Part shown: in pieces, positions 1 through 64,000 of the stretch
Layout: each line of letters opens with the position of its first letter
How positions within the stretch are numbered: the stretch's first letter is position 1
IMG/VR virus record: IMGVR_UViG_3300028920_000001
Span: 1 to 64,000 of that record
DNA: 64,000 nt
Direction: 5' to 3' (one strand)
Made by a program: the position numbers and the translations under genes
The notes under the pieces: generated by a model
The model's database searches: none
Told to the model about the DNA's origin: nothing
Seen by the model: only the letters and a program-made list of their open reading frames with translations

Positions 1-2
1 GA

Positions 3-1211
3 TCATCAGGAAATCCAAGAATCACTATTGGTGATGGGGGTCAAACTGCTGCCTGGATTGAAACTTCAACTTCATTGAATTTACAAGTTGGTGATGATGA
101 AGCTGTACTAATTAAAGATCAGAATGGAGAGATTGCACGTTTTGATGGGATTGGTGGTACTGGATCATCAGGAAATAGTCGTTTATTATTTCCAAATAGT
201 GATGGTGGTGCTATTGCTGCCTGGATTGAAGTTAATTCAGAAAGTGGGGCTAATGGGTTAGATCTAAATATTTTTGCAGGTGGAGGTGATGGTGAATCAA
301 ATACTAGTGGAACTCTTAAATTACATGGTGGTTTAGGAAGTAATGGGGCTGATGATGGTGTTGTTGAAATTTATAACGGTTCTACTTTAATTGCTACATT
401 CGATGGTTTAGGAAGTCGACGTTTGTTGTTTAATTATACTTATCAAGATGAAAATGCAATAATTAAAGTAGAGGATTCTACTGCAGCAGCTGCTACTCAC
501 ATTGGCGGGAATTTAACTCTTAGTGCTGGTGCTGGTGGACTTAGAACTGCTAGTCCTAGTAGTGCTGGTGGTGATATCATATGTTTAGGTGGAACTGGTG
601 GAGAATGTTCGGCTACTTCTGGTTTAGGTGGAATTGGTGGTGATGCCATATTACAGGCAGGTGCTGGTGGAGAAGGCTCTGGCTCAGGTGCTAATGGTGG
701 TGATGGTGGTAATATTATTATCAAGAGTGGAAATCGTGGTAGTGGGGATGATGAAGATGGGGATGATGGTACTATTCAACTTTATATTGGTTCAAGTCAA
801 AATGTAGCTAATTTCCGTAATGATGGTTCATTTGAATTAATTGGGAGTTCACCTAATACAGCTCCTGCGGCTAATTCTTGTATTATGTGGAGTAATTCAG
901 GTTTACCTTATGCTAGGATTGAAAGTTCAACTCAAGATTACAAAATCACACTAGAGTTACAAGAGATTCTTGCTGAATGGAATCCTTCTTCAATTTCTGC
1001 TCATACTCGGGCAACAACTACTCAATCAGTGTCTGGGGCAACTACAAGTGATCGGGTTTTAGTAACTCCGGATGGAGGTTTAGAAGACGGTTTGATTGTG
1101 TGGGGATATGTAAGTGCTGCCGATACTGTTACAATAGTGTTACAAAATGTTACTGATGGAGCTATTGATCCATCCGATCGTGATTATTATATTTCAGTGT
1201 TCCAAGCGTAA
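3..1211 (+). CDS. Tail fibre / Gly-rich virion protein, 5'-truncated by the window edge
   Basis: The frame is open from base 3 (SSGNPRITIGDGGQTAAWIE...), so the TTG at 75 is not the true start. Contains repeated GG-rich units (GGNLTLSAGAGG, GGDIICLGGTGG, GGDAILQAGAGG) and a C-terminal 'VSGATTSDRVLV...VSAADTVTIVLQNVT...IDP' module typical of phage tail proteins. Confidence 0.7.
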   Translation, partial: SSGNPRITIGDGGQTAAWIETSTSLNLQVGDDEAVLIKDQNGEIARFDGIGGTGSSGNSRLLFPNSDGGAIAAWIEVNSESGANGLDLNIFAGGGDGESNTSGTLKLHGGLGSNGADDGVVEIYNGSTLIATFDGLGSRRLLFNYTYQDENAIIKVEDSTAAAATHIGGNLTLSAGAGGLRTASPSSAGGDIICLGGTGGECSATSGLGGIGGDAILQAGAGGEGSGSGANGGDGGNIIIKSGNRGSGDDEDGDDGTIQLYIGSSQNVANFRNDGSFELIGSSPNTAPAANSCIMWSNSGLPYARIESSTQDYKITLELQEILAEWNPSSISAHTRATTTQSVSGATTSDRVLVTPDGGLEDGLIVWGYVSAADTVTIVLQNVTDGAIDPSDRDYYISVFQA

Positions 1212-1234
1212 TTATATAGATTCCATATTTTCCT

Positions 1235-1278
1235 ATCTTGAGTAATAATCCAGATATCATTAGTATATTGGCGACATT
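1235..1278 (-). pseudogene. Remnant duplicate of part of the nucleotidyltransferase gene (encodes CRQYTNDIWIITQD)
   Basis: 44 bp identical to 1947-1990 except one mismatch; no in-frame start codon. Confidence 0.6.
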
Positions 1279-1373
1279 CAACGCTTCGTTCGGATCCGTT
1301 CTGGGAATTCTTCCATAGAACTTTAAATGATAATGTTCTTACTGTAGGCGTTCGGAATTTTGGTGGTACTTAA

Positions 1374-2105
1374 TTATAATCCGAGTTTTTTTCCGTTCTT
1401 TTTCTCTTCGAGTTTGGTTTTTAGTCCTTGTCCCAGTCCATATTTTTTTCTACCTTGAAGCCATAGAATTAGTCCTTCTGGTTCATCAAAATCTTCAGTC
1501 CAATCATCAATAGTGCATAAATTTCTGAGTTCAGTTGGGTCTGAGGTAATATAACGATGGCAGTCCATGGAAATTAATGCCATTTTAATACAAATCATTT
1601 TTTCTTTTATGTATCCTGCGTGAGCCGCCCATTTTATATATTGACAATGGCTAAGAAATTTAAACTGGTTGTGAATTCCAAATTTCATTCCATAAATTTC
1701 CCAACCTTTTTTACCGGTGAATTCACTATTTTTAAATCGGCCGTAAAAAATTGGATCATGCTTGTTAATTTGAAATATTTTTGTCAAAGCTTCATCAGTA
1801 AAATAAGTATCTCCAAATAATATAGTAGTGTAATGTTTAGTCCATAAATTAGTACTACATAATACTTTATCAATAGCATTTACGTGTTCTTGAATACCAG
1901 CAGTTACATTTACGTTTAGTTTATTTGCTAGTTCTTCAATTTGTTGATCTTGAGCAATAATCCAGATATCATTAGTATATTGGCGACATTGTTTAATGGT
2001 ACGCTCAAGAAGTATTTCTCCTTCAATAAATGTTAATTGCTTAGGTACTCCTGTATAATTTCCCCAACGTTGTCCATCTCCCCCACATGGAATGATGACT
2101 CTCAT
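1374..2105 (-). CDS. Sugar/choline-phosphate nucleotidyltransferase-like protein (GT-A NTP transferase fold), paralog 1
   Basis: N-terminal IIPCGGDGQRW..VPKQL matches the GxGxR...PK signature; also ILFGD and a late TEDFD motif. Confidence 0.75.
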   Translation of the reverse strand: MRVIIPCGGDGQRWGNYTGVPKQLTFIEGEILLERTIKQCRQYTNDIWIIAQDQQIEELANKLNVNVTAGIQEHVNAIDKVLCSTNLWTKHYTTILFGDTYFTDEALTKIFQINKHDPIFYGRFKNSEFTGKKGWEIYGMKFGIHNQFKFLSHCQYIKWAAHAGYIKEKMICIKMALISMDCHRYITSDPTELRNLCTIDDWTEDFDEPEGLILWLQGRKKYGLGQGLKTKLEEKKNGKKLGL

Positions 2106-2788
2106 ATAGATAACTTATATTTTTTTCTTCCTCTTTGCCAATTAATTAAATCTATAGGCTTATCAAAATCTTCAGTCCAATCATCAATAGTATGAAAGTA
2201 TTTAGATGTTTCACATCCTGTATAATCAAAGCTTTGATTATGAATAGAAGATAGAACAGATTTGATATAGTCAATTTTGCGCTTTGGTTGACCATTGATA
2301 ATAGCTTGCCTTACTTTTTCGCAGTGATCATTAAGTAGAGAATGATCGGATGGATTGAATTTCAATGCATAGATTTCGGGACAGTCTTTTCTAGTTAATT
2401 TACTTGTATGAAAGCGTCCATAAAAAGTAATGATTTCTTTTTCCTTACAAATTATGGTTTGTATGGCTTCTTCAGTGAAGTAAGTGTCACCAAATAAAAT
2501 AACTGTTGGTGAAATAATAGTCCATAATTTTCTACTGCACATTATTTTGTCAATATAAACTGGATACGAATACTTAATTCCTTGACTTAATCTGACATAT
2601 GATGGACAGATATTTTTGATTTTTGGATCTTCAGTTATGACCCAGATATCATTTGTTCCGAATTGTTTACATAGTCTTATAGTTCGTTGTAAAATGAATT
2701 CTTCATTAACAGTAACTAGTTGCTTTGGTACTCCTGTATGATTACCCCATCGTTTTCCATTTCCACCGCATGGAATGATGACTCTCAT
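2102..2788 (-). CDS. Nucleotidyltransferase-like protein, paralog 2
   Basis: IIPCGGNGKRW..VPKQL, ILFGDTYFT and TIDDWTEDFD are shared with 1374-2105. Confidence 0.75.
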   Translation of the reverse strand: MRVIIPCGGNGKRWGNHTGVPKQLVTVNEEFILQRTIRLCKQFGTNDIWVITEDPKIKNICPSYVRLSQGIKYSYPVYIDKIMCSRKLWTIISPTVILFGDTYFTEEAIQTIICKEKEIITFYGRFHTSKLTRKDCPEIYALKFNPSDHSLLNDHCEKVRQAIINGQPKRKIDYIKSVLSSIHNQSFDYTGCETSKYFHTIDDWTEDFDKPIDLINWQRGRKKYKLSI

Positions 2789-2804
2789 ACGGTACGGTAC
2801 TTAT
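2789..2804. promoter_or_regulatory. Putative bidirectional -10 promoter for leaderless transcripts
   Basis: 16 bp between divergent ATGs; TACGGT (+) and TACCGT (-) lie 6 and 5 nt before the respective starts. Confidence 0.5.
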
Positions 2805-3455
2805 ATGTTTGATTGGAAAAATACCGAAGCCATCATCCCGGCAGTGGTGTCTATCGCTGAACGAGCTGATTCTCTGCGCCAATTATTAGTGGACTTATCT
2901 ATTCAATGTCCAGGGATTAGTGCTACAGTAATACCACAATGGAAACAGAGCCCTAGATCAAATCCTAGATTGGCATTTGAATCGATTACCAAAGGCCTTC
3001 AAGGAATGTCTAGTCCTTGGATATTTTATATGGAGGAAGATATTCAATTATCTTCCAAGTTTGGAGAATTGGTACCGGAAGTATTAAATAAAATACCTGA
3101 TGAATGTGGTGCGGTTTCTTTCTTTTCCCCAAATAAAACAGAACAAAAACTGGTACGATTAAATGGATCATCATTAAATGAAGCTGGAGAACCTTTTACT
3201 TACGCGCAATGTGTGGCTATGAAATTAAAAGTAGCTTTAGCTTGGAAAAACATGATTTTACCTTGGTGGGATGCTGCTCCCTCTGGTAAAAAACGAGCTC
3301 CGGATATGGCACTAGGAGATTGCTGTAAGGATTTAGGATTGAAAATTCTTATTTATTTGCCTAATTTAGTTCAACACCGATGTATAGAATCCGGATTTGG
3401 CCATTCTAATCGTCCTAAGTCGTATACATTTATTGATGATTTGAATAATGTTTGA
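2805..3455 (+). CDS. Putative glycosyltransferase (GT-A, GT25-like), paralog 1
   Basis: Start reassigned to MFDWKN at 2805 to match its paralog. Motifs YMEEDI, D..LG and PNLVQH..SGFGH resemble GT25/GT2-type enzymes. Confidence 0.6.
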   Translation: MFDWKNTEAIIPAVVSIAERADSLRQLLVDLSIQCPGISATVIPQWKQSPRSNPRLAFESITKGLQGMSSPWIFYMEEDIQLSSKFGELVPEVLNKIPDECGAVSFFSPNKTEQKLVRLNGSSLNEAGEPFTYAQCVAMKLKVALAWKNMILPWWDAAPSGKKRAPDMALGDCCKDLGLKILIYLPNLVQHRCIESGFGHSNRPKSYTFIDDLNNV

Positions 3456-4083
3456 TTGGAAAAATACTGAAGCCATTATTCCAGCGGTAGTATCTATTGC
3501 TGAACGAGCCAAATCTTTACAACAATTATTGATAGATTTATCTATTCAATGTCCAGGAATTAGTGCTACGGTAATTCCACAATGGAAAAGCAATCCTAAG
3601 GCTGATCTTAGATTAGCATTTGAATCGATTGCTAAGGGTCTTCACAAAATATCTAGCCCTTGGGTATTTTATATAGAAGAAGATATTCAATTATCTTCGA
3701 GATTTGGGGAATTAGTCCCTGATATTCTAAATAATATGGGTGATGATTGGGGTGCAGTATCTTTATTTTCTTTTAATTCAGATGATGTTCGGATGCTTAG
3801 ATCCGGAATGCATTACTACAGAATAGATTTGATTTATTCACAATGTCTAGTAATGAAATTGGAAGTGGCGAAAGCTTGGGAAAAATCAATTTTACCTTGG
3901 TGGGATAATGCTCCGAAAACTAAAAAAGAGGCTATTGATGCCTCTTTTAGAGAGTGCTGTAAGAATCTTGGATTGAAGGTTTTTGTTTATCTTCCTAATT
4001 TAGTTCAACATCGGCTTCTAGCCTCTGGATTTGGTCTTTCTCATCGTCCGAAATCATATGTATTTATCGATGATCTTGACTAG
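3448..4083 (+). CDS. Putative glycosyltransferase, paralog 2
   Basis: N-terminus near-identical to 2805-3455; YIEEDI and PNLVQHR motifs. Confidence 0.6.
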   Translation: MFDWKNTEAIIPAVVSIAERAKSLQQLLIDLSIQCPGISATVIPQWKSNPKADLRLAFESIAKGLHKISSPWVFYIEEDIQLSSRFGELVPDILNNMGDDWGAVSLFSFNSDDVRMLRSGMHYYRIDLIYSQCLVMKLEVAKAWEKSILPWWDNAPKTKKEAIDASFRECCKNLGLKVFVYLPNLVQHRLLASGFGLSHRPKSYVFIDDLD

Positions 4084-4123
4084 AACTTTCATTTAGTAAG
4101 GTTATATCAAATTGGAGACAAAC

Positions 4124-4489
4124 ATGGCCGAACTACGTAAAATCACCATTCCCGATCTCATCAAAGTTAATGCCTTGGTTGAAGATGAAAAGGGCAATCA
4201 GAAGCGAGAAGTTCAAGATTATACTTTTTACGATTATGTTGGATATTTGATTAATACTCAAGAAGGTTTCAATAAAACTGGACCTGGGATCAGGGCTGGT
4301 GTTCGAATAATGAAAAAATTAAGTGAAGCTAAAGAGTCTGAAGATATGGTAAAATCTATTGTTATAGATGAGCCAGATTGGACTTTATTACAGGAAACTT
4401 CTGAAGAACCTCCACAGGGGTATCCATTTGGACCGACCAGACTTTTATTGTCGTTTTTGGATGCAATTAACGACGCAGAAAAGGTCTGA
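4124..4489 (+). CDS. Hypothetical protein, possibly a tail-associated chaperone
   Basis: ATG at 4124 preceded by GGAG; lies in the structural module. Confidence 0.5.
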   Translation: MAELRKITIPDLIKVNALVEDEKGNQKREVQDYTFYDYVGYLINTQEGFNKTGPGIRAGVRIMKKLSEAKESEDMVKSIVIDEPDWTLLQETSEEPPQGYPFGPTRLLLSFLDAINDAEKV

Positions 4490-4953
4490 TGAGTAACGGT
4501 GGTGGTTCCTGGGGTACTTCCTGGGGATATATCTGGGGTAGTGGAGGTGCTGTCGGTGCTTCCACTCCTTGTGGTTTTGCATTCCCAATTTATCAAATTC
4601 CATTTGGTACTGTATTAGGTCGTGCGGATCTTGATAGATTTACTGGAACCCCGGATACTGGATTTTTAACTCTCGGCACGCAAAGTCCTGGTTTAGTATA
4701 TTTTTCACCGGCTTTACTTGAAGCTCGCCCGAATAATCAAATAGATATTGATAGTTTTGAAATAACTACTCGGGCTTTTGAGATCTATGCCCAACCAAAT
4801 CAAGAAAATAATAGACTGTTTAGATTTGGGCCCAATAGTTTATCTCGCACAAATAATTATTTATATAGATCACAGCCCTCTGAATATACTGCTGTTGGAA
4901 TATTAACTCAGACTTTACCTCCTGGACCAACTGTCGTATACGGAATATTTTAA
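4489..4953 (+). CDS. Hypothetical virion structural protein
   Basis: Coupled to the upstream ORF; W/G-rich N-terminus (GGGSWGTSWGYIWG) as seen in baseplate-associated proteins. Confidence 0.5.
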   Translation: MSNGGGSWGTSWGYIWGSGGAVGASTPCGFAFPIYQIPFGTVLGRADLDRFTGTPDTGFLTLGTQSPGLVYFSPALLEARPNNQIDIDSFEITTRAFEIYAQPNQENNRLFRFGPNSLSRTNNYLYRSQPSEYTAVGILTQTLPPGPTVVYGIF

Positions 4954-4978
4954 CTTTTGATTCAGAGGAATTAGAGAA

Positions 4979-5635
4979 ATGTTTAGAAAACCTGCGAAAA
5001 TAGAACGCTTCAATCCAATGAGATCAGCAGTCGTGGGTTTTGCGATGACTGCTTCAGACACGTTCCCTACTTATAAAGGTGAGATTTTCTGGGAATTAAG
5101 ACATAAAGACGGTCAGATTGAGAAGGGACACTATCAGAATTTAGTTACTTTAGATGCTGGAGTTCTTCTGGCTCGTTTGATGAAGAGTCCTACTACTCCT
5201 AATGTGTCTGAGCCTGCTCATGGAGTTTTTGCATTGGCGGTCGGGACCGGGGATGTAGGTTGGGACCCTCTAAATCCTCCCCCAGCTACTAATACTCAGC
5301 GGTCTCTTTATAATGAGCTAGCTCGAAAACAAATTGCTAGTACAGATTTCATTACATCGACTGGAACCATTAGTGGTGTTCCAACCAATAAAGTAGATTT
5401 CACGACCATATTTTCTGAGTCCGAAGCGGTCGGAGCTTTGACAGAAATGGGATTGCTCTGTGGGGATGTAAATTCAAATATGGCAGTACGGAATCCTATT
5501 TTGCCTGCCAATGGAACTTACGATACTACCGTAGATGTAACTGGTAAGGATATTTTAGTTAATTATATAACGTTCCCAGTAATCAATAAGCCGGCCACGA
5601 GCACCTTACAATGGACATGGCGCTTAACTTTTTAA
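4979..5635 (+). CDS. Baseplate / tail-collar fibre protein
   Basis: Pattern NLVT..G..LLA, LAVGTG, T..L.NEL.RK, F...EA.G.LTE.GL, I.K.....L..TW.L.F is typical of myophage tail-collar/baseplate proteins. Confidence 0.65.
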   Translation: MFRKPAKIERFNPMRSAVVGFAMTASDTFPTYKGEIFWELRHKDGQIEKGHYQNLVTLDAGVLLARLMKSPTTPNVSEPAHGVFALAVGTGDVGWDPLNPPPATNTQRSLYNELARKQIASTDFITSTGTISGVPTNKVDFTTIFSESEAVGALTEMGLLCGDVNSNMAVRNPILPANGTYDTTVDVTGKDILVNYITFPVINKPATSTLQWTWRLTF

Positions 5636-5653
5636 TTAAATGTAATTTTATGA

Positions 5654-7537
5654 ATGCATATTGATGAATTAAAGCAATATTTAAATTTAGAAAAGACTAA
5701 ACAAGAATTTGGTGAACCTAAAAATAATAAATCAATAGTATACGTGATTTGTGAGGATTGCCAATTAGACAGACAAATTACAATCCAGTCACTTAAGAAT
5801 AAACTTAGGTTAGATCGGGGGACTCGTTGTAATGCTTGTGGTACAAGATTTTCTTGGACAAATCCTGAAAGAAAAATTAGACAACAGCGAGTTTGGAAAG
5901 ATCCGGAGTATAGAAAGAAACAATCTAAAATTAGGAAGAAACAATGGGAAAATCCTGAGTATCAGCGCAAACAAGCTACTAAGACTGAGGCACGCAAAAA
6001 TGACTCTTCATATCAAGAAAGGATGTCTCGTCAGTCTAAAAAGCAATGGGAAAGGCCTGAATATCGAGAAAATCAGATAGAAATCCAAAAACAATTATGG
6101 AAAACTGAAGAGTATCGAAAAAATCAAAAAGCATTTAAGACTGAGGAATTTAAAAGAGGTCAATCTGTAAAACAGCAACAAGTATGGCAAGATCCTGAAT
6201 ATCGAGAAAATCAATCTGTAAAACAGCAACAAGTATGGAAAAGACCTGGATATAGGAAGCATCAATCAGCAATTCAAAGTCGAATTTGGAATAATCTAGG
6301 ATATCAGGAGCGGCAGTCAAAATTACAAAAACAGGTATGGCAGAATTTTGAATATCGGAAGCATTTTGAAGAAATTTGGGGAAGTGAAGAATATCGAGAA
6401 AAATTATCTAAATCTTTAACAGAAAAATGGAAAAATCCGGAATTTAGAAAAAGAGCTTCTGAAGCTGCAAAAGAAAGGTGGAAAGATCCGGAATTAAGAG
6501 AAAAACTTTCTATTGCAATTAAAAAGATGTGGGAAAGGTCTGAATATCGGGAAAAACAATCACGGGCTCAAAAAAGAAAATGGGAAGATCCTGAGTATCT
6601 AGAAAAAATGGTACAAGCCAGGTCTTCCCAACTCGGAAGAAGATCTTCTATTGAAAAAATTACTGAACAAATTCTTGGTTTAATTGGAGTTAATTATGAA
6701 ATAGAAGTTCCGATCGGTAAATATAGATTCGATTTTTACGTACCCGAACATGATTTATTCATAGAATGTCAGGGAGAATATTGGCATTCTATAGAAGGAA
6801 GACCTGCTCGAGATGCGGCCAAGTTCACTTATTTTGAAAAGGCTCAACCTGATTCTCAGATTTTATATCTTCATGAACGTGAGTTCTTAAATCCTGATTT
6901 AATAAGACGAAAATTGTTACTCTCCATGTTTGGGGACGGATTCAACTTTATTCAAAAAGAATTCAAATTTTCCGATCTGGCTATCCGTAAATTTGAACGG
7001 AAATCTAAAGAACCTCGTTTGTTCTTAAATTCATTTCATTATGCCCAATTCGGCAGGTCAGCTAAAGTAATTTACGGGGCTTATTTGGAGGATGAATTAG
7101 TTGCAGTCTGTAAATTTACTACTCCGGTTAGGAAAGAAGTTGCAACCTCGATGGACTATGCCTATTCAGAAGTCCTGGAATTAGATAGATTCTGTATTCA
7201 TCCGGAATATCAAAAGAAGAATCTTGCTTCTTGGTTTATCTCTCGATGTTCCAAATTAATATTTCAAGAATATCAAATTAAATGTCTGGTGTCATTTGCT
7301 GATTCAACTTATGGACATTTCGGGACGATTTATAAGGCTGCTAATTGGGAAGAGATAGGAAAGATTCGACCTGATTATCATTATGTTAATGATGATGGGT
7401 TCATCCTACATAAGAAAACCTTATATAATCATGCAGTGAAAATGGGTAAGAAAGAGAAAGAATACGCCGAAGAATTTGGATATCGAAAGGTGTTTGGTAA
7501 AGAAAAGATTAAATTTGTGAAAAAGATTCAATTGTAA
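5654..7537 (+). mobile_element. Free-standing homing-endonuclease-like gene: NUMOD3-like repeats + PD-(D/E)xK (Vsr/DUF559-like) nuclease + GNAT/Mom-like domain (Hef-like)
   Basis: More than 15 ~15-aa W..PEYR..QS repeats; RFDFY...IECQGEYWH nuclease motif; C-terminal FL..FHY, ELDRFC, LVSFAD..GH.GTIYKA.NW. Confidence 0.75.
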
Positions 7538-7764
7538 TGAATGTATTTTTCTTCATGATAACGGCTGAAGAATACCTTAAGCATTATTGTAAAGAAAATA
7601 ATATTAATTGGAATAAGCTTACTCGAGCTGAACAATTTATGTTAACTAGAAAAATTCCTTGTACTATTCGTTGTTTTAGAGTGGGTGGACCTGTCGATCT
7701 AGATGAAGATGGGACTTGTCCTGAATGTGGTGCAATTTGGTTAGCTGATGTTATGGAATCATGA
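7537..7764 (+). CDS. Small Zn-ribbon protein ending in the VMES motif
   Basis: CxxxC and CPECG; ends LADVMES*. Confidence 0.65.
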   Translation: MNVFFFMITAEEYLKHYCKENNINWNKLTRAEQFMLTRKIPCTIRCFRVGGPVDLDEDGTCPECGAIWLADVMES

Positions 7765-7976
7765 TTGTTGACATCCACAGGTGTCATCGGATTCCATGTA
7801 AAAATAAAGTAACTTATTATGTTAAAGTCACCTGGCCTTATCGATTTATGGATAATCAACGTATCATTGGAGTATGTAGCCAGCATAGATACACTGGAAT
7901 ATTTGGTGCATCTAAACATGATATTGAAGAAATTGGTAAGGAAGAAGCTTTTGTTTATGAAATCATGGAATCTTAA
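7761..7976 (+). CDS. Small Cys/His protein ending in the IMES motif
   Basis: ATGA overlap; C..C..CxxH; ends FVYEIMES*. Confidence 0.65.
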   Translation: MIVDIHRCHRIPCKNKVTYYVKVTWPYRFMDNQRIIGVCSQHRYTGIFGASKHDIEEIGKEEAFVYEIMES

Positions 7977-7977
7977 A

Positions 7978-8351
7978 TGAGACGATTTCTTTTACGACGT
8001 GATAAGGATGTAACCGGAATTTCCGGTACCGGAGTGATAGCCGAAGGTGTTATATTTGATGAAAAAGGAAAACCTGGGGAAGGAAAAGTTGTGCTTCATT
8101 GGCGCACATCAACATCTTCAATAGTTATTTATGAAAGTTTGGATGGAATAAAGAAAGTTCATTGTCATAACGAAAATACTAAAATTGTTTGGATAGATTG
8201 TTGTAAAACTTGTATTCATCTACAATGGTATGACGATAAAGGTGGTCAATGTTGGGGAACTTCATGTCCTGTGTATTATGAAGACTCATGTCCTGTGTAT
8301 CAATCTTCAATTCATCCTGAAATAATTGTGAAAACAGTGATGGAATCATAA
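7978..8351 (+). CDS. Phage hypothetical protein ending in the VMES motif
   Basis: F.L.R..DVTGISGTG.IAEGV.F..G...L.W domain common in phages, followed by a Cys-rich segment; ends IVKTVMES*. Confidence 0.7.
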
Positions 8352-8394
8352 TTTTAGGAAAGCTGTCTTTTTGTTTTTTGTCTGCAATTAACGT

Positions 8395-8454
8395 GGACGG
8401 ATAGGGTAAAAGCTCTCGCCCCCAAGAGCTTACCCAACACAGCCCTATCCGTCC
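8395..8454. other. GC-rich nested stem-loop (possible structured RNA or terminator)
   Basis: GGACGGATAGGG pairs with CCCTATCCGTCC; inner AAGCTCT/AGAGCTT stem. Confidence 0.55.
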
Positions 8455-8469
8455 CTTGTATTATTTTTA

Positions 8470-8814
8470 TTGATATCTATGTCGCACTATTTTAATTCAT
8501 TTGAGGAAATGTGGGATGCCATAATTGATTTTATTTCCCATAATCCAGATGCTGTAATTTTATGTAATGATGATCCGTCTTCAAGAAAAATTGGATATTG
8601 TGCATACGCTTACAATAAAATTAATACATATTGGACGATGGATGTTAAACCATATAATGCTTATATCTGTAAACATTTTAAATCGGATCAAGATGTCAAT
8701 CCGACTGTATTTAATATTCGTTTGATATCAGCGGCAGCACTAAATCAAGGGATAAAACTTGAAAATTTTGATCCTGAGAATTGGCACCTGTTGTCTGATA
8801 TTCATTTAACTTGA
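8470..8814 (+). CDS. Hypothetical protein
   Basis: 114-aa ORF; ends LLSDIHLT*, a degenerate version of the tail motif. Confidence 0.55.
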   Translation: MISMSHYFNSFEEMWDAIIDFISHNPDAVILCNDDPSSRKIGYCAYAYNKINTYWTMDVKPYNAYICKHFKSDQDVNPTVFNIRLISAAALNQGIKLENFDPENWHLLSDIHLT

Positions 8815-9246
8815 CATAATTTCATTAACTTGACATAATTTGCATTTAGGATGATGCCCTACAAATAAGTCGGCTACAATTTCTTTGCATTCTGGACATG
8901 GATATGAAGTGATTACAAAACCTCCACCACTGACTATGACTTCCAATTCATTCTTATTTTTAATTACCACTACTTTAGATACATCCATTTCATAGTTGAT
9001 TGATAAATCAAGAGTTCTAATTATACGATCATGGATTGTTGGAAATTCCCAGCTTTTGGGTACTATAATATCATTGTTAGGTATGGTGGAAGCTAAATTT
9101 TCTTGAAATTCAACTTGGATTTCCCCGTGTTCATACCAAATTTGCCCTTTTTGGTCTAATCTGTAACCAAATTCATCTAGCATCTTGTAAATTCTATTTA
9201 TTTCTTGATGTGATTGGGTCCAGAGATACTGCATTAGTTTATTCAT
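8806..9246 (-). CDS. Hypothetical protein with a C-terminal Zn site and IMSS tail
   Basis: Start reassigned to MNKLMQ at 9246, which removes the overlap with 9260+; CPEC..H..C..C; ends QVNEIMSS*. Confidence 0.6.
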   Translation of the reverse strand: MNKLMQYLWTQSHQEINRIYKMLDEFGYRLDQKGQIWYEHGEIQVEFQENLASTIPNNDIIVPKSWEFPTIHDRIIRTLDLSINYEMDVSKVVVIKNKNELEVIVSGGGFVITSYPCPECKEIVADLFVGHHPKCKLCQVNEIMSS

Positions 9247-9259
9247 ATTACATTTTAAT

Positions 9260-9583
9260 GTGATTTGTATCAGATGTGGGACCCATCTTTGGATATCTGA
9301 AAATCCGGTCAAATGTCCGTATTGCAAAACCTTAAATTATCCTGCTCCAAAGCCTGAATTCAAATCTCAGACTAGACCTGAATATTACCAAGCTAAACGC
9401 GAAAAATATAGCCCACAGAATCAAATTAGACGATCTCTTCCTCAACCCCCAACGGTTGGGCTCGGAGACGCTGTGGAGATGGTTACCCGAGCTATAGGGA
9501 TTAAACCTTGCGGGGGATGCAAAAAACGCAAGGAGACGTTTAACAGGGCCGTCCCTAATATACGTCGTCCTTGGAGACGTTAG
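9260..9583 (+). CDS. Zn-binding phage protein
   Basis: N-terminal CxxC..CPYC and C-terminal GLGDAV..TRAIGIKPCGGC..R motif. Confidence 0.6.
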   Translation: MICIRCGTHLWISENPVKCPYCKTLNYPAPKPEFKSQTRPEYYQAKREKYSPQNQIRRSLPQPPTVGLGDAVEMVTRAIGIKPCGGCKKRKETFNRAVPNIRRPWRR

Positions 9584-9625
9584 TATGGTTTATTGCAGCC
9601 TCTTATAGGGTCGGTCATTTGAATA

Positions 9626-12187
9626 ATGGCATATAAAGATCTAGGTTCCGGAGTAAGTCAAAAACCTCAGCTCCTCAGCACCGGAGATCAATTTTCGGCT
9701 GAGCAAAAATCCTATGAATCAGTTGTAGTTCAAGAAGATGCTCCCATGATTGATTGGGAGATGAATCTACGGAGCGAAATCAAATCAGATTATGGATTAA
9801 GATTAGTTACCCAAAAGTCATACCCTTCCTGTTTTCTAACCAGTGATTTTCTCGAGAATACAGAACCATCAAATTCTTTTGAATTTTTGACTGCTAGTGT
9901 TGGTAACGAAAATAAATTTATTCTTAAAGCTTGTGACGCTATTGTGAACGGATGGCCTGTTCACATTGAATATTCTGACACTAACACTGATGGTGAAAAT
10001 GAAATTACTTTATCTGTTCCTCCGGGTGCTGGTGTTAGAACTGATTTAGTTATCCTTGAAGTATGGAGGGCCCTGGTTAAAGCAGCTCCTGATACGGCTA
10101 ATAAGAGCCCGACTAGCTTAATACTAAGAAATGGAAATGTTAAAGCTCCTGATACAGTCAATTTAACCGATGATTTAATTGATCCAACATATGCAGCAGA
10201 ATCTCAAGCTCGAGTGCAAATTCAATATCGACTTAGAGTTATTGATGGTGTTGATGCTTTTACTTATCCTGATATTTTGGATGATCCCGCTATCGTAGCT
10301 CATACTGTAAGTGATTTTTCGGGGCCTGGAGCTGACGGAAGCGCTACAGCATTTCAATTTGCAGTTGCCGATCATGATAAATCATTGTGGATAGCAGGTA
10401 CGGGCACTGTTGGTGATGCTAATGCATTGGGCACAGTGGATGGTTTTATGTATGCCATTCCGGTATGCGTAATTGCTCGTCGTAATGACGGCGCTTTTGA
10501 TCAAACACTGAATCTTAATGGTGGAAGCTTAATAGTATCGGCAAGTTCAACTCGTCCTGATGGACTATTTTCTGATCAAATTGTTGCCAGTGATGTCAAG
10601 GACTTGAGAAAAGGTTGTTCTAACAATCCTCGAGAAATTTTAGAACAAGCAACTGCTCAGCTATTCAATAATAGTTTGTCTACCGAGTTAGAAGTCGGAT
10701 TAAAAGGGACAGCTGGAACTTCTTTCTTAGAAGTTAGCAGTATTGGATTTGGTGAGAGAATCGGCAATACTGACACGGCTCGTCGTCGTTTCAGTGATCG
10801 TCCTTATTCTGAAGTTGTGGTTGGAAAGATTGTTGTAGGTGGTACACCTCAGAGTGCCTTTTACATTGATTTGAATAATTTTACTATTTCATGGGGGGCT
10901 GGAGCGACGGGAATTGATACTTTAACCCCGAATGCCACCTTAGGTCGAATTAATCAAGTTAGAGTAGTTGATACTGGAGTGCCAAGTGATGTTGATTTAA
11001 TAATTACTGGTGGAATTAGAGATATCACATATACCTCTCCTACATTAGCTGTAATTAACACTATTTCTTCCTATTCTAATGTTACTATTTACGTGGAATG
11101 TGTGATTGACTATCCGGCTGGTATCGGTGTCGATCGCAACATGTTGTCTGTCCATGATATCTGGGTTCCATCAGCTGCGACTTTAGGTGCTTGGGTTGAC
11201 AGTTCGCTTTTTGTAGTTACTCCGGATGTAACTCGATATAGCTTAATTCCAAATTCAGCTGTTCCTCCAGTCCCAATGTGGGAAGAAGATCCAGCTCATC
11301 GAGAAGTTAAGATCCAGCTTCAGTCAGTTGATCAGGTAGCTACATTTTATTCTTATAGTACTAATCAAGTATGGGTGCCTGATCGAATAAACTATGAGGA
11401 TGTAACTATTGATGATGGAATTAATCCTCCATATTCTACCGGGAATTACACTAAAGATACTGCTTATACTCAAATCTTTTTATCGATTGCAGTGCCATCT
11501 GGAACCCCGGTTCAAGTCACTTACAAAGCTTTACGGGCTTTACCTTATGTAAACAGCGCAAATCGAGTTCAGGTATTTTATCAAACTCGTGCTATTCAAT
11601 CTTTACTTCCACCGGCCGGATCTCAGACTCTTGAATTAGTTCCTCGAGCTATAGGGAATCTACATACAATTTCACATGGTTCGGGAAGTCCTGATTATCC
11701 AACCCCATTTATTCAGCCTGGAGCTCAGGTGCCTGTTGGATTATTACCTACTATTATTGAAGCTAAAATAGATGCACCGGCCGGGGATCTTAATTCTGGT
11801 TTGACTTTAAGTTTCTCTGGTATTCAAACTCATATTCCGTATTACCCAGAACCGCAATCGGTTACATTGCATCGGGAACCTGGAGATACGGTTATAGATG
11901 GTGATCAAAGAAATTTCTGGCCTCAATCCGATACTGCTGATGTGGTAGTTAAAGGTACTCCCTATATAGGGGAGAATAAACATAAGACTGTTTTACCTAC
12001 TTTAATGGAAGTGAAGTCTGATTTTCAAAGTGTGGGTAAATCTGGCACTTTCGTATTAGTGGTGTTTACTGGATACAATGAATTTGAGAAGGGAACTGAA
12101 ATTAATTTAACTAATTTAATAGGGGATTCGGCAGCAGCGGTTTATAGGGTTCGTGGGAATTTCATGAATGTGCGCAGGTCTGACTAA
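9626..12187 (+). CDS. Large virion structural protein (baseplate/tail), paralog of 12974-17623
   Basis: Shares the blocks AIVNGWP, LE.W, DDLIDP..RVQIQYR.RV, GTVDG..YAIP and RPDGLF.DQ...D..DLR with 12974-17623. Confidence 0.65.
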   Translation: MAYKDLGSGVSQKPQLLSTGDQFSAEQKSYESVVVQEDAPMIDWEMNLRSEIKSDYGLRLVTQKSYPSCFLTSDFLENTEPSNSFEFLTASVGNENKFILKACDAIVNGWPVHIEYSDTNTDGENEITLSVPPGAGVRTDLVILEVWRALVKAAPDTANKSPTSLILRNGNVKAPDTVNLTDDLIDPTYAAESQARVQIQYRLRVIDGVDAFTYPDILDDPAIVAHTVSDFSGPGADGSATAFQFAVADHDKSLWIAGTGTVGDANALGTVDGFMYAIPVCVIARRNDGAFDQTLNLNGGSLIVSASSTRPDGLFSDQIVASDVKDLRKGCSNNPREILEQATAQLFNNSLSTELEVGLKGTAGTSFLEVSSIGFGERIGNTDTARRRFSDRPYSEVVVGKIVVGGTPQSAFYIDLNNFTISWGAGATGIDTLTPNATLGRINQVRVVDTGVPSDVDLIITGGIRDITYTSPTLAVINTISSYSNVTIYVECVIDYPAGIGVDRNMLSVHDIWVPSAATLGAWVDSSLFVVTPDVTRYSLIPNSAVPPVPMWEEDPAHREVKIQLQSVDQVATFYSYSTNQVWVPDRINYEDVTIDDGINPPYSTGNYTKDTAYTQIFLSIAVPSGTPVQVTYKALRALPYVNSANRVQVFYQTRAIQSLLPPAGSQTLELVPRAIGNLHTISHGSGSPDYPTPFIQPGAQVPVGLLPTIIEAKIDAPAGDLNSGLTLSFSGIQTHIPYYPEPQSVTLHREPGDTVIDGDQRNFWPQSDTADVVVKGTPYIGENKHKTVLPTLMEVKSDFQSVGKSGTFVLVVFTGYNEFEKGTEINLTNLIGDSAAAVYRVRGNFMNVRRSD

Positions 12188-12828
12188 TGAATAGTTATAT
12201 CGTAAGGCAGCTTGATCATAAGGTAATTGGATTTAGTTCCAAGCCGCTGAACTATTCGGTGTCTGGATTGTATATCGTAGATATAGATTCAGCAATCCAT
12301 CCTCTTCCTGATTTAACCGGAAATTCAGTATCCGACTTATTGACTGCTAAGGAGGATGCTTATAAAGCATTAACTGGTCTTACTTCTACTTATTTGTCGG
12401 AAGAGCATACTTCTACAAAAGTTGAACAAAGTCTATCATCTAAATATATATCTGGATTTCCAAAAAAGACGGAATTGCTTGGATTAGGTTCGATTGTTAC
12501 CAGTAGTTTTGCTTTAGGCGGGATAGCTACTAAATTATACTGTCATTGGAAACCGGCCACATATGATATTGCTCAGGGTTCAGCTTTTGATCCGTCCTGG
12601 ACTCGATATAATTGGGATGCAGGGTCATCATCGTATATAAATTATGATCCTAGTTTATTTACGGTCGAGCTTAGGGATTTAGCCAACAGTGTTACTATTT
12701 TCACTTTTACTGCAGATACTCTTCATTCAGGATTGAGTGTTCCGAATGCATCATATAGATTAAGATTTACCAATACTGCTGCTGCTAGGTATACTTTATC
12801 GGATTGGTATTTACTCTGGGACGTCTAA
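12187..12828 (+). CDS. Hypothetical virion structural protein
   Basis: Translationally coupled and located between the large structural genes. Confidence 0.55.
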   Translation: MNSYIVRQLDHKVIGFSSKPLNYSVSGLYIVDIDSAIHPLPDLTGNSVSDLLTAKEDAYKALTGLTSTYLSEEHTSTKVEQSLSSKYISGFPKKTELLGLGSIVTSSFALGGIATKLYCHWKPATYDIAQGSAFDPSWTRYNWDAGSSSYINYDPSLFTVELRDLANSVTIFTFTADTLHSGLSVPNASYRLRFTNTAAARYTLSDWYLLWDV

Positions 12829-12973
12829 TTTATTGGTATTATTTATTATATTGCAATGCTATTCAGACGGCACAAAGATCTGAACACCATAGGCTACTTA
12901 TATAGTGGGAAACTGGGTTTTCAAGCATTCATTGAACAGGATCCAGTAAACATCGTGACGGAGTCTGCCTAAC

Positions 12974-15900
12974 ATGGCTAATCCCCTCGGATCTGGCGTA
13001 ACTAGATATATTAATGGTAGGGACAAACAGTTAGGGTCTGTTATTATTCAAAGTAACAAACCTATTCTGGATTCCGAATTAAATCTTGCTCAGTTTGTTG
13101 ATTTAGAAGCTCGAGCTGAAGAAGTAAGGTCAAGAGTACCTTCGGGTTGGCTAATCAATGAAGCTAATCCGATGAATGACTTTGTTACTCATCCAAATTA
13201 TTCGAACTTATTTTTCTTTGGAAATCAGCATGTTAATGAGCTTCGAGATCTTCAGTGGGCAATTGTAAATGGGTGGCCCATACCTGTTACTGCTACTCGG
13301 ACTGGAGCTCCACCTCTTAGTCCGAATAATTTTGATACTTGGAATCGAATTGAATTAAATCCTCCCGGTGGAGCAACCGGTGGAAATAAAGTTGAATTCA
13401 TATTTCTTGAAGCCTGGTTACAACGTATAGATGTTGATCCAGCGCCACCAACTATTGCTCCTGGAAAACCTCAACGAGGATTTCTCTATCGATTTGGAAA
13501 TGTTGAGAGTGGATATTCATATTTACCAGACGACTTAATTGATCCGGACATGAATTTTGAGACTTCTAAGAGAATTCAGATTCAATACCGAATTCGAGTT
13601 ATTCAGAATATCAATCTTTCTCAATATCCTGAAGGGTTTGATCCTACTTTAGTTTTTGCTCAGGGTCCTCTCAGTACTCCGAGTGCTCTTTATTTCACAA
13701 ATATGCGTAAAGAACTCGGTGATCCTGGTCTATGGCGTGCCGGCACTGGTGATTCTGATTTAGTCGGAACAGTAGATGGTTATATTTATGCTATCCCGAT
13801 TTCAGCAGTATTCCGGCGCAATAGTGCAGGGTTCTCTGATACTGGAAATTTAGCAGGTGCATTTAATCGAAATAGTACTGCTACAACCAGAGAAGATGCT
13901 ATTGTTTATTCGAGTGGCCTCACTCTTCCCACCGACATTGCTGATACTGACACTCAATTCACTCTAACTACCATCTCCGGCACTGTGCTAGAGAATATGA
14001 GTTCGTTTGGGGAAGCATACTTTAGAGTCGATGATGAAATAATTCGAATTAGTAATATTAATCAAACGAGCCCGACTTCATTTGTAATTACTTTTGATCG
14101 AGGTCAATTACTAACTACTATCAGGGCCCATAGTGCTGGCAAGGCGCTCAATCTCTATACTGTTCGACCCGATGGGCTGTTTGCTGATCAGGTTGCGAGA
14201 ACTGACATTCTTGATCTTCGTCATTCAGTTGCTGATAAATTCGATTATGATTCCATCCTTAAAACTAATTTAGTTGAGCTTCTTAAGGGTAATTTACGTA
14301 CTGCTTGGAAGAGATTTGGTTCTACTAATACTGCGGGTCCGGTAGTTCTTTATGGTGATCGGATCACTGATGATTCGATCTTTGTTGGTGGTTTATCCAG
14401 GCTTGATGGCCCTAATGGTAACCGGCGAACTTGGTCTGATGCTATCACGACTGAACGGTTAGTAGTTTCTTGTCGTAATCCATCTGATAGTAACGCAATT
14501 GGTGATGATTTAGAAGTTTCAGTCGCTCCTTATAATATTATTGTGGAGTGGTCTAATGCTGATGCCACTAGATTGCCTGGTTCGCGTATTGATAGTGGTG
14601 TGTCTAAATGGTTTAATGGTGATAAGATTAAGATTAATTTAGCTGAATTTCAAGATGGTTTACCAGTAACGGATGCTGATCAAGTCAGGTTCATTACTCC
14701 GGATGAAGATGAAGATGCTGTTTTAATTCATTTTGAGGGAATGATTTCAGATCCTAATGGAGCAAATCCTTCAGTCGCCCCTTATTCAACTTGTCCATCT
14801 GTCACACTTCCGGTATTTTCTTCTGCTCCGACAGGGAATCGAATTCTGAAACATGGGCAAGGTATTACTGTTACTGTTGATGGATCTGGTAATCTCGAAA
14901 TTGAACTTGATAGTGGTACTTCTGGCACAGTTTTCCAAGAATTCCAGGACTGTCTTGATAATTTAGATACGATCACTTCTGATACTGCTGCAGCGTCATT
15001 AATGCACATTCAAGTTGGTGTTGTTTATGGTTCTGGACGTGGCTTATCGCATAAGCCAGATTATGTCCATAATGTGCATTATCGAGGAGATGCTTCTAAT
15101 TCGTCCAAGGTCATGTTACGGCCTGGGCTTAATAATGGGAATCGAATGATTCCTAGTTATGTTAGTTTTTCTCCTTATGTTCAAACTGGCAAGCATCGTG
15201 ACTTAGCTGTTACTTCTGAGGTAATGGTTGATACTGGATCAAAAACTATTAAAGTTCAGCCTTATCGGAATGTTTTATTACCGCCTTTGATTGTTCGAAA
15301 TGGAAATGTTTTGAATTGGGGTAATCTGGCTCAGCCTCAAGGGGCAATGCCGATGTATGATGAGCCTCGAACTACTCTTGTTCATACTTATGTTGATCCA
15401 CTTGATTTATTCTATATCGGGAACACTAATACTCGATACGTAGAAATTCCGTGGGAATATCTTCCTCGGCCTGGACTGCATCACGTTCCAATTATTCCAG
15501 TAACGGGGACAGTGTTCCCATCCGGAATCAATTTCTTGCTGATGTCTAAGACTGGATCAGTTGGAAGTACATCGGACTGGAATAGGAATTTAGTTGCATA
15601 TCCGTCGGCTTCTCCCGGTTACTATGTTGTAACCCCTGTAATTGGGGAAACTTACGGCGATTCATCTTCTTCTACTTCATGTTTCGGACAGAAATATGAA
15701 AATGAGGTATTGCCTACTTTAAGTGGACCATTTAGGGGCATCCAATTCCCGCCGTTTTATGGTCCTGCTCGAATCACTGGTGTTTATCTTCGTGATACGA
15801 CTGGAGCTCTTCCATACCCAACTACTCCAACATCTTCTCCATTCAACAATAATCGACAATTTGTTGGTGGTGTAGGAACTGATATTAACTTACTTAAGGA

Positions 15901-17623
15901 CGATTTTGATGGACCTACATTCTTGCTGGACGTAGACGCCAACGGTGATATCACATTTGTTTTGAATGCTGATGTTATTGATCTGACTAAAGCTCCGTCT
16001 GGAACTACCTGGGATAATTCAGAATTTATTGTTGAGTGCACTTTGTTTGCATTCGATCGTGGATTTCTTCAGACTAATGGTCGCTTGCTAATTACGCAAG
16101 CTAAAGGTCAAAGTCTGTCAGTTGATCTGAATACTTTCATTGATAATTCGGATGAACGGACTGGAATTATTGCACCAGCACCATTAACTTTAGGTGCTAC
16201 TAACAACGAACTTACCATTTTTTATAGTCGTCAACCTTATCAAGGTGACGTATTTGGTACTCGAGATGCTTATTCTGACGATGTTCAACGTCTTGGTCCA
16301 TTAACAGTATCTGAAGCTACTAGCATTTTTTCAAATCACCAGGGGCCAATTAATACGCTCACATTGTCAAATAAGACAGGGTTCGAAGTCCTGGCTGCAA
16401 CCAATTTTGTGACTTCATTAGGTACAGGGCGGCTTTCTGGATCTAATCCGATTCCGTTACTAACTGAAGAACAAAAGCCGGACGAAGTTATTGATTACGC
16501 GGGAACTTTAGTTGATTTTGATCGACGGTTTTCTCTTAATCGAGTTGGATATGAAGACTGGGAAACACCTCTGTTTCCAGTGGTAGAGGCTTCTGTTGCA
16601 GCCCGTCCAGATATTGAATTAGGTGCAATTTCGGAAGTATATGATCGAGATGTAAATACCGAATTTGCTGGATGTATTAGTCAGCTTCCTCTCGGAATTT
16701 ATTTCCGTGACAAAGATTTCATTGGAAAGACTTTATATCAGATTCGGAGTGCTAATAATATTGGTGCGATTCCACTAGGTACTCTTTACTTCCCGCCCTT
16801 CGAATCTCCCGTATCAGCACTTTCTCCGGGTCAATCCACTTGGGAAGGTGTGGAATTTGTTTGTGGGCAATCTAGTAGTGCATCTGGAGTCGGTGGAGAA
16901 GCACTGATTAAGGTAGATGGCACTGCTAATTACGGTAGTGTTACTCAATTTAAGGCTGCTCGAGGTGGTGCTGGTTGGTCCGTGACTAATCCATGGCCAG
17001 GTGCTGCCATTTCGGCGAAATTACCTAAAGCTCGGCCTAATTCCAATGCCGGCGCAGTTCTTTCTGGAATTGCATACTTGGTGAGGTCACAACCTGAAAC
17101 TGTGAATTCAATTGAAGTTCATCCTGGAAATGAACTTCAGTTATTGATAGTTACCCAAGCAGCTCCTACTTATTTCCGGGATTCTGATATCCTTCATTCT
17201 GCTTCTGGTACGAATGAAGGTTATACTGCGGTAGACAGGTATCGAATTTGGGGGCGTCCATTAGTTAAGCGTCGAGGTGAGATTGATGTTTCGTCATCAG
17301 TAATGCCATCGCCTCCGCCTATCTTTGTCAATAATATTTATGATGATCCAGTTTTCTATGGATCTAGTGATGTGAGCTTGAATTCAGTTGCGCACGGTCA
17401 ATTGGTGGTTACATCTGATGGTCAAACTGGATTCAGTCTACCTTCTCAGCCAATTAATCAAGACGCTCCAATGATTTGGGTGCGTGGTGTGAAGTTAGAT
17501 AAGGATACAGACTATACAATTAGTGGAGCAACGAACCAAACGCTTACTTACATCCCTAGTTTCCCGGATAACACGGAACTAGAGGTAGACGATGTGCTTG
17601 AATACTACTATCTAAGGATCTGA
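12974..17623 (+). CDS. Very large virion structural protein (baseplate/tail)
   Basis: 1549 aa and beta-rich; C-terminal 'DGQTGFSL...VWVRGVKL...DYTISG' Ig-like module. Confidence 0.65.
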   Translation: MANPLGSGVTRYINGRDKQLGSVIIQSNKPILDSELNLAQFVDLEARAEEVRSRVPSGWLINEANPMNDFVTHPNYSNLFFFGNQHVNELRDLQWAIVNGWPIPVTATRTGAPPLSPNNFDTWNRIELNPPGGATGGNKVEFIFLEAWLQRIDVDPAPPTIAPGKPQRGFLYRFGNVESGYSYLPDDLIDPDMNFETSKRIQIQYRIRVIQNINLSQYPEGFDPTLVFAQGPLSTPSALYFTNMRKELGDPGLWRAGTGDSDLVGTVDGYIYAIPISAVFRRNSAGFSDTGNLAGAFNRNSTATTREDAIVYSSGLTLPTDIADTDTQFTLTTISGTVLENMSSFGEAYFRVDDEIIRISNINQTSPTSFVITFDRGQLLTTIRAHSAGKALNLYTVRPDGLFADQVARTDILDLRHSVADKFDYDSILKTNLVELLKGNLRTAWKRFGSTNTAGPVVLYGDRITDDSIFVGGLSRLDGPNGNRRTWSDAITTERLVVSCRNPSDSNAIGDDLEVSVAPYNIIVEWSNADATRLPGSRIDSGVSKWFNGDKIKINLAEFQDGLPVTDADQVRFITPDEDEDAVLIHFEGMISDPNGANPSVAPYSTCPSVTLPVFSSAPTGNRILKHGQGITVTVDGSGNLEIELDSGTSGTVFQEFQDCLDNLDTITSDTAAASLMHIQVGVVYGSGRGLSHKPDYVHNVHYRGDASNSSKVMLRPGLNNGNRMIPSYVSFSPYVQTGKHRDLAVTSEVMVDTGSKTIKVQPYRNVLLPPLIVRNGNVLNWGNLAQPQGAMPMYDEPRTTLVHTYVDPLDLFYIGNTNTRYVEIPWEYLPRPGLHHVPIIPVTGTVFPSGINFLLMSKTGSVGSTSDWNRNLVAYPSASPGYYVVTPVIGETYGDSSSSTSCFGQKYENEVLPTLSGPFRGIQFPPFYGPARITGVYLRDTTGALPYPTTPTSSPFNNNRQFVGGVGTDINLLKDDFDGPTFLLDVDANGDITFVLNADVIDLTKAPSGTTWDNSEFIVECTLFAFDRGFLQTNGRLLITQAKGQSLSVDLNTFIDNSDERTGIIAPAPLTLGATNNELTIFYSRQPYQGDVFGTRDAYSDDVQRLGPLTVSEATSIFSNHQGPINTLTLSNKTGFEVLAATNFVTSLGTGRLSGSNPIPLLTEEQKPDEVIDYAGTLVDFDRRFSLNRVGYEDWETPLFPVVEASVAARPDIELGAISEVYDRDVNTEFAGCISQLPLGIYFRDKDFIGKTLYQIRSANNIGAIPLGTLYFPPFESPVSALSPGQSTWEGVEFVCGQSSSASGVGGEALIKVDGTANYGSVTQFKAARGGAGWSVTNPWPGAAISAKLPKARPNSNAGAVLSGIAYLVRSQPETVNSIEVHPGNELQLLIVTQAAPTYFRDSDILHSASGTNEGYTAVDRYRIWGRPLVKRRGEIDVSSSVMPSPPPIFVNNIYDDPVFYGSSDVSLNSVAHGQLVVTSDGQTGFSLPSQPINQDAPMIWVRGVKLDKDTDYTISGATNQTLTYIPSFPDNTELEVDDVLEYYYLRI

Positions 17624-17630
17624 TAAAACC

Positions 17631-20600
17631 ATGGTCCGCCCTCGTAAAGCACAGATTAAGAATAGTCAAACTCGTCATAGTTTGTTTAAATATGACGTTC
17701 CAATTACCAATCATCCAACTAGTCCGACTGGTATAACATCAACTAATATAACAGCAGCAGTTATGAATGCTGCTATTGTTACTGATACTCCTGAAGGTGC
17801 ACAAGAAGATGTACCAGCCCGACTTGTTTCTACTTTATCTGAGCCCTACTCTGTTATTGGAGGTGAAGCTTTTACTATTAGAGCAGATGAAAGTTTTGCT
17901 CTTACTACTGTTACTTTATCTAATTCTGATACCACAGCTTCTCGAATTGCTAATACGATTAATACGGCAGTCGGTCAGACTATTGCATCTAACTATAAAG
18001 GAAAATTAGTCATTGAATCCTTTGCCGCTGGAAGTGATGGTTTGCTTGAAATCGCAGATTCTATAGCTGGTACTCTTGCCACTCTAGGATTAACTGCTGG
18101 TACCTATTTAGGATTAGATGCCGGAACTCGAGGTGTAGTTACTAGATCAATAGATGGAAAAGGAGGCTGGGTTCCATTAGAGACCCCTAGTGGTAAGGAT
18201 TTACTTACTGATTGTCCTTCTATTATTTATTATAGTCGACGAACAACAACTGGAGGATCATATATACCATATGTTCCATCAGGGCTGCCTGTTCATGGTC
18301 GGCTTACCTGGGATGGTTCTCAGTATGTTTTAACATATCATACTCAAATTAACTCATTTCCTGAAGTTATTACCTTCAATAGTGACTTTAATGCACTCAA
18401 TTCTTTAGATAATTTTGATCTCGATTTTAATTTCTTAGAACTCAATGATAAAGATGATGTTAGTGTAAATATTAATTTTACTGGTTCCCATACTCGAGAT
18501 GAAGTTATAGATATTATTAATTCTGCAGTTGCAACAGCTCTTTCATTTACTACTCCTGTTTGTGGTCCTGCTACTATTCGTAGCACTATGAGTCAGCCTT
18601 TTTCGTTTTATGGTGATGATGTATTATGTTTTGAAATTGATGGGGGTTCAGTTCAAACTACTACTCTAACTCTTTCACATGTTACAGCTCAAAATGTAGT
18701 TGATAAAATTAATTCTGATATTACAGGAGTAACTGCTTCTGTAATATCTATTGGTAATAAGAAATTAGTTCAAATAATCAGTGATAACATTAATGGTTAC
18801 AGTTCTTCTATTAATATTTATGATGCTGCATCTACTGGTTCTTCTAGAAACAAAGCTACCGAAAGGCTTGGGATATCACAAGGTGTGTATCGTGGTACCT
18901 TTGTGGCTGAACCTTATGGAACTAATGAAATTAGAATTCGTGGTTTAGTTCGTGGATCTGCTGGTTATATTACTATTGGAGGAAATGCTGGTACACTTGT
19001 TAAATTAGGGCTTATTGCTGGTACTTATACTGGATCTGATGAATTAATTGAAGAAGAGGTTGATTTACCGCAACAGACATCTAATTCTGTAAATACTGAT
19101 GCCGAAATTAGAGCATTGATTCCTGAAGTAATGGAATTTGGTGAGGTTTATCCTGCTGTTCATTCAGTTAATGAACAGTTTGATTCTCGAGTTGCTGGTT
19201 CTTCTGAGCTTCATTATAATTATAGTGAATTTGCCCCTCATCGAGATATCGTAGAAAAAGGAACACGAGGAGCAGGACGACCAGTAATTACAAATGGGTT
19301 AGGGCTCATTGATCGTTCATTTCTTACTCTAATTTTAAGTGAATTTTATAATTTAATCGGTCAATTTGTTAGTGGAACTAAGGATCCAGATTATACTTTA
19401 GTTGAAGCGTTGGTTGCCAATACAATTCAAACTCCTGGCTCCGAGGGAAATCCACTACCATCTAGTAGTAATTTTCATTTTGAAATTGATCCGGATGGAA
19501 TTTATTCAACTCCATCATTTTTTATCAGATTTTCTGGTTCTTCTGAACCATTTGAAGTACGAAAAGATACTGCGTATCCTTCGGAAAACACTTGGAAAGT
19601 TCGCATTGGAGAGAATGGGGAACCAGGAGTTTTATACGATCAATACGATGCCTTAAAATTTAGAGATATCAATACTATTGCTTCTGGAGATAATACAGGA
19701 GGATATCATTATCTTCCATTAACTGGGCCCGATGCTCATTATGTGCGTTTGCTCGAGCAAGAAGTACAAAATACTGGTGACGAATCTATAATTAAGTCAA
19801 TCAATTCTAAATGGACTGTTACTGTCGGTGATGGCACTAAGACTTTTGGTGATTTTAATGGTGATACTGCTATTCAAGATGCAATTGATTATTTTGTAGC
19901 TAATGTAACTGGAGTAGGTGATTTAACTATTCAAGTTAAAACAGGAATATATGAAGCTGCTGTGGATATGAGTTCTCTCCCCGGTAGTTTTGTTTTGACT
20001 ATTCAAGGTTCGTCTGGTCAGGCTACTGCTATATCATTTAATACTATAGCAATTAAAGTAGGGGTGAGTGCTGATACTTTTGCTTTCCAAAAATTAATAC
20101 TTAAAGATATTGCTGTTAGTTCCAATACCTCTGCTGCTACTGTAATTCAAGTTAATAATGGGTGTACACTTGAATGTTATAGATGCAAATTTGATACGTC
20201 AGTTGTTTTTAGAAATGCTGACGCAGCTGTTTTTGAGAATTGTATTTTAAATTATAGTAACGTAGCTCCTCAGCCTAGAATTAGTTTCTTATATAAGGGA
20301 GGTGCTTCTACCTATGAAGATTTCATTTTTAGACATTGTGAATTAAGTGCAGATCATGAAAATCCACTGATTTTTGTTCAAGCACAAAATACTAGCACTG
20401 CTTCTTTAATTAGAAGAATCGTACTACAAGATTGCAAGGTTACTTTAGGTGGAACTACTGTTAATTCAGCTATTCTTGACAGCAATTCCGGGATCATAGA
20501 TTTAGACCCTAATGGTGCCGATGCTGCATCAAATCAGGGAATACGAATCAGTAATTTTGATTTAATTGATTGTGATGTTTCGTTTAGAAGTGTTAGTTCC

Positions 20601-21905
20601 TTTAATAGTCATCTGGTGATATTTTGTGTTCCTGATGGAATTACTGGTTCAGGTTCTTTAGCCATTGATAATATGAATATAGTTCGGAATGAATGGCATT
20701 TACCTGAACCAGACACATATATTAATCCAATTACAATTTATGGAATTGGGGACTATTTTCTACAAAATGGACCGAAGGGATTAAGTATTGATGGATTGAA
20801 AGTTACTTGTCCCAATAGTGCTGTAAGGACTGTCGGGGGTCTTGGTGTATCACAACATGAAACTTGGTTTGGAGACGATATTCAAGGATCTGGTAAAGGT
20901 GGATTAGTATCTTTAGGTTGTGGTAGAACAACTGTCAAATCTTACATGAAGATTAAAGATCTTGAGATGATAAATTTGACCAATTCTCTTGGGATTGGTG
21001 ATGTATTTATTAAATGGCAAAATAATCTAATCATTGATGGGATTGTTCTCAATTACTTATACGCTGGATCTGGTTCAAGCGCAACCAATAGAATAAGATT
21101 CAGATCACCGCTGGGAGGAACAGCTAGAATAAATAAAATTATAGTTAATGGTAATAATGTTGCGAGTGGAACAAGCGCAATAATTGGATTTGAACCATGG
21201 GCTCCTTCGAGTTCAGAGGATGATCATTCAATTATTTTTTCTAATTGTGAAATTTCAAATACAATATCATCATCAACTGGAGTGCAATTATTAATATCCC
21301 CGGGTTATACCGGTGCTCCGTCACATGTTGTTGGTTTTAGGATGACCAACTGTTCGATAAGGAATACTGGTGGAGGTGGATGCACTTGTAGTACAATTAC
21401 TCCTGGTGTCATACTTCAATCCATTTCAATAGATAATAACACGATAATAAATTGTGGTTCTGCAGGAATAGATTTTGGAGGACTTGACTATGAGTCCATT
21501 TTGATATCGAATAATATCATTAGAGATTGTACTAGCTATGGCATTATCTTTACAGATTTAAATGTAGGTGTCGTTTCTGGTAGCCCTTCTATTATTGGAA
21601 ATCATTGTTCTTATAATAATGGTTCCGTTACAGCAGTTCAAATTCGTTTTCTTTTAGGGGATGGGGCGTCTGTTATCCCTAAGGGAATAATCCAAGGAAA
21701 TAACTGTGGCGGCCTAAGCACCAGTATTGGAGACATTCAGGTTAATCAAAGAAGTGGATCCTCCAATATTGCATTATCTGGAACAGCTCTTATTGGAGCC
21801 TATACTGCTGGTATTGAGACAGGAATTGACACTCTTCCTAGAACACTTGAATATACTACTAATAATTATATGTTACAAAATCGAGCTAATTTGGTTACTC
21901 CGTAA
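17631..21905 (+). CDS. Tailspike/tail fibre with a C-terminal right-handed beta-helix (pectin-lyase-like), paralog 1
   Basis: TVGDG...GDFNG..AIQDAID...I.VK.G.Y beta-helix entry motif; repeated I.NN.I.NC units. Confidence 0.7.
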   Translation: MVRPRKAQIKNSQTRHSLFKYDVPITNHPTSPTGITSTNITAAVMNAAIVTDTPEGAQEDVPARLVSTLSEPYSVIGGEAFTIRADESFALTTVTLSNSDTTASRIANTINTAVGQTIASNYKGKLVIESFAAGSDGLLEIADSIAGTLATLGLTAGTYLGLDAGTRGVVTRSIDGKGGWVPLETPSGKDLLTDCPSIIYYSRRTTTGGSYIPYVPSGLPVHGRLTWDGSQYVLTYHTQINSFPEVITFNSDFNALNSLDNFDLDFNFLELNDKDDVSVNINFTGSHTRDEVIDIINSAVATALSFTTPVCGPATIRSTMSQPFSFYGDDVLCFEIDGGSVQTTTLTLSHVTAQNVVDKINSDITGVTASVISIGNKKLVQIISDNINGYSSSINIYDAASTGSSRNKATERLGISQGVYRGTFVAEPYGTNEIRIRGLVRGSAGYITIGGNAGTLVKLGLIAGTYTGSDELIEEEVDLPQQTSNSVNTDAEIRALIPEVMEFGEVYPAVHSVNEQFDSRVAGSSELHYNYSEFAPHRDIVEKGTRGAGRPVITNGLGLIDRSFLTLILSEFYNLIGQFVSGTKDPDYTLVEALVANTIQTPGSEGNPLPSSSNFHFEIDPDGIYSTPSFFIRFSGSSEPFEVRKDTAYPSENTWKVRIGENGEPGVLYDQYDALKFRDINTIASGDNTGGYHYLPLTGPDAHYVRLLEQEVQNTGDESIIKSINSKWTVTVGDGTKTFGDFNGDTAIQDAIDYFVANVTGVGDLTIQVKTGIYEAAVDMSSLPGSFVLTIQGSSGQATAISFNTIAIKVGVSADTFAFQKLILKDIAVSSNTSAATVIQVNNGCTLECYRCKFDTSVVFRNADAAVFENCILNYSNVAPQPRISFLYKGGASTYEDFIFRHCELSADHENPLIFVQAQNTSTASLIRRIVLQDCKVTLGGTTVNSAILDSNSGIIDLDPNGADAASNQGIRISNFDLIDCDVSFRSVSSFNSHLVIFCVPDGITGSGSLAIDNMNIVRNEWHLPEPDTYINPITIYGIGDYFLQNGPKGLSIDGLKVTCPNSAVRTVGGLGVSQHETWFGDDIQGSGKGGLVSLGCGRTTVKSYMKIKDLEMINLTNSLGIGDVFIKWQNNLIIDGIVLNYLYAGSGSSATNRIRFRSPLGGTARINKIIVNGNNVASGTSAIIGFEPWAPSSSEDDHSIIFSNCEISNTISSSTGVQLLISPGYTGAPSHVVGFRMTNCSIRNTGGGGCTCSTITPGVILQSISIDNNTIINCGSAGIDFGGLDYESILISNNIIRDCTSYGIIFTDLNVGVVSGSPSIIGNHCSYNNGSVTAVQIRFLLGDGASVIPKGIIQGNNCGGLSTSIGDIQVNQRSGSSNIALSGTALIGAYTAGIETGIDTLPRTLEYTTNNYMLQNRANLVTP

Positions 21906-21947
21906 TTTCTGGAAGTTTATTGGGGTAGATCCAGGTAGGATAAGACT

Positions 21948-24900
21948 ATGGTTCGTCCCCGTAAAGAACAAGTAAGAAGCCGTCGGACTCATTATTCTAC
22001 AATGCCGCTTGCTGTAGTTGAGGGTACGGCATCACAGAATATATCTTCAGCTTCTCTTTACACTTATACTGTTTCCGACTCTTGGGATGGGGCTGAAGAA
22101 GATATTGGTGCGACTTTACGAGGGAGTATTGCTGAACCTTTTTCAATCATTTTAGGTGATGCCCTTATTTTAACTATTGATGGAACTGCTCATATCATCA
22201 CTTTTGCAACTGGTGATACTACTATATCTAAAGTTACGAATAAAATTAATACGGTTGTTGGGGCTACCGTAGCTTTCAATGATGAAGGATACTTATTTAT
22301 TAGGAGCACGACGGTTGGATCTAGTAGTACTATTTCATATTCTGGGTCAGCAGCCGCTAAAGTCGGGTTTACATCTACGTCTTTGATCAAAAATGGAATT
22401 GATGGTCCAGCTCGAGGAATACTAGGTAGATCATCTGATCAATTTAACCGAGGTGGCATAGTACCAATTAAGACTAAAGATGGGAAGAATGTAGTTACTG
22501 ATTGTTCAGGAGTGAGAGTCATTCATGAATTGAGTACTGATGGGCAATATCAACCTCTTATTCCTGGTGGGATTCCGATCTATGGGCGACTTCAATCTCC
22601 TGTCGATGGAACTAATTTTACTATAAAATGGTATGCCAAATTACCTGAATATGCTGAAGTTATAACTTCAAATAGTGACTTTGGATTATTAGATGGAACT
22701 AACTATTTGACTATGTACGTAAGTTATATTGATACTGATGGAAATGATCAAGCTCTTCTAGTTTCCTCTTCTTTTTCGGGTGGTCCTGGATATACTCGTG
22801 ATCAAGTAATTGGAATAATCAATAATAATTATGCCACTGCTGCTTCAGTCTCTAGTAAGGCATATATTGAGTCTAATACCGCTAATCAACCCTATGCTGT
22901 TTCTGGTGAGCAGATTTATATTGAACATTCAGGTGGATCTGCCACTATAACATTTGCGCCGACAGATATAACTGCTGATTTAGTACGAGATAAAATTAAT
23001 GCAAGTCTAGCAGGTGTTGCCACCAGCTTCACTTCTGGAAATAAAAAATTACTTCAATTAAGTGATCCAAGTGGTGGATTTAATGGATACTTAATAATTA
23101 AAAATGTCAGCAACAAAGTCAATACTTTAGGTAAATTAGGGTTTAGCCCAGGTACATACTATCCACCAAAACTTGCTGAACCATATGGCGATTCGGAAAT
23201 CAAAATCCGAAGTTTTATTCGTGGATCTGCAGGGTTCCTAACTATCAGTGGTGATCCAACTTCCCTTGGTAGGTTAGGACTCACTTCAGGAACTTTCTAC
23301 GGTGATAATAATGCTGAAACGTCTGTTAATTTCCCTAGTTTAGAAGAAGTAACTAATTCTAATGATATTAATATTTTGATTCCTGAAGTATTGGAATTTG
23401 GTGACGTTCCGGCTGATACTCATTCTAAAACAAGAGAATATGCAATTAAGTCCGCTGGTTCTAATTATACTCCTCAGTATAGATATGATTTAAGTAATCG
23501 TCAATTTATGGTTCCTAACGACGGAACATTTAATAAATCCGAATTATTGAAAGATATTGGTAAGCCAGTTGTTCTTAATGGGTTCGGTTTTATTGATAGA
23601 AAATATCTTCGTGAAGCTATAGATGAATCATACTTATACTTTAAGCAATTCATTCGAGGAGATTTTGATCCGGATGATCCTCAAGTTGATGCATTAGTTG
23701 CTGGTATAATTGAAACCACTGGGACTAATGGTAATCCGCTTTCGCTTGGTACAAATCTTTATATTGATATTGACCCAACAGCTGCTTCTTCTAGTTCAGG
23801 ATTTAGAGTTAGATTTAATCGAGATGCTGTTTCTAAAAGAATTTTTGAAGTCTTTAAAGACAGTACTTTCCCAACTGAACGTGACTATGTTATTGATATA
23901 GGAGACGCTAGTGCTCCCACAGTCATACGAAATCAATATCAAGATCTAAGATTAGAAGATAATTATACTAATATTGCTGGTACCGCTACAGGTGGTATTC
24001 ATTATGTTGCATTAGCTGGTATAAGTGATACTTATCTAAAAGTAATGGAGCAAAGAGCGAATCCGGGTGGTTCGCAAGCTATATCTGATATTAATTTAAT
24101 TAAACAAATTAATGGACGATGGGTGACGACTATTGGTGATGGTACTAATAGTCGTGGTGATTTTAATGGAGCTGATGCAATCAAAGATGCAATAGATTAT
24201 TATATAGCTAATATCAATGATGATAATTTACTTCTTCAAGTTAAGGCGGGTACTTACAATACAACTGCTTCTATTGATTTTAGTCAAACTTCAGGTGCCG
24301 ATGTTAGTTTATGTGTAACAATTGAAGGGATTGAGAATGGCATAAGCATCATTTCTGGTATTACACACTTGTTTGAATTCGGTGGCACTACCAGTAGTTA
24401 TTCTGCCAGAAAATTAGTTTTAAGAAATCTCAAGATTTCTTCTACTACAGGCGGTGATCTTCTTTATTCATATGGTTCTTCTTTAGAAGCTTATAGAGTG
24501 GAATTTGTTGGAGTTAAATTTACAGCTAATGAAGGACGGGTTACGCTATTTGATAATTGTGAAATTACTGCTTACACAGCAGACGGGATTTACGAAAGCT
24601 TCATGAGATCATTAGGGGGCAGTGGAAATAATACAGAAGCTATCATATTTCGAAATTCAAAAATTTATGGTTCAAATGAACATCCAATTATTAAGATTCG
24701 TAATCATGTTTCATCAACTTCTGCTCCTATGTCTGAAGTTGAATTGATTGAATTTGATAACTGTGAAATCAGACTTGGCGGTACTTCCATTACTGCAAGT
24801 TCACTTGATGCTAATTCTGGAATTTTAGAAGTGGATCCAAATTCAGTAAATGGAGCATCTACCTTAGGTACTAGAATTTCAAATGTTAGAATAATTGACT

Positions 24901-26342
24901 GCAATGTGTCTATATATACAGGTGGCTATAGTCCCAGCGGCTCGCTTGGGATGCTGTTTATGTTTCATATTCCATCTGGTCGCACTGGAACAGCAGGTTC
25001 CCATTATCTGCCTGTTGATAGTATGCTGATCAAAGGAGGCAGATGGATAATCCCTGACGCAGATAATGCTATTAATCCACTTACTATTTTTGGAATCGGA
25101 GATACAGTTTCTACGCAAATCTCAAATAAACCAGGATTAGTGATAGATAGTGTTACCATGGGGTGGGAGCCATCTACTTCGACATCACGAGATAGTGTTG
25201 GTGATGTAGTAACTCAACAATATCCTTGGTTTGGAGCCACACCGAATATTTATCAAGCTATATGGGGCGCTTTTGCAATTGGGTCTAATAATAATATCAA
25301 AATCAAAGATTGGACCTTAATTAGTTTGCTTGATTCACAAGAATGTGGAGATGTTTTCATATACTGGAGATATAAATTACTTATCGATGGTATCCATCTT
25401 CAGTATCAAGATGGAGCCGCTACAGCTAATTACCCGGTCCAAAGAATACGACTGAGATCTCCTCAAGCAGGAACTACAGAAATTAATAGAATAGTAGTAG
25501 ACGGTGGTGGTTATGCTAGAGCAACCACTGCAATTGTTCTTTTAGAACCCTATAGTACTGGTGATGTTGCAGCTAATGCTAGTTCTGTAAATTTTAGAAA
25601 TTGTCAGATTTGTAATACTCTTGATGGAACTGGTATTTATTTATTACAGTCAAGTGGAACTAATAATTTATATACTGATTCTGGTGGTGATGGAACCGGA
25701 TCTCAACAAGATTTTGAAAATTTAACTGTTGAGAATTGTGTATTTAAGAGTTTAACAAGTGGATATGGAATTTATTTTTCAACAATCTATGATGATCAAT
25801 ATCTTAGAAATTGTGTGTTTAACGGAAATAGGATGATATCTTGTGAAGATGGTGGAATCTATATAGAAGGTCACCAATTCCCTCAACTTCAAATCATCAA
25901 CAATTATATTAATAGATGTGGACTAACTGCGGTAAGAGCTGGGATTTACATACAAGATAACTTAGATGCCGGGGCTTCAAATTGGTTCATGGTTTCTAAT
26001 AATACAGTATTTGATAATAAGAATGTTGGTGCAGCATCGGATCAAATCCACGTTTATCTTACTCAAGCTACACCTGGAGCGGGAAAATTCCCAAAGGGCA
26101 TTATAATGGGCAATACATGTCAGGGCTTAAGTTTAGTTGGTTATATTAGAATTAATAGAAGAGACGTGGCGGGTGCTTCAGTTGCTTTAGATGCAGCCGG
26201 CGGATCTCCAATAGCTAGTGGTACATATACATTTGGTATATATACTGGTGTTGATAATAACACCGCCAACAGCCCTCTTTATTATCAATATGCAACTATG
26301 GCTCAAATGGATATGAATGTAGCGTATCTAGCAAGTCCATAA
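21948..26342 (+). CDS. Tailspike/tail fibre with beta-helix, paralog 2
   Basis: Same MVRPRK start and colinear blocks with 17631-21905 (LIPEV.EFG, TIGDG..GDFNG..AI.DAIDY). Confidence 0.7.
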   Translation: MVRPRKEQVRSRRTHYSTMPLAVVEGTASQNISSASLYTYTVSDSWDGAEEDIGATLRGSIAEPFSIILGDALILTIDGTAHIITFATGDTTISKVTNKINTVVGATVAFNDEGYLFIRSTTVGSSSTISYSGSAAAKVGFTSTSLIKNGIDGPARGILGRSSDQFNRGGIVPIKTKDGKNVVTDCSGVRVIHELSTDGQYQPLIPGGIPIYGRLQSPVDGTNFTIKWYAKLPEYAEVITSNSDFGLLDGTNYLTMYVSYIDTDGNDQALLVSSSFSGGPGYTRDQVIGIINNNYATAASVSSKAYIESNTANQPYAVSGEQIYIEHSGGSATITFAPTDITADLVRDKINASLAGVATSFTSGNKKLLQLSDPSGGFNGYLIIKNVSNKVNTLGKLGFSPGTYYPPKLAEPYGDSEIKIRSFIRGSAGFLTISGDPTSLGRLGLTSGTFYGDNNAETSVNFPSLEEVTNSNDINILIPEVLEFGDVPADTHSKTREYAIKSAGSNYTPQYRYDLSNRQFMVPNDGTFNKSELLKDIGKPVVLNGFGFIDRKYLREAIDESYLYFKQFIRGDFDPDDPQVDALVAGIIETTGTNGNPLSLGTNLYIDIDPTAASSSSGFRVRFNRDAVSKRIFEVFKDSTFPTERDYVIDIGDASAPTVIRNQYQDLRLEDNYTNIAGTATGGIHYVALAGISDTYLKVMEQRANPGGSQAISDINLIKQINGRWVTTIGDGTNSRGDFNGADAIKDAIDYYIANINDDNLLLQVKAGTYNTTASIDFSQTSGADVSLCVTIEGIENGISIISGITHLFEFGGTTSSYSARKLVLRNLKISSTTGGDLLYSYGSSLEAYRVEFVGVKFTANEGRVTLFDNCEITAYTADGIYESFMRSLGGSGNNTEAIIFRNSKIYGSNEHPIIKIRNHVSSTSAPMSEVELIEFDNCEIRLGGTSITASSLDANSGILEVDPNSVNGASTLGTRISNVRIIDCNVSIYTGGYSPSGSLGMLFMFHIPSGRTGTAGSHYLPVDSMLIKGGRWIIPDADNAINPLTIFGIGDTVSTQISNKPGLVIDSVTMGWEPSTSTSRDSVGDVVTQQYPWFGATPNIYQAIWGAFAIGSNNNIKIKDWTLISLLDSQECGDVFIYWRYKLLIDGIHLQYQDGAATANYPVQRIRLRSPQAGTTEINRIVVDGGGYARATTAIVLLEPYSTGDVAANASSVNFRNCQICNTLDGTGIYLLQSSGTNNLYTDSGGDGTGSQQDFENLTVENCVFKSLTSGYGIYFSTIYDDQYLRNCVFNGNRMISCEDGGIYIEGHQFPQLQIINNYINRCGLTAVRAGIYIQDNLDAGASNWFMVSNNTVFDNKNVGAASDQIHVYLTQATPGAGKFPKGIIMGNTCQGLSLVGYIRINRRDVAGASVALDAAGGSPIASGTYTFGIYTGVDNNTANSPLYYQYATMAQMDMNVAYLASP

Positions 26343-26360
26343 AGTTCGTAAAGTAAAATA

Positions 26361-26864
26361 ATGAAATTTCTAAAATTCATCTGGAAATATATCAAAGCGG
26401 TTGGTAAAACAATCGGGAAATGGATGCTTCGGTATCCATTAGCGGCGGCAGCGGCTGTTTTTCTTATTGTTTTTGCGTTGTTTGTAGCCCTCTCCGGTAA
26501 TCAGCTTCAAATGGGCGGGCTGATTGGAAAACTTTTTGGAAAGAAGAAACAGCCTAATACTCGAGATGTTCCGCCTGAAAAACGGACTGACGAAAATGGA
26601 AAACCAATTACGCCTGGTGAATCTGATGACAAAGGATTTGTTCAAACATCTACTAATTTAGAAATTGTAGAACCAACCATTTTCTCTGATCCTGATACGA
26701 TTATAGTGAAACATCCTGAAAAAGGGAAAATTAAAATCGATTTACCCCAAGGAGTAAAAAATAAAGATGTGAAAGAAGTAGTGTTAGTTAAGCCTAATGT
26801 GATAGAAATTAAGAATAATGATAAAGGTGTGGACACTAAGAAAATCCTGGAGTTCTTACAATGA
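26361..26864 (+). CDS. Membrane-anchored protein (possible inner-membrane lysis/spanin-like component)
   Basis: Basic N-terminus, one hydrophobic helix (PLAAAAAVFLIVFALFVAL), then a soluble domain; follows the tail genes. Confidence 0.45.
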   Translation: MKFLKFIWKYIKAVGKTIGKWMLRYPLAAAAAVFLIVFALFVALSGNQLQMGGLIGKLFGKKKQPNTRDVPPEKRTDENGKPITPGESDDKGFVQTSTNLEIVEPTIFSDPDTIIVKHPEKGKIKIDLPQGVKNKDVKEVVLVKPNVIEIKNNDKGVDTKKILEFLQ

Positions 26865-27442
26865 TTCCTTTAATTTTAGCTCAAATGTGTGAATGCCCGC
26901 CAGATGGTGTGTGCTTAAATAAAGAACAAAAAGAACAAGTTACCGCTGCAGTGAAAGAGTTTGATGACATCAAGAGCTCCAAAGCAGAAATTGAAGTTGT
27001 AGAACCTATTGTTATTATTCGTGATTGGGAAAATCGAATTTATATTAATGGTGGTGAGAAAAAACCGATCAAACTCAAATTAAAAATTGGTAAAACAATT
27101 GATCGGGATATGGAGATGACTTTGCCGATCGAGGTCGGGTATCGGGAAGAGCCGCCGGACCCGATGTTTAGATTACGAATTCGAGCTCAGGCCGGGTTTT
27201 TAATACCTGAAGTTATTCAGACTATTCAAGGACAACATGAAAATTTCTGGGATGCATCTATTGGTTTTGATTTCTTCCATTTAAGCTGGTTTAATTTCTC
27301 TATTTATGCTGGAGTTAGAAGTGTTGGGGTTGGACCGGGGATCGATGTGACTAAGAATTTCGGATTATATTCATCATTTGCATTTGTATACGAAACTATT
27401 CGAATTTCGAATAGTACAGGTGTTTATTTTAGTTTTAATTAA
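26861..27442 (+). CDS. Protein with C-terminal amphipathic beta-strands (possible outer-membrane component)
   Basis: ATGA overlap; alternating aromatic/hydrophobic strands ending GVYFSFN. Confidence 0.45.
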   Translation: MIPLILAQMCECPPDGVCLNKEQKEQVTAAVKEFDDIKSSKAEIEVVEPIVIIRDWENRIYINGGEKKPIKLKLKIGKTIDRDMEMTLPIEVGYREEPPDPMFRLRIRAQAGFLIPEVIQTIQGQHENFWDASIGFDFFHLSWFNFSIYAGVRSVGVGPGIDVTKNFGLYSSFAFVYETIRISNSTGVYFSFN

Positions 27443-28412
27443 TTTTATATTCCATTCCAGTTCCATCTATGTATGGTTTAATTAAATTAATGAATTTTTT
27501 CCCTTCTGTTGAGGAAAACATGAGATAATAATATTTCTTTTTGTTTTTAACGCGATTTTTAACTCTAGGACAACATCCGAATTTGCACAACACAGACTGT
27601 AATAACTTATTTTCATTTAATGAAAAGCCTTCGGTATGAAGGGTTATTCTCTGACGCCCATTTTTTAATTTAGGATTGGATCCATCATCCATAAACCAAT
27701 ATGCTAATGCAATTTCATTTAATTGATTAATCCAGTTCAAATTTACTTGTTTTTTTCCATTTATTTTACATAATTTTGCAATTTGTGGTAATTCTCTAGC
27801 ATTCCATAGTCTGTTCACATAAAATTCAGATTGTGGATTAAAACATGACTTACTTTGTTCAATTGAGAAATTAGCATTTAGCAAATCTCTAATATGTTCA
27901 GAGTATAGAGAATGGATTTTACCTTGTGTATGCTTATAAAAATAAGACCTCCTGTGCTTGATTTTAATAAGTGATGCGTCTCCTAACAAAGTTCCTAATA
28001 TCGCTTGCTTTTGGAAATTGGTTATTTTAGGTGCATTTCTTTGATATTTTAAAGATATTGAGTCATACTGATTTCTTGTTTTTCCTTTCAAAATCTTTCT
28101 TATTTTATACCTAGTTAATCTGGTTTCATCCCAAATTTCTTTTATAGTAAACCCAGATGTATATAAATTTTCAACTAACTCTTTTTCACTAGATAATATG
28201 TTTATACGGGGCCTGATATTTCTGCATTGCACTCCTTTGTTTTTTAAAATTACTGATATTCTACTTTTAGAAATATTGTATTTCTGTGTTAATTCAATTA
28301 TTGTGTTTCCGTGATTGTAATCCTTAACTATTGAGATATCTCTGTCCATATATAAATTATTGATAAATAATTTATTGGTATAGGATGAGATTTTTTCCAC
28401 TTGTAAATTCAT
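27435..28412 (-). mobile_element. LAGLIDADG homing endonuclease with N-terminal HTH repeats
   Basis: ILGTLLGDASL and LAYWFMDDGS motifs, plus LHTEGF; very AT-rich; true start may be MDRDIS at about 28349. Confidence 0.85.
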
Positions 28413-28462
28413 CCGCTAGCCCCGTACAGGTTCATATGACGAACCTAAAACAGGAGCTGAAG

Positions 28463-29542
28463 ATGACTCGAGCCGCTTTCTTGGCTTTTTCCCTGATTTT
28501 GGCAGGCTGCGGGAGTAGCCACAGTACTAGATCTATTACTTTAGGGGATGCAGGTTCACAAGAAATTGCTGGTTCCAGTGGAGAGAATTCTGGTGACGGA
28601 TCTGGTGGGAATGAAGCTGGATCTGGATCCGGAGCCACTCCGGGATATTCTGGCGCTGATAATAGTAGCGGTGGTTCTGGCGCTCTTGACACGGGCGGTA
28701 GTGGGGGAACTCCCGAAACTGGTGGATCAGCCGCAGTGGAAAATCAAGCCGGACGGGCCGGTTCTCCCGTGGTGAATACTGGTGGTTCTGGAACCGGTGG
28801 TGAATTGGTGACTGGTGGTACTGGGACTGGAGGGGATGAGACTGGTGGTATGGCCGGTTTTGGAACCGGAGGTACTGGAACCGGAGGAGATGCCACAGGT
28901 GGAGATCCTGGAACCGGCGGTGACCTCGGAACAGGTGGAGATCCTGGGATGGGTGGAATTGTGGGAACCGGCGGAGGATGCGTTCCACTAGAGTGTCCCG
29001 CCTTAGACAAGGATCCCTGTTTCTACACCACTATCGATGATGGATGTGGGAATCCGATCCAATGCCCCACTGCTTGCTCTGACATGAACTATTGCAACTT
29101 TGGGGTATGCACAGCGTGCACTTCTCAGCAAACTGATGAAGAAGTCTGTGCCACCATGACAGATACTCAATGCGGATATGTTCATCGTCCGTATGTGTCT
29201 GACGAGTGTAACGCCCCGGTGGATTGTGTTACCAATTTCGATTATGCAACTTGTTATCCTTGGTACGCTCAGTGCGAACAGAATTGTAGTGGTATCGAGT
29301 CTTGTGATGTGGCTGTTGGTCAGACTGTGGGGCAATGTACAGGTTGCAGATTGGCAAATCCAGTAGCCGGAGCTTCTCCTTGTCAGAATAGTTTTCATCC
29401 TGAATCTGGGAATCAGCTATTTTACCGATATGATTGTGATCCTATTGATGGTGGCTATGATGGAACTAGTCCGTTGCCTGAAGATCAATGCCTATGGATT
29501 AACGGACCATCTTGGTGTTGCGAAACCGATGATCTAGGCTAG
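28463..29542 (+). CDS. Myxobacterial-type lipoprotein with a Gly/Thr-rich linker and Cys-rich domain
   Basis: AGGAG SD then MTRAAFLAFSLILAG|C lipobox; GGTGTGG repeats; more than 20 Cys; GC content higher than the flanks. Confidence 0.75.
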   Translation: MTRAAFLAFSLILAGCGSSHSTRSITLGDAGSQEIAGSSGENSGDGSGGNEAGSGSGATPGYSGADNSSGGSGALDTGGSGGTPETGGSAAVENQAGRAGSPVVNTGGSGTGGELVTGGTGTGGDETGGMAGFGTGGTGTGGDATGGDPGTGGDLGTGGDPGMGGIVGTGGGCVPLECPALDKDPCFYTTIDDGCGNPIQCPTACSDMNYCNFGVCTACTSQQTDEEVCATMTDTQCGYVHRPYVSDECNAPVDCVTNFDYATCYPWYAQCEQNCSGIESCDVAVGQTVGQCTGCRLANPVAGASPCQNSFHPESGNQLFYRYDCDPIDGGYDGTSPLPEDQCLWINGPSWCCETDDLG

Positions 29543-29592
29543 GTCGTTTACTCCAAATAAATTGATTGTAAAATAAGGACGTTGGAGGCTGA

Positions 29593-31686
29593 ATGTCTGA
29601 CGTCCTTGAAAAACTTCGAAAAATACGTCAAAGTCAAGATCTGAAGTTAAAGCCATCACCTTATCTCAAAAAAACTTATATTGATGAATATGGAATAGAA
29701 CAACCAGTTCATATTCGTAATTATCAAGCTTCTGGAATTATGAACCTTTGTCAGGTTCAACGGATGTGTCTTGGGGATGACACGGGACTTGGTAAAACGC
29801 TCGAAGCTCTGAGTGCAGTCGGATATGTGTGGCTAAAAGAACCGGAATATGTTCCGATTATTGTCACTAAAAAGTCTTCTTTATTTCAATGGGCGGATGA
29901 AGTAGACAAATTCATGAAGAATATGGAGACCATTACTATCAATGGTCCTCCATTTAAGCGGCACCAACTTTATGAGGATTTTTTCTTAGGTCATGATCCG
30001 AAAAAGAAGCGTTTATTAATTTTGACTTATGAAATGCTACTTCGAGATATCGAAGAAACAGTAATTCGAGATCGGGAAACTAAACCAACTAAAGAATTGA
30101 AAGCTCAGCTCAGAGCTACTCGAAAAGCATTAAAAGAAGCTGAAGTTCAATTAGAAAAAGCCAAAATAGGATTTAATGCATATTTTAAAGATCGTGGACC
30201 TGAAACTTATGAGTTTATTAAATCTCGTTTGCAGCCATTGGAAGATGGGGACGAGCCTAAACCGCCAATAGACTGGACTCCAAAAGATGAAACTGTACTA
30301 GTAAGAATTATTGGAATCAGGGAACAAGCTCGGGAATTAAAAATCAAGCTACAAGAACTTAAAGATGAAGAAGCACCACCTAAAAGAGTGCCTGGATTAA
30401 TTGATTATGTAAGAGAGCTTCTGAGTTTGAATGAAGATGCTAAAATAATGTTTATTCTGGATGAAATTCATGTTCTGAAGAATCATAAAGGCAAGATGCA
30501 CGGTTCAGCAGCTAAAATTGCTGCTGTTAGTGACCGTGTAATAGGAATGACGGCTACGCCAATTAAGAATCGTCTTATGGAATTCTTCGGATTATTCCGA
30601 ATTGTCTATCCAAAACTTTTCCCGAAAGTTACACATTTTCAAAATGCGTTTTGTGTAGTTAAATTACAAAGAATTAAGGGCGGGAGACACGTCCCGATCA
30701 TTGTAGGATATCGTAACTTAAGTCAATTCACTCAAACAATTGAACCGTATTATTTATCTAGAAAGAAGCATGAAGTGGCTAAAGAACTTCCTGAATTAGT
30801 CACTCGAGAATTGACCTGTATTTTGAGCGATGAACAAGAAGAACTTTACGCAATTGCGGAGTTGGGATTGCTAAATACTGGGGAGGATCCCGATTCTGAT
30901 GCTATGAATATTTTAAGTAGTTTGGTCATGGTTCAGCAAGCTGCTAATGCCCCTGAATTATTATCAAATGAAGAAGGAGTTCCATTCGAGGGCACTTCAA
31001 CCAAGATGGAAGTTTTGATTGAACAACTCAAAGATGAACTCGACGGTGTAAAGGTTATGATCTTTTCTCGATTTGAGAAGATGATTAGTTTAATTGAAAA
31101 ACGTCTGAAAAAAGAAAAAATAGAATGCGTTCGTATCACTGGTAAGGAAAACGCTAAAGAAAGAGAAGAATCTAAAAAAACATATCAAAATATGAAATCC
31201 GGCATTAACGTTATTTTAATTACTACTGCTGGTTCAGAATCACTTAATCTTCAATCTACTGAACATATTATTATGGTTGATTCCCCTTGGAGTACCGGGG
31301 ATTATTATCAATTAATCGGTAGAGCAGTTAGAATTGGAAGTCAGCATAAAGTAGTTATTGTAACTCACTTGTTAGCTCGTCGGAAGGAAGGGGAAAAAAC
31401 AATTGACCAACATGTCTTAAAGAAACTTAGAGAAAAGAAAAAACTGATGGATAAAGTAACTGGTGAAGCCTTGCCGGGAGGATTAGAATTCGTTGATAAA
31501 GACATGGCTATGGATTTATTCAATGCAATAAAATTTGATCATAATACTATTCAGTCTGTTAAGAAAGTAAGAATTCAGTCTACATCTTCTACATCTAAAA
31601 GAAAAAGTTGTAAGTCAAAGTCAAAGTCAAAGTCAATTAACCCAATAGTAGATCCAAAGTTAATTGTAGATCTTTCCGGTATCTGA
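29593..31686 (+). CDS. SNF2-family (SF2) helicase/translocase with a coiled-coil insertion
   Basis: DDTGLGKT, DEIH, MTATPIKN, IFS.F, SESLNLQ and QLIGRAVRIG motifs. Confidence 0.9.
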   Translation: MSDVLEKLRKIRQSQDLKLKPSPYLKKTYIDEYGIEQPVHIRNYQASGIMNLCQVQRMCLGDDTGLGKTLEALSAVGYVWLKEPEYVPIIVTKKSSLFQWADEVDKFMKNMETITINGPPFKRHQLYEDFFLGHDPKKKRLLILTYEMLLRDIEETVIRDRETKPTKELKAQLRATRKALKEAEVQLEKAKIGFNAYFKDRGPETYEFIKSRLQPLEDGDEPKPPIDWTPKDETVLVRIIGIREQARELKIKLQELKDEEAPPKRVPGLIDYVRELLSLNEDAKIMFILDEIHVLKNHKGKMHGSAAKIAAVSDRVIGMTATPIKNRLMEFFGLFRIVYPKLFPKVTHFQNAFCVVKLQRIKGGRHVPIIVGYRNLSQFTQTIEPYYLSRKKHEVAKELPELVTRELTCILSDEQEELYAIAELGLLNTGEDPDSDAMNILSSLVMVQQAANAPELLSNEEGVPFEGTSTKMEVLIEQLKDELDGVKVMIFSRFEKMISLIEKRLKKEKIECVRITGKENAKEREESKKTYQNMKSGINVILITTAGSESLNLQSTEHIIMVDSPWSTGDYYQLIGRAVRIGSQHKVVIVTHLLARRKEGEKTIDQHVLKKLREKKKLMDKVTGEALPGGLEFVDKDMAMDLFNAIKFDHNTIQSVKKVRIQSTSSTSKRKSCKSKSKSKSINPIVDPKLIVDLSGI

Positions 31687-31693
31687 ATTCTTC

Positions 31694-32569
31694 ATGGTAA
31701 TGAACTTATTATATTTAATTTTAAATATGAGGAGGCTTTCGAAAGTCGAAATAGCTAAAATGACAGACCTATACCGTAATGGACAATCAATTAATAAAAT
31801 ATCAAATTCTTTTTCTATCGACAGATCTACGATTAGATATTGGTTGTCTAAGTACAGTTTATTAAGACCAAAGACTAAATTGAAATTAGATGCTTCTTAT
31901 TTTGAAAATTTAAATAATAAAAATAAATGTTATTGGATCGGTTTTTTATTAGCTGATGGCACAATTGGGTATAGGTATCTTGATACTAAAAATGGGAAAG
32001 TACGAAGACCAAAGCGGGTGAATCTCACTCTTCAATCTAAAGATGAATCACACTTAAAATTATTTAAAGATGAAATTAACTTTGATGGTTCAATCAAACA
32101 ATTGACAAGATTTGATAAGAGATACGGTAAAACACGGCATCACTCTAGTCTTACCATTGTTTCAGTTCCATTTTGTAATTGTTTATTAGCTAAAGGATGG
32201 GATGAATTCAAGAAAGATGGTGATATATCTATTTTAGAACGAATTCCTAGTCATTTGTTGCTTTTTACTATGAGAGGGCTGTTCGATGGAGATGGTGGTT
32301 CCATTGTAGATAAACGAAATCAAATCATGGTTTATTTTACAAATAAACACCTTTCAGTAGTTCGGTTTTTCCAGAATTGGTTGACTCAAAAGTGTGGCCT
32401 TAATAAGACAAATATTTTCCAGAATTCCAAGTCTAAATTGTGTCGTCTTCAATATAGAGGTAATACTCAAGGAACTTCAATTTTGACATATTTGTATTCG
32501 GGGGGAGGACCAATGTTAAGAAGAAAAGATGCTCGACTTGTCTTGGATGTAGATTTTTCTGACATCTAA
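31694..32569 (+). mobile_element. LAGLIDADG homing endonuclease with N-terminal HTH
   Basis: YWIGFLLADGTI and MRGLFDGDGG motifs; likely start at MRRLSK. Confidence 0.85.
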
Positions 32570-33426
32570 TGCCGGAATGTACTAAATGTTCCGATTTAGG
32601 AGTGATTGATCGGGACGGAAAACTATACGAATGTGATTGTGCATTTGTACGTAGATTATCTAATACTCTTCCTCTCTATATTAAGCAAGCCCATTATCAA
32701 AAAGAACATTTACAGCTCGGTATGCTAAAACATACTGATAAATCGATTTATATTAAATCTACTTGGCAGGATATGAAAGCAATTGTGAAAGCTTTGTTTT
32801 TCATGTATCCACGGAAGTTTATTCGGATTACTTCAGATGCTGAAATTCGTGATGTTTACGTAGGATCAAAATCGCGGGCTGCTCGATCTGAAGACTTTGA
32901 CGGGGAAGTATATAATAATTTGGCTGATTTAGTTACTGGACCTGAGTTGTTAATTGTTCGACTTGGGGAGATCAAAAATAAAAATAAAGCTGCTCCTGGA
33001 GCATTGCTTGAATCACTTAAATATCGGATTGATTATGGACGTCCAGTATGGATTTGGACTGATTTGGAATGCCCTTTTAACTTAGGTAGTTTTGCTTATT
33101 CCGAACCTGTGGCCGAGATTTTAGCTACAGGTTGTACTTCCATTGAGGTCCCTCGAATCGCCCCTGATTCTAATTATGAATCTTACTTTGATATCGAGAC
33201 TACTTCTTCCGGGTCCTCTTCCGGGTCCTCTCGTCCTCTAATTGATTCTAACGGGGAGGAGGACCCTGCTGCTGCCCAAACTCAGAAGAAGATAAAGAAA
33301 AAGGCAAAGAAGACCTATGTAGAACCAGTTGAAAATAATGAAATTGAGCTAGATTCTAGTCCATCCAATTCGTTGTCCGGATATGGTGGTGGAGTTGGAA
33401 AATCCAAAAAATTTGGGCAACGATGA
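32569..33426 (+). CDS. DnaC/IstB-like helicase loader with degenerate ATPase motifs
   Basis: N-terminal CxxC..G..CxC; ELLIVRLGE sits at the Walker B position; R.....PVWIWT; directly upstream of DnaB. Confidence 0.5.
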   Translation: MPECTKCSDLGVIDRDGKLYECDCAFVRRLSNTLPLYIKQAHYQKEHLQLGMLKHTDKSIYIKSTWQDMKAIVKALFFMYPRKFIRITSDAEIRDVYVGSKSRAARSEDFDGEVYNNLADLVTGPELLIVRLGEIKNKNKAAPGALLESLKYRIDYGRPVWIWTDLECPFNLGSFAYSEPVAEILATGCTSIEVPRIAPDSNYESYFDIETTSSGSSSGSSRPLIDSNGEEDPAAAQTQKKIKKKAKKTYVEPVENNEIELDSSPSNSLSGYGGGVGKSKKFGQR

Positions 33427-34940
33427 ATCGAATTTTAAGATCTGTAATTCAAGTTGCCAATCAGCCCCCGGCTGAAGAAGCACTTAATAATTGGAATAGA
33501 TTATTAGAATATAATCTTGATTTTCCCAGTGAAGAACTTCATAAAATTTACAAATATCTTAAAGATTTCTATTCTCAAATGAGTGCACCACCAGATTTGA
33601 GTTTGGTGGTTGAATATTTCGAAAAATTAGATGATGTCGAGACTGTTGATCAACTTAATGAAATCAAATCAGCTCAGTGGTATATCCAAACTAATTATAT
33701 TTCGATTGTTCGAGGAGTTCAAGAACAACAACAAATTAAAAATTTTGCTTTATTATGTCATGATGCCCAAATTATTGCTGAACATGGACGTAATTTTGAA
33801 AAGCCAATTAATGGAAAGAAGATCCTGCGTGGAGTAAGTGACGCGGTTACTTTCGTTTTTGATCATCTTCATGAATTCACTCGAGTAGAAGGTGGGGAAA
33901 AGCTTGAGGGTGTAGTCAGTGATGATGCAGAAGAATTTATTGAAGAATATGAAACAACTGAAAAAACAAATAAATATACAGACCGAAATTTAGTAGGACT
34001 CGAGCCAGTCGATTCAGTGTGTCGTGGCCATCGACGTGGCGAATATTGGGTTCATTGTGGATTTTCAGGCGAATTGAAGACTTCTTTTGCATTAAATTAT
34101 GCTTATAACAATGTCGTGGTTTATAAGAAAAACATCTTTTATTCTATTTTAGAAATGCCATATAAGCAGCTTCGTCGACAATTTTATGCAATTCATTCTT
34201 CTCATGGCAAATTTGTTACTCGATGGCATCATGAAGATGGTTATACTGGTTTAGACCATCGACAAATTCGAGATGGTGAGCTCTCGAAGAGAGACAAAGA
34301 ACGACTTAAAATCATAGCTCAAGATTTTAAGAAATCGACTGAAGGACGACTTTTTATTTGGCGGCCGAATGATGAAGTCACTATTAACGAAATTCGCCGT
34401 AAAGCTGAGATCTTCCATAATAAATGTGGCTGCGACGGAATTATTATCGACCATCTTGGTCTCGTTCTTCCTAATCGTCGCATTTCTGATTACGTTGTAT
34501 CGCTTAATTCAGTAGTACGTGAGGGGCGACTCATGGCTCTCAATTTTGCTCGAGGACGAGGTGTTCCAGTTTTCGCTTTATTTCAGCTTAATCGTCAAGG
34601 TAAACTTCGAGCTGATAAAAATGATGGTCGGTACGACTTTGCAGCAATTTCATATGCTAATGAAATTGAGAAATCAGCTGATGTGATTACTTATACTTAT
34701 CTCAATGATGTTTTAAGAGACGAGGGTAAATTCTATTTAGGTAATCTCAAAAATCGAGATAATCCACTTTTTGATCGAATGGTTGGCAAGATTATTTGGC
34801 AATCTAAGCGCATGCGAGCGATTGAATCTAGTTTACTAGACGAGGGTGATTATCTGACTCCCGGTAAATTGCTTGAACTTCAAAATCGCATGGCAAATGA
34901 TGACACTCGTTTAACAACTGAAGAACTTTTGGCTATATGA
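33423..34940 (+). CDS. dnaB: Replicative DNA helicase (DnaB family)
   Basis: GFSGELKTS (Walker A variant), ILEM, IIIDHL, QLNR, IEKSAD and KNRD motifs. Confidence 0.85.
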   Translation: MNRILRSVIQVANQPPAEEALNNWNRLLEYNLDFPSEELHKIYKYLKDFYSQMSAPPDLSLVVEYFEKLDDVETVDQLNEIKSAQWYIQTNYISIVRGVQEQQQIKNFALLCHDAQIIAEHGRNFEKPINGKKILRGVSDAVTFVFDHLHEFTRVEGGEKLEGVVSDDAEEFIEEYETTEKTNKYTDRNLVGLEPVDSVCRGHRRGEYWVHCGFSGELKTSFALNYAYNNVVVYKKNIFYSILEMPYKQLRRQFYAIHSSHGKFVTRWHHEDGYTGLDHRQIRDGELSKRDKERLKIIAQDFKKSTEGRLFIWRPNDEVTINEIRRKAEIFHNKCGCDGIIIDHLGLVLPNRRISDYVVSLNSVVREGRLMALNFARGRGVPVFALFQLNRQGKLRADKNDGRYDFAAISYANEIEKSADVITYTYLNDVLRDEGKFYLGNLKNRDNPLFDRMVGKIIWQSKRMRAIESSLLDEGDYLTPGKLLELQNRMANDDTRLTTEELLAI

Positions 34941-34952
34941 ATTGTTAGTAAT

Positions 34953-35234
34953 ATGCGTTTTGCACATATGAAAACTAAAGATGGTACTCTGGTAGTCGTA
35001 TCCGTATCTAAAGACAAACTTTATATTACTATTTCACCTGAATTAGGAATGCATACTGGGATCACCTTAGATCCAAATGCAATTAAATGGAATACAATGT
35101 GGTTTATTAAAATTATCCGTGGTTTTATTGAAGTTGGAAATATTAAATGTGATATTTTCGATGTAGCTAAAACAGTTTTGACTTTAGCGAAGAAACAGCA
35201 TTACGATGTGTTGTTACCAGTGATGTGTAGTTAA
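34953..35234 (+). CDS. Hypothetical protein with VMCS tail
   Basis: 93-aa ORF; ends VLLPVMCS*. Confidence 0.55.
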   Translation: MRFAHMKTKDGTLVVVSVSKDKLYITISPELGMHTGITLDPNAIKWNTMWFIKIIRGFIEVGNIKCDIFDVAKTVLTLAKKQHYDVLLPVMCS

Positions 35235-35641
35235 GTCTCCATAACGTCTGAAACTAAGGCAGTTTTAAGAGTGTCGATTATTTTAAGTGAATTTTTAGAT
35301 ATGGTTTCCATTAGTGCTTCCTGTATATCATAATCGTTTTTTATTATTTCAGACAATTGCCAATGAATATTATAATCTTTTTCAAATAAAATAAGGAATA
35401 GACTAAGGAATTTTTCCATATTAACAGGTTTTAATTCATAGCCTTTTCCTTTACACTCTCTGCATTTCACATCATCTAATGAGACTGTCTGATCTAATGT
35501 TCTATAACTTTCGTTGTGTCCTTTTCCATAACAAAAATTGCAGGGGATTGTTATCATCAGTCCAATTTTATCGAAATCTTCGCCAGAACCATAACCTAAT
35601 AGAATATCTTTAATTTCTCTGCGAAGATTTTCATCCATCAT
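35231..35641 (-). CDS. Protein with a DnaJ-type CxxCxGxG zinc finger and VMET tail
   Basis: CNFCYGKG and CRECKGKG; ends LVSDVMET*. Confidence 0.65.
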   Translation of the reverse strand: MMDENLRREIKDILLGYGSGEDFDKIGLMITIPCNFCYGKGHNESYRTLDQTVSLDDVKCRECKGKGYELKPVNMEKFLSLFLILFEKDYNIHWQLSEIIKNDYDIQEALMETISKNSLKIIDTLKTALVSDVMET

Positions 35642-35829
35642 GTTGTAAAATACATTGGTGGCAGATCAAAAAACCGCACATCAAGAATGGGTAGCTAAAA
35701 GAATCAAAGAGGTTCTTAGTCGGTATACTGCATTTGAGGCTTTACATGAATATGGATATGGGGATAATGTTGTAGACCAATTCACTGCTATTCAGATTTC
35801 TTTTGACTTATTATGTTGTAAAATACATT
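35640..35829. repeat. 17-bp direct repeat ATGTTGTAAAATACATT at 35640-35656 and 35813-35829
   Basis: Exact match read from the sequence; the copies flank the primase fragment. Confidence 0.85.
35658..35802 (+). pseudogene. Truncated 5' duplicate of the primase Zn-domain gene
   Basis: TAHQEWVAKRIK.V.SRY...DQFT.IQIS aligns with the N-terminus of 36688-37296 and stops just before CPFH. Confidence 0.8.
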
Positions 35830-36653
35830 CTTTCACTTATTATTTTACAAATTAATATAAATTTTTTGAATGGAATATTATTTTTCATTTTGTTGATTCC
35901 CCAACAACAAAATACCACATTTGAAATTGTGTATCCTTTTTCGGAGTCTAATCTATCTAAACTAATTAAGTTAAATCGTCTTGGATTATTATACTCATAT
36001 GAATGTTCTAATTTTTCGCCAGTGTAGAAACATTTTCCATCTTGTTTTTGGTATAAATTATGAAGTTGTTTTAATGTTAGATTAGAAATCTTGGAAATTG
36101 TTCTTCCTCTGAATTTGTCTTTCCTTCTAGTGGCCTTTAGTATGATTTTTAATTTTGTTTCAAGATCTCTAGAATTCTTTTTCATAATTCTTTTACTATC
36201 ACATTTTTTACAAATTCCACTTTTCCAATTTTGTCTTGTTTTATTTCTTTCAAATCTGAATTCTTCAAATTTACCAATATATCCACAATAGACACATCTT
36301 TTAGTAGATTCTATATAATTTTTAATTTCTTCATAATTTTTATTAAAATCACTATAATTTTTTATCCATCTTCGAATTGTTTCGTAAGCTATTTTAGTTT
36401 CTCTCAATGCTTTTCTTTCTACTCTCAATCTTTTAAAATTAGATAAGAACAATTGTTGCTTTTGATTAATTTCATGTTGGTTTTTGATTTTATAAGTTTC
36501 TGAATATTTTAAAGTTTTTAGCCCAAGTTTTTTTGCTCTTTCGTAAATAGATACATGAGAGCGTCTAATTAATGATTGTAATTTTTTCATATCCGGAGGG
36601 AGACTCCAATTTTCTTTCAAATATGTTATTTCTTCTTCTGACCACGGTTTCAT
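35811..36653 (-). mobile_element. HNH-like homing endonuclease
   Basis: Q.GKCFYTG...SLDRLDS.KGY...NVVFCC..IN.MK motif; N-terminal W+.EE...L DNA-binding repeat and CxxC; very AT-rich. Confidence 0.8.
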
Positions 36654-36687
36654 GTAAACTGTTTATAATTAATGGCTTATAAACATT

Positions 36688-37296
36688 ATGCCACAAACTG
36701 CCCATCAAGAATGGATCAATAATCGTATAAAGGCCGTCAGTTCTAGGTTTAGTGTATATGATGTTTTAGTTGAGAATGGAATAGAACTGGCAGACCAGTT
36801 TACTGATCTACAAATCAGTTGTCCATTTCATAAAGATCAAAAACCTTCAGCTAGATATTATGGCTCCGGTGGAGGTCATTTTCATTGTTATTCATGTAAA
36901 ACTCATGCTAATAACAGTATCGCTTTATATGGAAAATTCCGATCTATCGATTTTATGCCCGCGCTTAAGGAACTCGAGCGTAGATTTGGGATCAAAATTC
37001 CGAGGCAACCAGATATCCCGGGATATGAAGAACCGACTGATAAAATTTCAGCTGAATACAAATCAGATGCTTGGGCTGACATTCCTAGAATTCTAGCTTT
37101 GCTAGAAAAGAAATTATTGAGATTACGTGATAAGGCTCCATTGGTTGATTATATTAAATTTTGTCGAGTGCTGGATGTAGTTCAGTGGGATTTTGATAAA
37201 AATCAAAGTAAGGCTACTCCTGCGATGATTCAAATTTTAGAAAAATTAAGAAATAAAATGGATGAAATGGCTAATTTGGAAACATTCGATGATTGA
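36688..37296 (+). CDS. DNA primase zinc-binding (CHC2) domain protein without a TOPRIM domain
   Basis: CPFH.D.KPS...FHCYSC...F..AL.EL..RFGI motif. Confidence 0.8.
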   Translation: MPQTAHQEWINNRIKAVSSRFSVYDVLVENGIELADQFTDLQISCPFHKDQKPSARYYGSGGGHFHCYSCKTHANNSIALYGKFRSIDFMPALKELERRFGIKIPRQPDIPGYEEPTDKISAEYKSDAWADIPRILALLEKKLLRLRDKAPLVDYIKFCRVLDVVQWDFDKNQSKATPAMIQILEKLRNKMDEMANLETFDD

Positions 37297-37765
37297 ATTT
37301 ATAGAATATTCTCTTAGCCTTAATACTGGAGAAACAATTGAAGTATCAGAAATATCAGATAAATTGTATCCACCATTATCCGATCCAGAGGTCCAGGAAA
37401 TTTGTAAACCAATCTTGGATAAATGTGTTCATGTTTCTCGTTTTATTTTAGAAGAAGCCAAACTTGGATTTTCCAAACAACTTGACGAGAAGCTAAGTAC
37501 ACCTCCGTTAGGTGCTTTGATTAAATTAGCTCTAATTTGTTCAGAAATTGACATTTGCGCGATTGCTGATAAAATTAAATGCAATACAAATTACCGTAAG
37601 AAAATGGGAAAAGACACTATTTATTGTCCATCTTGTTGGGATTTTAAAATTACAGGAGATTATGCGCCTACTTCCATGGCTTCAGCTAAGTTATTGGTGA
37701 CTAGTATTATATCAGCTTGGAAATTTGATCATTATGTTATCGTTGTAGACGAAAATGGAAATTAG
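37289..37765 (+). CDS. Hypothetical Cys-containing protein
   Basis: Likely start MIEFIE, overlapping the end of the primase-domain gene. Confidence 0.5.
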   Translation: MIEFIEYSLSLNTGETIEVSEISDKLYPPLSDPEVQEICKPILDKCVHVSRFILEEAKLGFSKQLDEKLSTPPLGALIKLALICSEIDICAIADKIKCNTNYRKKMGKDTIYCPSCWDFKITGDYAPTSMASAKLLVTSIISAWKFDHYVIVVDENGN

Positions 37766-38847
37766 CGATTAGAAATTTCATTTATTAATTCTTCAAATAA
37801 TTTTTTAGCTCGGTTAGTTTTCAGTTCTGGTAATTGAACTTGTAGAGTCACGAACAAATGACCTGATTGACCATTATTAACATCCTTAATTCCAGCGCCA
37901 ATTACTCTCACTGTGGTTTGACCAGGTTCAATTCTTTCAGGAATATCGACTTTAAGTCTTTTTCCATTTAAAGAAGGAACAGTAACTGTACCTCCTGTCA
38001 TTGCAATGTCGATAGGTATAACTTGATTTATATAGAGATCTTGGCCGACTCGCTTGAAAATTGGATGTTCATTAATTCTAATAGTGATAAAAAGATCTCC
38101 TGGTGGTTGACCAGGATTCCCCATACCGGTTAGTCTTAATTTGTGATTATCGGAGATCCCAGCCGGAATTTTGACTGTGAATTTTTTCTTAGCTATTATA
38201 AATCCTTGACCATTACATTTTTCACAGGGATATTTAGGGATATCTCCTGATCCTCCACAATTATCACATGGTTCATTATCACTGAAGTATAGCTTTCTTC
38301 CTGATCCCATGCACCTGGAACAAACTATTCGTGCTCCTTTAGTGGCTCGCTTACCTAAACAAACTGGACAAGTGATCCTTTCTCTTGATGGAGCTCCGAT
38401 TTGTTTTGTGCAACCTTGGGCCGCTTCTTCTAATGATATAGATAAATTAATATCTATATCATTTCCAGGGCGTGTTGATGGTCGATGTGTTTCTCTATGT
38501 CTAGTTCGAGCTCCACTAGTAGCTCTTAATACTTCTTCAAAATCATCGAACATACTATTACTAAAATTATCGACATTTACTCTCCAACTTCGAGTATATG
38601 GAGATTGAGATTGAGATTGAGATTGAGATCTAGGGATACCGAACTGTAATTCAATGTCATATTGTTTTCTCTTACTGGAATCACTTAATGTTGCATAAGC
38701 TGCTTGAGCTTCTTTAAATTTAGTTTCTGCTTCTTTATTACCTGGATTTCGATCAGGATGGTGTTTAGCAGCTGCTTTTTTCCAAGCTTTTTTAATTTCA
38801 TCTTGGTTGGCGTTCCTGTTGACGCCAAGTGTATCGTAATGATTCAT
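37762..38847 (-). CDS. dnaJ: Chaperone DnaJ
   Basis: J-domain with HPD, four CxxCxGxG-type repeats and C-terminal PGDL / GGTV.VP domains. Confidence 0.95.
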   Translation of the reverse strand: MNHYDTLGVNRNANQDEIKKAWKKAAAKHHPDRNPGNKEAETKFKEAQAAYATLSDSSKRKQYDIELQFGIPRSQSQSQSQSPYTRSWRVNVDNFSNSMFDDFEEVLRATSGARTRHRETHRPSTRPGNDIDINLSISLEEAAQGCTKQIGAPSRERITCPVCLGKRATKGARIVCSRCMGSGRKLYFSDNEPCDNCGGSGDIPKYPCEKCNGQGFIIAKKKFTVKIPAGISDNHKLRLTGMGNPGQPPGDLFITIRINEHPIFKRVGQDLYINQVIPIDIAMTGGTVTVPSLNGKRLKVDIPERIEPGQTTVRVIGAGIKDVNNGQSGHLFVTLQVQLPELKTNRAKKLFEELINEISNR

Positions 38848-38884
38848 GACACATTCTTAAAGTACATTACGGGTGTAAAATAAG

Positions 38885-41731
38885 ATGATGCATCTTCAAC
38901 AGATGGATGATCGTGTCTCGGTTCATAGAGATTGGTTTAAGGACTATGGATTTCATCTGGTTTCAGAAACCGAAAAGGTTAAGAAATTAGTTGATATCTG
39001 CGTCCAACGTGGAGTTTGTTCTCTCGACTGTGAATGTACAGGGGTAGATAATAGAATTTATCCCGATTCCCATTTTGATGATGGTATTAAAAGTCGGCAT
39101 GGCATTCGAACTATAGATAGAATAGTTGGATTGTGCATGTCGTTTGATGGAAGAAATGGTTATTATCTCCCTTTAACTCATGAACCAGATGATTCTCCTA
39201 ATTTACCTTGGGATTCCACTTGGGATGAAATTACTCGACTAATTGAAAATTGCATCATTATCTTCCATAATTCTAAATTTGATTGCGAGTTTTTATATCC
39301 GCCTACTGGTATTAATCAATATGACTTCAATCGATATGAAGATACATTATTTATTTCGAAGATCATAAATCCGCTGAAGACTAACCCGAATGGTCTTAAA
39401 CCTCTAACTAAGATTCATTTTGGGGTTGATATGGTGGAGCTCGATGAGCTTTTTACAGATGAACGAAAAGAACAACTGAAAAAAGAAGGTCGTAGGTATA
39501 ATTTTGCTTTGCTTCATCCTAAGGAGGGTCTCGAGTATGGATGCTCTGATGGGATTTTTACTTATGGGTTGTTATACAAATTAATTGAACGCTTGAGTGA
39601 ACAAGACAAGAAAATTTATAATTTAGAGAAATCTTTTTGCAACGTAGTTCGCAGGATGGAACAAAATCGTATCCATCTTGATATTAAACAAGTTAATTCA
39701 TTATATGAAGAATGCAAAATAGCTATGCGTGAGACCGGTGATGCGGTCAGAACGCTAATTGAAAAGAAAACTGGTAAGACTGGAAGATGGCTAGCCCTGA
39801 ATGTAGGCTCCCCCTCTCAATTATCTACTGCATTTTTCAATGATCAGGAGGGACTCAAACTCAAGCCTACTCCTGAAATGATTAGTGATGCTGATAAAGT
39901 AGGAGATGAGAATAAACAATATTCTACTAATGAAGAAGCTCTAAAATCTCTCAATAAAGCATATGGGGATAAATTTCCGATTATTAGAGCTAAAGCTGAT
40001 GGATCAAAAATCACGAACAGCATGTTTGAAGTAATTTTGGAATATCGTCATTACGAAAAGATGAAAGGCTCTTATATTGAGCCATTGTTCAAGTCTCATG
40101 ACAAATATGGAGACGTTCGACCTTCGTTTAATCAAATAGGAACTGATACAACTCGCTTATCTGGTAAAGCAGATAAGATCGAAAATGGTTATTCAGGAGT
40201 CAATTTTCACGGAATTCCTCGAGATTCTGATGATGATAAACCAGAATTATTTAAACAAATTCGTACCTGCATTGCTCCACGCCCGGGATACGTCATGGTT
40301 AAAATTGACTATTCCGGTGAGGAACTCCGAGTTGTCACCAATTTGTCCGGAGATCGAATTTGGATTAAGTCGTTCCTCTACGAAGATGGAGACGTACATT
40401 CTATCACCACGCGCATTCTTTACGGTAAGCAAGACATCTCTAAAGATGAGCGAAACCGTGGGAAAAGAAGTAACTTCGCGTTTATTTATGGCGGTGGAGC
40501 AGGAGCTATACAGAGTAATGTCGGATGTTCTATTGAGGACGCTCAACGTCATATGAATAATCTTCGGGCAGGCGTGCCTGAATTGATGGGATACGTTGAC
40601 CACCAGAAGCAATTCGCCCGTAAGTATAAATGTATTTATACAGCGTTCGGCCGGCGCATTCCGATTCAACTGGTGGATTCTCCCATCAAAGGATTGAGAC
40701 GGAAGGCAGAACGTCAGGCTATTAATTACACGATTCAAGCTACTTCAGCGGATATTTTGAAATATGCATTTTGTTTTGTCGACAAGAACATTCGTAAACT
40801 TGGCTGGGAAGATCGAGTTAAATATGTACTTACGGTGCATGACGAAATTGTGTTTGAGGTGAAACCTGAATATTTAATGGAAATTGTTCCTAAATTAGAT
40901 GAATGGATGACCTATCCGTGGAAACTTCCTAAAGCTCATGGTCGTGAATGGATCGTCCCGCTTGAAACCGAACCTGGTGTTGATATTCATTGGAGAGCTC
41001 GCTATGACTTTTTTGCTATGACTCGAGGCACGGAAGTCAAACCTGATCAAATTAACGAGGGTAAGTATACCGGCAAATTGAAGAAGGGTCACTATTTTGC
41101 TAACGGTCGAATTTATCAAGAAATTCCTGACTTCTTGAAGTCATATATTAAAGTAGAAGGTGGCCTACCGGAGACTAAACAAATACCCGAAGTTAAACCG
41201 GATGAGTCAAAGCCTGAATCTAAATCTGAGGTTAAAATAGCGGAGAACGTACCTGAGCCTCCGCCAATAACACCTGAACTTAAAGAGGCGTTTAAACAGG
41301 AAGCTCAAAAATGGGGTGAAGAAGTATCTGAAAAAGTAGCTGATATAGAAAATCTTAGTGAGCCACCTAAAGTAGAATCTAAGCCCACAGAATCGGAGGC
41401 CATTTCCACAGAAGTAGATTTAGACGTATCCCAAGAAGAAGGCTTAGGTATTGAAGTTGAAGATGCTGGAGATGAAGATGAAGAAGCAACTAAACCTACG
41501 AATGGTCGAAAACCAATTGGTGAAGATGAACAAATTTTTCGTTTTACTTTTCAGGCCGTGATGTCAGAATTTAATGCTAAAAAATTAAAGGCAATTTTTG
41601 CTTTAGCTGAGGGCGATACTCCGCTTAGGATAGTCGATCCGAAGGGGGTTATTCTTCTTCCGGAGCAAGATGCTCCTCGAGTGGATCCTCAGAAGTTTCA
41701 ATATCTGGCTTCTCTATATGGGCTTGGATAA
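38885..41731 (+). CDS. polA: DNA polymerase family A with a 3'-5' exonuclease domain and an acidic C-terminal extension
   Basis: Exonuclease motifs DCECTG, HNSKFD, YGCSD; polymerase motifs DYSGEELR, R..GK..NF..IYG, VHDEI; no 5'-3' exonuclease domain. Confidence 0.95.
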   Translation: MMHLQQMDDRVSVHRDWFKDYGFHLVSETEKVKKLVDICVQRGVCSLDCECTGVDNRIYPDSHFDDGIKSRHGIRTIDRIVGLCMSFDGRNGYYLPLTHEPDDSPNLPWDSTWDEITRLIENCIIIFHNSKFDCEFLYPPTGINQYDFNRYEDTLFISKIINPLKTNPNGLKPLTKIHFGVDMVELDELFTDERKEQLKKEGRRYNFALLHPKEGLEYGCSDGIFTYGLLYKLIERLSEQDKKIYNLEKSFCNVVRRMEQNRIHLDIKQVNSLYEECKIAMRETGDAVRTLIEKKTGKTGRWLALNVGSPSQLSTAFFNDQEGLKLKPTPEMISDADKVGDENKQYSTNEEALKSLNKAYGDKFPIIRAKADGSKITNSMFEVILEYRHYEKMKGSYIEPLFKSHDKYGDVRPSFNQIGTDTTRLSGKADKIENGYSGVNFHGIPRDSDDDKPELFKQIRTCIAPRPGYVMVKIDYSGEELRVVTNLSGDRIWIKSFLYEDGDVHSITTRILYGKQDISKDERNRGKRSNFAFIYGGGAGAIQSNVGCSIEDAQRHMNNLRAGVPELMGYVDHQKQFARKYKCIYTAFGRRIPIQLVDSPIKGLRRKAERQAINYTIQATSADILKYAFCFVDKNIRKLGWEDRVKYVLTVHDEIVFEVKPEYLMEIVPKLDEWMTYPWKLPKAHGREWIVPLETEPGVDIHWRARYDFFAMTRGTEVKPDQINEGKYTGKLKKGHYFANGRIYQEIPDFLKSYIKVEGGLPETKQIPEVKPDESKPESKSEVKIAENVPEPPPITPELKEAFKQEAQKWGEEVSEKVADIENLSEPPKVESKPTESEAISTEVDLDVSQEEGLGIEVEDAGDEDEEATKPTNGRKPIGEDEQIFRFTFQAVMSEFNAKKLKAIFALAEGDTPLRIVDPKGVILLPEQDAPRVDPQKFQYLASLYGLG

Positions 41732-41954
41732 TTTCTTGAAATTTACCGATAGCAGCACATAAAGTAGCAAAATTCCAAAGAGTGATTTCTTTTAATTCTT
41801 CATCTTCAGAAACAGTTTTATTGGATAGTAATCCTTTTTCACGTTTAGCTAGATCCTCTAAGGTCTCTACAATTTGAGGTAAAGTCATTCTTTCTACCAT
41901 AATTTGTAGTTCTACTTCATCTTGATCCGTGATCCCGTTTTCGTCATCAGCCAT
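41649..41954 (-). CDS. Hypothetical acidic protein
   Basis: 101-aa ORF with a TAnnnT box 6 nt upstream. Confidence 0.55.
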   Translation of the reverse strand: MADDENGITDQDEVELQIMVERMTLPQIVETLEDLAKREKGLLSNKTVSEDEELKEITLWNFATLCAAIGKFQEIIQAHIEKPDIETSEDPLEEHLAPEEE

Positions 41955-41967
41955 TGTATAATCCTAC
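41955..41967. promoter_or_regulatory. Putative bidirectional -10 promoter
   Basis: TGTATAAT+5 nt+ATG on the + strand; TGTAGGAT+6 nt+ATG on the - strand. Confidence 0.6.
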
Positions 41968-42474
41968 ATGAGTCAAAGGTTTTTTGAATATGGGAAAGTC
42001 AAAGTTCTAATTCAGGATTCTAAACAGGTAGCTCTCGAAATTTGTCTTCCCATATCTTTGTTATTTTCTACTCTACCAACATTATTAAAGTATGGTCAAC
42101 CCTACGATTACACTCTAAATAATCCATTATCTGTTTGGCTTCCATCATTAAATAAAGATCGGATCAATCCTAAGATTTTGGTAATGACTCCAGATGTTGA
42201 TAAAGATGTAAATGAATTAAAGAATAGAAAAGTTGAAGAAGTTCTGAAATTATTTCAGGAATTGAGTACTGTCACCCTTGATCGGTCAGATTTAATTCCT
42301 ATGCTTCCGTTAGGAACATATACTTTATTCAAATATCGTTGTGAGATCGATGCATTAGCTAAGATTCATTCAGAATTAAAATATATTAATATTATCGGAA
42401 TATTGGAGTTCAATGTTGCCTTGGAAGAAATTCATATGGAAATAATTAATGCAGCTGCTTCGGCATGTGAATAG
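41968..42474 (+). CDS. Hypothetical protein
   Basis: TGTATAAT 5 nt before the ATG. Confidence 0.55.
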   Translation: MSQRFFEYGKVKVLIQDSKQVALEICLPISLLFSTLPTLLKYGQPYDYTLNNPLSVWLPSLNKDRINPKILVMTPDVDKDVNELKNRKVEEVLKLFQELSTVTLDRSDLIPMLPLGTYTLFKYRCEIDALAKIHSELKYINIIGILEFNVALEEIHMEIINAAASACE

Positions 42475-43291
42475 CAACATCAACTTTATACCAATGTTGT
42501 TTGCTGTTTTTCTTCTCTTCAAAATTTTGGATTGAACAAATTCCGTTATTACCACAAAGCTTATAAATTTTAGTAGCTAATACTGATGAAAACATTCCGA
42601 TACGTTGGAAGCTTGGATTGAATGATTGATAAACTCCATCGGCTTGTTCATGACCAAATTCAATAATATGTAATTCTCCAGTAGTAATATGTCTAACTAC
42701 TGTTATATTAAATTTTTTTAATTTTTCAATCGTTAGATCAATGATTTTGTTTGGTGATTTAACATGTTCTAAAGCTTGAAGTGCAACTAGATCATTTTTG
42801 TATTTATCGAAAAGTTCTATTTCTTTATGTTTTTGACCTTTCAATATTGCTAAGCTTGATGTTATTTTAGGATGCACAATAGGCATGGCTTTGTGCATCT
42901 TTCCATCTTCGCCTTCATAATCTGGAGGTTGATAAATCATGTCCGGAGTAAGCGGCATCATGATTTCTCCAGTATCATCATCTACCAAATATAGTCCATG
43001 TCCTGCTTCTAATTGTTTAGCTAGTTCAATAATGATTTGGTCTAAAGCTAACTCAAAAATATCTTGAGTATCTGGTCTAATTAGATGTTCAAGTGATTCA
43101 AGCAACTGGTTTCTTAAATCACTAGGTGATTGAAGCAATAATTGCTTCACTTTATCATTATTTTGGAATTCATTCCTAATTTGATGAAGATAATCAGCTT
43201 TTACTTTTTTCTCAGTATCAAGTACTAAGGTGCTTCCAGTATTCCGATGAATTACCAGAGATTTATAAATGTCTTCAGGCTTTTTACTCAT
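42446..43291 (-). CDS. Hypothetical protein
   Basis: Long ORF; likely start MSKKPE overlapping the end of the upstream gene. Confidence 0.6.
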   Translation of the reverse strand: MSKKPEDIYKSLVIHRNTGSTLVLDTEKKVKADYLHQIRNEFQNNDKVKQLLLQSPSDLRNQLLESLEHLIRPDTQDIFELALDQIIIELAKQLEAGHGLYLVDDDTGEIMMPLTPDMIYQPPDYEGEDGKMHKAMPIVHPKITSSLAILKGQKHKEIELFDKYKNDLVALQALEHVKSPNKIIDLTIEKLKKFNITVVRHITTGELHIIEFGHEQADGVYQSFNPSFQRIGMFSSVLATKIYKLCGNNGICSIQNFEEKKNSKQHWYKVDVAIHMPKQLH

Positions 43292-43823
43292 CGTCCCCAA
43301 ATGTAAATGTGCCACCAGGCTCTAAAATAGTTTCTGTTTGGTCCCCTATCATAGTACCTTGATTAAATTCGGTATTTCCAATATTGGGATTTATTGGAGG
43401 AGGTGCTATCGGGGCCGGAGGTGGTTGGATTGGTGTAGGTGTAGGTGTAGGTGAAGGTGAAGGTGAAGGTGGTTGGATTGGTGTAGGTGAAGGTGAAGGT
43501 GGTTGGATTGGTGATGCTTTAGGTTCTTCTTTTAAAGGAATGACTGGGATATTTTGTGTGGTATGAATTTCGTAGGAATTTTTACCTATAGGTAAAAATT
43601 TTTTCGATCGAATATTGCTGAATCTTGGATCGTCTTCAGAAGCTCGAGGAGGATTTTTAAATAATCGGTCTTCCCAAGTCTGAACCCTGGTTTGGAATGA
43701 ATTATTCAATCTACTCCTAGAACATTCTTGGTTGCCACACCGTCGACAGAAAACCAAATTAAACTGATCAAGTGGAATATTGCCCACTTCTGACATACAT
43801 TCTTTTAAAAAATCTGATTTCAT
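43284..43823 (-). CDS. Hypothetical protein with a Cys cluster and Pro-rich linker
   Basis: C..FC.RC.N.EC; tandem PIQPPSPSPT repeats. Confidence 0.65.
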   Translation of the reverse strand: MKSDFLKECMSEVGNIPLDQFNLVFCRRCGNQECSRSRLNNSFQTRVQTWEDRLFKNPPRASEDDPRFSNIRSKKFLPIGKNSYEIHTTQNIPVIPLKEEPKASPIQPPSPSPTPIQPPSPSPSPTPTPTPIQPPPAPIAPPPINPNIGNTEFNQGTMIGDQTETILEPGGTFTFGDDE

Positions 43824-43999
43824 ATTACTCGATATTGCCCGTCGGCAGATTTTTTTACCCGTTTGGACTTTCTTAACTTGGTTAAAGCTGCCGTAACCGT
43901 ATTTGGACCTAAGCAGGTTTGTTTAACCAATTGAGATCGACGGGTAAATCCCTGTTTGATGGCTTCTAGGATTCTTTCACTATGATCAGTATTCTCCAT
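43820..43999 (-). CDS. Small winged-helix DNA-binding protein (59 aa, absent from the ORF track)
   Basis: MENTDHSERILEAIKQGFTRRSQLVKQTCLGPNTVTAALTKLRKSKRVKKSADGQYRVI*; ATGA overlap with the next gene. Confidence 0.65.
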   Translation of the reverse strand: MENTDHSERILEAIKQGFTRRSQLVKQTCLGPNTVTAALTKLRKSKRVKKSADGQYRVI

Positions 44000-44100
44000 A
44001 CTTGCGCTGTCCTAAATTACATGCTAGAATACATTATCTTTAAATGAGATTCATGACTTGGCTTGGTGTTCCTAAGCAGCTCATGGAATGAGGGAATGAA

Positions 44101-44760
44101 ATGGGGATTTCAAAAAGAGTCAAGCACATACGTGTATCTCAACCTATACCTAATGATACCAAAAAGTTACCATGGCCAAGATTTGCAGATGATAATAAAA
44201 CCCAACTCGGGGTAAATGTTGTAGAAAAGGAACAAGACATCATTAAAATTGTATATAAATTTTTCAAAGTTTCAGATATTCCAATGGAAGAATTGATGCA
44301 AGAAGTTTTCCTTACAATTATACACAAAAATCATAGTCGTTCAGCGCATGATCCGCGTAAATCAAGTTTTGGTCATTATGTTTATATGATAGCTAATAAC
44401 GTATGTATTAATTTGGTTCATCGAAAAGAACGATTTGATAAAGAAAAAGAATCGTTGGATGCTCCGTATAGACCTGGAGACTATAAAACTTTACTTGACA
44501 CGATTGAGCTTCCGGAAGAGGAGCCTGACATTGAATTTGACGAGAAATGTGAAGAATTAGAATTTTTGATGCGCCAAATGGGGAAATGGGATTTAGCTAG
44601 GTACATCACAGCAGTTCGGAGTGGAGCTAATTTAGACGTTATCCGAGATGCTTTAACTTGGGGTGGAAGAAAAATTACGAATAAAGTTATCCGAGATTGG
44701 CGTACTCAAATTCGTGAAATAACTACTGACATTAATTCTTTGGATGAAATTTTGATATAG
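44101..44760 (+). CDS. RNA polymerase sigma factor (sigma70/ECF-like)
   Basis: Region 2 pattern EELMQEVFL...SSFGHYVYMIANNVCINLVHR, followed by ESLD. Confidence 0.7.
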   Translation: MGISKRVKHIRVSQPIPNDTKKLPWPRFADDNKTQLGVNVVEKEQDIIKIVYKFFKVSDIPMEELMQEVFLTIIHKNHSRSAHDPRKSSFGHYVYMIANNVCINLVHRKERFDKEKESLDAPYRPGDYKTLLDTIELPEEEPDIEFDEKCEELEFLMRQMGKWDLARYITAVRSGANLDVIRDALTWGGRKITNKVIRDWRTQIREITTDINSLDEILI

Positions 44761-44995
44761 CCTGCATGAATTGGTTGATCATTTGACTTAATTTTTGTTC
44801 AGGGATTTGTCCTCGTAGTTCCATACTTAAATGACCGCGTAAAAATGGTAGAGCTGTTTGTGGATTTTTAAGAATCTTCAAGCAACTTCGACAAATAAAC
44901 ATTTCTTTTTCTAAACCATCTTCAGGTCCGGCCCATCTGATTCCAGGCTTGGAGCAATACTCACACAGACCTTCAGATTTCATTATTGGTTTCAT
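44732..44995 (-). CDS. Small Zn-finger protein
   Basis: CEYC...ICRSC. Confidence 0.6.
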   Translation of the reverse strand: MKPIMKSEGLCEYCSKPGIRWAGPEDGLEKEMFICRSCLKILKNPQTALPFLRGHLSMELRGQIPEQKLSQMINQFMQAISKFHPKN

Positions 44996-45597
44996 AATTC
45001 ATTCAAAATTAGAGAAACCGCTTTTTCTAGACTAATACCGGATTGAACACTAATCCGTTCTGACAATAATAAAGCCACCGGTAATGGTAATTCCATACCC
45101 AGAATACCGAATCCAGCTACATTTTTATCAACAATTTCTCTGAATTCATTAAATAAATTATTGAAATCCAATGCTTGGTATTCTTCTCCTCCGGCATAAT
45201 ACGGGTCACAAGTTTTGGGACTAGATAATACAAAATGAATAGCACAAGCGATTGGTCTAGTCGAATAGGCCATGCAAGTTTTAGTTTCAAGATCTAAAAT
45301 TGGACACTGTTTTCCCATTTTAAACCAAACAACAGGATGAGGATTATCTTTCAAGAATTCAAATTGAGCTCGAGCCCGTTCTCGGACAATTTGCCATGTT
45401 TTTTTAGATTTTAAGTGTTCATAAATTATGACAGCTTCAGCCATTAAAACATAAATTAATCGATAACAGCAATTAGCACATCCCTTTCTGCAAGAAGGAT
45501 GTACGCCGCCGTGTAGTATATATTTTTCAGCTTGGGCAGCTTTGTCAGCTAATGCAAATTTTATCGGTCCCAGAGCTTGAGAAAATACTAAATCCAT
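44992..45597 (-). CDS. YkgJ/FliB-family Cys-cluster (Zn or Fe-S) protein
   Basis: SCRKGCANCC, CPIL...C..Y..RP..C. Confidence 0.8.
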   Translation of the reverse strand: MDLVFSQALGPIKFALADKAAQAEKYILHGGVHPSCRKGCANCCYRLIYVLMAEAVIIYEHLKSKKTWQIVRERARAQFEFLKDNPHPVVWFKMGKQCPILDLETKTCMAYSTRPIACAIHFVLSSPKTCDPYYAGGEEYQALDFNNLFNEFREIVDKNVAGFGILGMELPLPVALLLSERISVQSGISLEKAVSLILNEL

Positions 45598-45944
45598 TAA
45601 TGGGCCGTAAAAATAGATTTCAGATCAGCATTGTCTATGATAATAAATATATTATTTCTATCTACATCATTTTCAATTTGATCTGAAATTCTCATTTTAG
45701 CCATGGATTTAATTCGGTTTTCTAACGTTACTCTGTATTGATTTAACCTAGTCCCATAGAAAATATATAATTGTTCCCTTAGCTTAGACTCTGCCATTTG
45801 TACTAAATGCGTTTCAGTAACATATACTGGATGACTTGGACCGCAATAGTATTTCAAATAACAGAGCCTACCCAATCTGGTTGCGTATGTGGTAACAAGG
45901 GATCTAGGTTTCTTGTCAGAGAAACCATTCATACTAGTGTACAT
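45597..45944 (-). CDS. Hypothetical protein
   Basis: 115-aa ORF coupled to the downstream gene. Confidence 0.5.
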   Translation of the reverse strand: MYTSMNGFSDKKPRSLVTTYATRLGRLCYLKYYCGPSHPVYVTETHLVQMAESKLREQLYIFYGTRLNQYRVTLENRIKSMAKMRISDQIENDVDRNNIFIIIDNADLKSIFTAH

Positions 45945-46018
45945 GCTATAATACTTTTGTTCAGATCTTTGTGCTGTCTAAATGGCATTGTATAAATTAA
46001 ATATACAATGAAAATGAA

Positions 46019-46618
46019 TCAGACTGTTTTAGAAACTGATTCGTCCTTTTCGACCTTGGACACGAAATCTTCAACTTCGGGTGAGGTAGTCTTCTTAGAA
46101 GAACCCCCACCTACTAATTCTACTTTTTCACCATTCTTTTTGAAGGTATCGGTATTTTTATTAATGGCGTTATAGAGTGATTGACTTGACCAATATCCCC
46201 ATTTTTCAATAGCCAATTTTTTGGCTTCTGCCGGGGTCATAGGTCCATGTTCCTTAAAGATTTGCACTAAAGCTTCCTTTAAGGGAGGGCGACCATTGGC
46301 AGCAGGTTTAGCCGACTTGGTCGCTTTAGCCGGCTTACTTACTTTTTTTGCGGCCTTCTTCGCTGGTTTCTTAGCGGCCTTCTTCGCTGGTTTCTTAGCG
46401 GCCTTCTTCGCTGGTTTCGCAGTCTTGGCCACCTTTTCTTGAGCGACGTTGGACAATCCGCCAACAAGTCCCTTAACTTGTTTCATTGAATCAAGGACTT
46501 TACCTTTTTCACGATTGATAACCGACATTGAATTATCAATTCCCTTTAGTAAATTTTGGACTTTCACAACTGCCTGTTTCGGGGTTGGAGGCTTAGTCTT
46601 TGTCTTGGTTGTACTCAT
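46019..46618 (-). CDS. Histone H1-like basic protein with a C-terminal winged-helix domain
   Basis: KPAKKAAK tandem repeats (24-bp units, about 46350-46420) followed by LKEALVQIF...GPMT..E helix-turn-helix-like segment. Confidence 0.7.
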   Translation of the reverse strand: MSTTKTKTKPPTPKQAVVKVQNLLKGIDNSMSVINREKGKVLDSMKQVKGLVGGLSNVAQEKVAKTAKPAKKAAKKPAKKAAKKPAKKAAKKVSKPAKATKSAKPAANGRPPLKEALVQIFKEHGPMTPAEAKKLAIEKWGYWSSQSLYNAINKNTDTFKKNGEKVELVGGGSSKKTTSPEVEDFVSKVEKDESVSKTV

Positions 46619-46639
46619 GGTTTATCCTTCTGGTATAGT

Positions 46640-46843
46640 CTACTGTGTAGACTTTGATCTTTCCTTAAGATCCCGAGAAATCCTGGAGAGATCAGCATTG
46701 CTAATCACCCCAAGTTTTCGACAAATTTTTTCTTTTTGATGTTGATAATTATCTAGAACTGCCACTTTTCTATTATACCCAAACTGGGAGTATATGTTTT
46801 TAAGGCGAGTGTATAATTCATTCCAATTCGGGGCTTTCTTCAT
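46640..46843 (-). CDS. Small hypothetical protein
   Basis: TGTATAAT 8 nt upstream of the start. Confidence 0.45.
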   Translation of the reverse strand: MKKAPNWNELYTRLKNIYSQFGYNRKVAVLDNYQHQKEKICRKLGVISNADLSRISRDLKERSKSTQ

Positions 46844-46890
46844 TTATATCAATTATACAACGAGCAACTATCAAATTTAACGGAGAATCG

Positions 46891-47073
46891 ATGACTAGTA
46901 GTCTTAAATTTGATGAATTTTTAGATAAATTACATGAACTTAAACAAGAGTTTAGGAATCACCATGGTAAGCCTCTAGAAACAATTGAAGAACTTGAAAG
47001 TTATCTGAGGCGGAGAAAGATGGGACTAACTGGAAGAAGGCGTCTTAGGTCACTTAAAGGATTTAATATATGA
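46891..47073 (+). CDS. Small hypothetical protein
   Basis: GGAG SD; overlaps the next ORF. Confidence 0.5.
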   Translation: MTSSLKFDEFLDKLHELKQEFRNHHGKPLETIEELESYLRRRKMGLTGRRRLRSLKGFNI

Positions 47074-47390
47074 TGAAGTTAAAAGATGCCTGGCTTACTT
47101 TAGGCAAAGATCCTGAAGAAATTTATGCTCAAATTTCATCTCAATCTTCCATTTCGTCTAAAGTTGAAGCTATATCGAATTTATTTAATTACGCCAAAAC
47201 TATTTCTAAAAAATTGTTAGCTCAAAGTCATCCAGATAGAAACCCGGGTGATATTGAAGCTGAGAATCGGTTTAAAAGAATTCAACAGGCTCTCAATGCT
47301 ATTGAATTTTATACTAATGAATTCAAGAATAAAGCACAACAGCAGATTGATGATAAATCAGAGGATGGATGTTATATTCAGTTTGAATAG
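47070..47390 (+). CDS. Stand-alone J-domain protein
   Basis: A...LG...K.L....HPDRNPGD..AE.RFK.I..A. Confidence 0.8.
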   Translation: MMKLKDAWLTLGKDPEEIYAQISSQSSISSKVEAISNLFNYAKTISKKLLAQSHPDRNPGDIEAENRFKRIQQALNAIEFYTNEFKNKAQQQIDDKSEDGCYIQFE

Positions 47391-47466
47391 GGTATATATT
47401 GATGAAATATATAGCATACCTGACTAAAATATATATGGGGTTGAACTTTAATTCATAAGGGTAAAT

Positions 47467-47868
47467 ATGACGACGACTTGTACTACACAAACCATCGGTG
47501 GTGGAATCATCATGCCGAATGGCACTCTAATTTGCATGAGCGATGATGTAAATTCAGCTCCTTACGCCACTACGGTTTGTACCGGGGATCCTGTCGATAA
47601 TATCTGGGCTGAGAAGACAGATTCAGGTTACAGATGTCGTCTTGATTTAATGACTTATGATCAGGTTTGGGACGTACTTACTCGAGTTCCTGAAGCAAAG
47701 GCGGATTTGCTTAGAATTACGGATGATGAATGTTTAGTTTATTTGGCAAATAGTTCGAAATTAAGAATAGATGAAAAAGCAGAGAATCAACGTCTGATGC
47801 ATAAAATGAACCGAGCTCTTCCCTATTATACGTTAATGCGTGGGAATATAGACGGTTCAATCCGTTAA
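47467..47868 (+). CDS. Hypothetical protein
   Basis: 133-aa ORF. Confidence 0.5.
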   Translation: MTTTCTTQTIGGGIIMPNGTLICMSDDVNSAPYATTVCTGDPVDNIWAEKTDSGYRCRLDLMTYDQVWDVLTRVPEAKADLLRITDDECLVYLANSSKLRIDEKAENQRLMHKMNRALPYYTLMRGNIDGSIR

Positions 47869-48369
47869 TTCTTTTCCGTAATATCCATCGACAGCACGCT
47901 GGGTAACTACTTCAGCTTTTTCACTGACTAATTTAGTCAAATCCAAATCAAAACAGAATGCTAAGACTGCAGCATAAATGATAACATCTGGTAGTTCTGA
48001 GATAATAGCTTTTCTTACTAATTCATAATCATAACCATCGCGAAGTGCTTTAACGATTTTATTACACATCTCCCCGGCTTCACCTGCTACACCAGCGCCA
48101 TAATATAAACCCGGATTTTGTCCATAGGCAGCCTTTGGTGCCATCTTCTTGATTTCACACAGAATCTTATGCGATTTGAGTACTGCATGAAAAATATCAT
48201 CTGGTGCCTTATCTAATTTGGTTTCAAGTTCTTTAACTCTTTCCCCGAGATAGTATGGGACTTCCTGTTCCCAATTTTTTTCACGAGTTCCACTTAAAAC
48301 TAAACCGAGCTTTTCTAATTCATTCAATCTAGAATGAATTTCAGTTTTGGTTTCAACTACTTCAGTCAC
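47857..48369 (-). CDS. MazG-like NTP pyrophosphohydrolase
   Basis: GVAGEAGEMC..I.K...ELPDV..Y motif. Confidence 0.8.
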   Translation of the reverse strand: MTEVVETKTEIHSRLNELEKLGLVLSGTREKNWEQEVPYYLGERVKELETKLDKAPDDIFHAVLKSHKILCEIKKMAPKAAYGQNPGLYYGAGVAGEAGEMCNKIVKALRDGYDYELVRKAIISELPDVIIYAAVLAFCFDLDLTKLVSEKAEVVTQRAVDGYYGKELTD

Positions 48370-49049
48370 AGTGTATCACTCCTGTTATTTTTCAGTTCTT
48401 CGGGAAAACAAGTATTTTTTATTCCATCAGCTTCTGAATACAGCGTGAAATAAAACATAGGGGCATCGAATTTTTGTATTTCAACACTCTCTTTTTCCAT
48501 CATTTTAAGATCATCCAAAAATCGATTATAAAAAGGAATAATTTCATAATTATTATGCATCGCTTCTCGTCGCATGAATTGAAATAAACTCAGAAAATCA
48601 GCGGCCTTAACAATGGTTTCTATATATTGACGTCGATCTGATGCTTCTTTTCCACTCTTATCACCGCACATCCAAGCTAAGTCGAATTGTACTAGTTTGC
48701 GGATACGCGATGGTAACTTATTAGCTAGTACATGTTCTGCTTTATTTATCTCTTCTCTCAAATGATTACTCGTATATTTAAAAACACGAACTACATCTCC
48801 TGTCACACATTCTGGTAAATCATGCATTAAAGCATGAAATACAATGGGACCCATTAACTGAATATTATTAGGATTAGTGGCTTGATGAATCATTGCTGCA
48901 TATAATGCAACCCAATAACTATGATCCGCGGTATTTTCGGGTATTGAAATAGGGATACTACTATATCGCCAGACTGAACTTAAACGACGAATATCCCCGC
49001 TCGCCTGTTTAATCAGTTCCGCCCAGGGCGGTGGAGTCTGTATGGCCAT
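48366..49049 (-). CDS. HD-domain 5'-deoxynucleotidase (YfbR-like)
   Basis: R.....EN.ADHSY, ALMHDLPE..TGD and VKAAD motifs; probable start at MAIQTP. Confidence 0.85.
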   Translation of the reverse strand: MAIQTPPPWAELIKQASGDIRRLSSVWRYSSIPISIPENTADHSYWVALYAAMIHQATNPNNIQLMGPIVFHALMHDLPECVTGDVVRVFKYTSNHLREEINKAEHVLANKLPSRIRKLVQFDLAWMCGDKSGKEASDRRQYIETIVKAADFLSLFQFMRREAMHNNYEIIPFYNRFLDDLKMMEKESVEIQKFDAPMFYFTLYSEADGIKNTCFPEELKNNRSDTL

Positions 49050-49266
49050 TGTTTAAAAGTACATCTAGGCCATTATCGTGACAGCACTGAGCAGCAATAT
49101 CACTAGCTCGATGAATCGAAAAAGAAACCTTACGCTGATTAAATTCGTCGAGTAAGGTATGGAATTCATTATCAGTCAAAAATACATGTTCGATTCGAGG
49201 TCCCTCTGGATCTTCAAATTCGACTGTATACATTTGTTTCTTTGGAGTTCTGGAAAGATCTGACAT
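49009..49266 (-). CDS. Hypothetical protein
   Basis: 85-aa ORF in the same operon. Confidence 0.5.
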   Translation of the reverse strand: MSDLSRTPKKQMYTVEFEDPEGPRIEHVFLTDNEFHTLLDEFNQRKVSFSIHRASDIAAQCCHDNGLDVLLNNGHTDSTALGGTD

Positions 49267-49312
49267 ATCCCGTTATTCTACCGATGATGAACTGTGACTG
49301 AAATGTGAAAGT

Positions 49313-49651
49313 GTGAAATTCGAGCTTGTACATTCCGGTATGAGAAATGTTGTCGATTTGGACACTTCCAGCATTCCCAAAAATAAATCACCTTTAATTA
49401 AATCACAAGAAATCTCTTACATCGGAAGATGCTTAGGATGTAGCGAAATGGATGTTCTGATTGATGGAGCTTGTACAGGTTGCATTGATCTTTATGGAGA
49501 AAAATGCGGGGCTATGTTCCAAAAAATCAGACAAGATCCAAAGTTTGCTCGTCTTTGTTATGAAAAACTTCGGCACGAAGAATCTAAGAAGCAATTCATT
49601 GAATTTTTCGGATCGCAAATCCTCGATGTTGCTACAAGCGGAGTTATTTAG
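49313..49651 (+). CDS. Zn-finger hypothetical protein
   Basis: CLGC...CTGC. Confidence 0.55.
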   Translation: MKFELVHSGMRNVVDLDTSSIPKNKSPLIKSQEISYIGRCLGCSEMDVLIDGACTGCIDLYGEKCGAMFQKIRQDPKFARLCYEKLRHEESKKQFIEFFGSQILDVATSGVI

Positions 49652-50126
49652 TCCGCTTGTAGATATCTGCTAACGATTCATCTGGATTAATTCGTCTAGA
49701 TTCTAAACCTTGAACTAATGTATCGATATCTAGATTCATTAGATTAGCTGCAACCGTTAACGCATCTAGTCTTTCTACCGGATCTTTATATTTTTTCGAA
49801 TCTTTAATTAATTGTTCGGCTCGTTCTTTTTTCCAATTGTTTTCATTAGTAGGATGGAATTGGACTATTTTATTTTTTTCAACGGCTAACCATTTCCCAG
49901 TTTCCCATTCCTTGGGTTCACAAATTTCGAATTCTTCGTTAGTTAGTGGACCCTGAAATTTAACGAATTTTAATTTAGTTTCTGCTTCTTTTTCTATTTG
50001 AAGAAGACTGTTATTCTCATCTTGAATAATAAGAAGTTCTGGAATGTATGGCTTTACCTTTGGAGGAAGCCTATCTTTCATTCCATAAGCAACAATATGA
50101 TAAGTCATATCCGATGAGTAGGTCAT
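49644..50126 (-). CDS. Hypothetical protein
   Basis: 160-aa ORF; TGTAGATT 5 nt upstream. Confidence 0.6.
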   Translation of the reverse strand: MTYSSDMTYHIVAYGMKDRLPPKVKPYIPELLIIQDENNSLLQIEKEAETKLKFVKFQGPLTNEEFEICEPKEWETGKWLAVEKNKIVQFHPTNENNWKKERAEQLIKDSKKYKDPVERLDALTVAANLMNLDIDTLVQGLESRRINPDESLADIYKRTK

Positions 50127-50158
50127 GATCTAATCTACAATTTGGATATGACTTATCA
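50098..50158. repeat. 15-bp perfect inverted repeat TGATAAGTCATATCC / GGATATGACTTATCA
   Basis: Arms at 50098-50112 and 50144-50158 bracket the -10 box and start codon of 49644-50126. Confidence 0.8.
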
Positions 50159-50178
50159 GTATCTATTATGACAGCTTA

Positions 50179-50868
50179 TTAACTGGCTATTTTCTGTAGG
50201 CAGATTTTCACCAATTCTTCGATTGGCATGTCATCTACTGCTGGTCCTAAGTCCTCGAGAATTTTCTTAGCCTGAGGCTTCTTAAACCCGAGGTCAGTCA
50301 GAGCAGCCAGTGCTTTCTGGTAATTTTGCGAAGCTTCCGGATCGAAAAACGGTTTCGGCTTCGGGAAATCGATGATATGGAATTCTTCTTTAGGCTGAAA
50401 TTCCACCGGATGCATCGGTGCAGGCTGGGCCGATTTCTTAATATCCTTAACAGTAAGCTTCTTCGCTTCTGAGTCTAGAAGCTTCTTTGCTCGATTCCGA
50501 GTTTTATCATTCAAAGATTTTTCAAAGGCCGTGGCTGTAACTGGATCATTAATCAGGCATCCATGATTTACTACGTTGATCATAAAATCAACGTATTCAA
50601 TTTCTTCCATTTCTCGGCTACGAATCCCAATTAGGGAACAATCCATGAAAATCCCGAGGGCTCGATATCCTTCATTGACCTGATTGTGGAAAATTAGAAG
50701 GATCCGTTCGATTGTCTGGACTGCCCATTCATTAGGAGCTTCTACCAAAACTAATTTTTCGATTCCACCAAATGGACCGGGAATAGTCTTGGCGAAGAGG
50801 AAAGCTGCTTTGGCACATCCGAAAGAGGGGTGCTCGGGGCCGATTGCATTAGCTTTGAGTGTCTTCAT
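50179..50868 (-). CDS. Protein with a C-terminal RuvA domain III and an unrelated N-terminal domain
   Basis: KALAALTDLGFKKPQAKKIL.....IEELVK..L matches the RuvA C-terminal domain pattern; no OB or HhH domains recognisable. Confidence 0.65.
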   Translation of the reverse strand: MKTLKANAIGPEHPSFGCAKAAFLFAKTIPGPFGGIEKLVLVEAPNEWAVQTIERILLIFHNQVNEGYRALGIFMDCSLIGIRSREMEEIEYVDFMINVVNHGCLINDPVTATAFEKSLNDKTRNRAKKLLDSEAKKLTVKDIKKSAQPAPMHPVEFQPKEEFHIIDFPKPKPFFDPEASQNYQKALAALTDLGFKKPQAKKILEDLGPAVDDMPIEELVKICLQKIAS

Positions 50869-50905
50869 ATTTCGGGATACGGCCTGTACCCGAACACTTA
50901 CGTCG

Positions 50906-51193
50906 TCACTTGATTATTTCTAGAGATAGGTCTTCCAGCCGGACGCTGACATTCTTGAGAGTGTCATCTTCAGGTACGAACCAATATCCATTAACTAAAT
51001 CGGCCCCAAATTTACATAATCGAATTCCTCTTTTTAGAGATAATCCTAACCATCGTTTGGTTTTAAGATGAAATAAGGCATGGGTATCTTTAAAATCGGC
51101 CATCATCATTGGCTGTTCATTAAATATATCTTCTGCAGTTAATAATATTAGCCGTCCTTTAACCGGGACTATTCCCCAATCTATCGGCTTCAT
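50906..51193 (-). CDS. Hypothetical protein
   Basis: AGTAAAAT 5 nt upstream of the ATG. Confidence 0.55.
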   Translation of the reverse strand: MKPIDWGIVPVKGRLILLTAEDIFNEQPMMMADFKDTHALFHLKTKRWLGLSLKRGIRLCKFGADLVNGYWFVPEDDTLKNVSVRLEDLSLEIIK

Positions 51194-51212
51194 ATTTTAT
51201 TTTACTTTTTAT

Positions 51213-51224
51213 TTGTCCGGACAA
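51213..51224. promoter_or_regulatory. 12-bp palindrome TTGTCCGGACAA in a divergent intergenic region
   Basis: Perfect palindrome 4 nt before the ATG at 51229. Confidence 0.35.
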
Positions 51225-51228
51225 GTGG

Positions 51229-51777
51229 ATGTTAGAATACGACAAATTAATAAATGATCTCTCGAATGAATTTTCGGGTTTTGAAATAATCCCTAAAAAT
51301 CAAAGCATTTTGATGAAAATCATTAATGTTGTCTTGAAGATACTATCATTCGGATTGATGAAAACCTTCATGACTACTTTTGTTACCACAATTGGTAGCA
51401 AAGTATACGTTCCAGCATCTTGGGAAACTGAATGGGACGAAACTAGCAAGATTTCAGTTTTAAGACACGAACGAGTCCATATTCTTCAGAAGAAGAAATA
51501 CTCTTTCATATTATTTGCTATCCTTTATCTCTTTGTCCCGCTTCCAATAGGTTTGGCCTATTTCCGGAAGAAGTTTGAGCAAGAAGCTTACGAAGAGACT
51601 ATGAGAGCCACCGCTGAATTACGCGGTGCGATTTACTTGGATTTGCCTGAATACAAGGATTTCATTATTGGCCAATTTGTGAGTGCCAATTATCTGTGGA
51701 CTTGGTTATTTCGAAAGTCTATAGAATCTTGGTATGACCAAACCAGAGACAAGATTTTACTCGAGGTATCAAAATGA
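51229..51777 (+). CDS. HExxH zinc-metallopeptidase-like membrane-associated protein
   Basis: LRHERVH.LQ...FEQEAY motif with a hydrophobic segment between. Confidence 0.6.
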   Translation: MLEYDKLINDLSNEFSGFEIIPKNQSILMKIINVVLKILSFGLMKTFMTTFVTTIGSKVYVPASWETEWDETSKISVLRHERVHILQKKKYSFILFAILYLFVPLPIGLAYFRKKFEQEAYEETMRATAELRGAIYLDLPEYKDFIIGQFVSANYLWTWLFRKSIESWYDQTRDKILLEVSK

Positions 51778-52238
51778 TTGACGAAATCACCAAAGAAATT
51801 TCGCTGGCCGGTCTAGCGGTAATTGTGATTGCTTGTGTAGCTCTCACTAAAATCGTTCGCAAGATCGTTGAAACCTCAATTCCGGCTTGGAGGAAAAAGG
51901 CTGACGAAAATCATCCGGATAAGACTTATGCCACCAATATGAGTCGGTGGTGGAACCAAGTTATCCTGTACGTCATTCCAGTCACGATTGGACTTCTACT
52001 GGGATTTATTAAGTCCGAATTTATTTTTGGAAAAATTGATACCCTTAGCGGTAAGATGTTTTATGGTGCGTCTGTCGGCTGGATGTCCGGATTTCTGGTT
52101 AAAATATTCTTCCAGTTAATTAAAGAAAAGACCGGGGTAGACGTCTCTAAGGTTGCGGATATGGATCCCAACCCAATGGCCAGTGTTAGTAAAGATGTAG
52201 ATTCTACGTCTGATGATCAGGACAAGGAAGAGGCCTGA
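51774..52238 (+). CDS. Holin-like membrane protein (about three TM helices)
   Basis: Three hydrophobic segments and an acidic tail. Confidence 0.5.
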   Translation: MIDEITKEISLAGLAVIVIACVALTKIVRKIVETSIPAWRKKADENHPDKTYATNMSRWWNQVILYVIPVTIGLLLGFIKSEFIFGKIDTLSGKMFYGASVGWMSGFLVKIFFQLIKEKTGVDVSKVADMDPNPMASVSKDVDSTSDDQDKEEA

Positions 52239-53391
52239 TTGACGGCATTTTGCAGGTCGGACAAAGCGGAATCCGGTCCAACTCCTCTTGTACTTTATCA
52301 AGCTCGGATTGGATGGTATCTCTCTGGCTCGAGAGTGCCCTTTCCTCGTCCTTAAGTTGATTCAGGCGGCGTAAGTACCCCTTGCCATTGGAAAGCTTTT
52401 CCGTGCATTCTTCGGAACCCGGAATGGTTATTTCAACAGAAAGTAAATCTACCCTTTTTTGGGCTGATTGAAATTGATTGAGGATCCTTATACCCTTGGA
52501 TATTCTTTGGATATTTTCAAGGTCTTCGATTTTTGAAATTTGAACATCTTCAATCGGCTTTAATCGAATTATTCTCTTAGCTATATTTTGAAGTTTAATC
52601 CAAACCTTGAGCATATTTTGAAGTCTATCTATCTTATATTGTTTTATTGGAGACGGAATTTTAACCAGCTCAATTTGATTGAGTTTTTGAATTTGATTGG
52701 ATAATACCTCAATCTTGGACATAAATTCTTCGATGGCTAAAATTCTCTCACTATATTCTTCAATAGATTCAAATTGACTATCTAGATCAGATTCGAGTTC
52801 GAGCAGATCATCTAATTTATCAAGTTTACCATCTTTGGCTTTTAACTTTTCAACATTTTTCTCATAGATTTTAGCTTCATCTAAGGCCCGTTTTCTATTC
52901 CTAACGTTGATTAAGATTCCGCTTTGTAATACCTTTAATCTACTAACTTCTGAAATAAAATCAGTAACAGCTGGGCCAGAACGGTCTACTAAAAAGAGAG
53001 GGAAAAATTGTCGGGCATGCCAGGGGTGAATTACATCTGATCCAATCTTAATAGCTTGAAATCCGATATCCTGGATAAAGTCAGTCTGTCCAGCACCAAC
53101 TTTGTCGAGTGGTTTTTCTTTGCCTGGGAGCCAATACCGGTTGACCCCTCTTTCTGCTTTTTCCCATTTTAAACCCCAATCAGATGACTGAAGTTCAACT
53201 GTAGTATATTTTTCCCCTTGACGAACTAGGCTTACAACCGGAATATTTAAAAGAGCCCCGGAGATTGCTCGAATAATGGCACTTTTTCCAATATTAGTTT
53301 TACCGGTTATGCAAGTAAATCCAGATATCTCAAATTGGAGATCCGCAATGCTCTGGAAGTTCTGAATATGAACCTTAATTGAATCAGTCAT
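52204..53391 (-). CDS. sbcC: SbcC/Rad50-like ATPase, N-terminal half ending at the zinc hook
   Basis: IQNFQS, ITGKTNIGKS (Walker A), Q-loop, coiled coil and terminal CPTC. Confidence 0.75.
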   Translation of the reverse strand: MTDSIKVHIQNFQSIADLQFEISGFTCITGKTNIGKSAIIRAISGALLNIPVVSLVRQGEKYTTVELQSSDWGLKWEKAERGVNRYWLPGKEKPLDKVGAGQTDFIQDIGFQAIKIGSDVIHPWHARQFFPLFLVDRSGPAVTDFISEVSRLKVLQSGILINVRNRKRALDEAKIYEKNVEKLKAKDGKLDKLDDLLELESDLDSQFESIEEYSERILAIEEFMSKIEVLSNQIQKLNQIELVKIPSPIKQYKIDRLQNMLKVWIKLQNIAKRIIRLKPIEDVQISKIEDLENIQRISKGIRILNQFQSAQKRVDLLSVEITIPGSEECTEKLSNGKGYLRRLNQLKDEERALSSQRDTIQSELDKVQEELDRIPLCPTCKMPSIRPLPCPDHQT

Positions 53392-54689
53392 GAACCTAAT
53401 TGCTCTACGTCTATAGCATTTGAATCAACTAAATCTCCATAATCTTGGATTTCTGGTTCTCCTGGATCATCATATTCTGAATCATCGTTGTTATCTGAAT
53501 CATCATGTTCATGACTGGTCACAGCATCTTCGGCTAAAGCTGCTAATTCTTCATCGTCCAGCATTCGATAGCCTTCGATAATCTTGTTACGAGCGAGTTC
53601 AATGACTTCATTTAGGTATTCAGGTTGTTTGCTCATCTCTAATCTGAATTTTTCAGACCCAATAGCCTCAATTACATGTGAATCTTTAGGTGATTTGAAA
53701 GCAAAAACCTCCCGTTTTTGCTTATTCCTAATTTTATTAATAATGTTGTAACGCTCGGCCACGGTTAACATAGTTCGAAGTTCATCGACACCAGTCCCAT
53801 AACGAATGGTGATTAGACCGGAATGCCCTTGCTTGGCATCGATCTTGTTTTTAACCATCTTAACTTCGACATCAGTCGAAATGTAGACATCCTCTTTTTC
53901 GTTGATAAGCGGATTCCAGATTTTGGCCTTAACTGACATTTTCGGCTTAAGTAAAACTCGAGTGGAAGCAAAAAATTTGAGAGTGTTACCTCCGGTAGTA
54001 CTTTTAATGGTTTCTTCTAAATGGCCGAAGGCGCCAATTTTATCACGTTGTTGATTGAGAAATAAAACAACAGTTCCGGTTTCGGCAATGATTCGCTGTA
54101 GTTTTGGAAGAAAAGTAGACATTAACCGAGGGACTTCGGCCACTCCTTGCTTTTGCTTTGCATCTGAGACATCACGTTTCATTTCGCGGCCGGATACTAA
54201 AGCTGCGACTGAATCGATAACTACAATATCTATGCCTTGAAGCGCTGCGTTAACAGTTAGAGCTTCAGTCTCTTCAAAAGTTCGAGGTTGAGCTCGTAAA
54301 GCAGCTCCGGAACCACCTAAATCCGGGCTCCTAAAGTCGGCTCCTAATTTGACTGCATAATGATCTTTGACTGCACATTCGAGATCAATATATAAACCAC
54401 AACCACCAGCCTCTACTGCGTGACCTAATGCGGTTAAGGCTAGAGTCGACTTACCGGAACTTTCACGACCGAAGATTTCATTAATTGAGCCCTTAGCCCA
54501 ACCCGGACATAGGAATTTTCCATTCTTTAGTCGACTACCACCGATTAGCATATTGAGGACGGTGCTGCCGGTATTGATACATTGAATTTCTTGATTAGCT
54601 TCTACGAATACATCCCTTACTTTAGTTCTTTTCTCGACTGAAGCCCGATACTTAGCCAGTTTTGGATGCCATGTTGGTTTAGTCGCCAT
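53388..54689 (-). CDS. recA: Recombinase RecA
   Basis: EIFGRESSGKST, YIDLECA, VVIDSVAAL, LNQ.R.KIG, TTGGNTLKF and VKNKI motifs; start reassigned to MATKPT. Confidence 0.95.
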   Translation of the reverse strand: MATKPTWHPKLAKYRASVEKRTKVRDVFVEANQEIQCINTGSTVLNMLIGGSRLKNGKFLCPGWAKGSINEIFGRESSGKSTLALTALGHAVEAGGCGLYIDLECAVKDHYAVKLGADFRSPDLGGSGAALRAQPRTFEETEALTVNAALQGIDIVVIDSVAALVSGREMKRDVSDAKQKQGVAEVPRLMSTFLPKLQRIIAETGTVVLFLNQQRDKIGAFGHLEETIKSTTGGNTLKFFASTRVLLKPKMSVKAKIWNPLINEKEDVYISTDVEVKMVKNKIDAKQGHSGLITIRYGTGVDELRTMLTVAERYNIINKIRNKQKREVFAFKSPKDSHVIEAIGSEKFRLEMSKQPEYLNEVIELARNKIIEGYRMLDDEELAALAEDAVTSHEHDDSDNNDDSEYDDPGEPEIQDYGDLVDSNAIDVEQLGS

Positions 54690-54717
54690 AATTATCTCTA
54701 AAGTACAATGGTTCCTA

Positions 54718-55443
54718 TTATTTTTGCATAATACTTTCGACAATCTCGGTATTTTCTAGCCATTGCGCAATATCAGGATGAATTTGATCTTTGTTAGGTA
54801 ACTTAATATTGCCCTTAGGAATTTTGCTAAATTGGAAAAATCGATTATTTTCCCTAAATATCATGGCAGTTTTCTTAGTAATTTTTGCACCTAATAAGGA
54901 TTGAACTTTTCGCCTTCGTTTTAGGAATACTTGTTTTTCATTGTCGGTAAGATCATCAGGTTGAATAAATCCATTCCTGAGTTCCATGAATCTAGCAGTA
55001 AATTTAGCCACACAGTAGGCGTCTGCTTCATCAGATTGCATGGGATCAGGATTCATTTGATCTAATTGCACAAACCGTTGAATATCTTGTTTATCAGCGG
55101 ATCCTTTACCAGTCAAGAATTTCACTGTGGCTGGATCAAACAAGACACAATCTTTGCGTTTTTCGAAAATAGCCTCGAGAGAAAACATCATTAGGCCAAA
55201 ATGGCGCTCAGAATATTCCCCACCACCATAGGCTGGACTTTCCAGTCCAACCAAATCTACTCTGTGCCGTCGAAGTAAATCAGCAACTAATGAACGAAAA
55301 TGAATATAACGAGCTACTGGGACTACCGATTTTAATGTTCCCTCATGTCCAGAAGCAATTAGTTTTCTCTTGCCTTTTAATGTAGAATCATAAATAGCCC
55401 ATCCATAGGATAACAAACTCGGATCTAAACCCAAAGCCTTCAT
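54718..55443 (-). CDS. ruvC: Holliday junction resolvase (RuvC family)
   Basis: LGLDPS...GWA, VGLE, P.TVK..TGKG.ADK and DEADA motifs; ends IVESIMQK*. Confidence 0.85.
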   Translation of the reverse strand: MKALGLDPSLLSYGWAIYDSTLKGKRKLIASGHEGTLKSVVPVARYIHFRSLVADLLRRHRVDLVGLESPAYGGGEYSERHFGLMMFSLEAIFEKRKDCVLFDPATVKFLTGKGSADKQDIQRFVQLDQMNPDPMQSDEADAYCVAKFTARFMELRNGFIQPDDLTDNEKQVFLKRRRKVQSLLGAKITKKTAMIFRENNRFFQFSKIPKGNIKLPNKDQIHPDIAQWLENTEIVESIMQK

Positions 55444-57231
55444 ATGATACTCCATTTAGAACCTGATGATGTATATAAATCATTCATTTATACCGGTGCT
55501 CCGATTAAAATAGGTGAATTTAGCGCTAAGAAATTACCATTTAAGTGTAAATGTGGGTCAATAAAATTAATAAGAATGAATACCATTACTACTGGGAAAA
55601 GTACAACTTGTGGGGAATGTAGTAAAATTAACTTAAATTACGGTACTAAATTCAACGATCTTATTTACATCGGGCCTTCAATTCGAATCCATCCTCAAAG
55701 TGAAAAAAAATTATTATTTAAATGTAAATGTGGTAAATCTAAGTATATTAGGTTCTTTACAGTAGAGAAAGGTAAAGCCAAGAAATGCGGGGACTGCAAT
55801 TTAACTGTTATTAAAAAGGGCGACAAAATAGGTAATTTTTGGTATGCTGGAAATGAAATTACTGAATATCTAGGAACAATTAAAAAATATCCATTTAAAT
55901 GCAAATGTGGGAAGATAGTGTTTCTTAGTCTAAGAAACACTAAGAAAAATCAAACATGTGGTAAGTGTAATGAAATATTATTGAAACACATGGAAAAATA
56001 TCAAACTTTTGTTTATTTAGGTAAAGATATTCATATCGGACCTTGGTCTAAAACAAAATTGCCATTTAAATGTAGATGTGGGGCATTAAAGTATATTTCC
56101 ATCTCATCTATTACATGTGGAGATACTGTATCATGTACTAATTGCTATCAAATAATTAGTACATGGTATAAAAATAATGTACCAACACTTAAAAAATTAA
56201 AATGTCCAATCTCCCCTAGTCAATTTCCGATAGGTGGCCCAATTCCATTAGAAACAATTAAATTTCGTTCTAAGAGTTATACCTTTCTTTGTCCTATTTG
56301 TGATAGTCAATATAATCCAACTTTAAATGAAATTGTAAGAGGAAAGCGATTAACATGTGGCTGCATATGCAATAAAATTTCAGTTCCTAATAGAGAAATA
56401 AAAAACTTTATAGATTCATTAAATTTGAATTCTGAATTGGAATTCAAATTAGACGGCAGATATTTTGACATTAAATCAGGTAACTTGTTGATTGAATTGA
56501 ATGGAATCCGTTGGCATTCCAAAATAAATTCAAGACAACGTGATACTGAAAAATATTCAATAGCTATGGACAATGACTACCAATTATTGTCCATATTTGA
56601 AGATGAATGGAAAAACAAAAAACAGATATTTAAAAACATTATACAACATAATCTTGTACGCAGTGAGTCCATACTCTTACGACCTCAAAAGTGTGAAATT
56701 TTAAAAGTTCAAAATAAAGAAATCAACGACTTTTACGAAAGAACTCATTATATTGGTAAATGTAAAGCTAAAGTTCACTATGCTGTTATTCATGATTCTA
56801 AAATTATAGCTGCCATGTCTTTTGGTAAGCCAACTCGGCCTACCAAAAGATACGATTGGGAAATAATACGAATAGCAACAGATCCAAATTACCATGTTCA
56901 TGGAATCTGGTCTAAACTCTTGAAATTGTTTATTAAAGAATATAAACCAAAGTCCATTGTGTCTTTTTCAGATAATCGTTTGTTTACTGGAAAAGTGTAT
57001 GAAAAATTGGGTTTCACTTATGATGGAGATGTGAAACCTGATTACTACTGGACGTTAGGAAATAAGAGATTCCATAAATCTAATCTCAGGAAAACTAAAG
57101 AAGAAAAATTAACTGGTTTAACTGAAACTCAGTTAAGAGAAGCCCAGGGATATAAGAAAATTTGGGATTTAGGGAAAAAGAGATGGGTCTATCAATTGAT
57201 AGACCCATCTAATTCCAAAGCCCGCACTTAG
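55444..57231 (+). mobile_element. Hef-like homing endonuclease: Zn-ribbon repeats + PD-(D/E)xK nuclease + GNAT/Mom-like domain
   Basis: Four F.CKCG...CG.C repeats; FDI...IELNGIRWHS...IFEDEW; FYERTHY.G, EIIR.A, SKL, IVSFSDNR..G.VY..LGF, PDY.W, IWDLG. Confidence 0.8.
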
Positions 57232-58115
57232 AGTAAATCGTCGTAGCCCTGCTGAAGTTTCGGTGCTTCAGCAGAAGCTTCGCCTGAACCTAACTGATTA
57301 GAACTGCCGCCACCACTGATGCGTTGTTGGAGTTGCTCTGCTGTGAGCTCGAACCCAAGCTCTTTTTCGACATGCTTCCAAGCTCGCAATCCTTCTTCCA
57401 AAATCCACTGGCGGATTTCCGGCTTGATGCCTTCTTTGCGTGCCCAAGCCGCAGTCATTCCATTTTCGAAATTCTGCTTTTGATATTTTGAATCACCATC
57501 CAAGGTGACCTTGATATCAATTACCTTGAAATCGTTTTTGCGTGCACTAGCATAAGTGCTCTCGAATTTCTTATATTTCTTGGCACTCATCCGATAGAGT
57601 TCGATGGTAGTATATTTCTTTTGATTCAGCAGTTCCAGATCTGCTTCACCATCCTCATCGATCGGGTATTTCAGAATGACACAGCCGACATGTTGCTGTG
57701 CATCATCTAATTTCTTAGTGCTGCAGCAAACGGCTCGATGAGTAATGGTCTTCCCATCTCGCTTGCTCAGGCAGCGAATGGTTCCAAATCCATCACCGAA
57801 GTGGGTGTAAGCTGCTGCGAATTTAGGGCTTTCGATGTTAAGCCGATCAACCTCAGTTAGATCCTTAACGTCTTTACCCATTCTTTCGGCTAACTTGACA
57901 TCAACCTTCTTAACAATATCTGCGATTTCTTCATCGGTAAGAGGGCTGCCTTTTTCCTTAGCCTTGTGCTTTAGGACTGCATCAACATGTTTCTTGAAAG
58001 AGATGACGGAAATTCGGCTAAGTTCGCCCGGCCGGCTTTGGGTGAATCGCTCATAACCACTAACCTGAACGACCTTGCCATCATCAAACCCGAACTCCAT
58101 TACGTCGCTAGACAT
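57228..58115 (-). CDS. Probable single-stranded DNA-binding protein
   Basis: GGAGG SD; H..C..CC Zn site; DI.VT...YQK OB-like segment; Gly-rich linker and acidic YDDLL tail; recombination-gene context. Confidence 0.55.
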   Translation of the reverse strand: MSSDVMEFGFDDGKVVQVSGYERFTQSRPGELSRISVISFKKHVDAVLKHKAKEKGSPLTDEEIADIVKKVDVKLAERMGKDVKDLTEVDRLNIESPKFAAAYTHFGDGFGTIRCLSKRDGKTITHRAVCCSTKKLDDAQQHVGCVILKYPIDEDGEADLELLNQKKYTTIELYRMSAKKYKKFESTYASARKNDFKVIDIKVTLDGDSKYQKQNFENGMTAAWARKEGIKPEIRQWILEEGLRAWKHVEKELGFELTAEQLQQRISGGGSSNQLGSGEASAEAPKLQQGYDDLL

Positions 58116-58194
58116 TGTTGCCTCCTTAGACCTTTAAACCCGTAAACGAGTGAACGGTTGTCTTTGAACAATACAACTATACATTTAAAAATTA

Positions 58195-58959
58195 TCACTT
58201 TAACAGGTCTTCGTAAGATATGCCTTCAGTAGATTCGGAGGTCTTTGTTTCAGGATTGGGACTATCATTAGGAGATTGGGACTCTTGATTAAAAAAATCT
58301 GCTATAGCATTAGCATGGGAGCCACTTAATGGCTCTGGTAAATCATCCGGTCTTTTATTTGGATCTAATATTTCTTTAGGGTCAATCCTATTTCTATTAA
58401 CTGCTGGAGGCATTCCGTGACTAAGTCGGCCCTGTTCGTCAGCTGAGCCTGAAGAATATCCGCCATCACCTCCAAATTGGCTACTTCGGTCATCTTTTAC
58501 TAATTGACGTTGAAAACGAATATCTCCATTAGTTTTCTGAAGGTCATCATACTTGAGTTTGACTATTTTAGCGGTTTCTTGAATATCTAAGAGTTCAACC
58601 TTGAGTTTAACGATAGTTTCAGCCTCATTTTTTAACATAGAGGCTGCGACCGCTTTTTTAATACCCTCTGATGGTTGCTGACGAACTATAGTATCATCAG
58701 CTAATTTTTCTTGCATTTTGAGATCTAAGTCAAGTTCGGATTGTTTGACTTCAATTCTTAAATCTCGTTCTCGTTTCTTAATTTTTTGAAGATAATACTG
58801 AACTCGATTGAGATAACTTCGACACTGAGCTATAGATTTCTGGAGATAAATAAATCCGTATTGAGGTTGAGTCGGATCTTCTACTAATTCAATTTCATAT
58901 CCAGCAATTTCATTTAATATCTGGTCTAATTGTTCTTTAGAAAACACCTCTTCGGTCAT
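58195..58959 (-). CDS. Coiled-coil protein with an acidic tail (possible recombination mediator)
   Basis: Long heptad region; ends SYEDLLK, similar to the SSB tail. Confidence 0.5.
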   Translation of the reverse strand: MTEEVFSKEQLDQILNEIAGYEIELVEDPTQPQYGFIYLQKSIAQCRSYLNRVQYYLQKIKKRERDLRIEVKQSELDLDLKMQEKLADDTIVRQQPSEGIKKAVAASMLKNEAETIVKLKVELLDIQETAKIVKLKYDDLQKTNGDIRFQRQLVKDDRSSQFGGDGGYSSGSADEQGRLSHGMPPAVNRNRIDPKEILDPNKRPDDLPEPLSGSHANAIADFFNQESQSPNDSPNPETKTSESTEGISYEDLLK

Positions 58960-58965
58960 GCTGAA

Positions 58966-59307
58966 TTATACATCTGATTTAAGCTGCTTTTCTCTGTGTT
59001 CGATGACACTTTTATGATTTGTGCTGCTGGCTTTAATTCGATCATTGGCTTCATCAACTGAAATAGCTCCTCGAGCGATAGCAGTATCAATAGCTGCCTT
59101 AGTTACAATTTCGCTAGCTTTTAAAGTGAGCAAATGAGCTTCTTCAAGAGATGTAGAGGTTGAACTGCCACTTGCATATACAAATTCAACGTTCATAGAA
59201 ACGAAATGATGAGCTTTCAGTCCAGCTTTATGGGTATCAAATCCGTGTGATATGGTAGCAGATCTCACCACCACTTTTACGTCTTCTTCTTCTTTTGTTT
59301 CACTCAT
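58966..59307 (-). CDS. Hypothetical protein
   Basis: TGTAAACT 5 nt upstream of the ATG. Confidence 0.6.
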   Translation of the reverse strand: MSETKEEEDVKVVVRSATISHGFDTHKAGLKAHHFVSMNVEFVYASGSSTSTSLEEAHLLTLKASEIVTKAAIDTAIARGAISVDEANDRIKASSTNHKSVIEHREKQLKSDV

Positions 59308-59414
59308 GATTAAGTTTACATTTTTCGAATTTGTTTTCTTTTGAAATAATTATAACATAATCTTCAGATTTCCCTACTGACCATCCGGCGAGCAGGCGTA
59401 TCGATGGTAGAGCT

Positions 59415-59813
59415 TCAACTGTTCATCACTTTATGGACTGTATAATTCTTTTTAAGATTAGTAATCGTATTATGTTCATGAACGATCCAAACGATACCTA
59501 ACCAGCCCCAACACATTAAACAAAGATAAAAGGGTTTGCCTATATAATTATTTATATAAGATTCCATAATTGATGAATCTAATCTGATATAGATACTAAC
59601 ATAAATTAAGATAGCTACACCGAAATAAATTGAGCTAATAATACTCCAAGTCCAAATATTAGTGAAAAACACGGTTGTAAAAGATACGGTAAATGGAATT
59701 GCCATCCATGCGGTATAACAACTAAATTCAGCTTTGGCTACTTTAATTTCATACTGAGATTTAATTTTCTCAATATCTGTTTGATTTGGTTTAACCAGAC
59801 CTGAACTACTCAT
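59415..59813 (-). CDS. Three-TM membrane protein with VMNS tail
   Basis: Hydrophobic helices; ends TVHKVMNS*; architecture similar to 60022-60561. Confidence 0.65.
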   Translation of the reverse strand: MSSSGLVKPNQTDIEKIKSQYEIKVAKAEFSCYTAWMAIPFTVSFTTVFFTNIWTWSIISSIYFGVAILIYVSIYIRLDSSIMESYINNYIGKPFYLCLMCWGWLGIVWIVHEHNTITNLKKNYTVHKVMNS

Positions 59814-59814
59814 G

Positions 59815-60021
59815 TCAGTCTTCCATAATCATAGTAACAAATGCTTCTTTTAAATAAATTTTATATAATTTGGGTGAATCTGCTTCTCGACACCAAGGGC
59901 AAATTTCATCCAACGGAATAAGATCACCATCCAAAGCACACGGTTTACCACAACGTTGACATCCAATTACTCCACTAGCAATGGAAATTGGTCTGGCATG
60001 TTGAGGATCATAATGTAACAT
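59815..60021 (-). CDS. Small Zn-ribbon protein with IMED tail
   Basis: CQRC...CPWC; ends FVTMIMED*. Confidence 0.65.
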   Translation of the reverse strand: MLHYDPQHARPISIASGVIGCQRCGKPCALDGDLIPLDEICPWCREADSPKLYKIYLKEAFVTMIMED

Positions 60022-60561
60022 TCAAGATTCCATGATTTCAGCTACAAATGACTCTTTTTTCAGTCTAGAAATTCTATGGTGCAATATTATGAGCCAAGGA
60101 AATGATACTAACCAAGCAACACAGGCTAACATGATGAACGTGTATTCTGGGAGTTTTTTAATGATTGCAATTTTAGATCGGAAAGATTGATTTATTCTAG
60201 TAATTCGAAAGATAAATGAAAAACTCCACGCTATTCCTATTACACAAATAATTGGCGTTATCCAAAGACTGGGGTTTGTTTTTACCATAAAGAAATGATT
60301 GATGATTGGAGTTGCCATTGATCCTACGGTAGCTGCGACAGGAGTCATCCACATTCGAGAAAATGATCTATAAATCCGTTGAAATTTTAAATCTTCCAAC
60401 ATCTGTGCTGGAAAAGAACGGTTAAGAATCTGAACCAAATTTTGCATTTGATTCGTAAATTCAGTACATGATACTCCCATACTTTTAAGTGCCTTATTAT
60501 ATTGCTTCGTTAAGAGTTTTTGATTTTTTAGATAGTCTTGAATGATTTTTTCTTGGTTCAT
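60022..60561 (-). CDS. Membrane protein with IMES tail
   Basis: About three TM helices; ends FVAEIMES*. Confidence 0.65.
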   Translation of the reverse strand: MNQEKIIQDYLKNQKLLTKQYNKALKSMGVSCTEFTNQMQNLVQILNRSFPAQMLEDLKFQRIYRSFSRMWMTPVAATVGSMATPIINHFFMVKTNPSLWITPIICVIGIAWSFSFIFRITRINQSFRSKIAIIKKLPEYTFIMLACVAWLVSFPWLIILHHRISRLKKESFVAEIMES

Positions 60562-61007
60562 ACTGAAGAAGTCCAGGTATTAGGAATTGGATGATGTTCA
60601 ATTTGAATGCCTGCTGCTTTTGCTGCTTCGAAAATTCGTTCATCTCGATAAAACTCACCATAAACAACTCGTTTGACTCCCGCATTACTTAACATTTTAA
60701 AGCATAACCAACAGGGAGAAGCCGTAACATATAAAGTTGAATTTCGAAGTCGGGTCCCATTTGCTGCCGCTTGAGCAATAGCATTAGCTTCAGCATGAAT
60801 GGTTCGAACACAATGACCATCTTCCATCATATGACCAACTTCATCACAATGTGGAAGTCCCTTGATGCTGCCATTATATCCTGTACTTAAAATGGATTTG
60901 TTTTCTCCGATAATTACACAACCTACTTGTTTTCGATCACAGGTCCCGCGTTCAGCCACCACAGTGGCAATCTTCATGAAATAGTCGTCCCAGCTAGCTC
61001 TTGACAT
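60558..61007 (-). CDS. dCMP deaminase (ComEB/DCTD family)
   Basis: WDDYFM, R.TC...VG, TGYNG, HAEANA and PC..C motifs. Confidence 0.95.
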   Translation of the reverse strand: MSRASWDDYFMKIATVVAERGTCDRKQVGCVIIGENKSILSTGYNGSIKGLPHCDEVGHMMEDGHCVRTIHAEANAIAQAAANGTRLRNSTLYVTASPCWLCFKMLSNAGVKRVVYGEFYRDERIFEAAKAAGIQIEHHPIPNTWTSSV

Positions 61008-61015
61008 AGATTAGA

Positions 61016-61201
61016 TTACATTTCCATGATGAAATTAACGATATATGTTTGCCAGTATTCAATGGCTTCTGGAATGGAAAAAGCAGGAGGGCCTTCATGA
61101 TAGCATTCTTCATTAAGACATCCGACGAGAAAGAAGTGCCTTCGATGCCAGACATCACATTTTTGCCCACAGATAGGACAAGGTCCTAAATTTGTTTTCA
61201 T
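61016..61201 (-). CDS. Small Lar-like Zn-ribbon protein with IMEM tail
   Basis: L.PCPICG...V.C...C...EAIEYW pattern as in restriction-alleviation Lar-like proteins; ends IVNFIMEM*. Confidence 0.55.
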   Translation of the reverse strand: MKTNLGPCPICGQKCDVWHRRHFFLVGCLNEECYHEGPPAFSIPEAIEYWQTYIVNFIMEM

Positions 61202-61725
61202 GACACCATAACGCTAGTTACTATTCGTTCTTTTCGATTAGCTCTTCTCACTTTTAGATTCCATAATTTTTTGGATTGAGGATGACATGTACATTTTGTG
61301 ACTACAAAGAAATTATCTTCACCAGGGCCGATGGCAATGATTTTACCAATTTCTACTGGCTTATTATGGATATGAATAAATAACTCTTTATGTTTTTTAA
61401 TGATACTAACTAAAATAATTGTCCAAATTGCAGTTAATCCAATTCTTAAATATAGACTGCCTGGCTCAGAAGGAAAAACATAAGGCACCCATTTAGCAAA
61501 ACTCGGTGGTGCCCATCTATAAGTAGCAAGATAAATATAAAGCAAAATCCAAAATCGTGACCACCAAATCTTACGACTCAGAGGTCGTTTTTTCTCCCAT
61601 TCTAATGTTTTATCAAGTGACCAAAATAATGGTTTGAAGATAATACCTAGTACTTTAAACAGAAGTTTCAGGAAACCCATATCTAAAAGACGTGTTAAGA
61701 TAGGGTCTCGTTTGCTAACATTCAT
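61198..61725 (-). CDS. Membrane protein with VMVS tail
   Basis: TM helices; ends IVTSVMVS*. Confidence 0.6.
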   Translation of the reverse strand: MNVSKRDPILTRLLDMGFLKLLFKVLGIIFKPLFWSLDKTLEWEKKRPLSRKIWWSRFWILLYIYLATYRWAPPSFAKWVPYVFPSEPGSLYLRIGLTAIWTIILVSIIKKHKELFIHIHNKPVEIGKIIAIGPGEDNFFVVTKCTCHPQSKKLWNLKVRRANRKERIVTSVMVS

Positions 61726-62765
61726 CGTTCATTTTGGCAAATTAGAAAGTCGCCGCCACAATGATCATAGCAACTTTGCCAAATTTCACTGGGCATTTCA
61801 TGCTTATCTTGACAGATTTTTCGACACTTCCATAATTTATCCTGGCAGGTAGGTTCCCAAGGAACTTGGTCCATATCCCAAGCTAATCCGACTTCCCAAA
61901 TTTCATTTACAGGGCGATATTGGCTAACAAATCGTTCTTTTCTTCCATCAGTATACCAAACTGCCAGAATCCCTTTTTCTCCGTCTTTTCCTCGTTGAAT
62001 GCGTGTTTTGTGGTCTGTTCGCCATTTATTGGTTTTGCGGAATTTCTTTTTATACGGCTCGGTACCATTGCTGATCCAACGAGTTTTCTTAATTGGTTTC
62101 TTGATTTGAACGTTTCGACTATACAAAACCACACGTAACTTACTTAAATCTTCAGTGACTTCATAAGTTTCGGCATGTAAATAAACTGAAGCTGGATATG
62201 GATTCTTAAAAACTAAATCAAGTTCAGGATAACTAACAGTTGCATCAAACCCTCGTTTGATATAAGTCGATGGTCTCGAATGAGAAGTTCGCTGCACAAT
62301 TTCCATTCCTGACATTAATGCTGCAGCATGGATTGTAGAACTTACCTGACAAGTTCCACCACCGTATTCTTCTTTAAATTCACCGAGATAAATTATGATA
62401 GAAGTCATATACCCGAATTCTTCTGTTCGGGGACCTACTGTTTTATTATAAGAAAATGAATCACCAGGATGAATTGGGATCCATTCTAAATTTGCTACAT
62501 TAGTCTTAATATTATGAGCTCGATTTTCATATCGGGAGGTTTTATATTTACCTACATGCTGGTAAATAGTTTCATATTCTCCCACCACATGATACTTATC
62601 ATATGATTCTGGTGATTTTATTTCAGGAAAAGTAATTTCCGGCCATTTCTGAAGAACTAATAGCTGTGGCTGTGGCTGTGGCTGTGGTTCAGTTTTACAA
62701 GCTGGGATTAGATAAGAGATCGTAATTCCGATAAAGACTGAGGTGAGAATTCTGATCAAATTCAT
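61722..62765 (-). CDS. VanW-domain exported protein or lipoprotein
   Basis: NR..NI, PG..FSYN..VGPRT...GY, GGG.CQVSST, R..HS...YI..G.DATV....DL.F.N motifs; N-terminal hydrophobic signal ending PAC. Confidence 0.85.
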   Translation of the reverse strand: MNLIRILTSVFIGITISYLIPACKTEPQPQPQPQLLVLQKWPEITFPEIKSPESYDKYHVVGEYETIYQHVGKYKTSRYENRAHNIKTNVANLEWIPIHPGDSFSYNKTVGPRTEEFGYMTSIIIYLGEFKEEYGGGTCQVSSTIHAAALMSGMEIVQRTSHSRPSTYIKRGFDATVSYPELDLVFKNPYPASVYLHAETYEVTEDLSKLRVVLYSRNVQIKKPIKKTRWISNGTEPYKKKFRKTNKWRTDHKTRIQRGKDGEKGILAVWYTDGRKERFVSQYRPVNEIWEVGLAWDMDQVPWEPTCQDKLWKCRKICQDKHEMPSEIWQSCYDHCGGDFLICQNER

Positions 62766-63169
62766 TAGCTCTCCATCACTTCAGCTATTCCAGCTAAAAG
62801 AACTAAATTGTCGATTTGGCTCTTATACTGAAAAATGTACACATAGGCGCTTCGGCTACCTTGTTGACCCGTCTCAACAGCAACAAACCAAAATCGGCTA
62901 CAAGTAAGATGCTTATCCTTAATGTCTGCAATTACACCTTCAAAGTTACCTTTTTTAAGCATATTTTTAACTGAGACAACACCATTCTTTTCCCAATCTG
63001 TTGAACCGGCAAAGAAATAGTAAATACAATTAAGTTCAAGAGTTTCTGTGGATAGTTTCCAACGATCTGGCTCCCAATACCGACAAAAATTCCAGGGCAC
63101 TTGATTATAAAATCGCTGCTGAGGGACTTTCTTTTTCCGTTTAGGAGCAGGATTCCAGGGCCAGTTCAT
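62765..63169 (-). CDS. Hypothetical protein with VMES tail
   Basis: Ends GIAEVMES*. Confidence 0.6.
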   Translation of the reverse strand: MNWPWNPAPKRKKKVPQQRFYNQVPWNFCRYWEPDRWKLSTETLELNCIYYFFAGSTDWEKNGVVSVKNMLKKGNFEGVIADIKDKHLTCSRFWFVAVETGQQGSRSAYVYIFQYKSQIDNLVLLAGIAEVMES

Positions 63170-63999
63170 TACTGTTCCCCAAATAGATGGGCGTTTCCAG
63201 TCTTAGTAATGATTCGTCCTTTCGGGGTTTTTTCCACCAGACCAAGCCGCATCAGGTTAGGCTCAATGACTTCCTCAATAGTATCTTTGGACTCACCGAG
63301 GAGAGAAACTAAAGTGGTGAATGCCACTGGCTGATTTTTCTCAGCCAGCACCCGTAGGTATCGCTGGGAGTTTACATCAAGTCCGATGCAATCGATTCCA
63401 AGTCGGTCACAAGTGTATTCAACCAGACGATCATCCACGATGTTAGTAACCTGTACCTGCGCAAAGTCTCGAACTCGACGCAGGATTCGGTTAGCCACCC
63501 GGGGAGTACCTCGGGCTCGACGGGCGAGCTCCTTTGCACCTCGGTCAGTACAGACCATTCCCAGCTTTTCGGCAGATTTAGTGACGATTTGGGTCAGTTC
63601 GTCTTCAGTGTAGAGCTGCATTTCGACTAGGACGCCGAATCGGTCCCGCAGTGGACGCTGCAGCATGCCAGCTCGAGTGGTAGCTCCGATGAGAGTGAAC
63701 GGCTCAAGCTTGATAGTCAGAGGCTGATTCCCTGCCACGACCTCCAATTTGAAATCTTCCATGGCCGGGTATAGGACTTCTTCGACCCGGTTGTTCAGGC
63801 TGTGGATTTCATCCAGGAAGAGGATATCTCCCTTCCGGAGGGAGGCCAAGACCGAAGCCAATTCACCCTTAGTCTTAATAGATGGGGCATTGACTACGAC
63901 CAGTTTGGCACCCATTTCGTTGGCGAGAATACCCGCGAGAGTGGTTTTGCCGAGGCCCGGGGGTCCAGCCAGCAGGATGTGGTCAAGTGCTTCCCTGCG
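63169..63999 (-). CDS. ruvB: Holliday junction branch-migration ATPase RuvB, 5'-truncated by the window edge
   Basis: The frame continues to the edge (EALDHILLAGPPGLGKTTLA); LFLDEIH, LYPAMED, FTLIGATTR and RGTPRVANR motifs. Confidence 0.97.
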   Translation of the reverse strand, partial: RREALDHILLAGPPGLGKTTLAGILANEMGAKLVVVNAPSIKTKGELASVLASLRKGDILFLDEIHSLNNRVEEVLYPAMEDFKLEVVAGNQPLTIKLEPFTLIGATTRAGMLQRPLRDRFGVLVEMQLYTEDELTQIVTKSAEKLGMVCTDRGAKELARRARGTPRVANRILRRVRDFAQVQVTNIVDDRLVEYTCDRLGIDCIGLDVNSQRYLRVLAEKNQPVAFTTLVSLLGESKDTIEEVIEPNLMRLGLVEKTPKGRIITKTGNAHLFGEQ

Positions 64000-64000
64000 G

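Follow-up and report, generated by a model that had tools for sequence, protein, structure and literature searches.

A TGTAnnnT promoter-like box that may produce leaderless genes in a 427-kb phage

How can a gene be expressed when almost nothing separates its start codon from a putative promoter element, and when two divergent genes share a spacer of only 13 to 16 bp? The question arises from the window analysed here, the first 64 kb of a 426,960-bp phage genome with terminal repeats. The original prediction was that a (T/A)GTAnnnT or TAnnnT box lies 5-6 nt before many start codons that lack a Shine-Dalgarno (SD) site, that four compact divergent pairs carry such a box on each strand, and that these boxes are -10 elements without a consistent -35, so that the mRNAs would begin at the start codon. 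Our analysis confirms the observation for all eight single sites and for three of the four pairs, and far beyond chance. The leaderless reading is also supported, although with four corrections given below and with transcript starts that remain inferred from sequence.

We first asked whether the position of the box is special. In the whole genome, GTA begins at -12 from the first ATG in 74 ORFs and at -13 in 35, that is in 109 of 537 ORFs, against about 8 per background position. T is present at +6 in 78-86% of cases and T precedes the G in 57-70%. With T at +6 required, 117 of 553 genes, about a fifth, carry the box, 17-18 of them in the window; these counts rest on our own gene calls, which are crude. 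Of 396 first ATGs 73 carry GTAnnnT, against 6 of 1706 internal ATGs (binomial p about 1e-99). Counting from the motif rather than from the genes gives the same peak, whereas ATA/TTA/CTAnnnT and TATAAT show none. Thus the G is essential, and the first correction is that the defining feature is GTA, preferably TGTA, rather than a generic TAnnnT, which is not enriched. We found no -35 element, every upstream column carrying less than 0.1 bit. Nor is the box an extended -10 of the TGnTATAAT type, a mode of recognition that had been suggested, because TG abuts TA directly.

The eight single sites originally listed all carry nGTAnnnT with G at -12 or -13, leaving 5 or 6 nt between the last T and the ATG, and none has a strong SD. 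On the plus strand, box TGTAATTT lies 5 nt before the ATG at 5654 of a Mom-like/HNH-like 627-aa gene (5641-5656), and CGTAAAGT lies 6 nt before the ATG at 26361 of a 167-aa ORF (26347-26363), whose orthologue in one relative, G1, also has the box. Box TGTAAAAT lies 6 nt before the second ATG, at 38888, of DNA polymerase A (38874-38890, plus), and the box is kept before polA in most relatives. The plus-strand site at 41968 belongs to a divergent pair described below. On the minus strand, each with a 5-nt spacer, TGTAGATT precedes a 160-aa ORF starting at 50126 (50124-50139), AGTAAAAT a 95-aa ORF starting at 51193 (51191-51206), whose G1 orthologue also has the box, TGTAAACT a 113-aa ORF starting at 59307 (59305-59320), and TGTAATCT a dCMP deaminase gene starting at 61007 (61005-61020), whose orthologue in a further relative, G3, also has the box.

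Five further sites in the window had been missed. Box TGTATTTT lies 5 nt before the ATG at 7555 of a 69-aa ORF (7542-7557, plus), and GGTAGGAT, a weaker box without the T before G, lies 6 nt before the ATG at 21948 of a 1464-aa ORF (21934-21950, plus). Box TGTACTTT lies 6 nt before the ATG at 49049 of a dATP triphosphohydrolase-like gene (48366-49049; box region 49047-49063, minus), whose G3 orthologue has the box plus a GGAG leader instead. Box TGTACATT lies 5 nt before the ATG at 49340 of a 103-aa ORF (49327-49342, plus), and TGTATAAT lies 5 nt before the ATG at 58959 of a 254-aa ORF (58957-58972, minus), where it overlaps the end of the upstream ORF.

Do the compact divergent pairs carry a box on each strand? 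Three of them do. At 2788(-)/2805(+) (2786-2807) the 16-bp spacer has overlapping boxes AGTACCGT (2794-2801, minus) and GGTACGGT (2791-2798, plus), and a PHROG profile aligns from residue 1 of the 2102-2788 protein. At 35641(-)/35658(+, GTG) (35639-35660) the 16-bp spacer contains the palindrome TGTAAAATACA, which gives a box on each strand; the 65-aa plus-strand ORF, 35658-35855, is conserved in 4 relatives. At 41954(-)/41968(+) (41952-41970) the spacer is 13 bp, with boxes TGTATAAT (41955-41962, plus) and TGTAGGAT (41961-41968, minus); both ORFs have relatives, and the small minus-strand ORF, 41649-41954, is conserved in the related phages. The fourth pair, 9246/9260 (9244-9262), is not supported. 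It has only TTAAAAT and TTACATT, without the G, neither ORF is conserved in the relatives, and ORF 9260-9583 has only one weak hit to a PHROG family of unknown function (E 2.3e-6). This pair is not beyond chance and is not part of the system. In the genome as a whole, four divergent spacers of 16-17 bp are GTAnnnTAC palindromes.

Does the box act on transcription or on the ribosome? Its distribution favors a promoter. The box is carried by 49/134 directon heads (37%) but by only 3/147 overlapping internal genes (2%; p 4e-15), and the same holds in G1 (27/104 against 1/67) and G3 (25/96 against 0/64), while SD motifs remain common at overlapping junctions. Only 1 of 117 box genes has GGAG/GAGG, against 113 of 436 others. 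Position -1 is a pyrimidine in 59/72 (82%) of the -12 class against 216/436 in other genes (p 2e-7), and the start codon is ATG or GTG, never TTG; a pyrimidine at -1 is combined with a purine at +1. Moreover, the box appears to function independently of its distance to the codon. Sense boxes at -18 to -35 of non-box genes number 32 against 9 antisense, many followed by GGAG. In the window, box TGTAAAAT lies 25 nt before the ATG of the SNF2 helicase with GGAGG in between (29567-29595, plus), giving a predicted leader of about 13 nt, and two boxes, TGTATTCT and TGTAATTT, lie 33 and 21 nt before the ATG at 43999 (43997-44033, minus), a second leadered variant. Both polA in L010/L011 and the G3 orthologue of 48366-49049 keep the box but add a leader of about 13 nt with GGAG(G). 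Boxes also lie 12-21 nt before tRNA-Met, tRNA-Gln, a UCA-anticodon tRNA and tmRNA genes.

The box is conserved in related huge phages. In relatives of 50% and 57% GC, 79/416 and 53/399 ORFs carry GTA at -12/-13, and box status is shared by orthologues (odds ratio 15, p 2e-7; odds ratio 6.3, p 4e-4). Across 13 sigma-bearing contigs of 34-63% GC there are 75 box starts against 12.3 at control offsets. All these phages keep a 219-aa ECF-like sigma factor, here at 44101-44760 (plus), which is the candidate reader of the box and whose own start is SD-led and has no box. Pfam detects Sigma70 region 2 (Sigma70_r2) only. The protein is 52-62% identical in 5 of 5 relatives, as conserved as polA, whereas a second sigma is only 27-32% identical. 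A structural model of it, which is mediocre (pLDDT 67), predicts an ECF-like sigma2 fold and a small C-terminal helical domain. The best structural matches of its N-domain are ECF sigma2 domains, including E. coli sigmaE region 2 bound to -10 DNA (4lup: Z 7.7, rmsd 2.8, 83 residues aligned) and the engineered sigmaE region 2 bound to GTAAAA (5or5: Z 7.1), although Z values under 8 can reflect common helical arrangements. No RNA polymerase genes were found in the phage by Pfam.

We therefore propose, as more likely than not, that the box a-w-T-G-T-A-a-a-n-T is a single-element, -10-type promoter private to this clade of huge phages, most likely read by host core RNA polymerase carrying the 219-aa sigma. 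In this view, opening at the box would place the transcription start 12-13 nt downstream of the G, which in about a fifth of the genes is the A or G of the start codon, so that the mRNA would have no leader (at most 1-2 nt) and no SD site and would be translated by the leaderless route. Because the core TAnnnT is self-complementary at its second and sixth positions, a GTAnnnTAC palindrome (or a shared GTAC) forms a box on both strands, and a 16-17-bp (or 22-bp) spacer could thus drive two divergent leaderless genes. The motif, its geometry, distribution and conservation, and the fold and conservation of the sigma come from our analysis directly, whereas the transcript start, which sigma reads the box, and the mode of translation are inferences. 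In particular, by analogy with phiEco32 gp36, where the G sits at -11, the start could lie 1-2 nt before the AUG rather than on it. The link between sigma and box is correlative only. Furthermore, the box carries only about 10 bits and is not over-represented genome-wide against a third-order Markov model (268 against 267 at score 9 or more); hundreds of non-start copies exist, so something else must add specificity, or spurious starts are tolerated. Nevertheless, each sequence-based test that could have refuted the reading came out in its favor, from the sharp positional enrichment, which had been named beforehand as a check, to conservation together with the phage sigma, and the geometry also fits a -10-type element.

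Could the box instead be read by another sigma, or not be a promoter at all? The most serious alternative, which we nonetheless consider unlikely, is that it gives leaderless mRNAs but is read by the host's housekeeping sigma or by the phage's second, full-length sigma (396 aa; genome 65859-67049), which has regions 2, 3 and 4. The core TAnnnT is indeed the generic sigma70-family -10 signature, and leaderless genes in Actinobacteria and Deinococcus use the housekeeping -10 box (PMC6028130). However, neither TAnnnT without G nor TATAAT peaks, sigma70-type bipartite matches are at the shuffle level (66 against 64 +/- 8), and the same box is kept in phages of 34-63% GC, which presumably have different hosts. 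Moreover, the 396-aa sigma is the poorly conserved one while the 219-aa sigma tracks the box, and the absence of a -35 fits a sigma without a recognisable region 4.

Still less likely is that the box lies inside a transcribed leader as a non-SD translation initiation signal, bound by the ribosome or by a phage factor. It does occupy the usual ribosome-site zone (-13 to -6) at a narrow distance from the start codon and it excludes SD motifs, but it is almost absent from internal, overlapping gene starts, where SD motifs persist, whereas in the GeneMarkS-2 scheme non-SD ribosome sites precede all genes (PMC6028130). Its occurrence 18-35 nt upstream with an SD in between, its presence before tRNA and tmRNA genes and the pyrimidine at -1, which fits a transcription start, all argue against this reading, and the palindromic 16-17-bp spacers would force both promoters into the opposite coding regions. 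No IF1, IF3 or S21 gene is in the phage, and the box has no known complementarity to the conserved 16S 3' tail. The least likely possibility is that the box is the operator half-site of a phage DNA-binding regulator, its position near starts reflecting repression or activation. Some copies do form perfect palindromes of the TGTAnnnTACA type, which is typical of dimeric regulators, but most are single, oriented half-sites with no TAC partner, positions +7 and +8 being unconserved, and palindromes occur only where two genes diverge. The 1-nt-sharp distance to the start codon, the strand orientation and the pyrimidine at -1 are not expected of an operator.

How does this box relate to known promoters? 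The closest precedent is the phiEco32 gp36-dependent middle/late promoter, a single element (tAATGTAtA / AATGTA) centred at -11.5 with no -35 consensus and a start 6-8 bp downstream of the element, which is compatible with 12-13 nt from the G (PMC8948821, PMC12276001). The core a-w-T-G-T-A is nearly the same, and in phiEco32 it is read by a small, divergent phage sigma on host core polymerase. Here, however, the box also needs T at +6, is locked to the start codon, and occurs about 100 times in a 427-kb genome rather than 6 times in 77 kb; leaderless transcripts are not mentioned in these two phiEco32 papers. A phmmer search of the 219-aa sigma against PDB sequences found nothing, so that homology to gp36 is not shown.

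The leaderless genes of GeneMarkS-2 'group C' bacteria (Actinobacteria, Deinococcus-Thermus) have a Pribnow box 6-8 nt before the start of first genes in operons, with SD sites used for the remaining genes and 25-50% of operons affected (PMC6028130). The fixed short distance and the enrichment at first genes are shared, but the present box sits in a virus, requires GTA and is kept across phages of very different GC content, and is thus unlikely to be the host's housekeeping signal. The divergent pairs resemble the symmetric bidirectional promoters of Warman et al., where starts 18 or 23 bp apart around overlapping -10 elements are the commonest bacterial bidirectional layouts (bioRxiv 10.1101/2020.01.31.928960). 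GTAnnnTAC likewise pairs position 2 of one -10 element with position 6 of the other, with predicted start separations of 17-18 bp for the 16-17-bp spacers and 23 bp for the 22-bp spacer with a shared GTAC. Here, in contrast, both transcripts would be leaderless, so that the whole intergenic region would be the promoter, and extra G/C flanks extend the palindrome. The arrangement is frequent in this genome (4-5 cases at 17 bp or less) but not in G1 and G3, whose tightest pairs are 20-36 bp.

ECF (group 4) sigma factors, such as E. coli sigmaE with its GTC-type -10 DNA, are of similar size to the 219-aa sigma and have a similar GT-led -10 motif, but ECF promoters are bipartite with a conserved -35, and region 4 is not detectable by Pfam in the phage protein. 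Finally, T4 gp55 late promoters (TATAAATA) are also -10 only and are read by a small phage sigma with region 2 only. Their consensus is different, T4 late mRNAs are leadered, and gp55 needs the sliding-clamp coactivator; the gp55 open complex 7d7c matches the model of the 219-aa sigma at Z 5.5.

Our analysis of the complete record, a genome of 426,960 bp with direct terminal repeats, 40% GC and good readability under the standard code, indicates that the box seen in the window occupies a sharply defined position with respect to gene starts. A megablast of 9 kb against the phage collection gave no match, so that the genome has no near relative there, and we worked from a simple codon-usage-based set of 553 ORFs. 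Since these gene calls are crude, the key tests were also run without them. Relative to the first ATG of each ORF, the trinucleotide GTA begins at -12 in 74 ORFs and at -13 in 35, against about 8 at other positions. When ORFs were selected on GTA alone, T follows at +6 in 78-86% of cases and T precedes the G in 57-70%, and the spacer after the last T is 5-6 nt. The version independent of gene calls gives the same peak: among all GTAnnnT copies in the genome, an ATG opening an ORF of 60 codons or more lies at distance 12 in 64 cases and at distance 13 in 38, against about 8 at other distances. By contrast, ATAnnnT, TTAnnnT, CTAnnnT and TATAAT show no peak, so the G is the defining base and a generic TAnnnT is not enough. 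The box is carried by 18% of first ATGs and 14% of first GTGs, but by only 0.2-0.5% of internal ATG, GTG or TTG codons. With T at +6 required, 117 of 553 genes are box genes, 17 of them in the window, to which 41954(-), dropped from our gene set, should be added. A Bacteroidetes-type TAnnTTTG was not enriched, and a search for a -35 element by column information and by k-mers found nothing, no upstream column carrying more than 0.1 bit.

The original prediction, that boxes of this kind lie immediately before many genes and on both strands of four very short divergent spacers, is real and strongly non-random as an observation. All eight of the single sites it named are confirmed, as are three of the four divergent pairs (2788/2805, 35641/35658 and 41954/41968). 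The fourth pair, 9246/9260, has only TTAAAAT and TTACATT; its ORFs have no relatives in the related phages, and one has only a weak hit to a family of unknown function.

Several independent lines of evidence point to a start signal that acts at the level of DNA rather than to a ribosome site. Box genes make up 37% of directon heads and 32% of genes lying 0-20 nt after a same-strand neighbour, but only 2% (3/147) of genes that overlap their upstream neighbour, where SD-like motifs remain at 50% (Fisher p 4e-15). Two complete relatives, G1 and G3, of 393 kb (50% GC) and 363 kb (57% GC), give 27/104 against 1/67 and 25/96 against 0/64. This is the pattern used by GeneMarkS-2 to separate the promoter boxes of leaderless genes (its group C) from ribosome sites (PMC6028130), and the localized box with its narrow spacer distribution follows that pattern as well. 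Moreover, in the -12 class the base before the start codon is a pyrimidine in 59 of 72 genes, against 216 of 436 other genes (p 2e-7), the first base is always A or G, and TTG starts are not associated with the box, which gives indirect support to a transcript beginning at the start codon. A strong SD is found in 1 of 117 box genes against 113 of 436 others.

The box also appears to work at other distances. In non-box genes, sense TGTAnnnT at -18 to -35 occurs 32 times against 9 antisense, often followed by GGAG, and examples in the window are 29567-29595 and 43997-44033. Across orthologues the box is retained while the leader changes: polA is box plus 5-6 nt plus start in most relatives, but box plus about 13 nt with GGAGG in the related loci L010/L011, and the G3 orthologue of 48366-49049 is likewise box plus a GGAG leader. 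In the present genome polA has tandem ATG ATG at 38885-38890, of which the box geometry and the orthologue N-termini favour the second (38888) as the start. Finally, the box sits 12-21 nt before several non-coding genes, namely tRNA-Met in G1 and G3 at exactly -12, tRNA-Gln at -21 in both, a UCA-anticodon tRNA, and the G1 tmRNA. Over 88 such genes there are 10 boxes at -25 to -10 against 8 at -70 to -26, which is suggestive, not strong.

What could read such a box? Pfam searches of the genome (Rpb2_6, Rpb1_2) found no multisubunit RNA polymerase, although very divergent phiKZ-like enzymes could be missed, and a search for a T7-type enzyme also returned nothing but is uninformative because its control gave no hit anywhere. 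Searches for IF3, IF1 and S21 genes found none. Two sigma factors were found. The 219-aa protein at 44101-44760 has Sigma70 region 2 only (Pfam Sigma70_r2, E 2.3e-8, above the cut-off), with no region 4 hit even at E of 1, while a 396-aa protein just outside the window (genome 65859-67049, minus strand) has regions 2, 3 and 4 and has TGTA boxes about 29-35 nt upstream of its start. The 219-aa sigma is 52-62% identical in five of five related genomes, as conserved as DNA polymerase at 55-60%, whereas the 396-aa one has only 27-32% matches. An AlphaFold model of the small sigma, with mean pLDDT 67 from a six-sequence alignment, places its N-domain closest to ECF sigma2 domains, the top matches being E. 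coli sigmaE region 2 bound to its -10 non-template strand (4lup: Z 7.7, rmsd 2.8 Å, 83 residues aligned) and an engineered sigmaE region 2 bound to GTAAAA (5or5: Z 7.1). T4 gp55 matches at Z 5.5, and the conserved C-terminal four-helix domain (residues 144-211) resembles sigma28 region 4 only weakly (Z 4.7). These Z values are modest, so the sigma assignment rests mainly on the Pfam hit. Foldseek E-values were all above 0.01. A tblastn of the sigma gave one distant uncultured 485-kb phage (26% identity) with no annotation.

The sigma gene itself is SD-led and box-free in the present genome (G0) and in G1, which fits a cascade in which another promoter type makes the sigma first. The annotated box genes are replication and nucleotide-metabolism genes: polA, dCMP deaminase, a dATP triphosphohydrolase-like gene and a Mom-like gene. 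Box genes are spread over the genome, but are sparse at 160-220 kb and absent from 400-420 kb, where the ORFs are very large.

Nine related loci were found through polA and 19 through the sigma, and they span 34-63% GC. G1 and G3 show the same positional peak, in 79/416 and 53/399 ORFs, and box status is shared between reciprocal-best-hit orthologues (odds ratio 15, p 2e-7; odds ratio 6.3, p 4e-4). Over 13 distinct sigma-bearing contigs there are 75 box starts against 12.3 at control offsets. More distant relatives of the sigma (contigs L073 at 43%, L075 at 36% and L076 at 29% identity) have too few genes to say whether the box changes with the sigma. In G1 and G3, box position +5 is G in 55-60% of cases (TGTAanGT), against 25% in the present genome, which could be co-variation with the sigma or a compositional effect.

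Genome-wide, four divergent pairs have 16-17 bp between start codons, 2788/2805, 35641/35658, 93005/93023 and 242476/242494, and each contains GTAnnnTAC, which forms a box on both strands. In addition, one 22-bp spacer (117948/117971) shares a GTAC core, and one 13-bp spacer (41954/41968) has partly overlapping boxes. If starts lie at the start codons, the 16-17-bp spacers put the divergent starts 17-18 bp apart and the 22-bp spacer puts them 23 bp apart. In E. coli and other bacteria, 18 bp is the commonest separation of divergent starts, because positions 2 and 6 of the two -10 elements pair with each other, and 23 bp is one of several further separations at which divergent transcription is also increased (bioRxiv 10.1101/2020.01.31.928960). 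The layout is therefore a known one, while what is new is that both transcripts would be leaderless, so that the promoter is the entire intergenic region. The tightest form is not conserved, since G1 and G3 have box-box pairs only at spacers of 20-51 bp.

The closest precedent is phiEco32, whose sigma gp36 directs E. coli core polymerase to middle and late promoters with a single element, tAATGTAtA (AATGTA centred at -11.5), with the start 6-8 bp downstream and no -35 consensus (PMC8948821, PMC12276001). The present logo, a/g-w-T-G-T-A-a-a-n-T, is very similar and is likewise the only conserved element. In phiEco32 the G is at -11 and is the first unpaired base, while here it would be at -12 or -13 if the start is the start codon, so a leader of 1-2 nt cannot be excluded. 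A phmmer search of the 219-aa sigma against PDB chain sequences, in a copy not confirmed to include the gp36 chain, found nothing at E up to 1, and the Foldseek and VIA lists do not show gp36; we therefore do not file the protein as a gp36 homologue. Jumbo phages with mapped transcriptomes differ, in that phiKZ showed no leaderless transcript (PMC8244752) and AR9 has leaders of 26-491 nt (PMC5312081). The middle and late transcripts of P23-45 are reportedly leaderless (PMC3018760), although we do not count this as evidence. A full-text search on leaderless transcripts in huge phages returned nothing relevant.

Could the box instead belong to some other class of signal? A non-SD ribosome binding site, as in the group B pattern, should precede all genes including the internal genes of operons, and the near absence of the box from overlapping internal genes in all three complete genomes speaks against it. 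The original prediction had also allowed for an extended -10 mode, but in promoters of that type (TGnTATAAT) the TG lies one base upstream of a TATAAT-like hexamer, whereas here TG abuts TA directly and neither TATAAT nor TAnnnT without the G shows a positional peak. As for the hosts' housekeeping sigma, matches to the sigma70-type bipartite consensus in the window are at the shuffle level (66 against 64 +/- 8), and a signal held constant over 34-63% GC argues for a phage-encoded reader. The 219-aa protein is ECF-like in its predicted fold but fails the ECF promoter criterion of a bipartite promoter with a conserved (AAC-type) -35, there being no upstream information and no enriched k-mer.

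Thus the interpretation offered in the original prediction, of leaderless mRNAs begun at a -10-type box, is supported, surviving every test that we could run, provided that the G is taken as the defining base, that the extended -10 mode and the 9246/9260 pair are set aside, and that a leader of 1-2 nt is allowed for. We propose that the system combines three known things, a phiEco32-like single-element promoter for a phage sigma, leaderless first genes in operons, and symmetric bidirectional -10 elements. The position of the box, its distribution among genes and its conservation come directly from our sequence analysis; that the transcript 5' end coincides with the start codon, that core polymerase with the phage sigma starts there, and that initiation occurs on both strands of the compact spacers are inferred, and the link between sigma and box is correlative. 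Moreover, the box has only about 10 bits and is not over-represented genome-wide against a Markov model, only its position relative to starts being special. Either many spurious starts are tolerated or further determinants exist, perhaps the A-rich spacer and the Y-A/G start, a cofactor, or DNA state.

If confirmed, this would be a large, phage-encoded leaderless regulon of about 100 genes per genome, tied to a phage sigma factor and conserved across a clade of huge phages. It gives a simple rule for calling gene starts and promoters in these poorly annotated genomes (TGTAnnnT, then 5-6 nt, then ATG or GTG), it offers a compact orthogonal sigma/promoter pair and a 16-17-bp bidirectional promoter for synthetic biology, and it allows a test of whether phages use leaderless mRNAs to become independent of host ribosome-site preferences. 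It also extends the phiEco32 AATGTA promoter type and the symmetric -10 bidirectional layout to a new setting. A bolder reading, which we regard as doubtful, is that a whole clade of 130-436-kb phages, spanning 34-63% GC and therefore probably different hosts, runs a private expression channel in which one conserved ECF-like sigma reads a minimal TGTAnnnT box positioned so that transcripts begin at the AUG. In this view about a fifth of the phage genes would be freed from any host-specific ribosome-binding signal, which could allow expression to continue in diverse hosts, or while SD-dependent initiation is shut down, and the palindromic boxes would give the smallest known two-gene control regions (16-17 bp).

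The genome carries 37 tRNA genes and a tmRNA, at 75-140 kb, 195-197 kb and 215 kb, including a tRNA with anticodon UCA (ARAGORN 'SeC') at 80541-80615, while G1 has 45 tRNAs plus a tmRNA and G3 only 4. Because of the UCA-anticodon tRNA we considered recoding of TGA. At 183-226 kb there are gene-poor stretches of 1-3.4 kb where several reading frames at once lack TAA and TAG, and reading TGA as sense raises ORF coverage there from 0.45-0.48 to 0.76-0.92. However, the overlapping open frames argue against recoding and suggest odd composition instead, although we have no explanation for these stretches.

Within the window, three consecutive giant ORFs (1549, 1424 and 1464 aa) at 12974-26342 have no Pfam family; the first has only weak PHROG tail or tail-fibre hits, and the third starts with a weak box. 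Two paralogous large proteins, at 5654-7537 and 55444-57231, combine PHROG HNH/homing-endonuclease-like families with a C-terminal Mom-like/GNAT domain and may be a DNA-modification function. At 34000-53000, terminator-like hairpins are about twice the shuffle expectation (28 against 13 +/- 4.5), which, together with 135 directons for 553 genes, points to many very short transcription units.

What the first reader, a model, noticed from the sequence alone, without database searches (positions are those of the whole stretch)
7537..63169. A shared C-terminal tag (consensus VxxIMES-stop) on about 13 mostly unrelated phage proteins
Seen in the sequence: the last seven residues are LADVMES (7537), VYEIMES (7761), VKTVMES (7978), VNEIMSS (8806), LLPVMCS (34953), VSDVMET (35231), VHKVMNS (59415), VTMIMED (59815), VAEIMES (60022), VNFIMEM (61016), VTSVMVS (61198), IAEVMES (62765) and, more weakly, VESIMQK (RuvC). 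LSDIHLT (8470) is a degenerate case. All 13 have V/I/L at -7, V/I at -4 and M at -3, in exact register with the stop codon. The carriers include Zn-ribbons, a DnaJ-type Zn finger, multi-TM proteins and soluble unknowns on both strands and at distant loci. No structural protein and no core enzyme except possibly RuvC has it. Codons differ (GAA-TCA, GAA-TCT, GAG-AGC, GAG-ACT), so conservation is at the protein level rather than a DNA repeat. Inference: a short amphipathic C-terminal helix read by one receptor. It could be a degron or adaptor site for a AAA+ or tail-specific protease, a TPR/PDZ-type docking peptide, or an address for co-localising or packaging accessory effectors. I know of no described phage system of this kind.
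Basis: partly seen in the sequence, partly recalled or inferred. Interest (0 to 1): 0.93.

Follow-up and report, generated by a model that had tools for sequence, protein, structure and literature searches.

The report
Shared C-terminal tag across huge-phage proteins
About a quarter to a third of the genes of this uncultured 427-kb phage, nearly all small proteins of unknown function and otherwise unrelated, end in the same peptide (V-x-x-I/V-M-E-S-stop), which looks like a proteome-wide address or docking tag of a kind not described for phages.

Summary
All 13 tails are at the stated ORF ends (13 of 73 genes; expected 0.01; P about 1e-36). The window is the first 64 kb of a 427-kb uncultured phage contig. 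In about half of that genome I count roughly 110 carriers. About 40% of proteins of 80-200 aa have the tail, and almost no enzyme or structural protein does.

The motif is always flush with the stop codon: 69 matches at offset 0, against 2 at offsets 1-15. Selection acts on the amino acids. All four Val codons are used, and Ser uses both TCN and AGY. The same tail occurs in relatives with 39-63% GC.

With the tail removed, 93 carriers fall into 91 BLAST clusters. Homologs of one carrier domain outside the lineage lack the tail. The full motif is a ~14-residue capped amphipathic helix. Position -3 is M (rarely H or Q) in this lineage and V/I in a sister lineage ([KE]TxxVV[DE][GS]). A second tail, KKIITK, exists in the same genome.

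Best reading: a portable C-terminal docking signal read by one receptor, probably phage-encoded. Neither the receptor nor the fate of tagged proteins is identified. I found no known system that matches it.

The parts
7537..7764 (+). 75-aa Cys-rich carrier; tail LADVMES encoded at 7741-7764
   Evidence: no Pfam/PHROG hit; the stop overlaps the next start (ATGA)
7761..7976 (+). 71-aa carrier; tail VYEIMES at 7953-7976 (extended form KEEAFVYEIMES)
7977..8351 (+). 124-aa carrier: PF26761/phrog_7499 domain, a Cys-rich extension, then tail VKTVMES at 8328-8351
   Evidence: Homologs outside the lineage (74-110 aa) end just after the domain and lack both the extension and the tail.
8470..8814 (+). 114-aa protein ending LSDIHLT (8791-8814): the H-for-M variant of the tail
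   Evidence: A paralog in L065 ends LLCNVHLT. [VI]H[ED]S ends recur in this phage and its relatives.
8806..9327 (-). 173-aa carrier with two CxxC knuckles; tail VNEIMSS at 8806-8829
34953..35234 (+). 93-aa carrier; tail LLPVMCS at 35211-35234; convergent with the next gene, stops overlapping by 4 nt
   Evidence: The syntenic small genes after DnaB in L004 and L005 also carry tails.
35231..35641 (-). 136-aa carrier with a DnaJ-type CxxCxGxG Zn finger (weak match); tail VSDVMET at 35231-35254
54718..55455 (-). 245-aa RuvC-like resolvase with a ~90-aa C-terminal extension ending VESIMQK (54718-54741)
   Evidence: It is the only window carrier of 200 aa or more. Orthologs in L013/L014 lack a tail.
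59415..59813 (-). 132-aa membrane carrier; tail VHKVMNS at 59415-59438
59815..60021 (-). 68-aa Zn-ribbon-like carrier; tail VTMIMED at 59815-59838
60022..60561 (-). 179-aa multi-TM carrier; tail VAEIMES at 60022-60045, after a basic stretch that follows the last TM segment
61016..61201 (-). 61-aa Zn-ribbon-like carrier; tail VNFIMEM at 61016-61039
61198..61725 (-). 175-aa membrane carrier; tail VTSVMVS at 61198-61221
62765..63169 (-). 134-aa soluble carrier; tail IAEVMES at 62765-62788. It lies between a VanW-domain gene (61722-62765) and a RuvB-like AAA+ gene (63169 onward).

Best explanation
The tail is a portable, lineage-specific C-terminal signal. It is a short amphipathic helix: optional N-cap [ST]xxE, then phi-V-x-x-[VI]-M-[ED]-S-COOH. 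It must end exactly at the free C-terminus. One receptor reads it on the cytoplasmic side, and because the tag drifts between lineages that receptor is probably phage-encoded.

The tail has been attached to, or kept on, more than 100 otherwise unrelated small accessory proteins, soluble, Zn-binding and membrane-anchored. It works as a common docking or address tag that each carrier needs in order to function. I favour recruitment to a shared hub or effector over a pure destruction signal.

Shown: the motif, its exact register, amino-acid-level selection, portability, clade-wide conservation and lineage variants.
Inferred: that a single receptor exists, that it is phage-encoded, and what happens to the tagged proteins.
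For: 1. Extreme enrichment only at the terminus, with absolute register.
2. Amino-acid-level selection across genomes of 35-63% GC.
3. Portability. 93 tail-trimmed carriers form 91 BLAST clusters. PF26761 homologs outside the lineage lack the tail. One array-family member that acquired a TM segment after its internal tail-like stretch carries a fresh tail at its new C-terminus (L084:12908-13333).
4. Position -3 is restricted to M (103), H (6) or Q (3), never L, I, V or F. That fits a specific pocket better than generic hydrophobic packing.
5. Lineage variants suggest tag and receptor co-evolve: [KE]Txx[VIL][VI][ED][GS] in L013/L014, possibly V..VQ[ED]x in L170, and a second tail, KKIITK, in the same genome.
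6. In 8 of 11 TM carriers the flank after the last TM segment is the more basic, which puts the tail in the cytoplasm.
7. The tail is kept on every member of hyper-divergent tandem arrays. That is the pattern expected when losing the tail means losing function.
Against: - No receptor was found in about half of the genome. The carriers themselves have almost no Pfam or PHROG matches.
- In the one confidently modelled family the tail helix is predicted with high pLDDT as part of a compact 77-aa domain. In that family it could be an intramolecular element. I could not inspect the contacts.
- The second model was too poor to say anything (pLDDT 49).
- The TM-topology test is weak (8:2:1).
- A tag on about 25-30% of genes has no precedent in phages, so the priors are uncertain.
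Confidence: 0.55

Rival explanations
1. C-terminal degron. The tail marks a whole class of accessory (probably early) proteins for timed removal by a protease or unfoldase that reads the free C-terminus, either host-encoded or phage-encoded.
For: - Exact register with the carboxylate, as in ssrA-type tags.
- Carriers are heterogeneous and include membrane proteins with cytoplasmic tails.
- Enzymes and structural proteins lack the tail.
- The phage invests in proteolysis-linked machinery: its own tmRNA lies inside a carrier array, and it has an M16 peptidase.
- Class B, KKIITK, loosely recalls basic ClpX signals of the MuA type (my own knowledge, not tested).
Against: - The tail ends in acidic plus small residues (E-S, D-G). 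By my own knowledge this resembles the non-degradable LDD variant of ssrA rather than known ClpX, ClpA, Tsp or FtsH signals.
- The phage's own tmRNA tag ends in the canonical LAIAA, so the tail is not that signal.
- Host proteases are conserved, yet the tag drifts between lineages.
- Purifying selection that keeps a destruction tag on more than 100 separate genes is harder to explain than selection for a tag each protein needs.
- No Clp, Lon or FtsH homolog was seen in about half of the genome.
Confidence: 0.17
2. Capsid-targeting signal. The tail docks small proteins to the scaffold, portal or inner capsid surface so that they are packaged and co-injected, as a C-terminal analogue of the T4 capsid targeting sequence or of encapsulin cargo-loading peptides.
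For: - Carriers are small: 41% of 80-200 aa proteins have the tail against 1 of 67 proteins of 200 aa or more in 163 kb.
- Hypervariable bodies with a constant delivery signal is the architecture of effector repertoires.
- A resolvase (RuvC) carries the tail. By my own knowledge T4 endonuclease VII associates with the portal.
- One carrier sits next to the head-protease gene.
Against: - More than 100 distinct cargo species is far beyond any known virion proteome.
- About 14% of carriers have TM segments.
- Carriers are scattered through replication and nucleotide-metabolism regions, not the head module.
- No scaffold or MCP link was found.
Confidence: 0.1
3. No common receptor. The tail is the conserved last helix of one enormously expanded and diverged paralogous superfamily, or a generic stabilising cap or anti-degron for small proteins. 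It would then be inherited by descent and by in-array recombination.
For: - Tandem arrays of 10-20 small genes all carry it.
- An HMM detects paralogy within the L039 array.
- AlphaFold2 places the helix within a compact domain with high confidence.
- S or G at the last position is a typical helix C-cap (my own knowledge).
Against: - The tail sits on clearly different architectures: multi-TM proteins, 50-aa single-TM peptides, CxxC knuckles, a PF26761 domain whose other homologs lack it, and RuvC.
- The M/H/Q-only position and the invariant register are stricter than core-packing constraints.
- Bodies have diverged beyond BLAST detection while the tail stays nearly invariant.
Confidence: 0.12
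4. Nascent-chain signal. The last 7-10 residues act inside the ribosomal tunnel at the stop codon, pausing termination, modulating it or coupling it to rescue. This would be a gene-class-specific translational control.
For: - Absolute register with the stop codon.
- The phage carries much translation machinery: EF-Tu, tmRNA, a UCA-anticodon tRNA, many tRNAs and an L7/L12-like protein.
Against: - All three stop codons follow the tail in roughly genomic proportions: TAA 31, TGA 27, TAG 8.
- Downstream context varies: overlaps, intergenic regions and convergent ends.
- The ribosome is conserved but the tag drifts between lineages.
- The N-capped amphipathic 14-mer and its position directly after Zn knuckles point to a folded helix in the mature protein.
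Confidence: 0.05
5. A DNA- or RNA-level element at gene ends (an RBS or start for the next gene, a promoter or terminator, or an attC-like cassette junction) that only looks like a peptide motif.
For: - 30% of carriers end in an ATGA overlap with the next gene, which favours TCA at -1.
- Arrays of small ORFs resemble cassette arrays.
Against: - Wobble positions are free and Ser uses both codon families.
- The amino-acid motif persists from 35 to 63% GC.
- Nothing downstream is conserved.
- It occurs at convergent ends and before long intergenic gaps.
- Most genes lack a Shine-Dalgarno motif.
- The -3 codon in the sister lineage is GTT, ATT or CTC, so it is not a start codon.
Confidence: 0.01

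Closest known systems
Peroxisomal PTS1 (SKL-COOH read by the Pex5 TPR domain); also KDEL/KKXX retrieval tails
   Same: A very short signal in exact register with the free C-terminus. It is carried by many unrelated proteins and read by one receptor. It varies by lineage around a consensus.
   Different: PTS1 is eukaryotic. The sequence is different. No TPR protein or compartment is known here. This tag is longer (7-14 residues, helical) and also sits on membrane proteins.
ssrA/tmRNA tag and other ClpX C-terminal recognition signals; the SspB C-terminal ClpX-tethering peptide
   Same: C-terminal peptides read together with the alpha-carboxylate by a cytoplasmic AAA+ machine. They can be bipartite, with an adaptor part and a pore part.
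   Different: The last residues here are acidic plus small, not nonpolar. The phage's own tmRNA tag ends in LAIAA and is unlike the tail. No Clp homolog was found.
Encapsulin cargo-loading peptides and the T4 capsid targeting sequence
   Same: A short portable peptide that addresses diverse small proteins to the interior of an HK97-fold shell.
   Different: The T4 sequence is N-terminal and cleaved. Encapsulin peptides have a G-S-L type consensus and their cargo genes sit beside the shell gene. Here there are more than 100 carriers, scattered across the genome, and some have TM segments.
Constant C-terminal module on expanded viral or parasite families (poxvirus ankyrin-PRANC/F-box proteins; Giardia VSPs ending CRGKA)
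   Same: Tandemly expanded, fast-diverging bodies joined to an invariant extreme C-terminal element that couples them to one cellular machine.
   Different: Those bodies are homologous repeat families. PRANC is a ~40-aa domain that binds Skp1. Here the bodies are unrelated and the element is a 7-14 residue helix.
Hub-binding C-terminal peptides of replisome proteins (clamp-binding motifs, SSB tail)
   Same: Short C-terminal peptides shared by unrelated proteins that all dock to one hub.
   Different: The consensus is different (QL[SD]LF, DDDIPF). Replisome proteins of this clade carry another tail, (I/L)DLSD(I/L), instead. TM and ORFan carriers do not fit a replisome hub.

Membership tests
ssrA-like ClpX/ClpA/Tsp C-degron | Nonpolar last 2-3 residues (LAA, VAA or similar) at the free C-terminus | tested here: not met
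   Position -2 is E or D in 42 of 66 carriers and -1 is S in 44 of 66. The phage tmRNA tag ANDNASLAIAA shows the canonical form in the same genome.
ssrA-like ClpX/ClpA/Tsp C-degron | The tag shortens the protein's half-life in a protease-dependent way | not testable with these tools
   Needs reporter stability assays.
PDZ-domain C-terminal ligand | Hydrophobic residue at the very last position; a PDZ protein as partner | tested here: not met
   The last residue is S, T, G, A or C in most carriers. No PDZ domain appears in the Pfam results for about 208 kb.
TPR carboxylate-clamp ligand (EEVD, PTS1) | EEVD or SKL-type terminal sequence and a TPR receptor | tested here: not met
   The terminal sequence is [VI]M[ED]S. 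No TPR hit was found in the sampled half of the genome (same calls). The other half was not sampled.
Encapsulin cargo-loading peptide | G-S-L type consensus near the C-terminus; cargo gene adjacent to the HK97-fold shell gene | tested here: not met
   The consensus is different. Only 1 of about 110 carriers lies in the head module.
T4-type capsid targeting sequence | N-terminal ~10-aa peptide removed by the prohead protease at L/I-x-E | tested here: not met
   The tag is C-terminal. No shared N-terminal motif exists among carriers. Position -2 is not strictly acidic.
T4-type capsid targeting sequence | Tagged proteins are present in the virion | not testable with these tools
   The phage is uncultured and no virion proteome is available.
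Sliding-clamp-binding motif | QL[SD]LF or QxxLxxFF type peptide on replication and repair proteins | tested here: not met
   The tail has no Q and no aromatic pair. DNA pol, helicases and UvsX lack it.
Integron attC or other DNA junction repeat | Conserved nucleotide core and an imperfect inverted repeat at cassette 3' ends, independent of reading frame | tested here: not met
   Wobble positions are free, two Ser codon families are used, and there is no downstream conservation.
Shine-Dalgarno or start signal of the downstream gene | A purine-rich anti-SD complement 5-10 nt before a start codon, present only where a gene follows | tested here: not met
   Tails occur at convergent ends and before intergenic gaps. 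Most genes lack an SD motif.
Ribosomal arrest or termination-modulating peptide | The nascent peptide stalls the ribosome at the stop codon | not testable with these tools
   Indirect evidence only: there is no stop-codon preference and the motif drifts between lineages.

The most novel reading that the evidence does not exclude
A clade of huge phages uses a proteome-wide C-terminal 'zip code'. More than 100 unrelated small proteins per genome (about a quarter to a third of all genes) carry a 7-14 residue helix ending M-E-S-COOH, which a co-evolving phage receptor reads at the free C-terminus. There are at least two tag classes in one genome and different tag dialects in sister lineages. In the most interesting version, the hypervariable bodies are target binders and the constant tail plugs them into one effector machine (a protease, modifier or translocase). 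That would be a modular, F-box-like host-takeover system, or a sorting system for a phage-built compartment.
Probability: 0.45. Interest if true: 0.93.

Novelty: categorically new. Interest (0 to 1): 0.88.

Why it matters
Hundreds of small ORFan genes are the main dark matter of huge phage genomes. A single shared tag means many of them feed into one pathway, so finding one receptor could give a functional handle on about 30% of the genes in such a genome at once.

It would also be the first linear sorting or recruitment signal known to operate across a phage proteome. That could be a bacterial-virus counterpart of PTS1, NLS or F-box logic. It would provide a portable peptide tool and a simple sequence marker for classifying accessory genes in this clade. 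The lineage-specific dialects (VMES, VHES, VVDG, KKIITK) offer a natural experiment in tag-receptor co-evolution.

Tried and rejected
- RBS or start-codon explanation. Most genes have no SD motif. The -3 codon in the sister lineage is not a start codon. Tails occur at convergent ends.
- DNA repeat or cassette junction. Rejected by codon diversity.
- Stop-codon or readthrough link. A UCA-anticodon tRNA exists, but stop usage after tails and readthrough extension lengths look like those of other genes.
- The phage tmRNA tag as a template for the tail. It is ANDNASLAIAA, unrelated.
- The three giant ORFs (12974-26342) as a scaffold with repeated docking sites. They are G/S/T-rich paralogs that look like tail fibres.
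- AAA+ candidates. The gene beside the carriers (63169 onward) is a bona fide RuvB. The 369-aa AAA+ near 187 kb is MoxR-like: Walker A and B motifs, no GYVG pore loop, only a weak match to ClpA D2. It is conserved like a core gene in relatives.
- Phyletic search for a gene restricted to the tag lineage in the 23-kb DNA-pol neighbourhoods. None found.
- Pfam and PHROGs on 40 carriers, including the largest (up to 365 aa). Essentially nothing.
- Fold search of the array-family model against the PDB. No match.
- A second AlphaFold2 model (window 7977-8351) had pLDDT 49 and is uninformative.
- LR745208 (485 kb, DNA pol 32% identical) has no such tail.
- Five full-text literature searches found no description of such a tag. 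One candidate preprint concerns sortase signals only.
- One database profile search for the array family found only this phage's own proteins.

Full report
**What is there**

With a simple longest-ORF gene set, 13 of 73 genes in the window match [VIL]xx[VI]Mxx at the C-terminus. The same pattern occurs only 3 times in 20,123 internal heptamer windows. That gives 0.011 expected at termini (P about 1.5e-36). In 2000 residue shuffles the count never exceeded 1. None of 210 out-of-frame shadow ORFs and no N-terminus matches.

The conserved positions use all synonymous codons. Val at -7 is GTA 15, GTT 13, GTC 9, GTG 7. Ile/Val at -4 uses ten different codons. Ser at -1 uses both TCN and AGY. Nothing downstream of the stop is conserved.

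**Where the window comes from, and the scale of the feature**

The window is bases 1-64000 of IMGVR_UViG_3300028920_000001, a 426,960-bp uncultured phage contig. It has no near relative among cultured phages. An almost identical 428,825-bp ENA contig gave access to further stretches with gene calls.

- In the unbiased first 81 kb, 32 of 114 genes have an aliphatic pair at -4/-3, against 6.4 expected. About 25 of these are of the VMES type.
- In 163 kb, 84 of 288 ORFs carry the tail. By size: 29% of 40-80 aa ORFs, 41% of 80-200 aa ORFs, and 1 of 67 ORFs of 200 aa or more.
- Further loci add 13 of 39, 6 of 35 and 14 of 52, and include carriers of up to 365 aa.
- Allowing for overlaps, I count roughly 110 carriers in about 208 kb, half of the genome.
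- The motif is flush with the stop in 69 cases. It lies 1-15 residues from the end in 2 cases. The other 22 matches are at the background rate.

Two scans of all 2.9 million IMG/VR contigs used AT-rich back-translations of the tail. They returned 65 and 82 sites. The focal genome accounts for 8 and 5 of them, and a 436-kb relative for 6 and 13. A 393-kb relative adds 2, and contigs of the same phage from a second sample add 3. The rest are singletons or one non-coding site replicated in a family of ~40-kb phages.

**Anatomy of the tag**

The logo from 66 carriers:
- -7: V 44, I 12, L 6
- -5: E 22
- -4: I 38, V 25
- -3: M
- -2: E 34, D 8
- -1: S 44

Upstream there is often [IV][ST]xx[ED][AL] or a Cys knuckle placed so that the last Cys is at about -9. 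Hydrophobic residues at -8/-7/-4/-3 (and -11, -14), acidic residues on the opposite face, an [ST]xxE N-cap and a small C-cap together describe a C-terminal amphipathic helix of 2-4 turns.

AlphaFold2 on a seven-member array family gave a confident model (pLDDT 89.6). It has a beta-beta-beta-alpha-alpha-alpha-beta core followed by helix 66-76, which is the tail. The fold has no PDB match.

**Who carries it**

- With the last 12 residues removed, 93 carriers fall into 91 BLAST clusters.
- 13 of the 93 have TM segments and 10 have two or more CxxC motifs.
- 40 carriers scanned against Pfam and PHROGs gave almost nothing: weak RuvC and DnaJ Zn-finger hits, and phrog_7499/PF26761.
- For the PF26761 protein (7977-8351), the twelve homologs outside the lineage are 74-156 aa. 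They stop a few residues after the domain. Only an 83%-identical relative keeps the Cys-rich extension and the tail.
- One array member has a TM segment inserted after a decayed internal tail, and carries a new tail at its new end.

Proteins without the tail:
- DNA pol, DnaB, SF2 helicase, UvsX, the SbcC-like protein, RuvB, dCMP deaminase, the sigma factor, EF-Tu, RtcB, ligase and Pol X.
- The giant fibre-like ORFs.
- The head module: TerL, portal, head protease and MCP.

In 8 of 11 TM carriers the flank after the last TM segment is the more basic, which puts the tail in the cytoplasm. This is suggestive only.

**Relatives**

Genomes whose DNA pol, UvsX or AAA+ protein is 54-60% identical, with 39-63% GC, show the same tail. 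Examples are CQDPECMVLYVMES, HSCKELRILEVMES and EAAKFNLVSEIMES. The 436-kb relative has runs of about 20 consecutive small genes ending [IV]VxxVMES.

Two contigs reached through UvsX (L013, L014) have a different dialect, [KE]Txx[VIL][VI][ED][GS]-COOH. In L014, 6 of 38 genes have the core form, against 0.07 expected. L170, from the same contig as L007, has two ends of the form V..VQ[ED]x. Three relatives showed no tail in 23 kb around their DNA pol. A more distant 485-kb phage has none.

The focal genome also has a second, basic tail, (P)KKIITK-COOH, on 8 small and otherwise dissimilar proteins.

**Explanations excluded or weakened**

- A DNA- or RNA-level element is excluded by the codon data. 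The motif also survives a 28-point GC range and occurs at convergent gene ends.
- SD signals are rare in this genome.
- Stop-codon identity and readthrough length do not differ from other genes.
- A nascent-chain effect at termination would explain the register. It fits poorly with a tag that drifts while the ribosome stays conserved, and with the capped amphipathic helix.
- A purely structural cap inherited within one superfamily fits the arrays and the AlphaFold2 model. It does not fit the variety of architectures, the M/H/Q-only position or the absolute register.

**Most likely mechanism**

I read the tail as a portable docking or address signal whose free end is recognised by one cytoplasmic receptor. 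The lineage dialects argue that this receptor evolves quickly, so it is more likely phage-encoded than a conserved host machine. This is inference.

The tail is kept on every member of arrays whose bodies have diverged beyond recognition. I therefore think carriers need it to work (recruitment to a hub or effector, or sorting), rather than it being only a destruction tag.

A degron is the main alternative. Against it, the terminal residues are acidic plus small, unlike the known bacterial C-degrons I am aware of, and unlike the phage's own tmRNA tag (LAIAA). Capsid targeting is possible for soluble carriers. It is hard to reconcile with more than 100 species, with the TM carriers, and with the scattered genomic locations.

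**The receptor search failed**

In about half of the genome there is no TPR, PDZ, Clp, Lon or FtsH homolog. The only candidates are:
- an M16 peptidase;
- a MoxR-like AAA+ without a pore loop, which is conserved across relatives like a core gene;
- the head protease.

No gene restricted to the tag lineage was found in the DNA-pol neighbourhoods.

**Novelty**

Five full-text searches found no report of such a tag. Every membership test for known C-terminal signals that I could run failed on a defining feature. The concept of a C-terminal signal is familiar (PTS1, ssrA, cargo-loading peptides). A tag shared by a quarter to a third of a phage's genes, with dialects and a second class, has no described counterpart. 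I rate it categorically new, with the caveat that its function is not established.

Noticed in passing
L016:3769-8535 (contig about 72.8-77.5 kb, just beyond the window); also L086:11156-11410 and L087:12923-13270: A second shared C-terminal tail, (P)KKIITK-COOH, on 8 small (42-115 aa) proteins that are otherwise dissimilar. They are interleaved with VMES-type carriers. One protein ends KKVMES, which looks like a hybrid of the two.
   Followed up: partly
L014:2066-5632 and 12615-13624; L013:1214-1651, 4218-4502, 15018-15431: A sister lineage uses a different tail dialect, [KE]Txx[VIL][VI][ED][GS]-COOH (for example AQVVDS, AEVVDG, TSIVEG). In L014, 6 of 38 genes have the core form.
   Followed up: partly
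L016:5174-5527 and L016:744-818 (contig about 76 and 80.5 kb); L013:16904-16978: The phage encodes a tmRNA (Rfam 106 bits; tag ANDNASLAIAA) inside a carrier array. It also encodes a 75-nt tRNA with anticodon UCA, which would read UGA. A relative has a tRNA with anticodon CUA. Long ORFs are intact under code 11, so there is no sign of genome-wide recoding.
   Followed up: partly
L087 (contig 107-128 kb), L032, L167:5463-5861: Translation-related cargo: an EF-Tu homolog (392-399 aa), RtcB, a cluster of 11 tRNA genes and a protein with an L7/L12 C-terminal domain.
   Followed up: no
window 9626-26342: Four large ORFs (853, 1549, 1424 and 1464 aa) with no Pfam hit. They are G/S/T/I-rich. The 1424- and 1464-aa proteins are 35% identical over their full length. 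The 853- and 1549-aa proteins share an N-terminal ~320 aa. They look like tail-fibre or receptor-binding paralogs.
   Followed up: partly
window 29593-33426; relatives L003-L009: The helicase ends LIVDLSGI. The following LAGLIDADG endonuclease ORF (31694-32569) ends in a copy-like LVLDVDFSDI. Helicases of relatives end (I/L)DLSD(I/L). This is a separate conserved C-terminal motif on a replisome protein, apparently duplicated by a homing-endonuclease insertion.
   Followed up: no
L015 (LR745208.1, 266703-309891): In a distant 485-kb phage, four replication-region proteins end in LDLF, LDMFA, GDLFT or LGMF-type tails. These look like clamp-binding peptides. There is no VMES-type tail.
   Followed up: no
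window 5654-7537 and 55444-57231; 1374-2788: Two paralogous Mom-like/HNH-family proteins (627 and 595 aa) and two adjacent MobA-like nucleotidyltransferase paralogs. They may be a DNA-modification module.
   Followed up: no
window, upstream of most genes: Shine-Dalgarno motifs are rare upstream of start codons. Stop usage is TAA 35, TGA 27, TAG 10. This suggests a host that initiates translation largely without SD pairing.
   Followed up: no
window 7584-7919 (-): A 111-aa ORF on the opposite strand overlaps the carriers at 7537-7764 and 7761-7976. A longest-ORF caller picks it, but it is almost certainly a shadow ORF.
   Followed up: yes
L085 (23.6-kb contig of the same phage; overlaps L034/L038): Head module: TerL (648 aa), portal (607 aa), a head maturation protease with a ~270-aa C-terminal extension (535 aa) and an MCP (297 aa). 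A single 169-aa carrier is transcribed divergently from the protease gene.
   Followed up: partly
L165:2-922 (-) (contig about 150 kb); L167:1059-2168 (-) (contig about 187 kb): An M16-family (insulinase/processing-peptidase type) metallopeptidase and a MoxR-like AAA+ ATPase. These are the only protease- or chaperone-like genes seen apart from the head protease. The AAA+ is 54-56% identical in three related huge phages.
   Followed up: partly
L084:14163-14360 (-): One member of the tandem array family stops at ...RVISLEEA, exactly where the last eight tail residues would begin. It may be a decaying copy.
   Followed up: no

What the first reader, a model, noticed from the sequence alone, without database searches (positions are those of the whole stretch)
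59415..63169. Densest tag cluster: membrane proteins carry the tail while neighbouring enzymes do not
Six of eight consecutive minus-strand genes carry the motif. The two exceptions are the recognisable host-like proteins (dCMP deaminase and VanW). Three carriers are integral membrane proteins, and 59415 and 60022 look paralogous (TM helices, then H..I..LKK...V...M.S). A tag shared by membrane and soluble proteins argues against a capsid-packaging signal and favours a cytoplasmic docking or degradation signal. Several tails are preceded by K-E-x-F (KEEAFV, KEAFV, KKESFV), suggesting a longer helix of about 12 residues.
Basis: partly seen in the sequence, partly recalled or inferred. Interest (0 to 1): 0.65.

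Follow-up and report, generated by a model that had tools for sequence, protein, structure and literature searches.

The report
Shared C-terminal tag on phage proteins
About a quarter of the proteins of this 427-kb uncultured marine-sediment phage, including six of eight neighbouring genes here, end in the same 12-residue peptide (…V-x-x-[I/V]-M-E-S, exactly at the end); the peptide is conserved and added or lost as a unit, its reader is unknown, and it looks like a virus-wide address or turnover label that I could not find described anywhere.

Summary
Six of the eight consecutive minus-strand genes at 59415-63169 end in [V/I]-M-x-x. The two exceptions are a dCMP deaminase and a VanW-domain protein.

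The window is the first 64 kb of a complete 426,960-bp phage genome with direct terminal repeats, from marine sediment. About 176 of 671 crudely called genes carry the tag. They lie almost entirely in the small-gene region at 55-250 kb.

The tag is the last 12 residues: [C/L]-[D/E/N]-[E/L]-x-[I/L/V]-V-x-x-[V/I]-[M/H]-[E/D/N]-S-COOH. It never sits even one residue before the end.
- It is selected as protein: all six Ser codons are used, and Val at -7 follows genome codon usage.
- It is not an RBS artefact: 69 tagged genes have no coupled downstream gene.
- It is not a paralog family: 160 of 167 carriers are singletons once the tail is removed.
- It persists in orthologs down to 34% identity: tail 51% identical against body 23%.
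- It is gained or lost as a module, as in the RuvC-like orthologs.

It occurs in about ten related huge-phage contigs. It is absent from the GenBank phages LR745208.1, Tunturi_5 and phage G, which share a related major head protein.

Carriers have no Pfam or PHROG families, with two exceptions. In the membrane carriers the tails appear cytoplasmic.

The likeliest function is a free-C-terminus recognition peptide for one common cytoplasmic reader, serving turnover or docking.

The parts
59415..59813 (-). Tagged gene, 132 aa, membrane protein, ends ...YTVHKVMNS. The tag codons are 59418-59453. No gene follows for 108 nt.
   Evidence: no Pfam or PHROG family
59815..60021 (-). Tagged gene, 68 aa, Cys-rich small protein, ends ...KEAFVTMIMED. 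The tag codons are 59818-59853.
60022..60561 (-). Tagged gene, 179 aa, membrane protein, ends ...KKESFVAEIMES. The tag codons are 60025-60060. Relatives that are 77-84% identical in other metagenomes all end IMES.
60558..61007 (-). Untagged dCMP/cytidine deaminase, 149 aa.
   Evidence: PF00383, E 2e-28
61016..61201 (-). Tagged gene, 61 aa, Lar-like zinc ribbon (family match over residues 2-51) followed by about 10 residues ending ...VNFIMEM. The tag codons are 61019-61054.
61198..61725 (-). Tagged gene, 175 aa, membrane protein, ends ...RIVTSVMVS. The tag codons are 61201-61236.
61722..62765 (-). Untagged VanW-domain protein, 347 aa, with an N-terminal signal or lipoprotein-like anchor, so probably exported.
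   Evidence: a 36% identical homolog sits at a different place in G003
62765..63169 (-). Tagged gene, 134 aa, soluble, ends ...GIAEVMES. The tag codons are 62768-62803. All five relatives found among 1.84 billion representatives end [V/I]-M-E-[S/A].
63169..64000 (-). Untagged RuvB-like AAA+ gene; it runs on to genome position 64137. It is the conserved core gene on one side of the variable cluster.
58195..58959 (-). Untagged 254-aa core gene ending ...SYEDLLK, on the other side of the variable cluster. In G005 its ortholog lies one short ORF after ruvB.
54718..55455 (-). RuvC-like protein, 245 aa, ending ...EIVESIMQK. The tag is present in 2 of 7 orthologs.
7537..8351 (+). Array of three tagged small genes: 7537-7764 VMES, 7761-7976 IMES, 7977-8351 VMES.
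8806..9327 (-). Tagged gene, 173 aa, ends ...QVNEIMSS.
34953..35641 (.). Two convergent tagged genes: 34953-35234 (+) VMCS and 35231-35641 (-) VMET.

Best explanation
The tail is a strictly C-terminal recognition peptide of 12 residues that is encoded in the gene. Its consensus is [C/L]-[D/E/N]-[E/L]-x-[I/L/V]-V-x-x-[V/I]-[M/H]-[E/D/N]-S-COOH. A small clade of huge phages attaches it, as a module, to its fast-evolving, phage-specific small proteins. These are probably early or accessory host-takeover genes that sit in hyperplastic regions between core genes.

Shown:
- Selection acts on the peptide, not on the DNA.
- The register to the free C-terminus is exact.
- The carriers are unrelated to each other.
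- The tag is gained and lost on orthologs and paralogs.
- Enzymes, replication proteins and structural proteins are not tagged.

Inferred:
- One common reader in the host cytoplasm binds the hydrophobic positions -8, -7, -4 and -3 together with the acidic -2 residue and the terminal carboxylate.
- This gives all carriers a shared fate. I favour controlled turnover or hand-over to a protease or adaptor (about 0.3) slightly over docking to a scaffold or compartment (about 0.25).
For: Protein-level selection. All six Ser codons occur at -1. Val and Ile codons at -7 and Glu codons at -10 follow genome usage. No DNA is conserved after the stop. The same peptide occurs in genomes of 40% and about 50% GC.

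Strict C-terminal register. There are 0 shifted copies in the last 14 residues of non-carriers, and only 6 internal [IV]M[EDNKQ]S matches in 130,828 positions.

Not a coupling artefact. 69 carriers with a convergent or distant (>50 nt) neighbour keep the tag, and their stop-codon usage is ordinary.

Not paralogs. 160 of 167 carriers are singletons by BLASTP once the tail is removed.

Stronger constraint on the tail than on the body. Tail identity is 51% against 23% for the body in ortholog pairs where both members carry the tag. M and E of the tag are among only 13 invariant columns in a family that goes down to 34% identity.

Modularity. The RuvC-like body is conserved up to '...WLE'; the tag follows in 2 of 7 orthologs. 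Untagged paralogs simply end about 8 residues earlier.

Clade-wide distribution. The DNA pattern count is 94, 67, 38, 18, 16, 10, 10 and 6 in related genomes, against 0-1 for the reversed control. G005 uses a relaxed form, [IV]-M-[E/N]-x.

Cytoplasmic side. K/R counts run 26 after against 10 before the last transmembrane segment, and the exported VanW protein is untagged.

Class bias. Carriers are 158 of 433 genes at 55-250 kb against 18 of 238 elsewhere (p 5e-18). None of the 56 proteins of 400 aa or more is tagged. 20 larger carriers tested against Pfam gave only two family matches.
Against: - No reader was identified.
- The phage has no ClpP, Lon or HslV.
- The one complex prediction gave no verdict.
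- The polar -E-S end is unlike known bacterial C-degrons. That comparison rests on my recall of the ssrA/LAA and Tsp rules.
- The hydrophobic moment of the tail is not above background.
- There are unexplained codon biases. TCA at -1 is 48% against 22% in the genome, and GTG at -4 is 46% against 16%, even in uncoupled genes. This hints at an added nucleotide-level or shared-origin component.
- Gene calling and topology were crude.
- There are no expression or proteome data: no RNA run holds this phage.
Confidence: 0.55

Rival explanations
1. It is a capsid-targeting (encapsidation) peptide. The tag docks proteins to the inside of the HK97-fold procapsid, as the C-terminal tail of the HK97 protease or encapsulin cargo peptides do, so that carriers are packaged and ejected into the next host.
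For: Short C-terminal peptides with a hydrophobic anchor are the known way to load HK97-fold shells (recalled from the HK97 gp4 and encapsulin literature). The phage has an HK97-type major head protein. Carriers are small.
Against: The prohead protease, the scaffold-like protein and the head protein lack the tag. A different, N-terminal motif marks the small proteins next to the head gene. About 180 different cargoes, including integral membrane proteins and a RuvC-like resolvase, are implausible. Tags are rare in the structural half of the genome.
Confidence: 0.1
2. It is a nascent-chain signal acting inside the ribosome at termination. The last 12 residues fill the exit tunnel when the stop codon is in the A site, and they modulate release, reinitiation, read-through or tmRNA tagging.
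For: The register to the stop codon is exact and the extent is about 12 residues. The phage invests in translation: 37 tRNAs, a tmRNA, a tRNA with anticodon UCA and an EF-Tu. Codon bias at the last sense codon is unexplained.
Against: Stop-codon choice is ordinary once coupling is allowed for, and read-through extensions are no different. 44% of carriers have nothing downstream to couple to. Known arrest peptides sit in short leader ORFs and rely on Pro, Trp or Arg (recalled). Stalling on a quarter of all genes would be costly.
Confidence: 0.08
3. It is an export or translocation signal: a C-terminal secretion signal of the type I or type IV kind that sends phage effectors out of the cytoplasm.
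For: Extreme-C-terminal signals that fail when extended exist in type I secretion. Dot/Icm signals combine an acidic block with a hydrophobic residue at -3/-4. Both points are recalled, not tested.
Against: No secretion machinery was noticed among the proteins scanned. Membrane carriers with the tail on the cytoplasmic side, and a DNA resolvase, make poor export substrates. The motif matches none of those consensus sequences.
Confidence: 0.07
4. It is a nucleotide-level element, either a ribosome-binding or coupling site for the next gene or a recombination joint for cassette exchange. On this reading the peptide is a by-product.
For: ATGGA(R)TCATGA is the commonest form. 56 of 150 carriers overlap the next start. 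There is a bias to TCA at -1 and GTG at -4. Carriers sit in hyperplastic regions.
Against: All Ser codon families and all Val/Ile codons are used. The conserved -7, -8, -10 and -12 positions show no codon bias. Nothing is conserved after the stop. Tags are kept without any downstream gene. Coupled untagged genes (the deaminase and VanW) do without it.
Confidence: 0.05
5. It reflects common descent or an intrinsic structural helix. The carriers are one very diverged superfamily whose last helix is the only recognisable remnant.
For: Many carriers are 60-120 aa. 59415 and 60022 share the last helix plus the tail.
Against: 160 of 167 are singletons. Sizes run from 50 to 365 aa, and carriers include transmembrane, zinc-ribbon, RuvC-like and Lar-like bodies. 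The tag is present or absent on clear orthologs. There is no information before -13. The tail is a low-confidence helix in the RuvC-like model.
Confidence: 0.03

Closest known systems
ssrA/tmRNA tag and other bacterial C-terminal degrons (ClpXP, ClpAP, FtsH, Tsp)
   Same: A short peptide at the extreme C-terminus, read together with the free carboxylate, gives unrelated proteins, both soluble and membrane, one fate in the cytoplasm.
   Different: This tag is encoded in about 180 genes rather than added by tmRNA. It ends in polar E-S rather than non-polar LAA. The phage's own tmRNA encodes a different tag, ANDNASLAIAA. No protease was linked to it.
Encapsulin cargo-loading peptides and the HK97 prohead-protease C-terminal targeting tail
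   Same: Both are modular C-terminal peptides of about 10-12 residues with hydrophobic anchor positions, used in an HK97-fold virus or compartment context.
   Different: The head-module proteins here lack the tag. There are far more carriers, they are far more diverse, and they include membrane proteins. The consensus is unrelated.
Eukaryotic C-terminal sorting signals (PTS1 -SKL read by PEX5 TPR, KDEL, Hsp70/90 EEVD read by TPR clamps)
   Same: The logic is the same: a proteome-wide, strictly terminal, short label read by one receptor through the carboxylate.
   Different: The host is prokaryotic and the consensus differs. No TPR-type receptor was looked for successfully.
T4 capsid-targeting sequence and hyperplastic regions of T4-like phages
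   Same: Small, fast-evolving ORFs are packed between core genes, and a phage-specific terminal peptide is shared by unrelated proteins.
   Different: The T4 signal is N-terminal and is cleaved in the head. This phage seems to have its own N-terminal motif for that role. The C-terminal tag is a separate label.
MoxR AAA+ / vWA-metallopeptidase pair of jumbo phages (Iyer et al. 2021, PMC7824862)
   Same: The pair is present here (187265-188407 and 183462-184934, with an HExxH motif and an intact MIDAS site) and in every tag-bearing relative complete enough to judge. A MIDAS site could in principle bind an acidic C-terminus.
   Different: The pair is described for phages that are not known to carry the tag, and it is proposed to act in virion assembly. 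Phage G has distant copies but no tag. The binding test gave no verdict. It is a lead only.

Membership tests
ssrA-type / ClpX C-motif degron | Non-polar last residues (…LAA-like) at the free C-terminus | tested here: not met
   The last two residues are E/D/N then S in 60-92% of tags.
ssrA-type / ClpX C-motif degron | A cognate AAA+ protease recognises and degrades carriers | not testable with these tools
   The phage lacks ClpP, Lon_C and HslV. The host is unknown.
Encapsulin CLP / HK97 protease targeting tail | The peptide is carried by the shell's own cargo (protease, scaffold or cargo genes next to the shell gene) | tested here: not met
   The protease (…SLSTKF), the scaffold-like protein (…GNELA) and the head protein (…LIVTR) lack it. 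Carriers lie mostly 50-250 kb away.
Encapsulin CLP / HK97 protease targeting tail | Carriers are found inside the particle | not testable with these tools
   There is no virion proteome; the phage is uncultured and comes from a marine sediment metagenome.
Shine-Dalgarno / translational-coupling element | The element lies a fixed short distance upstream of a downstream start codon | tested here: not met
   69 of 157 classified carriers have a convergent neighbour or one more than 50 nt away. Coupled untagged genes lack the element.
Paralogous gene family | Detectable similarity outside the shared tail | tested here: not met
   160 of 167 are singletons at E 1e-3 with the last 14 aa removed.
PDZ / tail-specific-protease ligands | Hydrophobic C-terminal residue (position 0) | tested here: not met
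   Position -1 is Ser in 60-92% of tags. Whether any PDZ protein is encoded was not tested.
Ribosome arrest / termination-control peptides | Exact register of conserved residues to the P/A-site codon | tested here: met
   There are zero shifted copies, and information spans -12 to -1.
Ribosome arrest / termination-control peptides | Sits in a short regulatory leader ORF that controls a downstream gene | tested here: not met
   Carriers are full proteins of 50-365 aa, and 44% have no coupled gene.
Short linear C-terminal sorting signal (general kind) | Modular, position-locked, conserved more than its carrier, on unrelated proteins | tested here: met
Short linear C-terminal sorting signal (general kind) | A dedicated receptor | tested here: inconclusive
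   The only candidate tried, the vWA-zincin protein P0004, gave no verdict. The AAA+ next to it is MoxR/CobS-like, not an unfoldase.

The most novel reading that the evidence does not exclude
This clade of huge phages runs its own protein-addressing code. There are at least three distinct terminal labels:
- C-terminal …V-x-x-[I/V]-M-E-S on about 180 proteins;
- C-terminal KK-I-[I/V]-T-K on 7 proteins;
- N-terminal M-x-[N/D]-[L/F]-x-[K/R]-I-A-x-R-I-A on 12 or more proteins, six of them next to the head gene.

Each label would be read by a dedicated, so far unknown, phage or host receptor. The main tag would give a quarter of the viral proteome a common, programmable fate, such as timed destruction of the whole early proteome or delivery to a viral compartment.
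Probability: 0.3. Interest if true: 0.9.

Novelty: new variant of a known kind. Interest (0 to 1): 0.8.

Why it matters
No phage is known, to me or in six full-text searches, to mark a quarter of its proteins with one encoded C-terminal peptide.

If one receptor reads the tag, this is a simple handle on the 'dark matter' of huge phages. It sorts about 180 unannotated proteins into one functional class. It predicts a common regulator that could be fished out with a 12-residue peptide. It could also serve as a portable tag for bacteria.

The tag has practical uses too. It helps find genes, since it recovered small genes that an ORF caller discarded. It also marks this phage clade in metagenomes: a 15-nt degenerate pattern separates members (6-94 hits) from controls (0-1).

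Tried and rejected
- **Complex prediction** of the vWA-zincin protein (P0004) with residues 95-134 of the 62765-63169 protein, plus Mg and Zn. Score 0.00, no verdict. This is evidence neither for nor against binding.
- **AAA+ at 187265-188407 as a Clp-like unfoldase.** There is only a weak ClpA-D2/AAA_2 match. PHROG calls it 'ATPase' or CobS-like, and I saw no pore-loop motif. It is present in all relatives regardless of tag load, so it was dropped as a specific reader.
- **ClpP, proteasome/HslV and Lon_C** are absent from the genome.
- **Host inference from the phage EF-Tu.** It is 57-63% identical to all bacterial phyla, so it is uninformative.
- **Comparison with the tagless LR745208.1 to isolate tag-linked genes.** Only 75 of 671 proteins are shared, at 35% mean identity. 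That is too distant, and 63 candidates remain.
- **Amphipathicity.** The hydrophobic moment of tails (0.29) equals that of internal segments (0.28).
- **Read-through.** In-frame extension lengths after tag stops are not distinctive.
- **Zinc-ribbon enrichment** among carriers in this genome is not significant.
- **Glu at -2 as a by-product of a downstream SD.** Glu is about equally frequent with and without a coupled gene.
- **Promoter and terminator scan** of 56-64 kb gave nothing above the shuffles, apart from one terminator at 57181-57210.
- **VanW-based search for syntenic loci in IMG/VR** found none. blastn of the cluster against GenBank phages found none.
- **PDB sequence searches** of four unannotated neighbours and one ESM-Atlas search gave nothing usable.
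- **Literature.** Six full-text searches found nothing on this tag.
- **Not used.** Read laying was not used, because no RNA run holds the phage. No alternative genetic code was needed.

Full report
**What is at the coordinates.**
- Six end in [V/I]-M-x-x: VMNS, IMED, IMES, IMEM, VMVS and VMES.
- The two exceptions are a dCMP/cytidine deaminase (PF00383, E 2e-28) and a VanW-domain protein (PF04294, E 3e-39).
- The six carriers have no Pfam or PHROG family, apart from a weak Lar-like zinc-ribbon match for the 61-aa protein.
- Three carriers (59415, 60022, 61198) have clear hydrophobic segments.
- [IVL]M occurs at 0.37% of internal positions, so six of eight by chance has P about 7e-14.

**The genome.** The window is the first 64 kb of a single contig of 426,960 bp, 40% GC. 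IMG/VR classes it as complete with direct terminal repeats. It was assembled from a marine sediment metagenome.
- It is a huge tailed phage. It has terminase, portal, an intein-containing prohead protease and an HK97-type major head protein at 290-305 kb.
- In the window it has PolA, DnaB, RecA, SNF2 and Mom-like genes.
- It has 37 tRNAs and a tmRNA at 75-140 kb.
- It has a sigma-70 factor, EF-Tu, RtcB, Ro60, RNA ligase, Dam, ThyX, DNA ligase and an Apyc1-like protein.
- The nearest GenBank relatives by head protein are LR745208.1 (uncultured, 485 kb, 73.5%), Tunturiibacter phage Tunturi_5 (45%) and Bacillus phage G (36%).

**The tag genome-wide.** A crude greedy ORF call gives 671 genes covering 93% of the genome.
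- 167 genes end in [IVL]-M-x-x and 176 end in [IVL]-[MH]-x-x. The top endings are IMES (25) and VMES (15).
- At least 8, and up to 28, further carriers sit among ORFs that the caller discarded.
- Information content is confined to the last 12 residues: -12 (Cys in 26-31% of tags in two relatives), -11 (acidic or polar), -10 (E or L), -8 (aliphatic), -7 (V 56-82%, otherwise I), -4 (I/V), -3 (M; H in 5-37%), -2 (E > D, N, Q) and -1 (S 60-92%). Nothing is conserved before -13.
- The motif is locked to the end. No non-carrier has it 1-10 residues before its C-terminus, and the strict four-residue form occurs only six times in 130,828 internal positions.
- Carriers are small, with a median of 101 aa. 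None of the 56 proteins of 400 aa or more is tagged.
- Carriers are concentrated at 55-250 kb: 158 of 433 genes there against 18 of 238 elsewhere, p 5e-18.

**Protein or DNA?** The evidence favours protein.
- Ser at -1 uses all six codons from both codon families. Val and Ile at -7, Glu at -10 and -2, and Asp at -2 follow genome codon usage. There is no conservation in the 30 nt after the stop.
- Relatives with about 50% GC carry the same peptide.
- The tail does overlap the ribosome-binding region of the next gene in many cases: 56 of 150 carriers overlap the next start. That explains the excess of TGA stops (ATGA overlaps).
- However, 69 carriers with a convergent neighbour or one more than 50 nt away keep the full tag with ordinary stop usage. 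The coupled deaminase and VanW genes manage without it.
- One residue of unexplained nucleotide bias remains. TCA at -1 (48% against 22%) and G or C in the third position of codon -4 persist even in uncoupled genes. I record this as unexplained.

**Not a gene family.** With the last 14 residues removed, 160 of 167 carriers have no BLASTP match (E 1e-3) to any other protein of the genome. The pair 59415/60022 aligns only over the last transmembrane helix plus the tail. Of 20 larger carriers from this genome and its relatives scanned against Pfam, only two matched: a RuvC-like protein and an M16 peptidase whose 'IMVH' ending is doubtful. Their untagged neighbours are recognisable enzymes.

**Conservation and modularity.**
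- The exhaustive search of 1.84 billion representatives found only five relatives of the 134-aa protein (92, 59, 60, 36 and 34% identical). All end in [V/I]-M-E-[S/A] at the very end. M and E are among only 13 invariant columns.
- The membrane protein 60022-60561 has three relatives, 77-84% identical, from other samples. All end …V-x-x-IMES.
- Across six families with tagged members in different genomes, the last 12 columns are 51% identical against 23% for the rest.
- The tag is also gained and lost. RuvC-like orthologs (55-61% identical) are colinear up to '…WLE'. G000 and G003 then add the tag, while G002, G004, G005/G006 and G007 end otherwise.
- Two untagged paralogs of a tagged family simply stop about 8 residues earlier.
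- In an AlphaFold model of the RuvC-like protein the core is confident. The last 50 residues are below pLDDT 50, and the tag is drawn as a short separate helix. This is weak support for an exposed appendage.

**Distribution.** PolA relatives (55-60% identical) in IMG/VR are huge-phage contigs.
- A 15-nt degenerate pattern for [I/V]-M-[E/D]-[S/T…]-stop gives the following counts, against 0-1 for the reversed control: 94 hits in G003 (436 kb), 67 in G000, 38 in G002, 18 in G009, 16 in G008, 10 in G010, 10 in G004, 6 in G007, 2 in G005 and 1 in G006.
- G005 nevertheless has tails such as VMEE, IMEN, VMNA and VMNQ. It uses a relaxed last residue.
- An IMG/VR-wide pattern scan found multi-hit contigs only in this clade.
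- LR745208.1 (629 ORFs, 2 matching, no C-terminal information at all), Tunturi_5 and phage G lack the tag.

**The locus as a cassette region.** In G005, ruvB is followed by one 97-aa ORF and then directly by the ortholog (49% identical) of 58195-58959. In G000 the same interval holds nine genes (58966-63169), including all six carriers. G007 and G002 have unrelated genes beside ruvB. The VanW homolog of G003 sits elsewhere, among other tagged ORFs.

**Which side of the membrane?** Only 11 of 167 carriers have a hydrophobic segment, against 62 of 504 non-carriers, so membrane proteins are not typical carriers.
- In those 11, the 12 residues after the last segment hold 26 K+R, against 10 before it.
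- The N-terminal anchors start without a positive n-region and are followed by K/R clusters, which indicates N-out, C-in.
- The one clearly exported neighbour, VanW, is untagged.
- This fits tails in the cytoplasm. It rests on the positive-inside rule applied by hand.

**What reads it?** Not established.
- The phage has no ClpP, HslV or Lon.
- The AAA+ protein in the tag-rich region is MoxR/CobS-like.
- 2.3 kb away lies a 490-aa protein with an HExxH zincin domain and a vWA domain with an intact MIDAS motif.
- The pair is conserved, always 1-4 kb apart, in all sufficiently complete tag-bearing relatives. It is absent from LR745208.1 and Tunturi_5.
- Against it, such pairs are already described in jumbo phages and were proposed to act in virion assembly (PMC7824862). 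Phage G has distant copies without the tag. The single complex prediction gave no verdict.
- I keep it only as a lead.

**Interpretation.** Five properties are those of a short linear signal read through the free C-terminus by one reader:
- an exact terminal register;
- modular gain and loss;
- stronger constraint than the carrier body;
- restriction to phage-specific small proteins;
- apparent cytoplasmic exposure.

Because orthologs can do without the tag, and relatives differ several-fold in tag load, it looks like a tunable property (stability, timing, hand-over) rather than part of each protein's activity. This is why I lean slightly to turnover over docking. Neither is shown.

The capsid-packaging, nascent-chain, secretion, nucleotide-level and common-fold alternatives are each weakened by a specific result given above. 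None is excluded outright.

**Limits.**
- Gene calls are my own greedy ORF picks.
- No topology predictor was available.
- Only parts of the relatives' genomes could be held.
- There are no expression or proteome data.
- Resemblances to known degrons and to secretion or cargo signals are recalled from the literature, not tested.

Noticed in passing
G000 73000-73218, 73215-73400, 73397-73564, 75023-75223, 114694-115041, 231238-231417, 241338-241592 (outside the window): A second C-terminal label. Seven small, otherwise dissimilar proteins end in [P/A]-K-K-I-[I/V]-T-K. The major head protein itself ends …RLIVTR. The 55-aa protein 73397-73564 also resembles residues about 35-60 of the head protein. 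The label was not seen in the sampled parts of relatives.
   Followed up: partly
G000 106369, 107417, 119564, 240183, 286060, 306299, 306619, 307559, 307909, 308217, 317243 (gene starts; outside the window): An N-terminal label. Twelve or more proteins begin M-(x)-[N/D]-[L/F]-x-[K/R]-I-A-x-R-I-A. Six of them lie directly after the major head gene, so this may be a capsid-targeting signal for internal head proteins. None of them carries the C-terminal tag.
   Followed up: partly
window 57228-58115 and 58195-58959 (-): The two core genes just downstream of the cluster end in …GYDDLL and …SYEDLLK. The G005 ortholog of the second ends …SYEDLLS. This may be another conserved acidic C-terminal motif.
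   Followed up: no
whole genome; in the window, upstream of 5654, 38885, 58966 and 60558: TGTAA(A/T) sits at a fixed 13-14 nt before about 40 start codons. AGGA and GGAG are each found upstream of only 63 of 671 genes. This may be a non-SD initiation or promoter element.
   Followed up: partly
G000 80541-80615 (-) and 75832-76185 (-): ARAGORN calls a tRNA with anticodon UCA, which reads UGA (reported as tRNA-SeC), and a phage tmRNA with the tag ANDNASLAIAA. Long ORFs are open under code 11, so there is no sign of genome-wide recoding.
   Followed up: partly
G000 299465-302224 (+): The prohead-protease-like gene (919 aa) carries Hint/intein and LAGLIDADG domains, so it is an intein-interrupted head maturation protease.
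   Followed up: no
G000 183462-184934 (-) and 187265-188407 (-): A zincin (HESYH) + Cys-rich + vWA (MIDAS DTSGS) protein lies near a MoxR/CobS-like AAA+ ATPase. The pair is conserved, with variable tagged genes between the two, in G002-G005, G008 and G009.
   Followed up: partly
window 59415-59813 (-), residues 82-85: The carrier has an internal 'IMES' in a loop. Its -7 position does not fit the tag, so it is probably chance.
   Followed up: yes
G000 238529-238918 and 313419-313625: Two tagged small proteins are similar to internal parts of the major head protein (304457-305350). They look like head-gene fragments reused with a tag.
   Followed up: no
G000 125069-126268, 97892-99673, 127317-128558, 65859-67049: The phage encodes its own divergent EF-Tu (57-63% identical to any bacterium), a Ro60/TROVE-vWA protein, RtcB and a sigma-70 factor with a 150-aa N-terminal extension.
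   Followed up: partly
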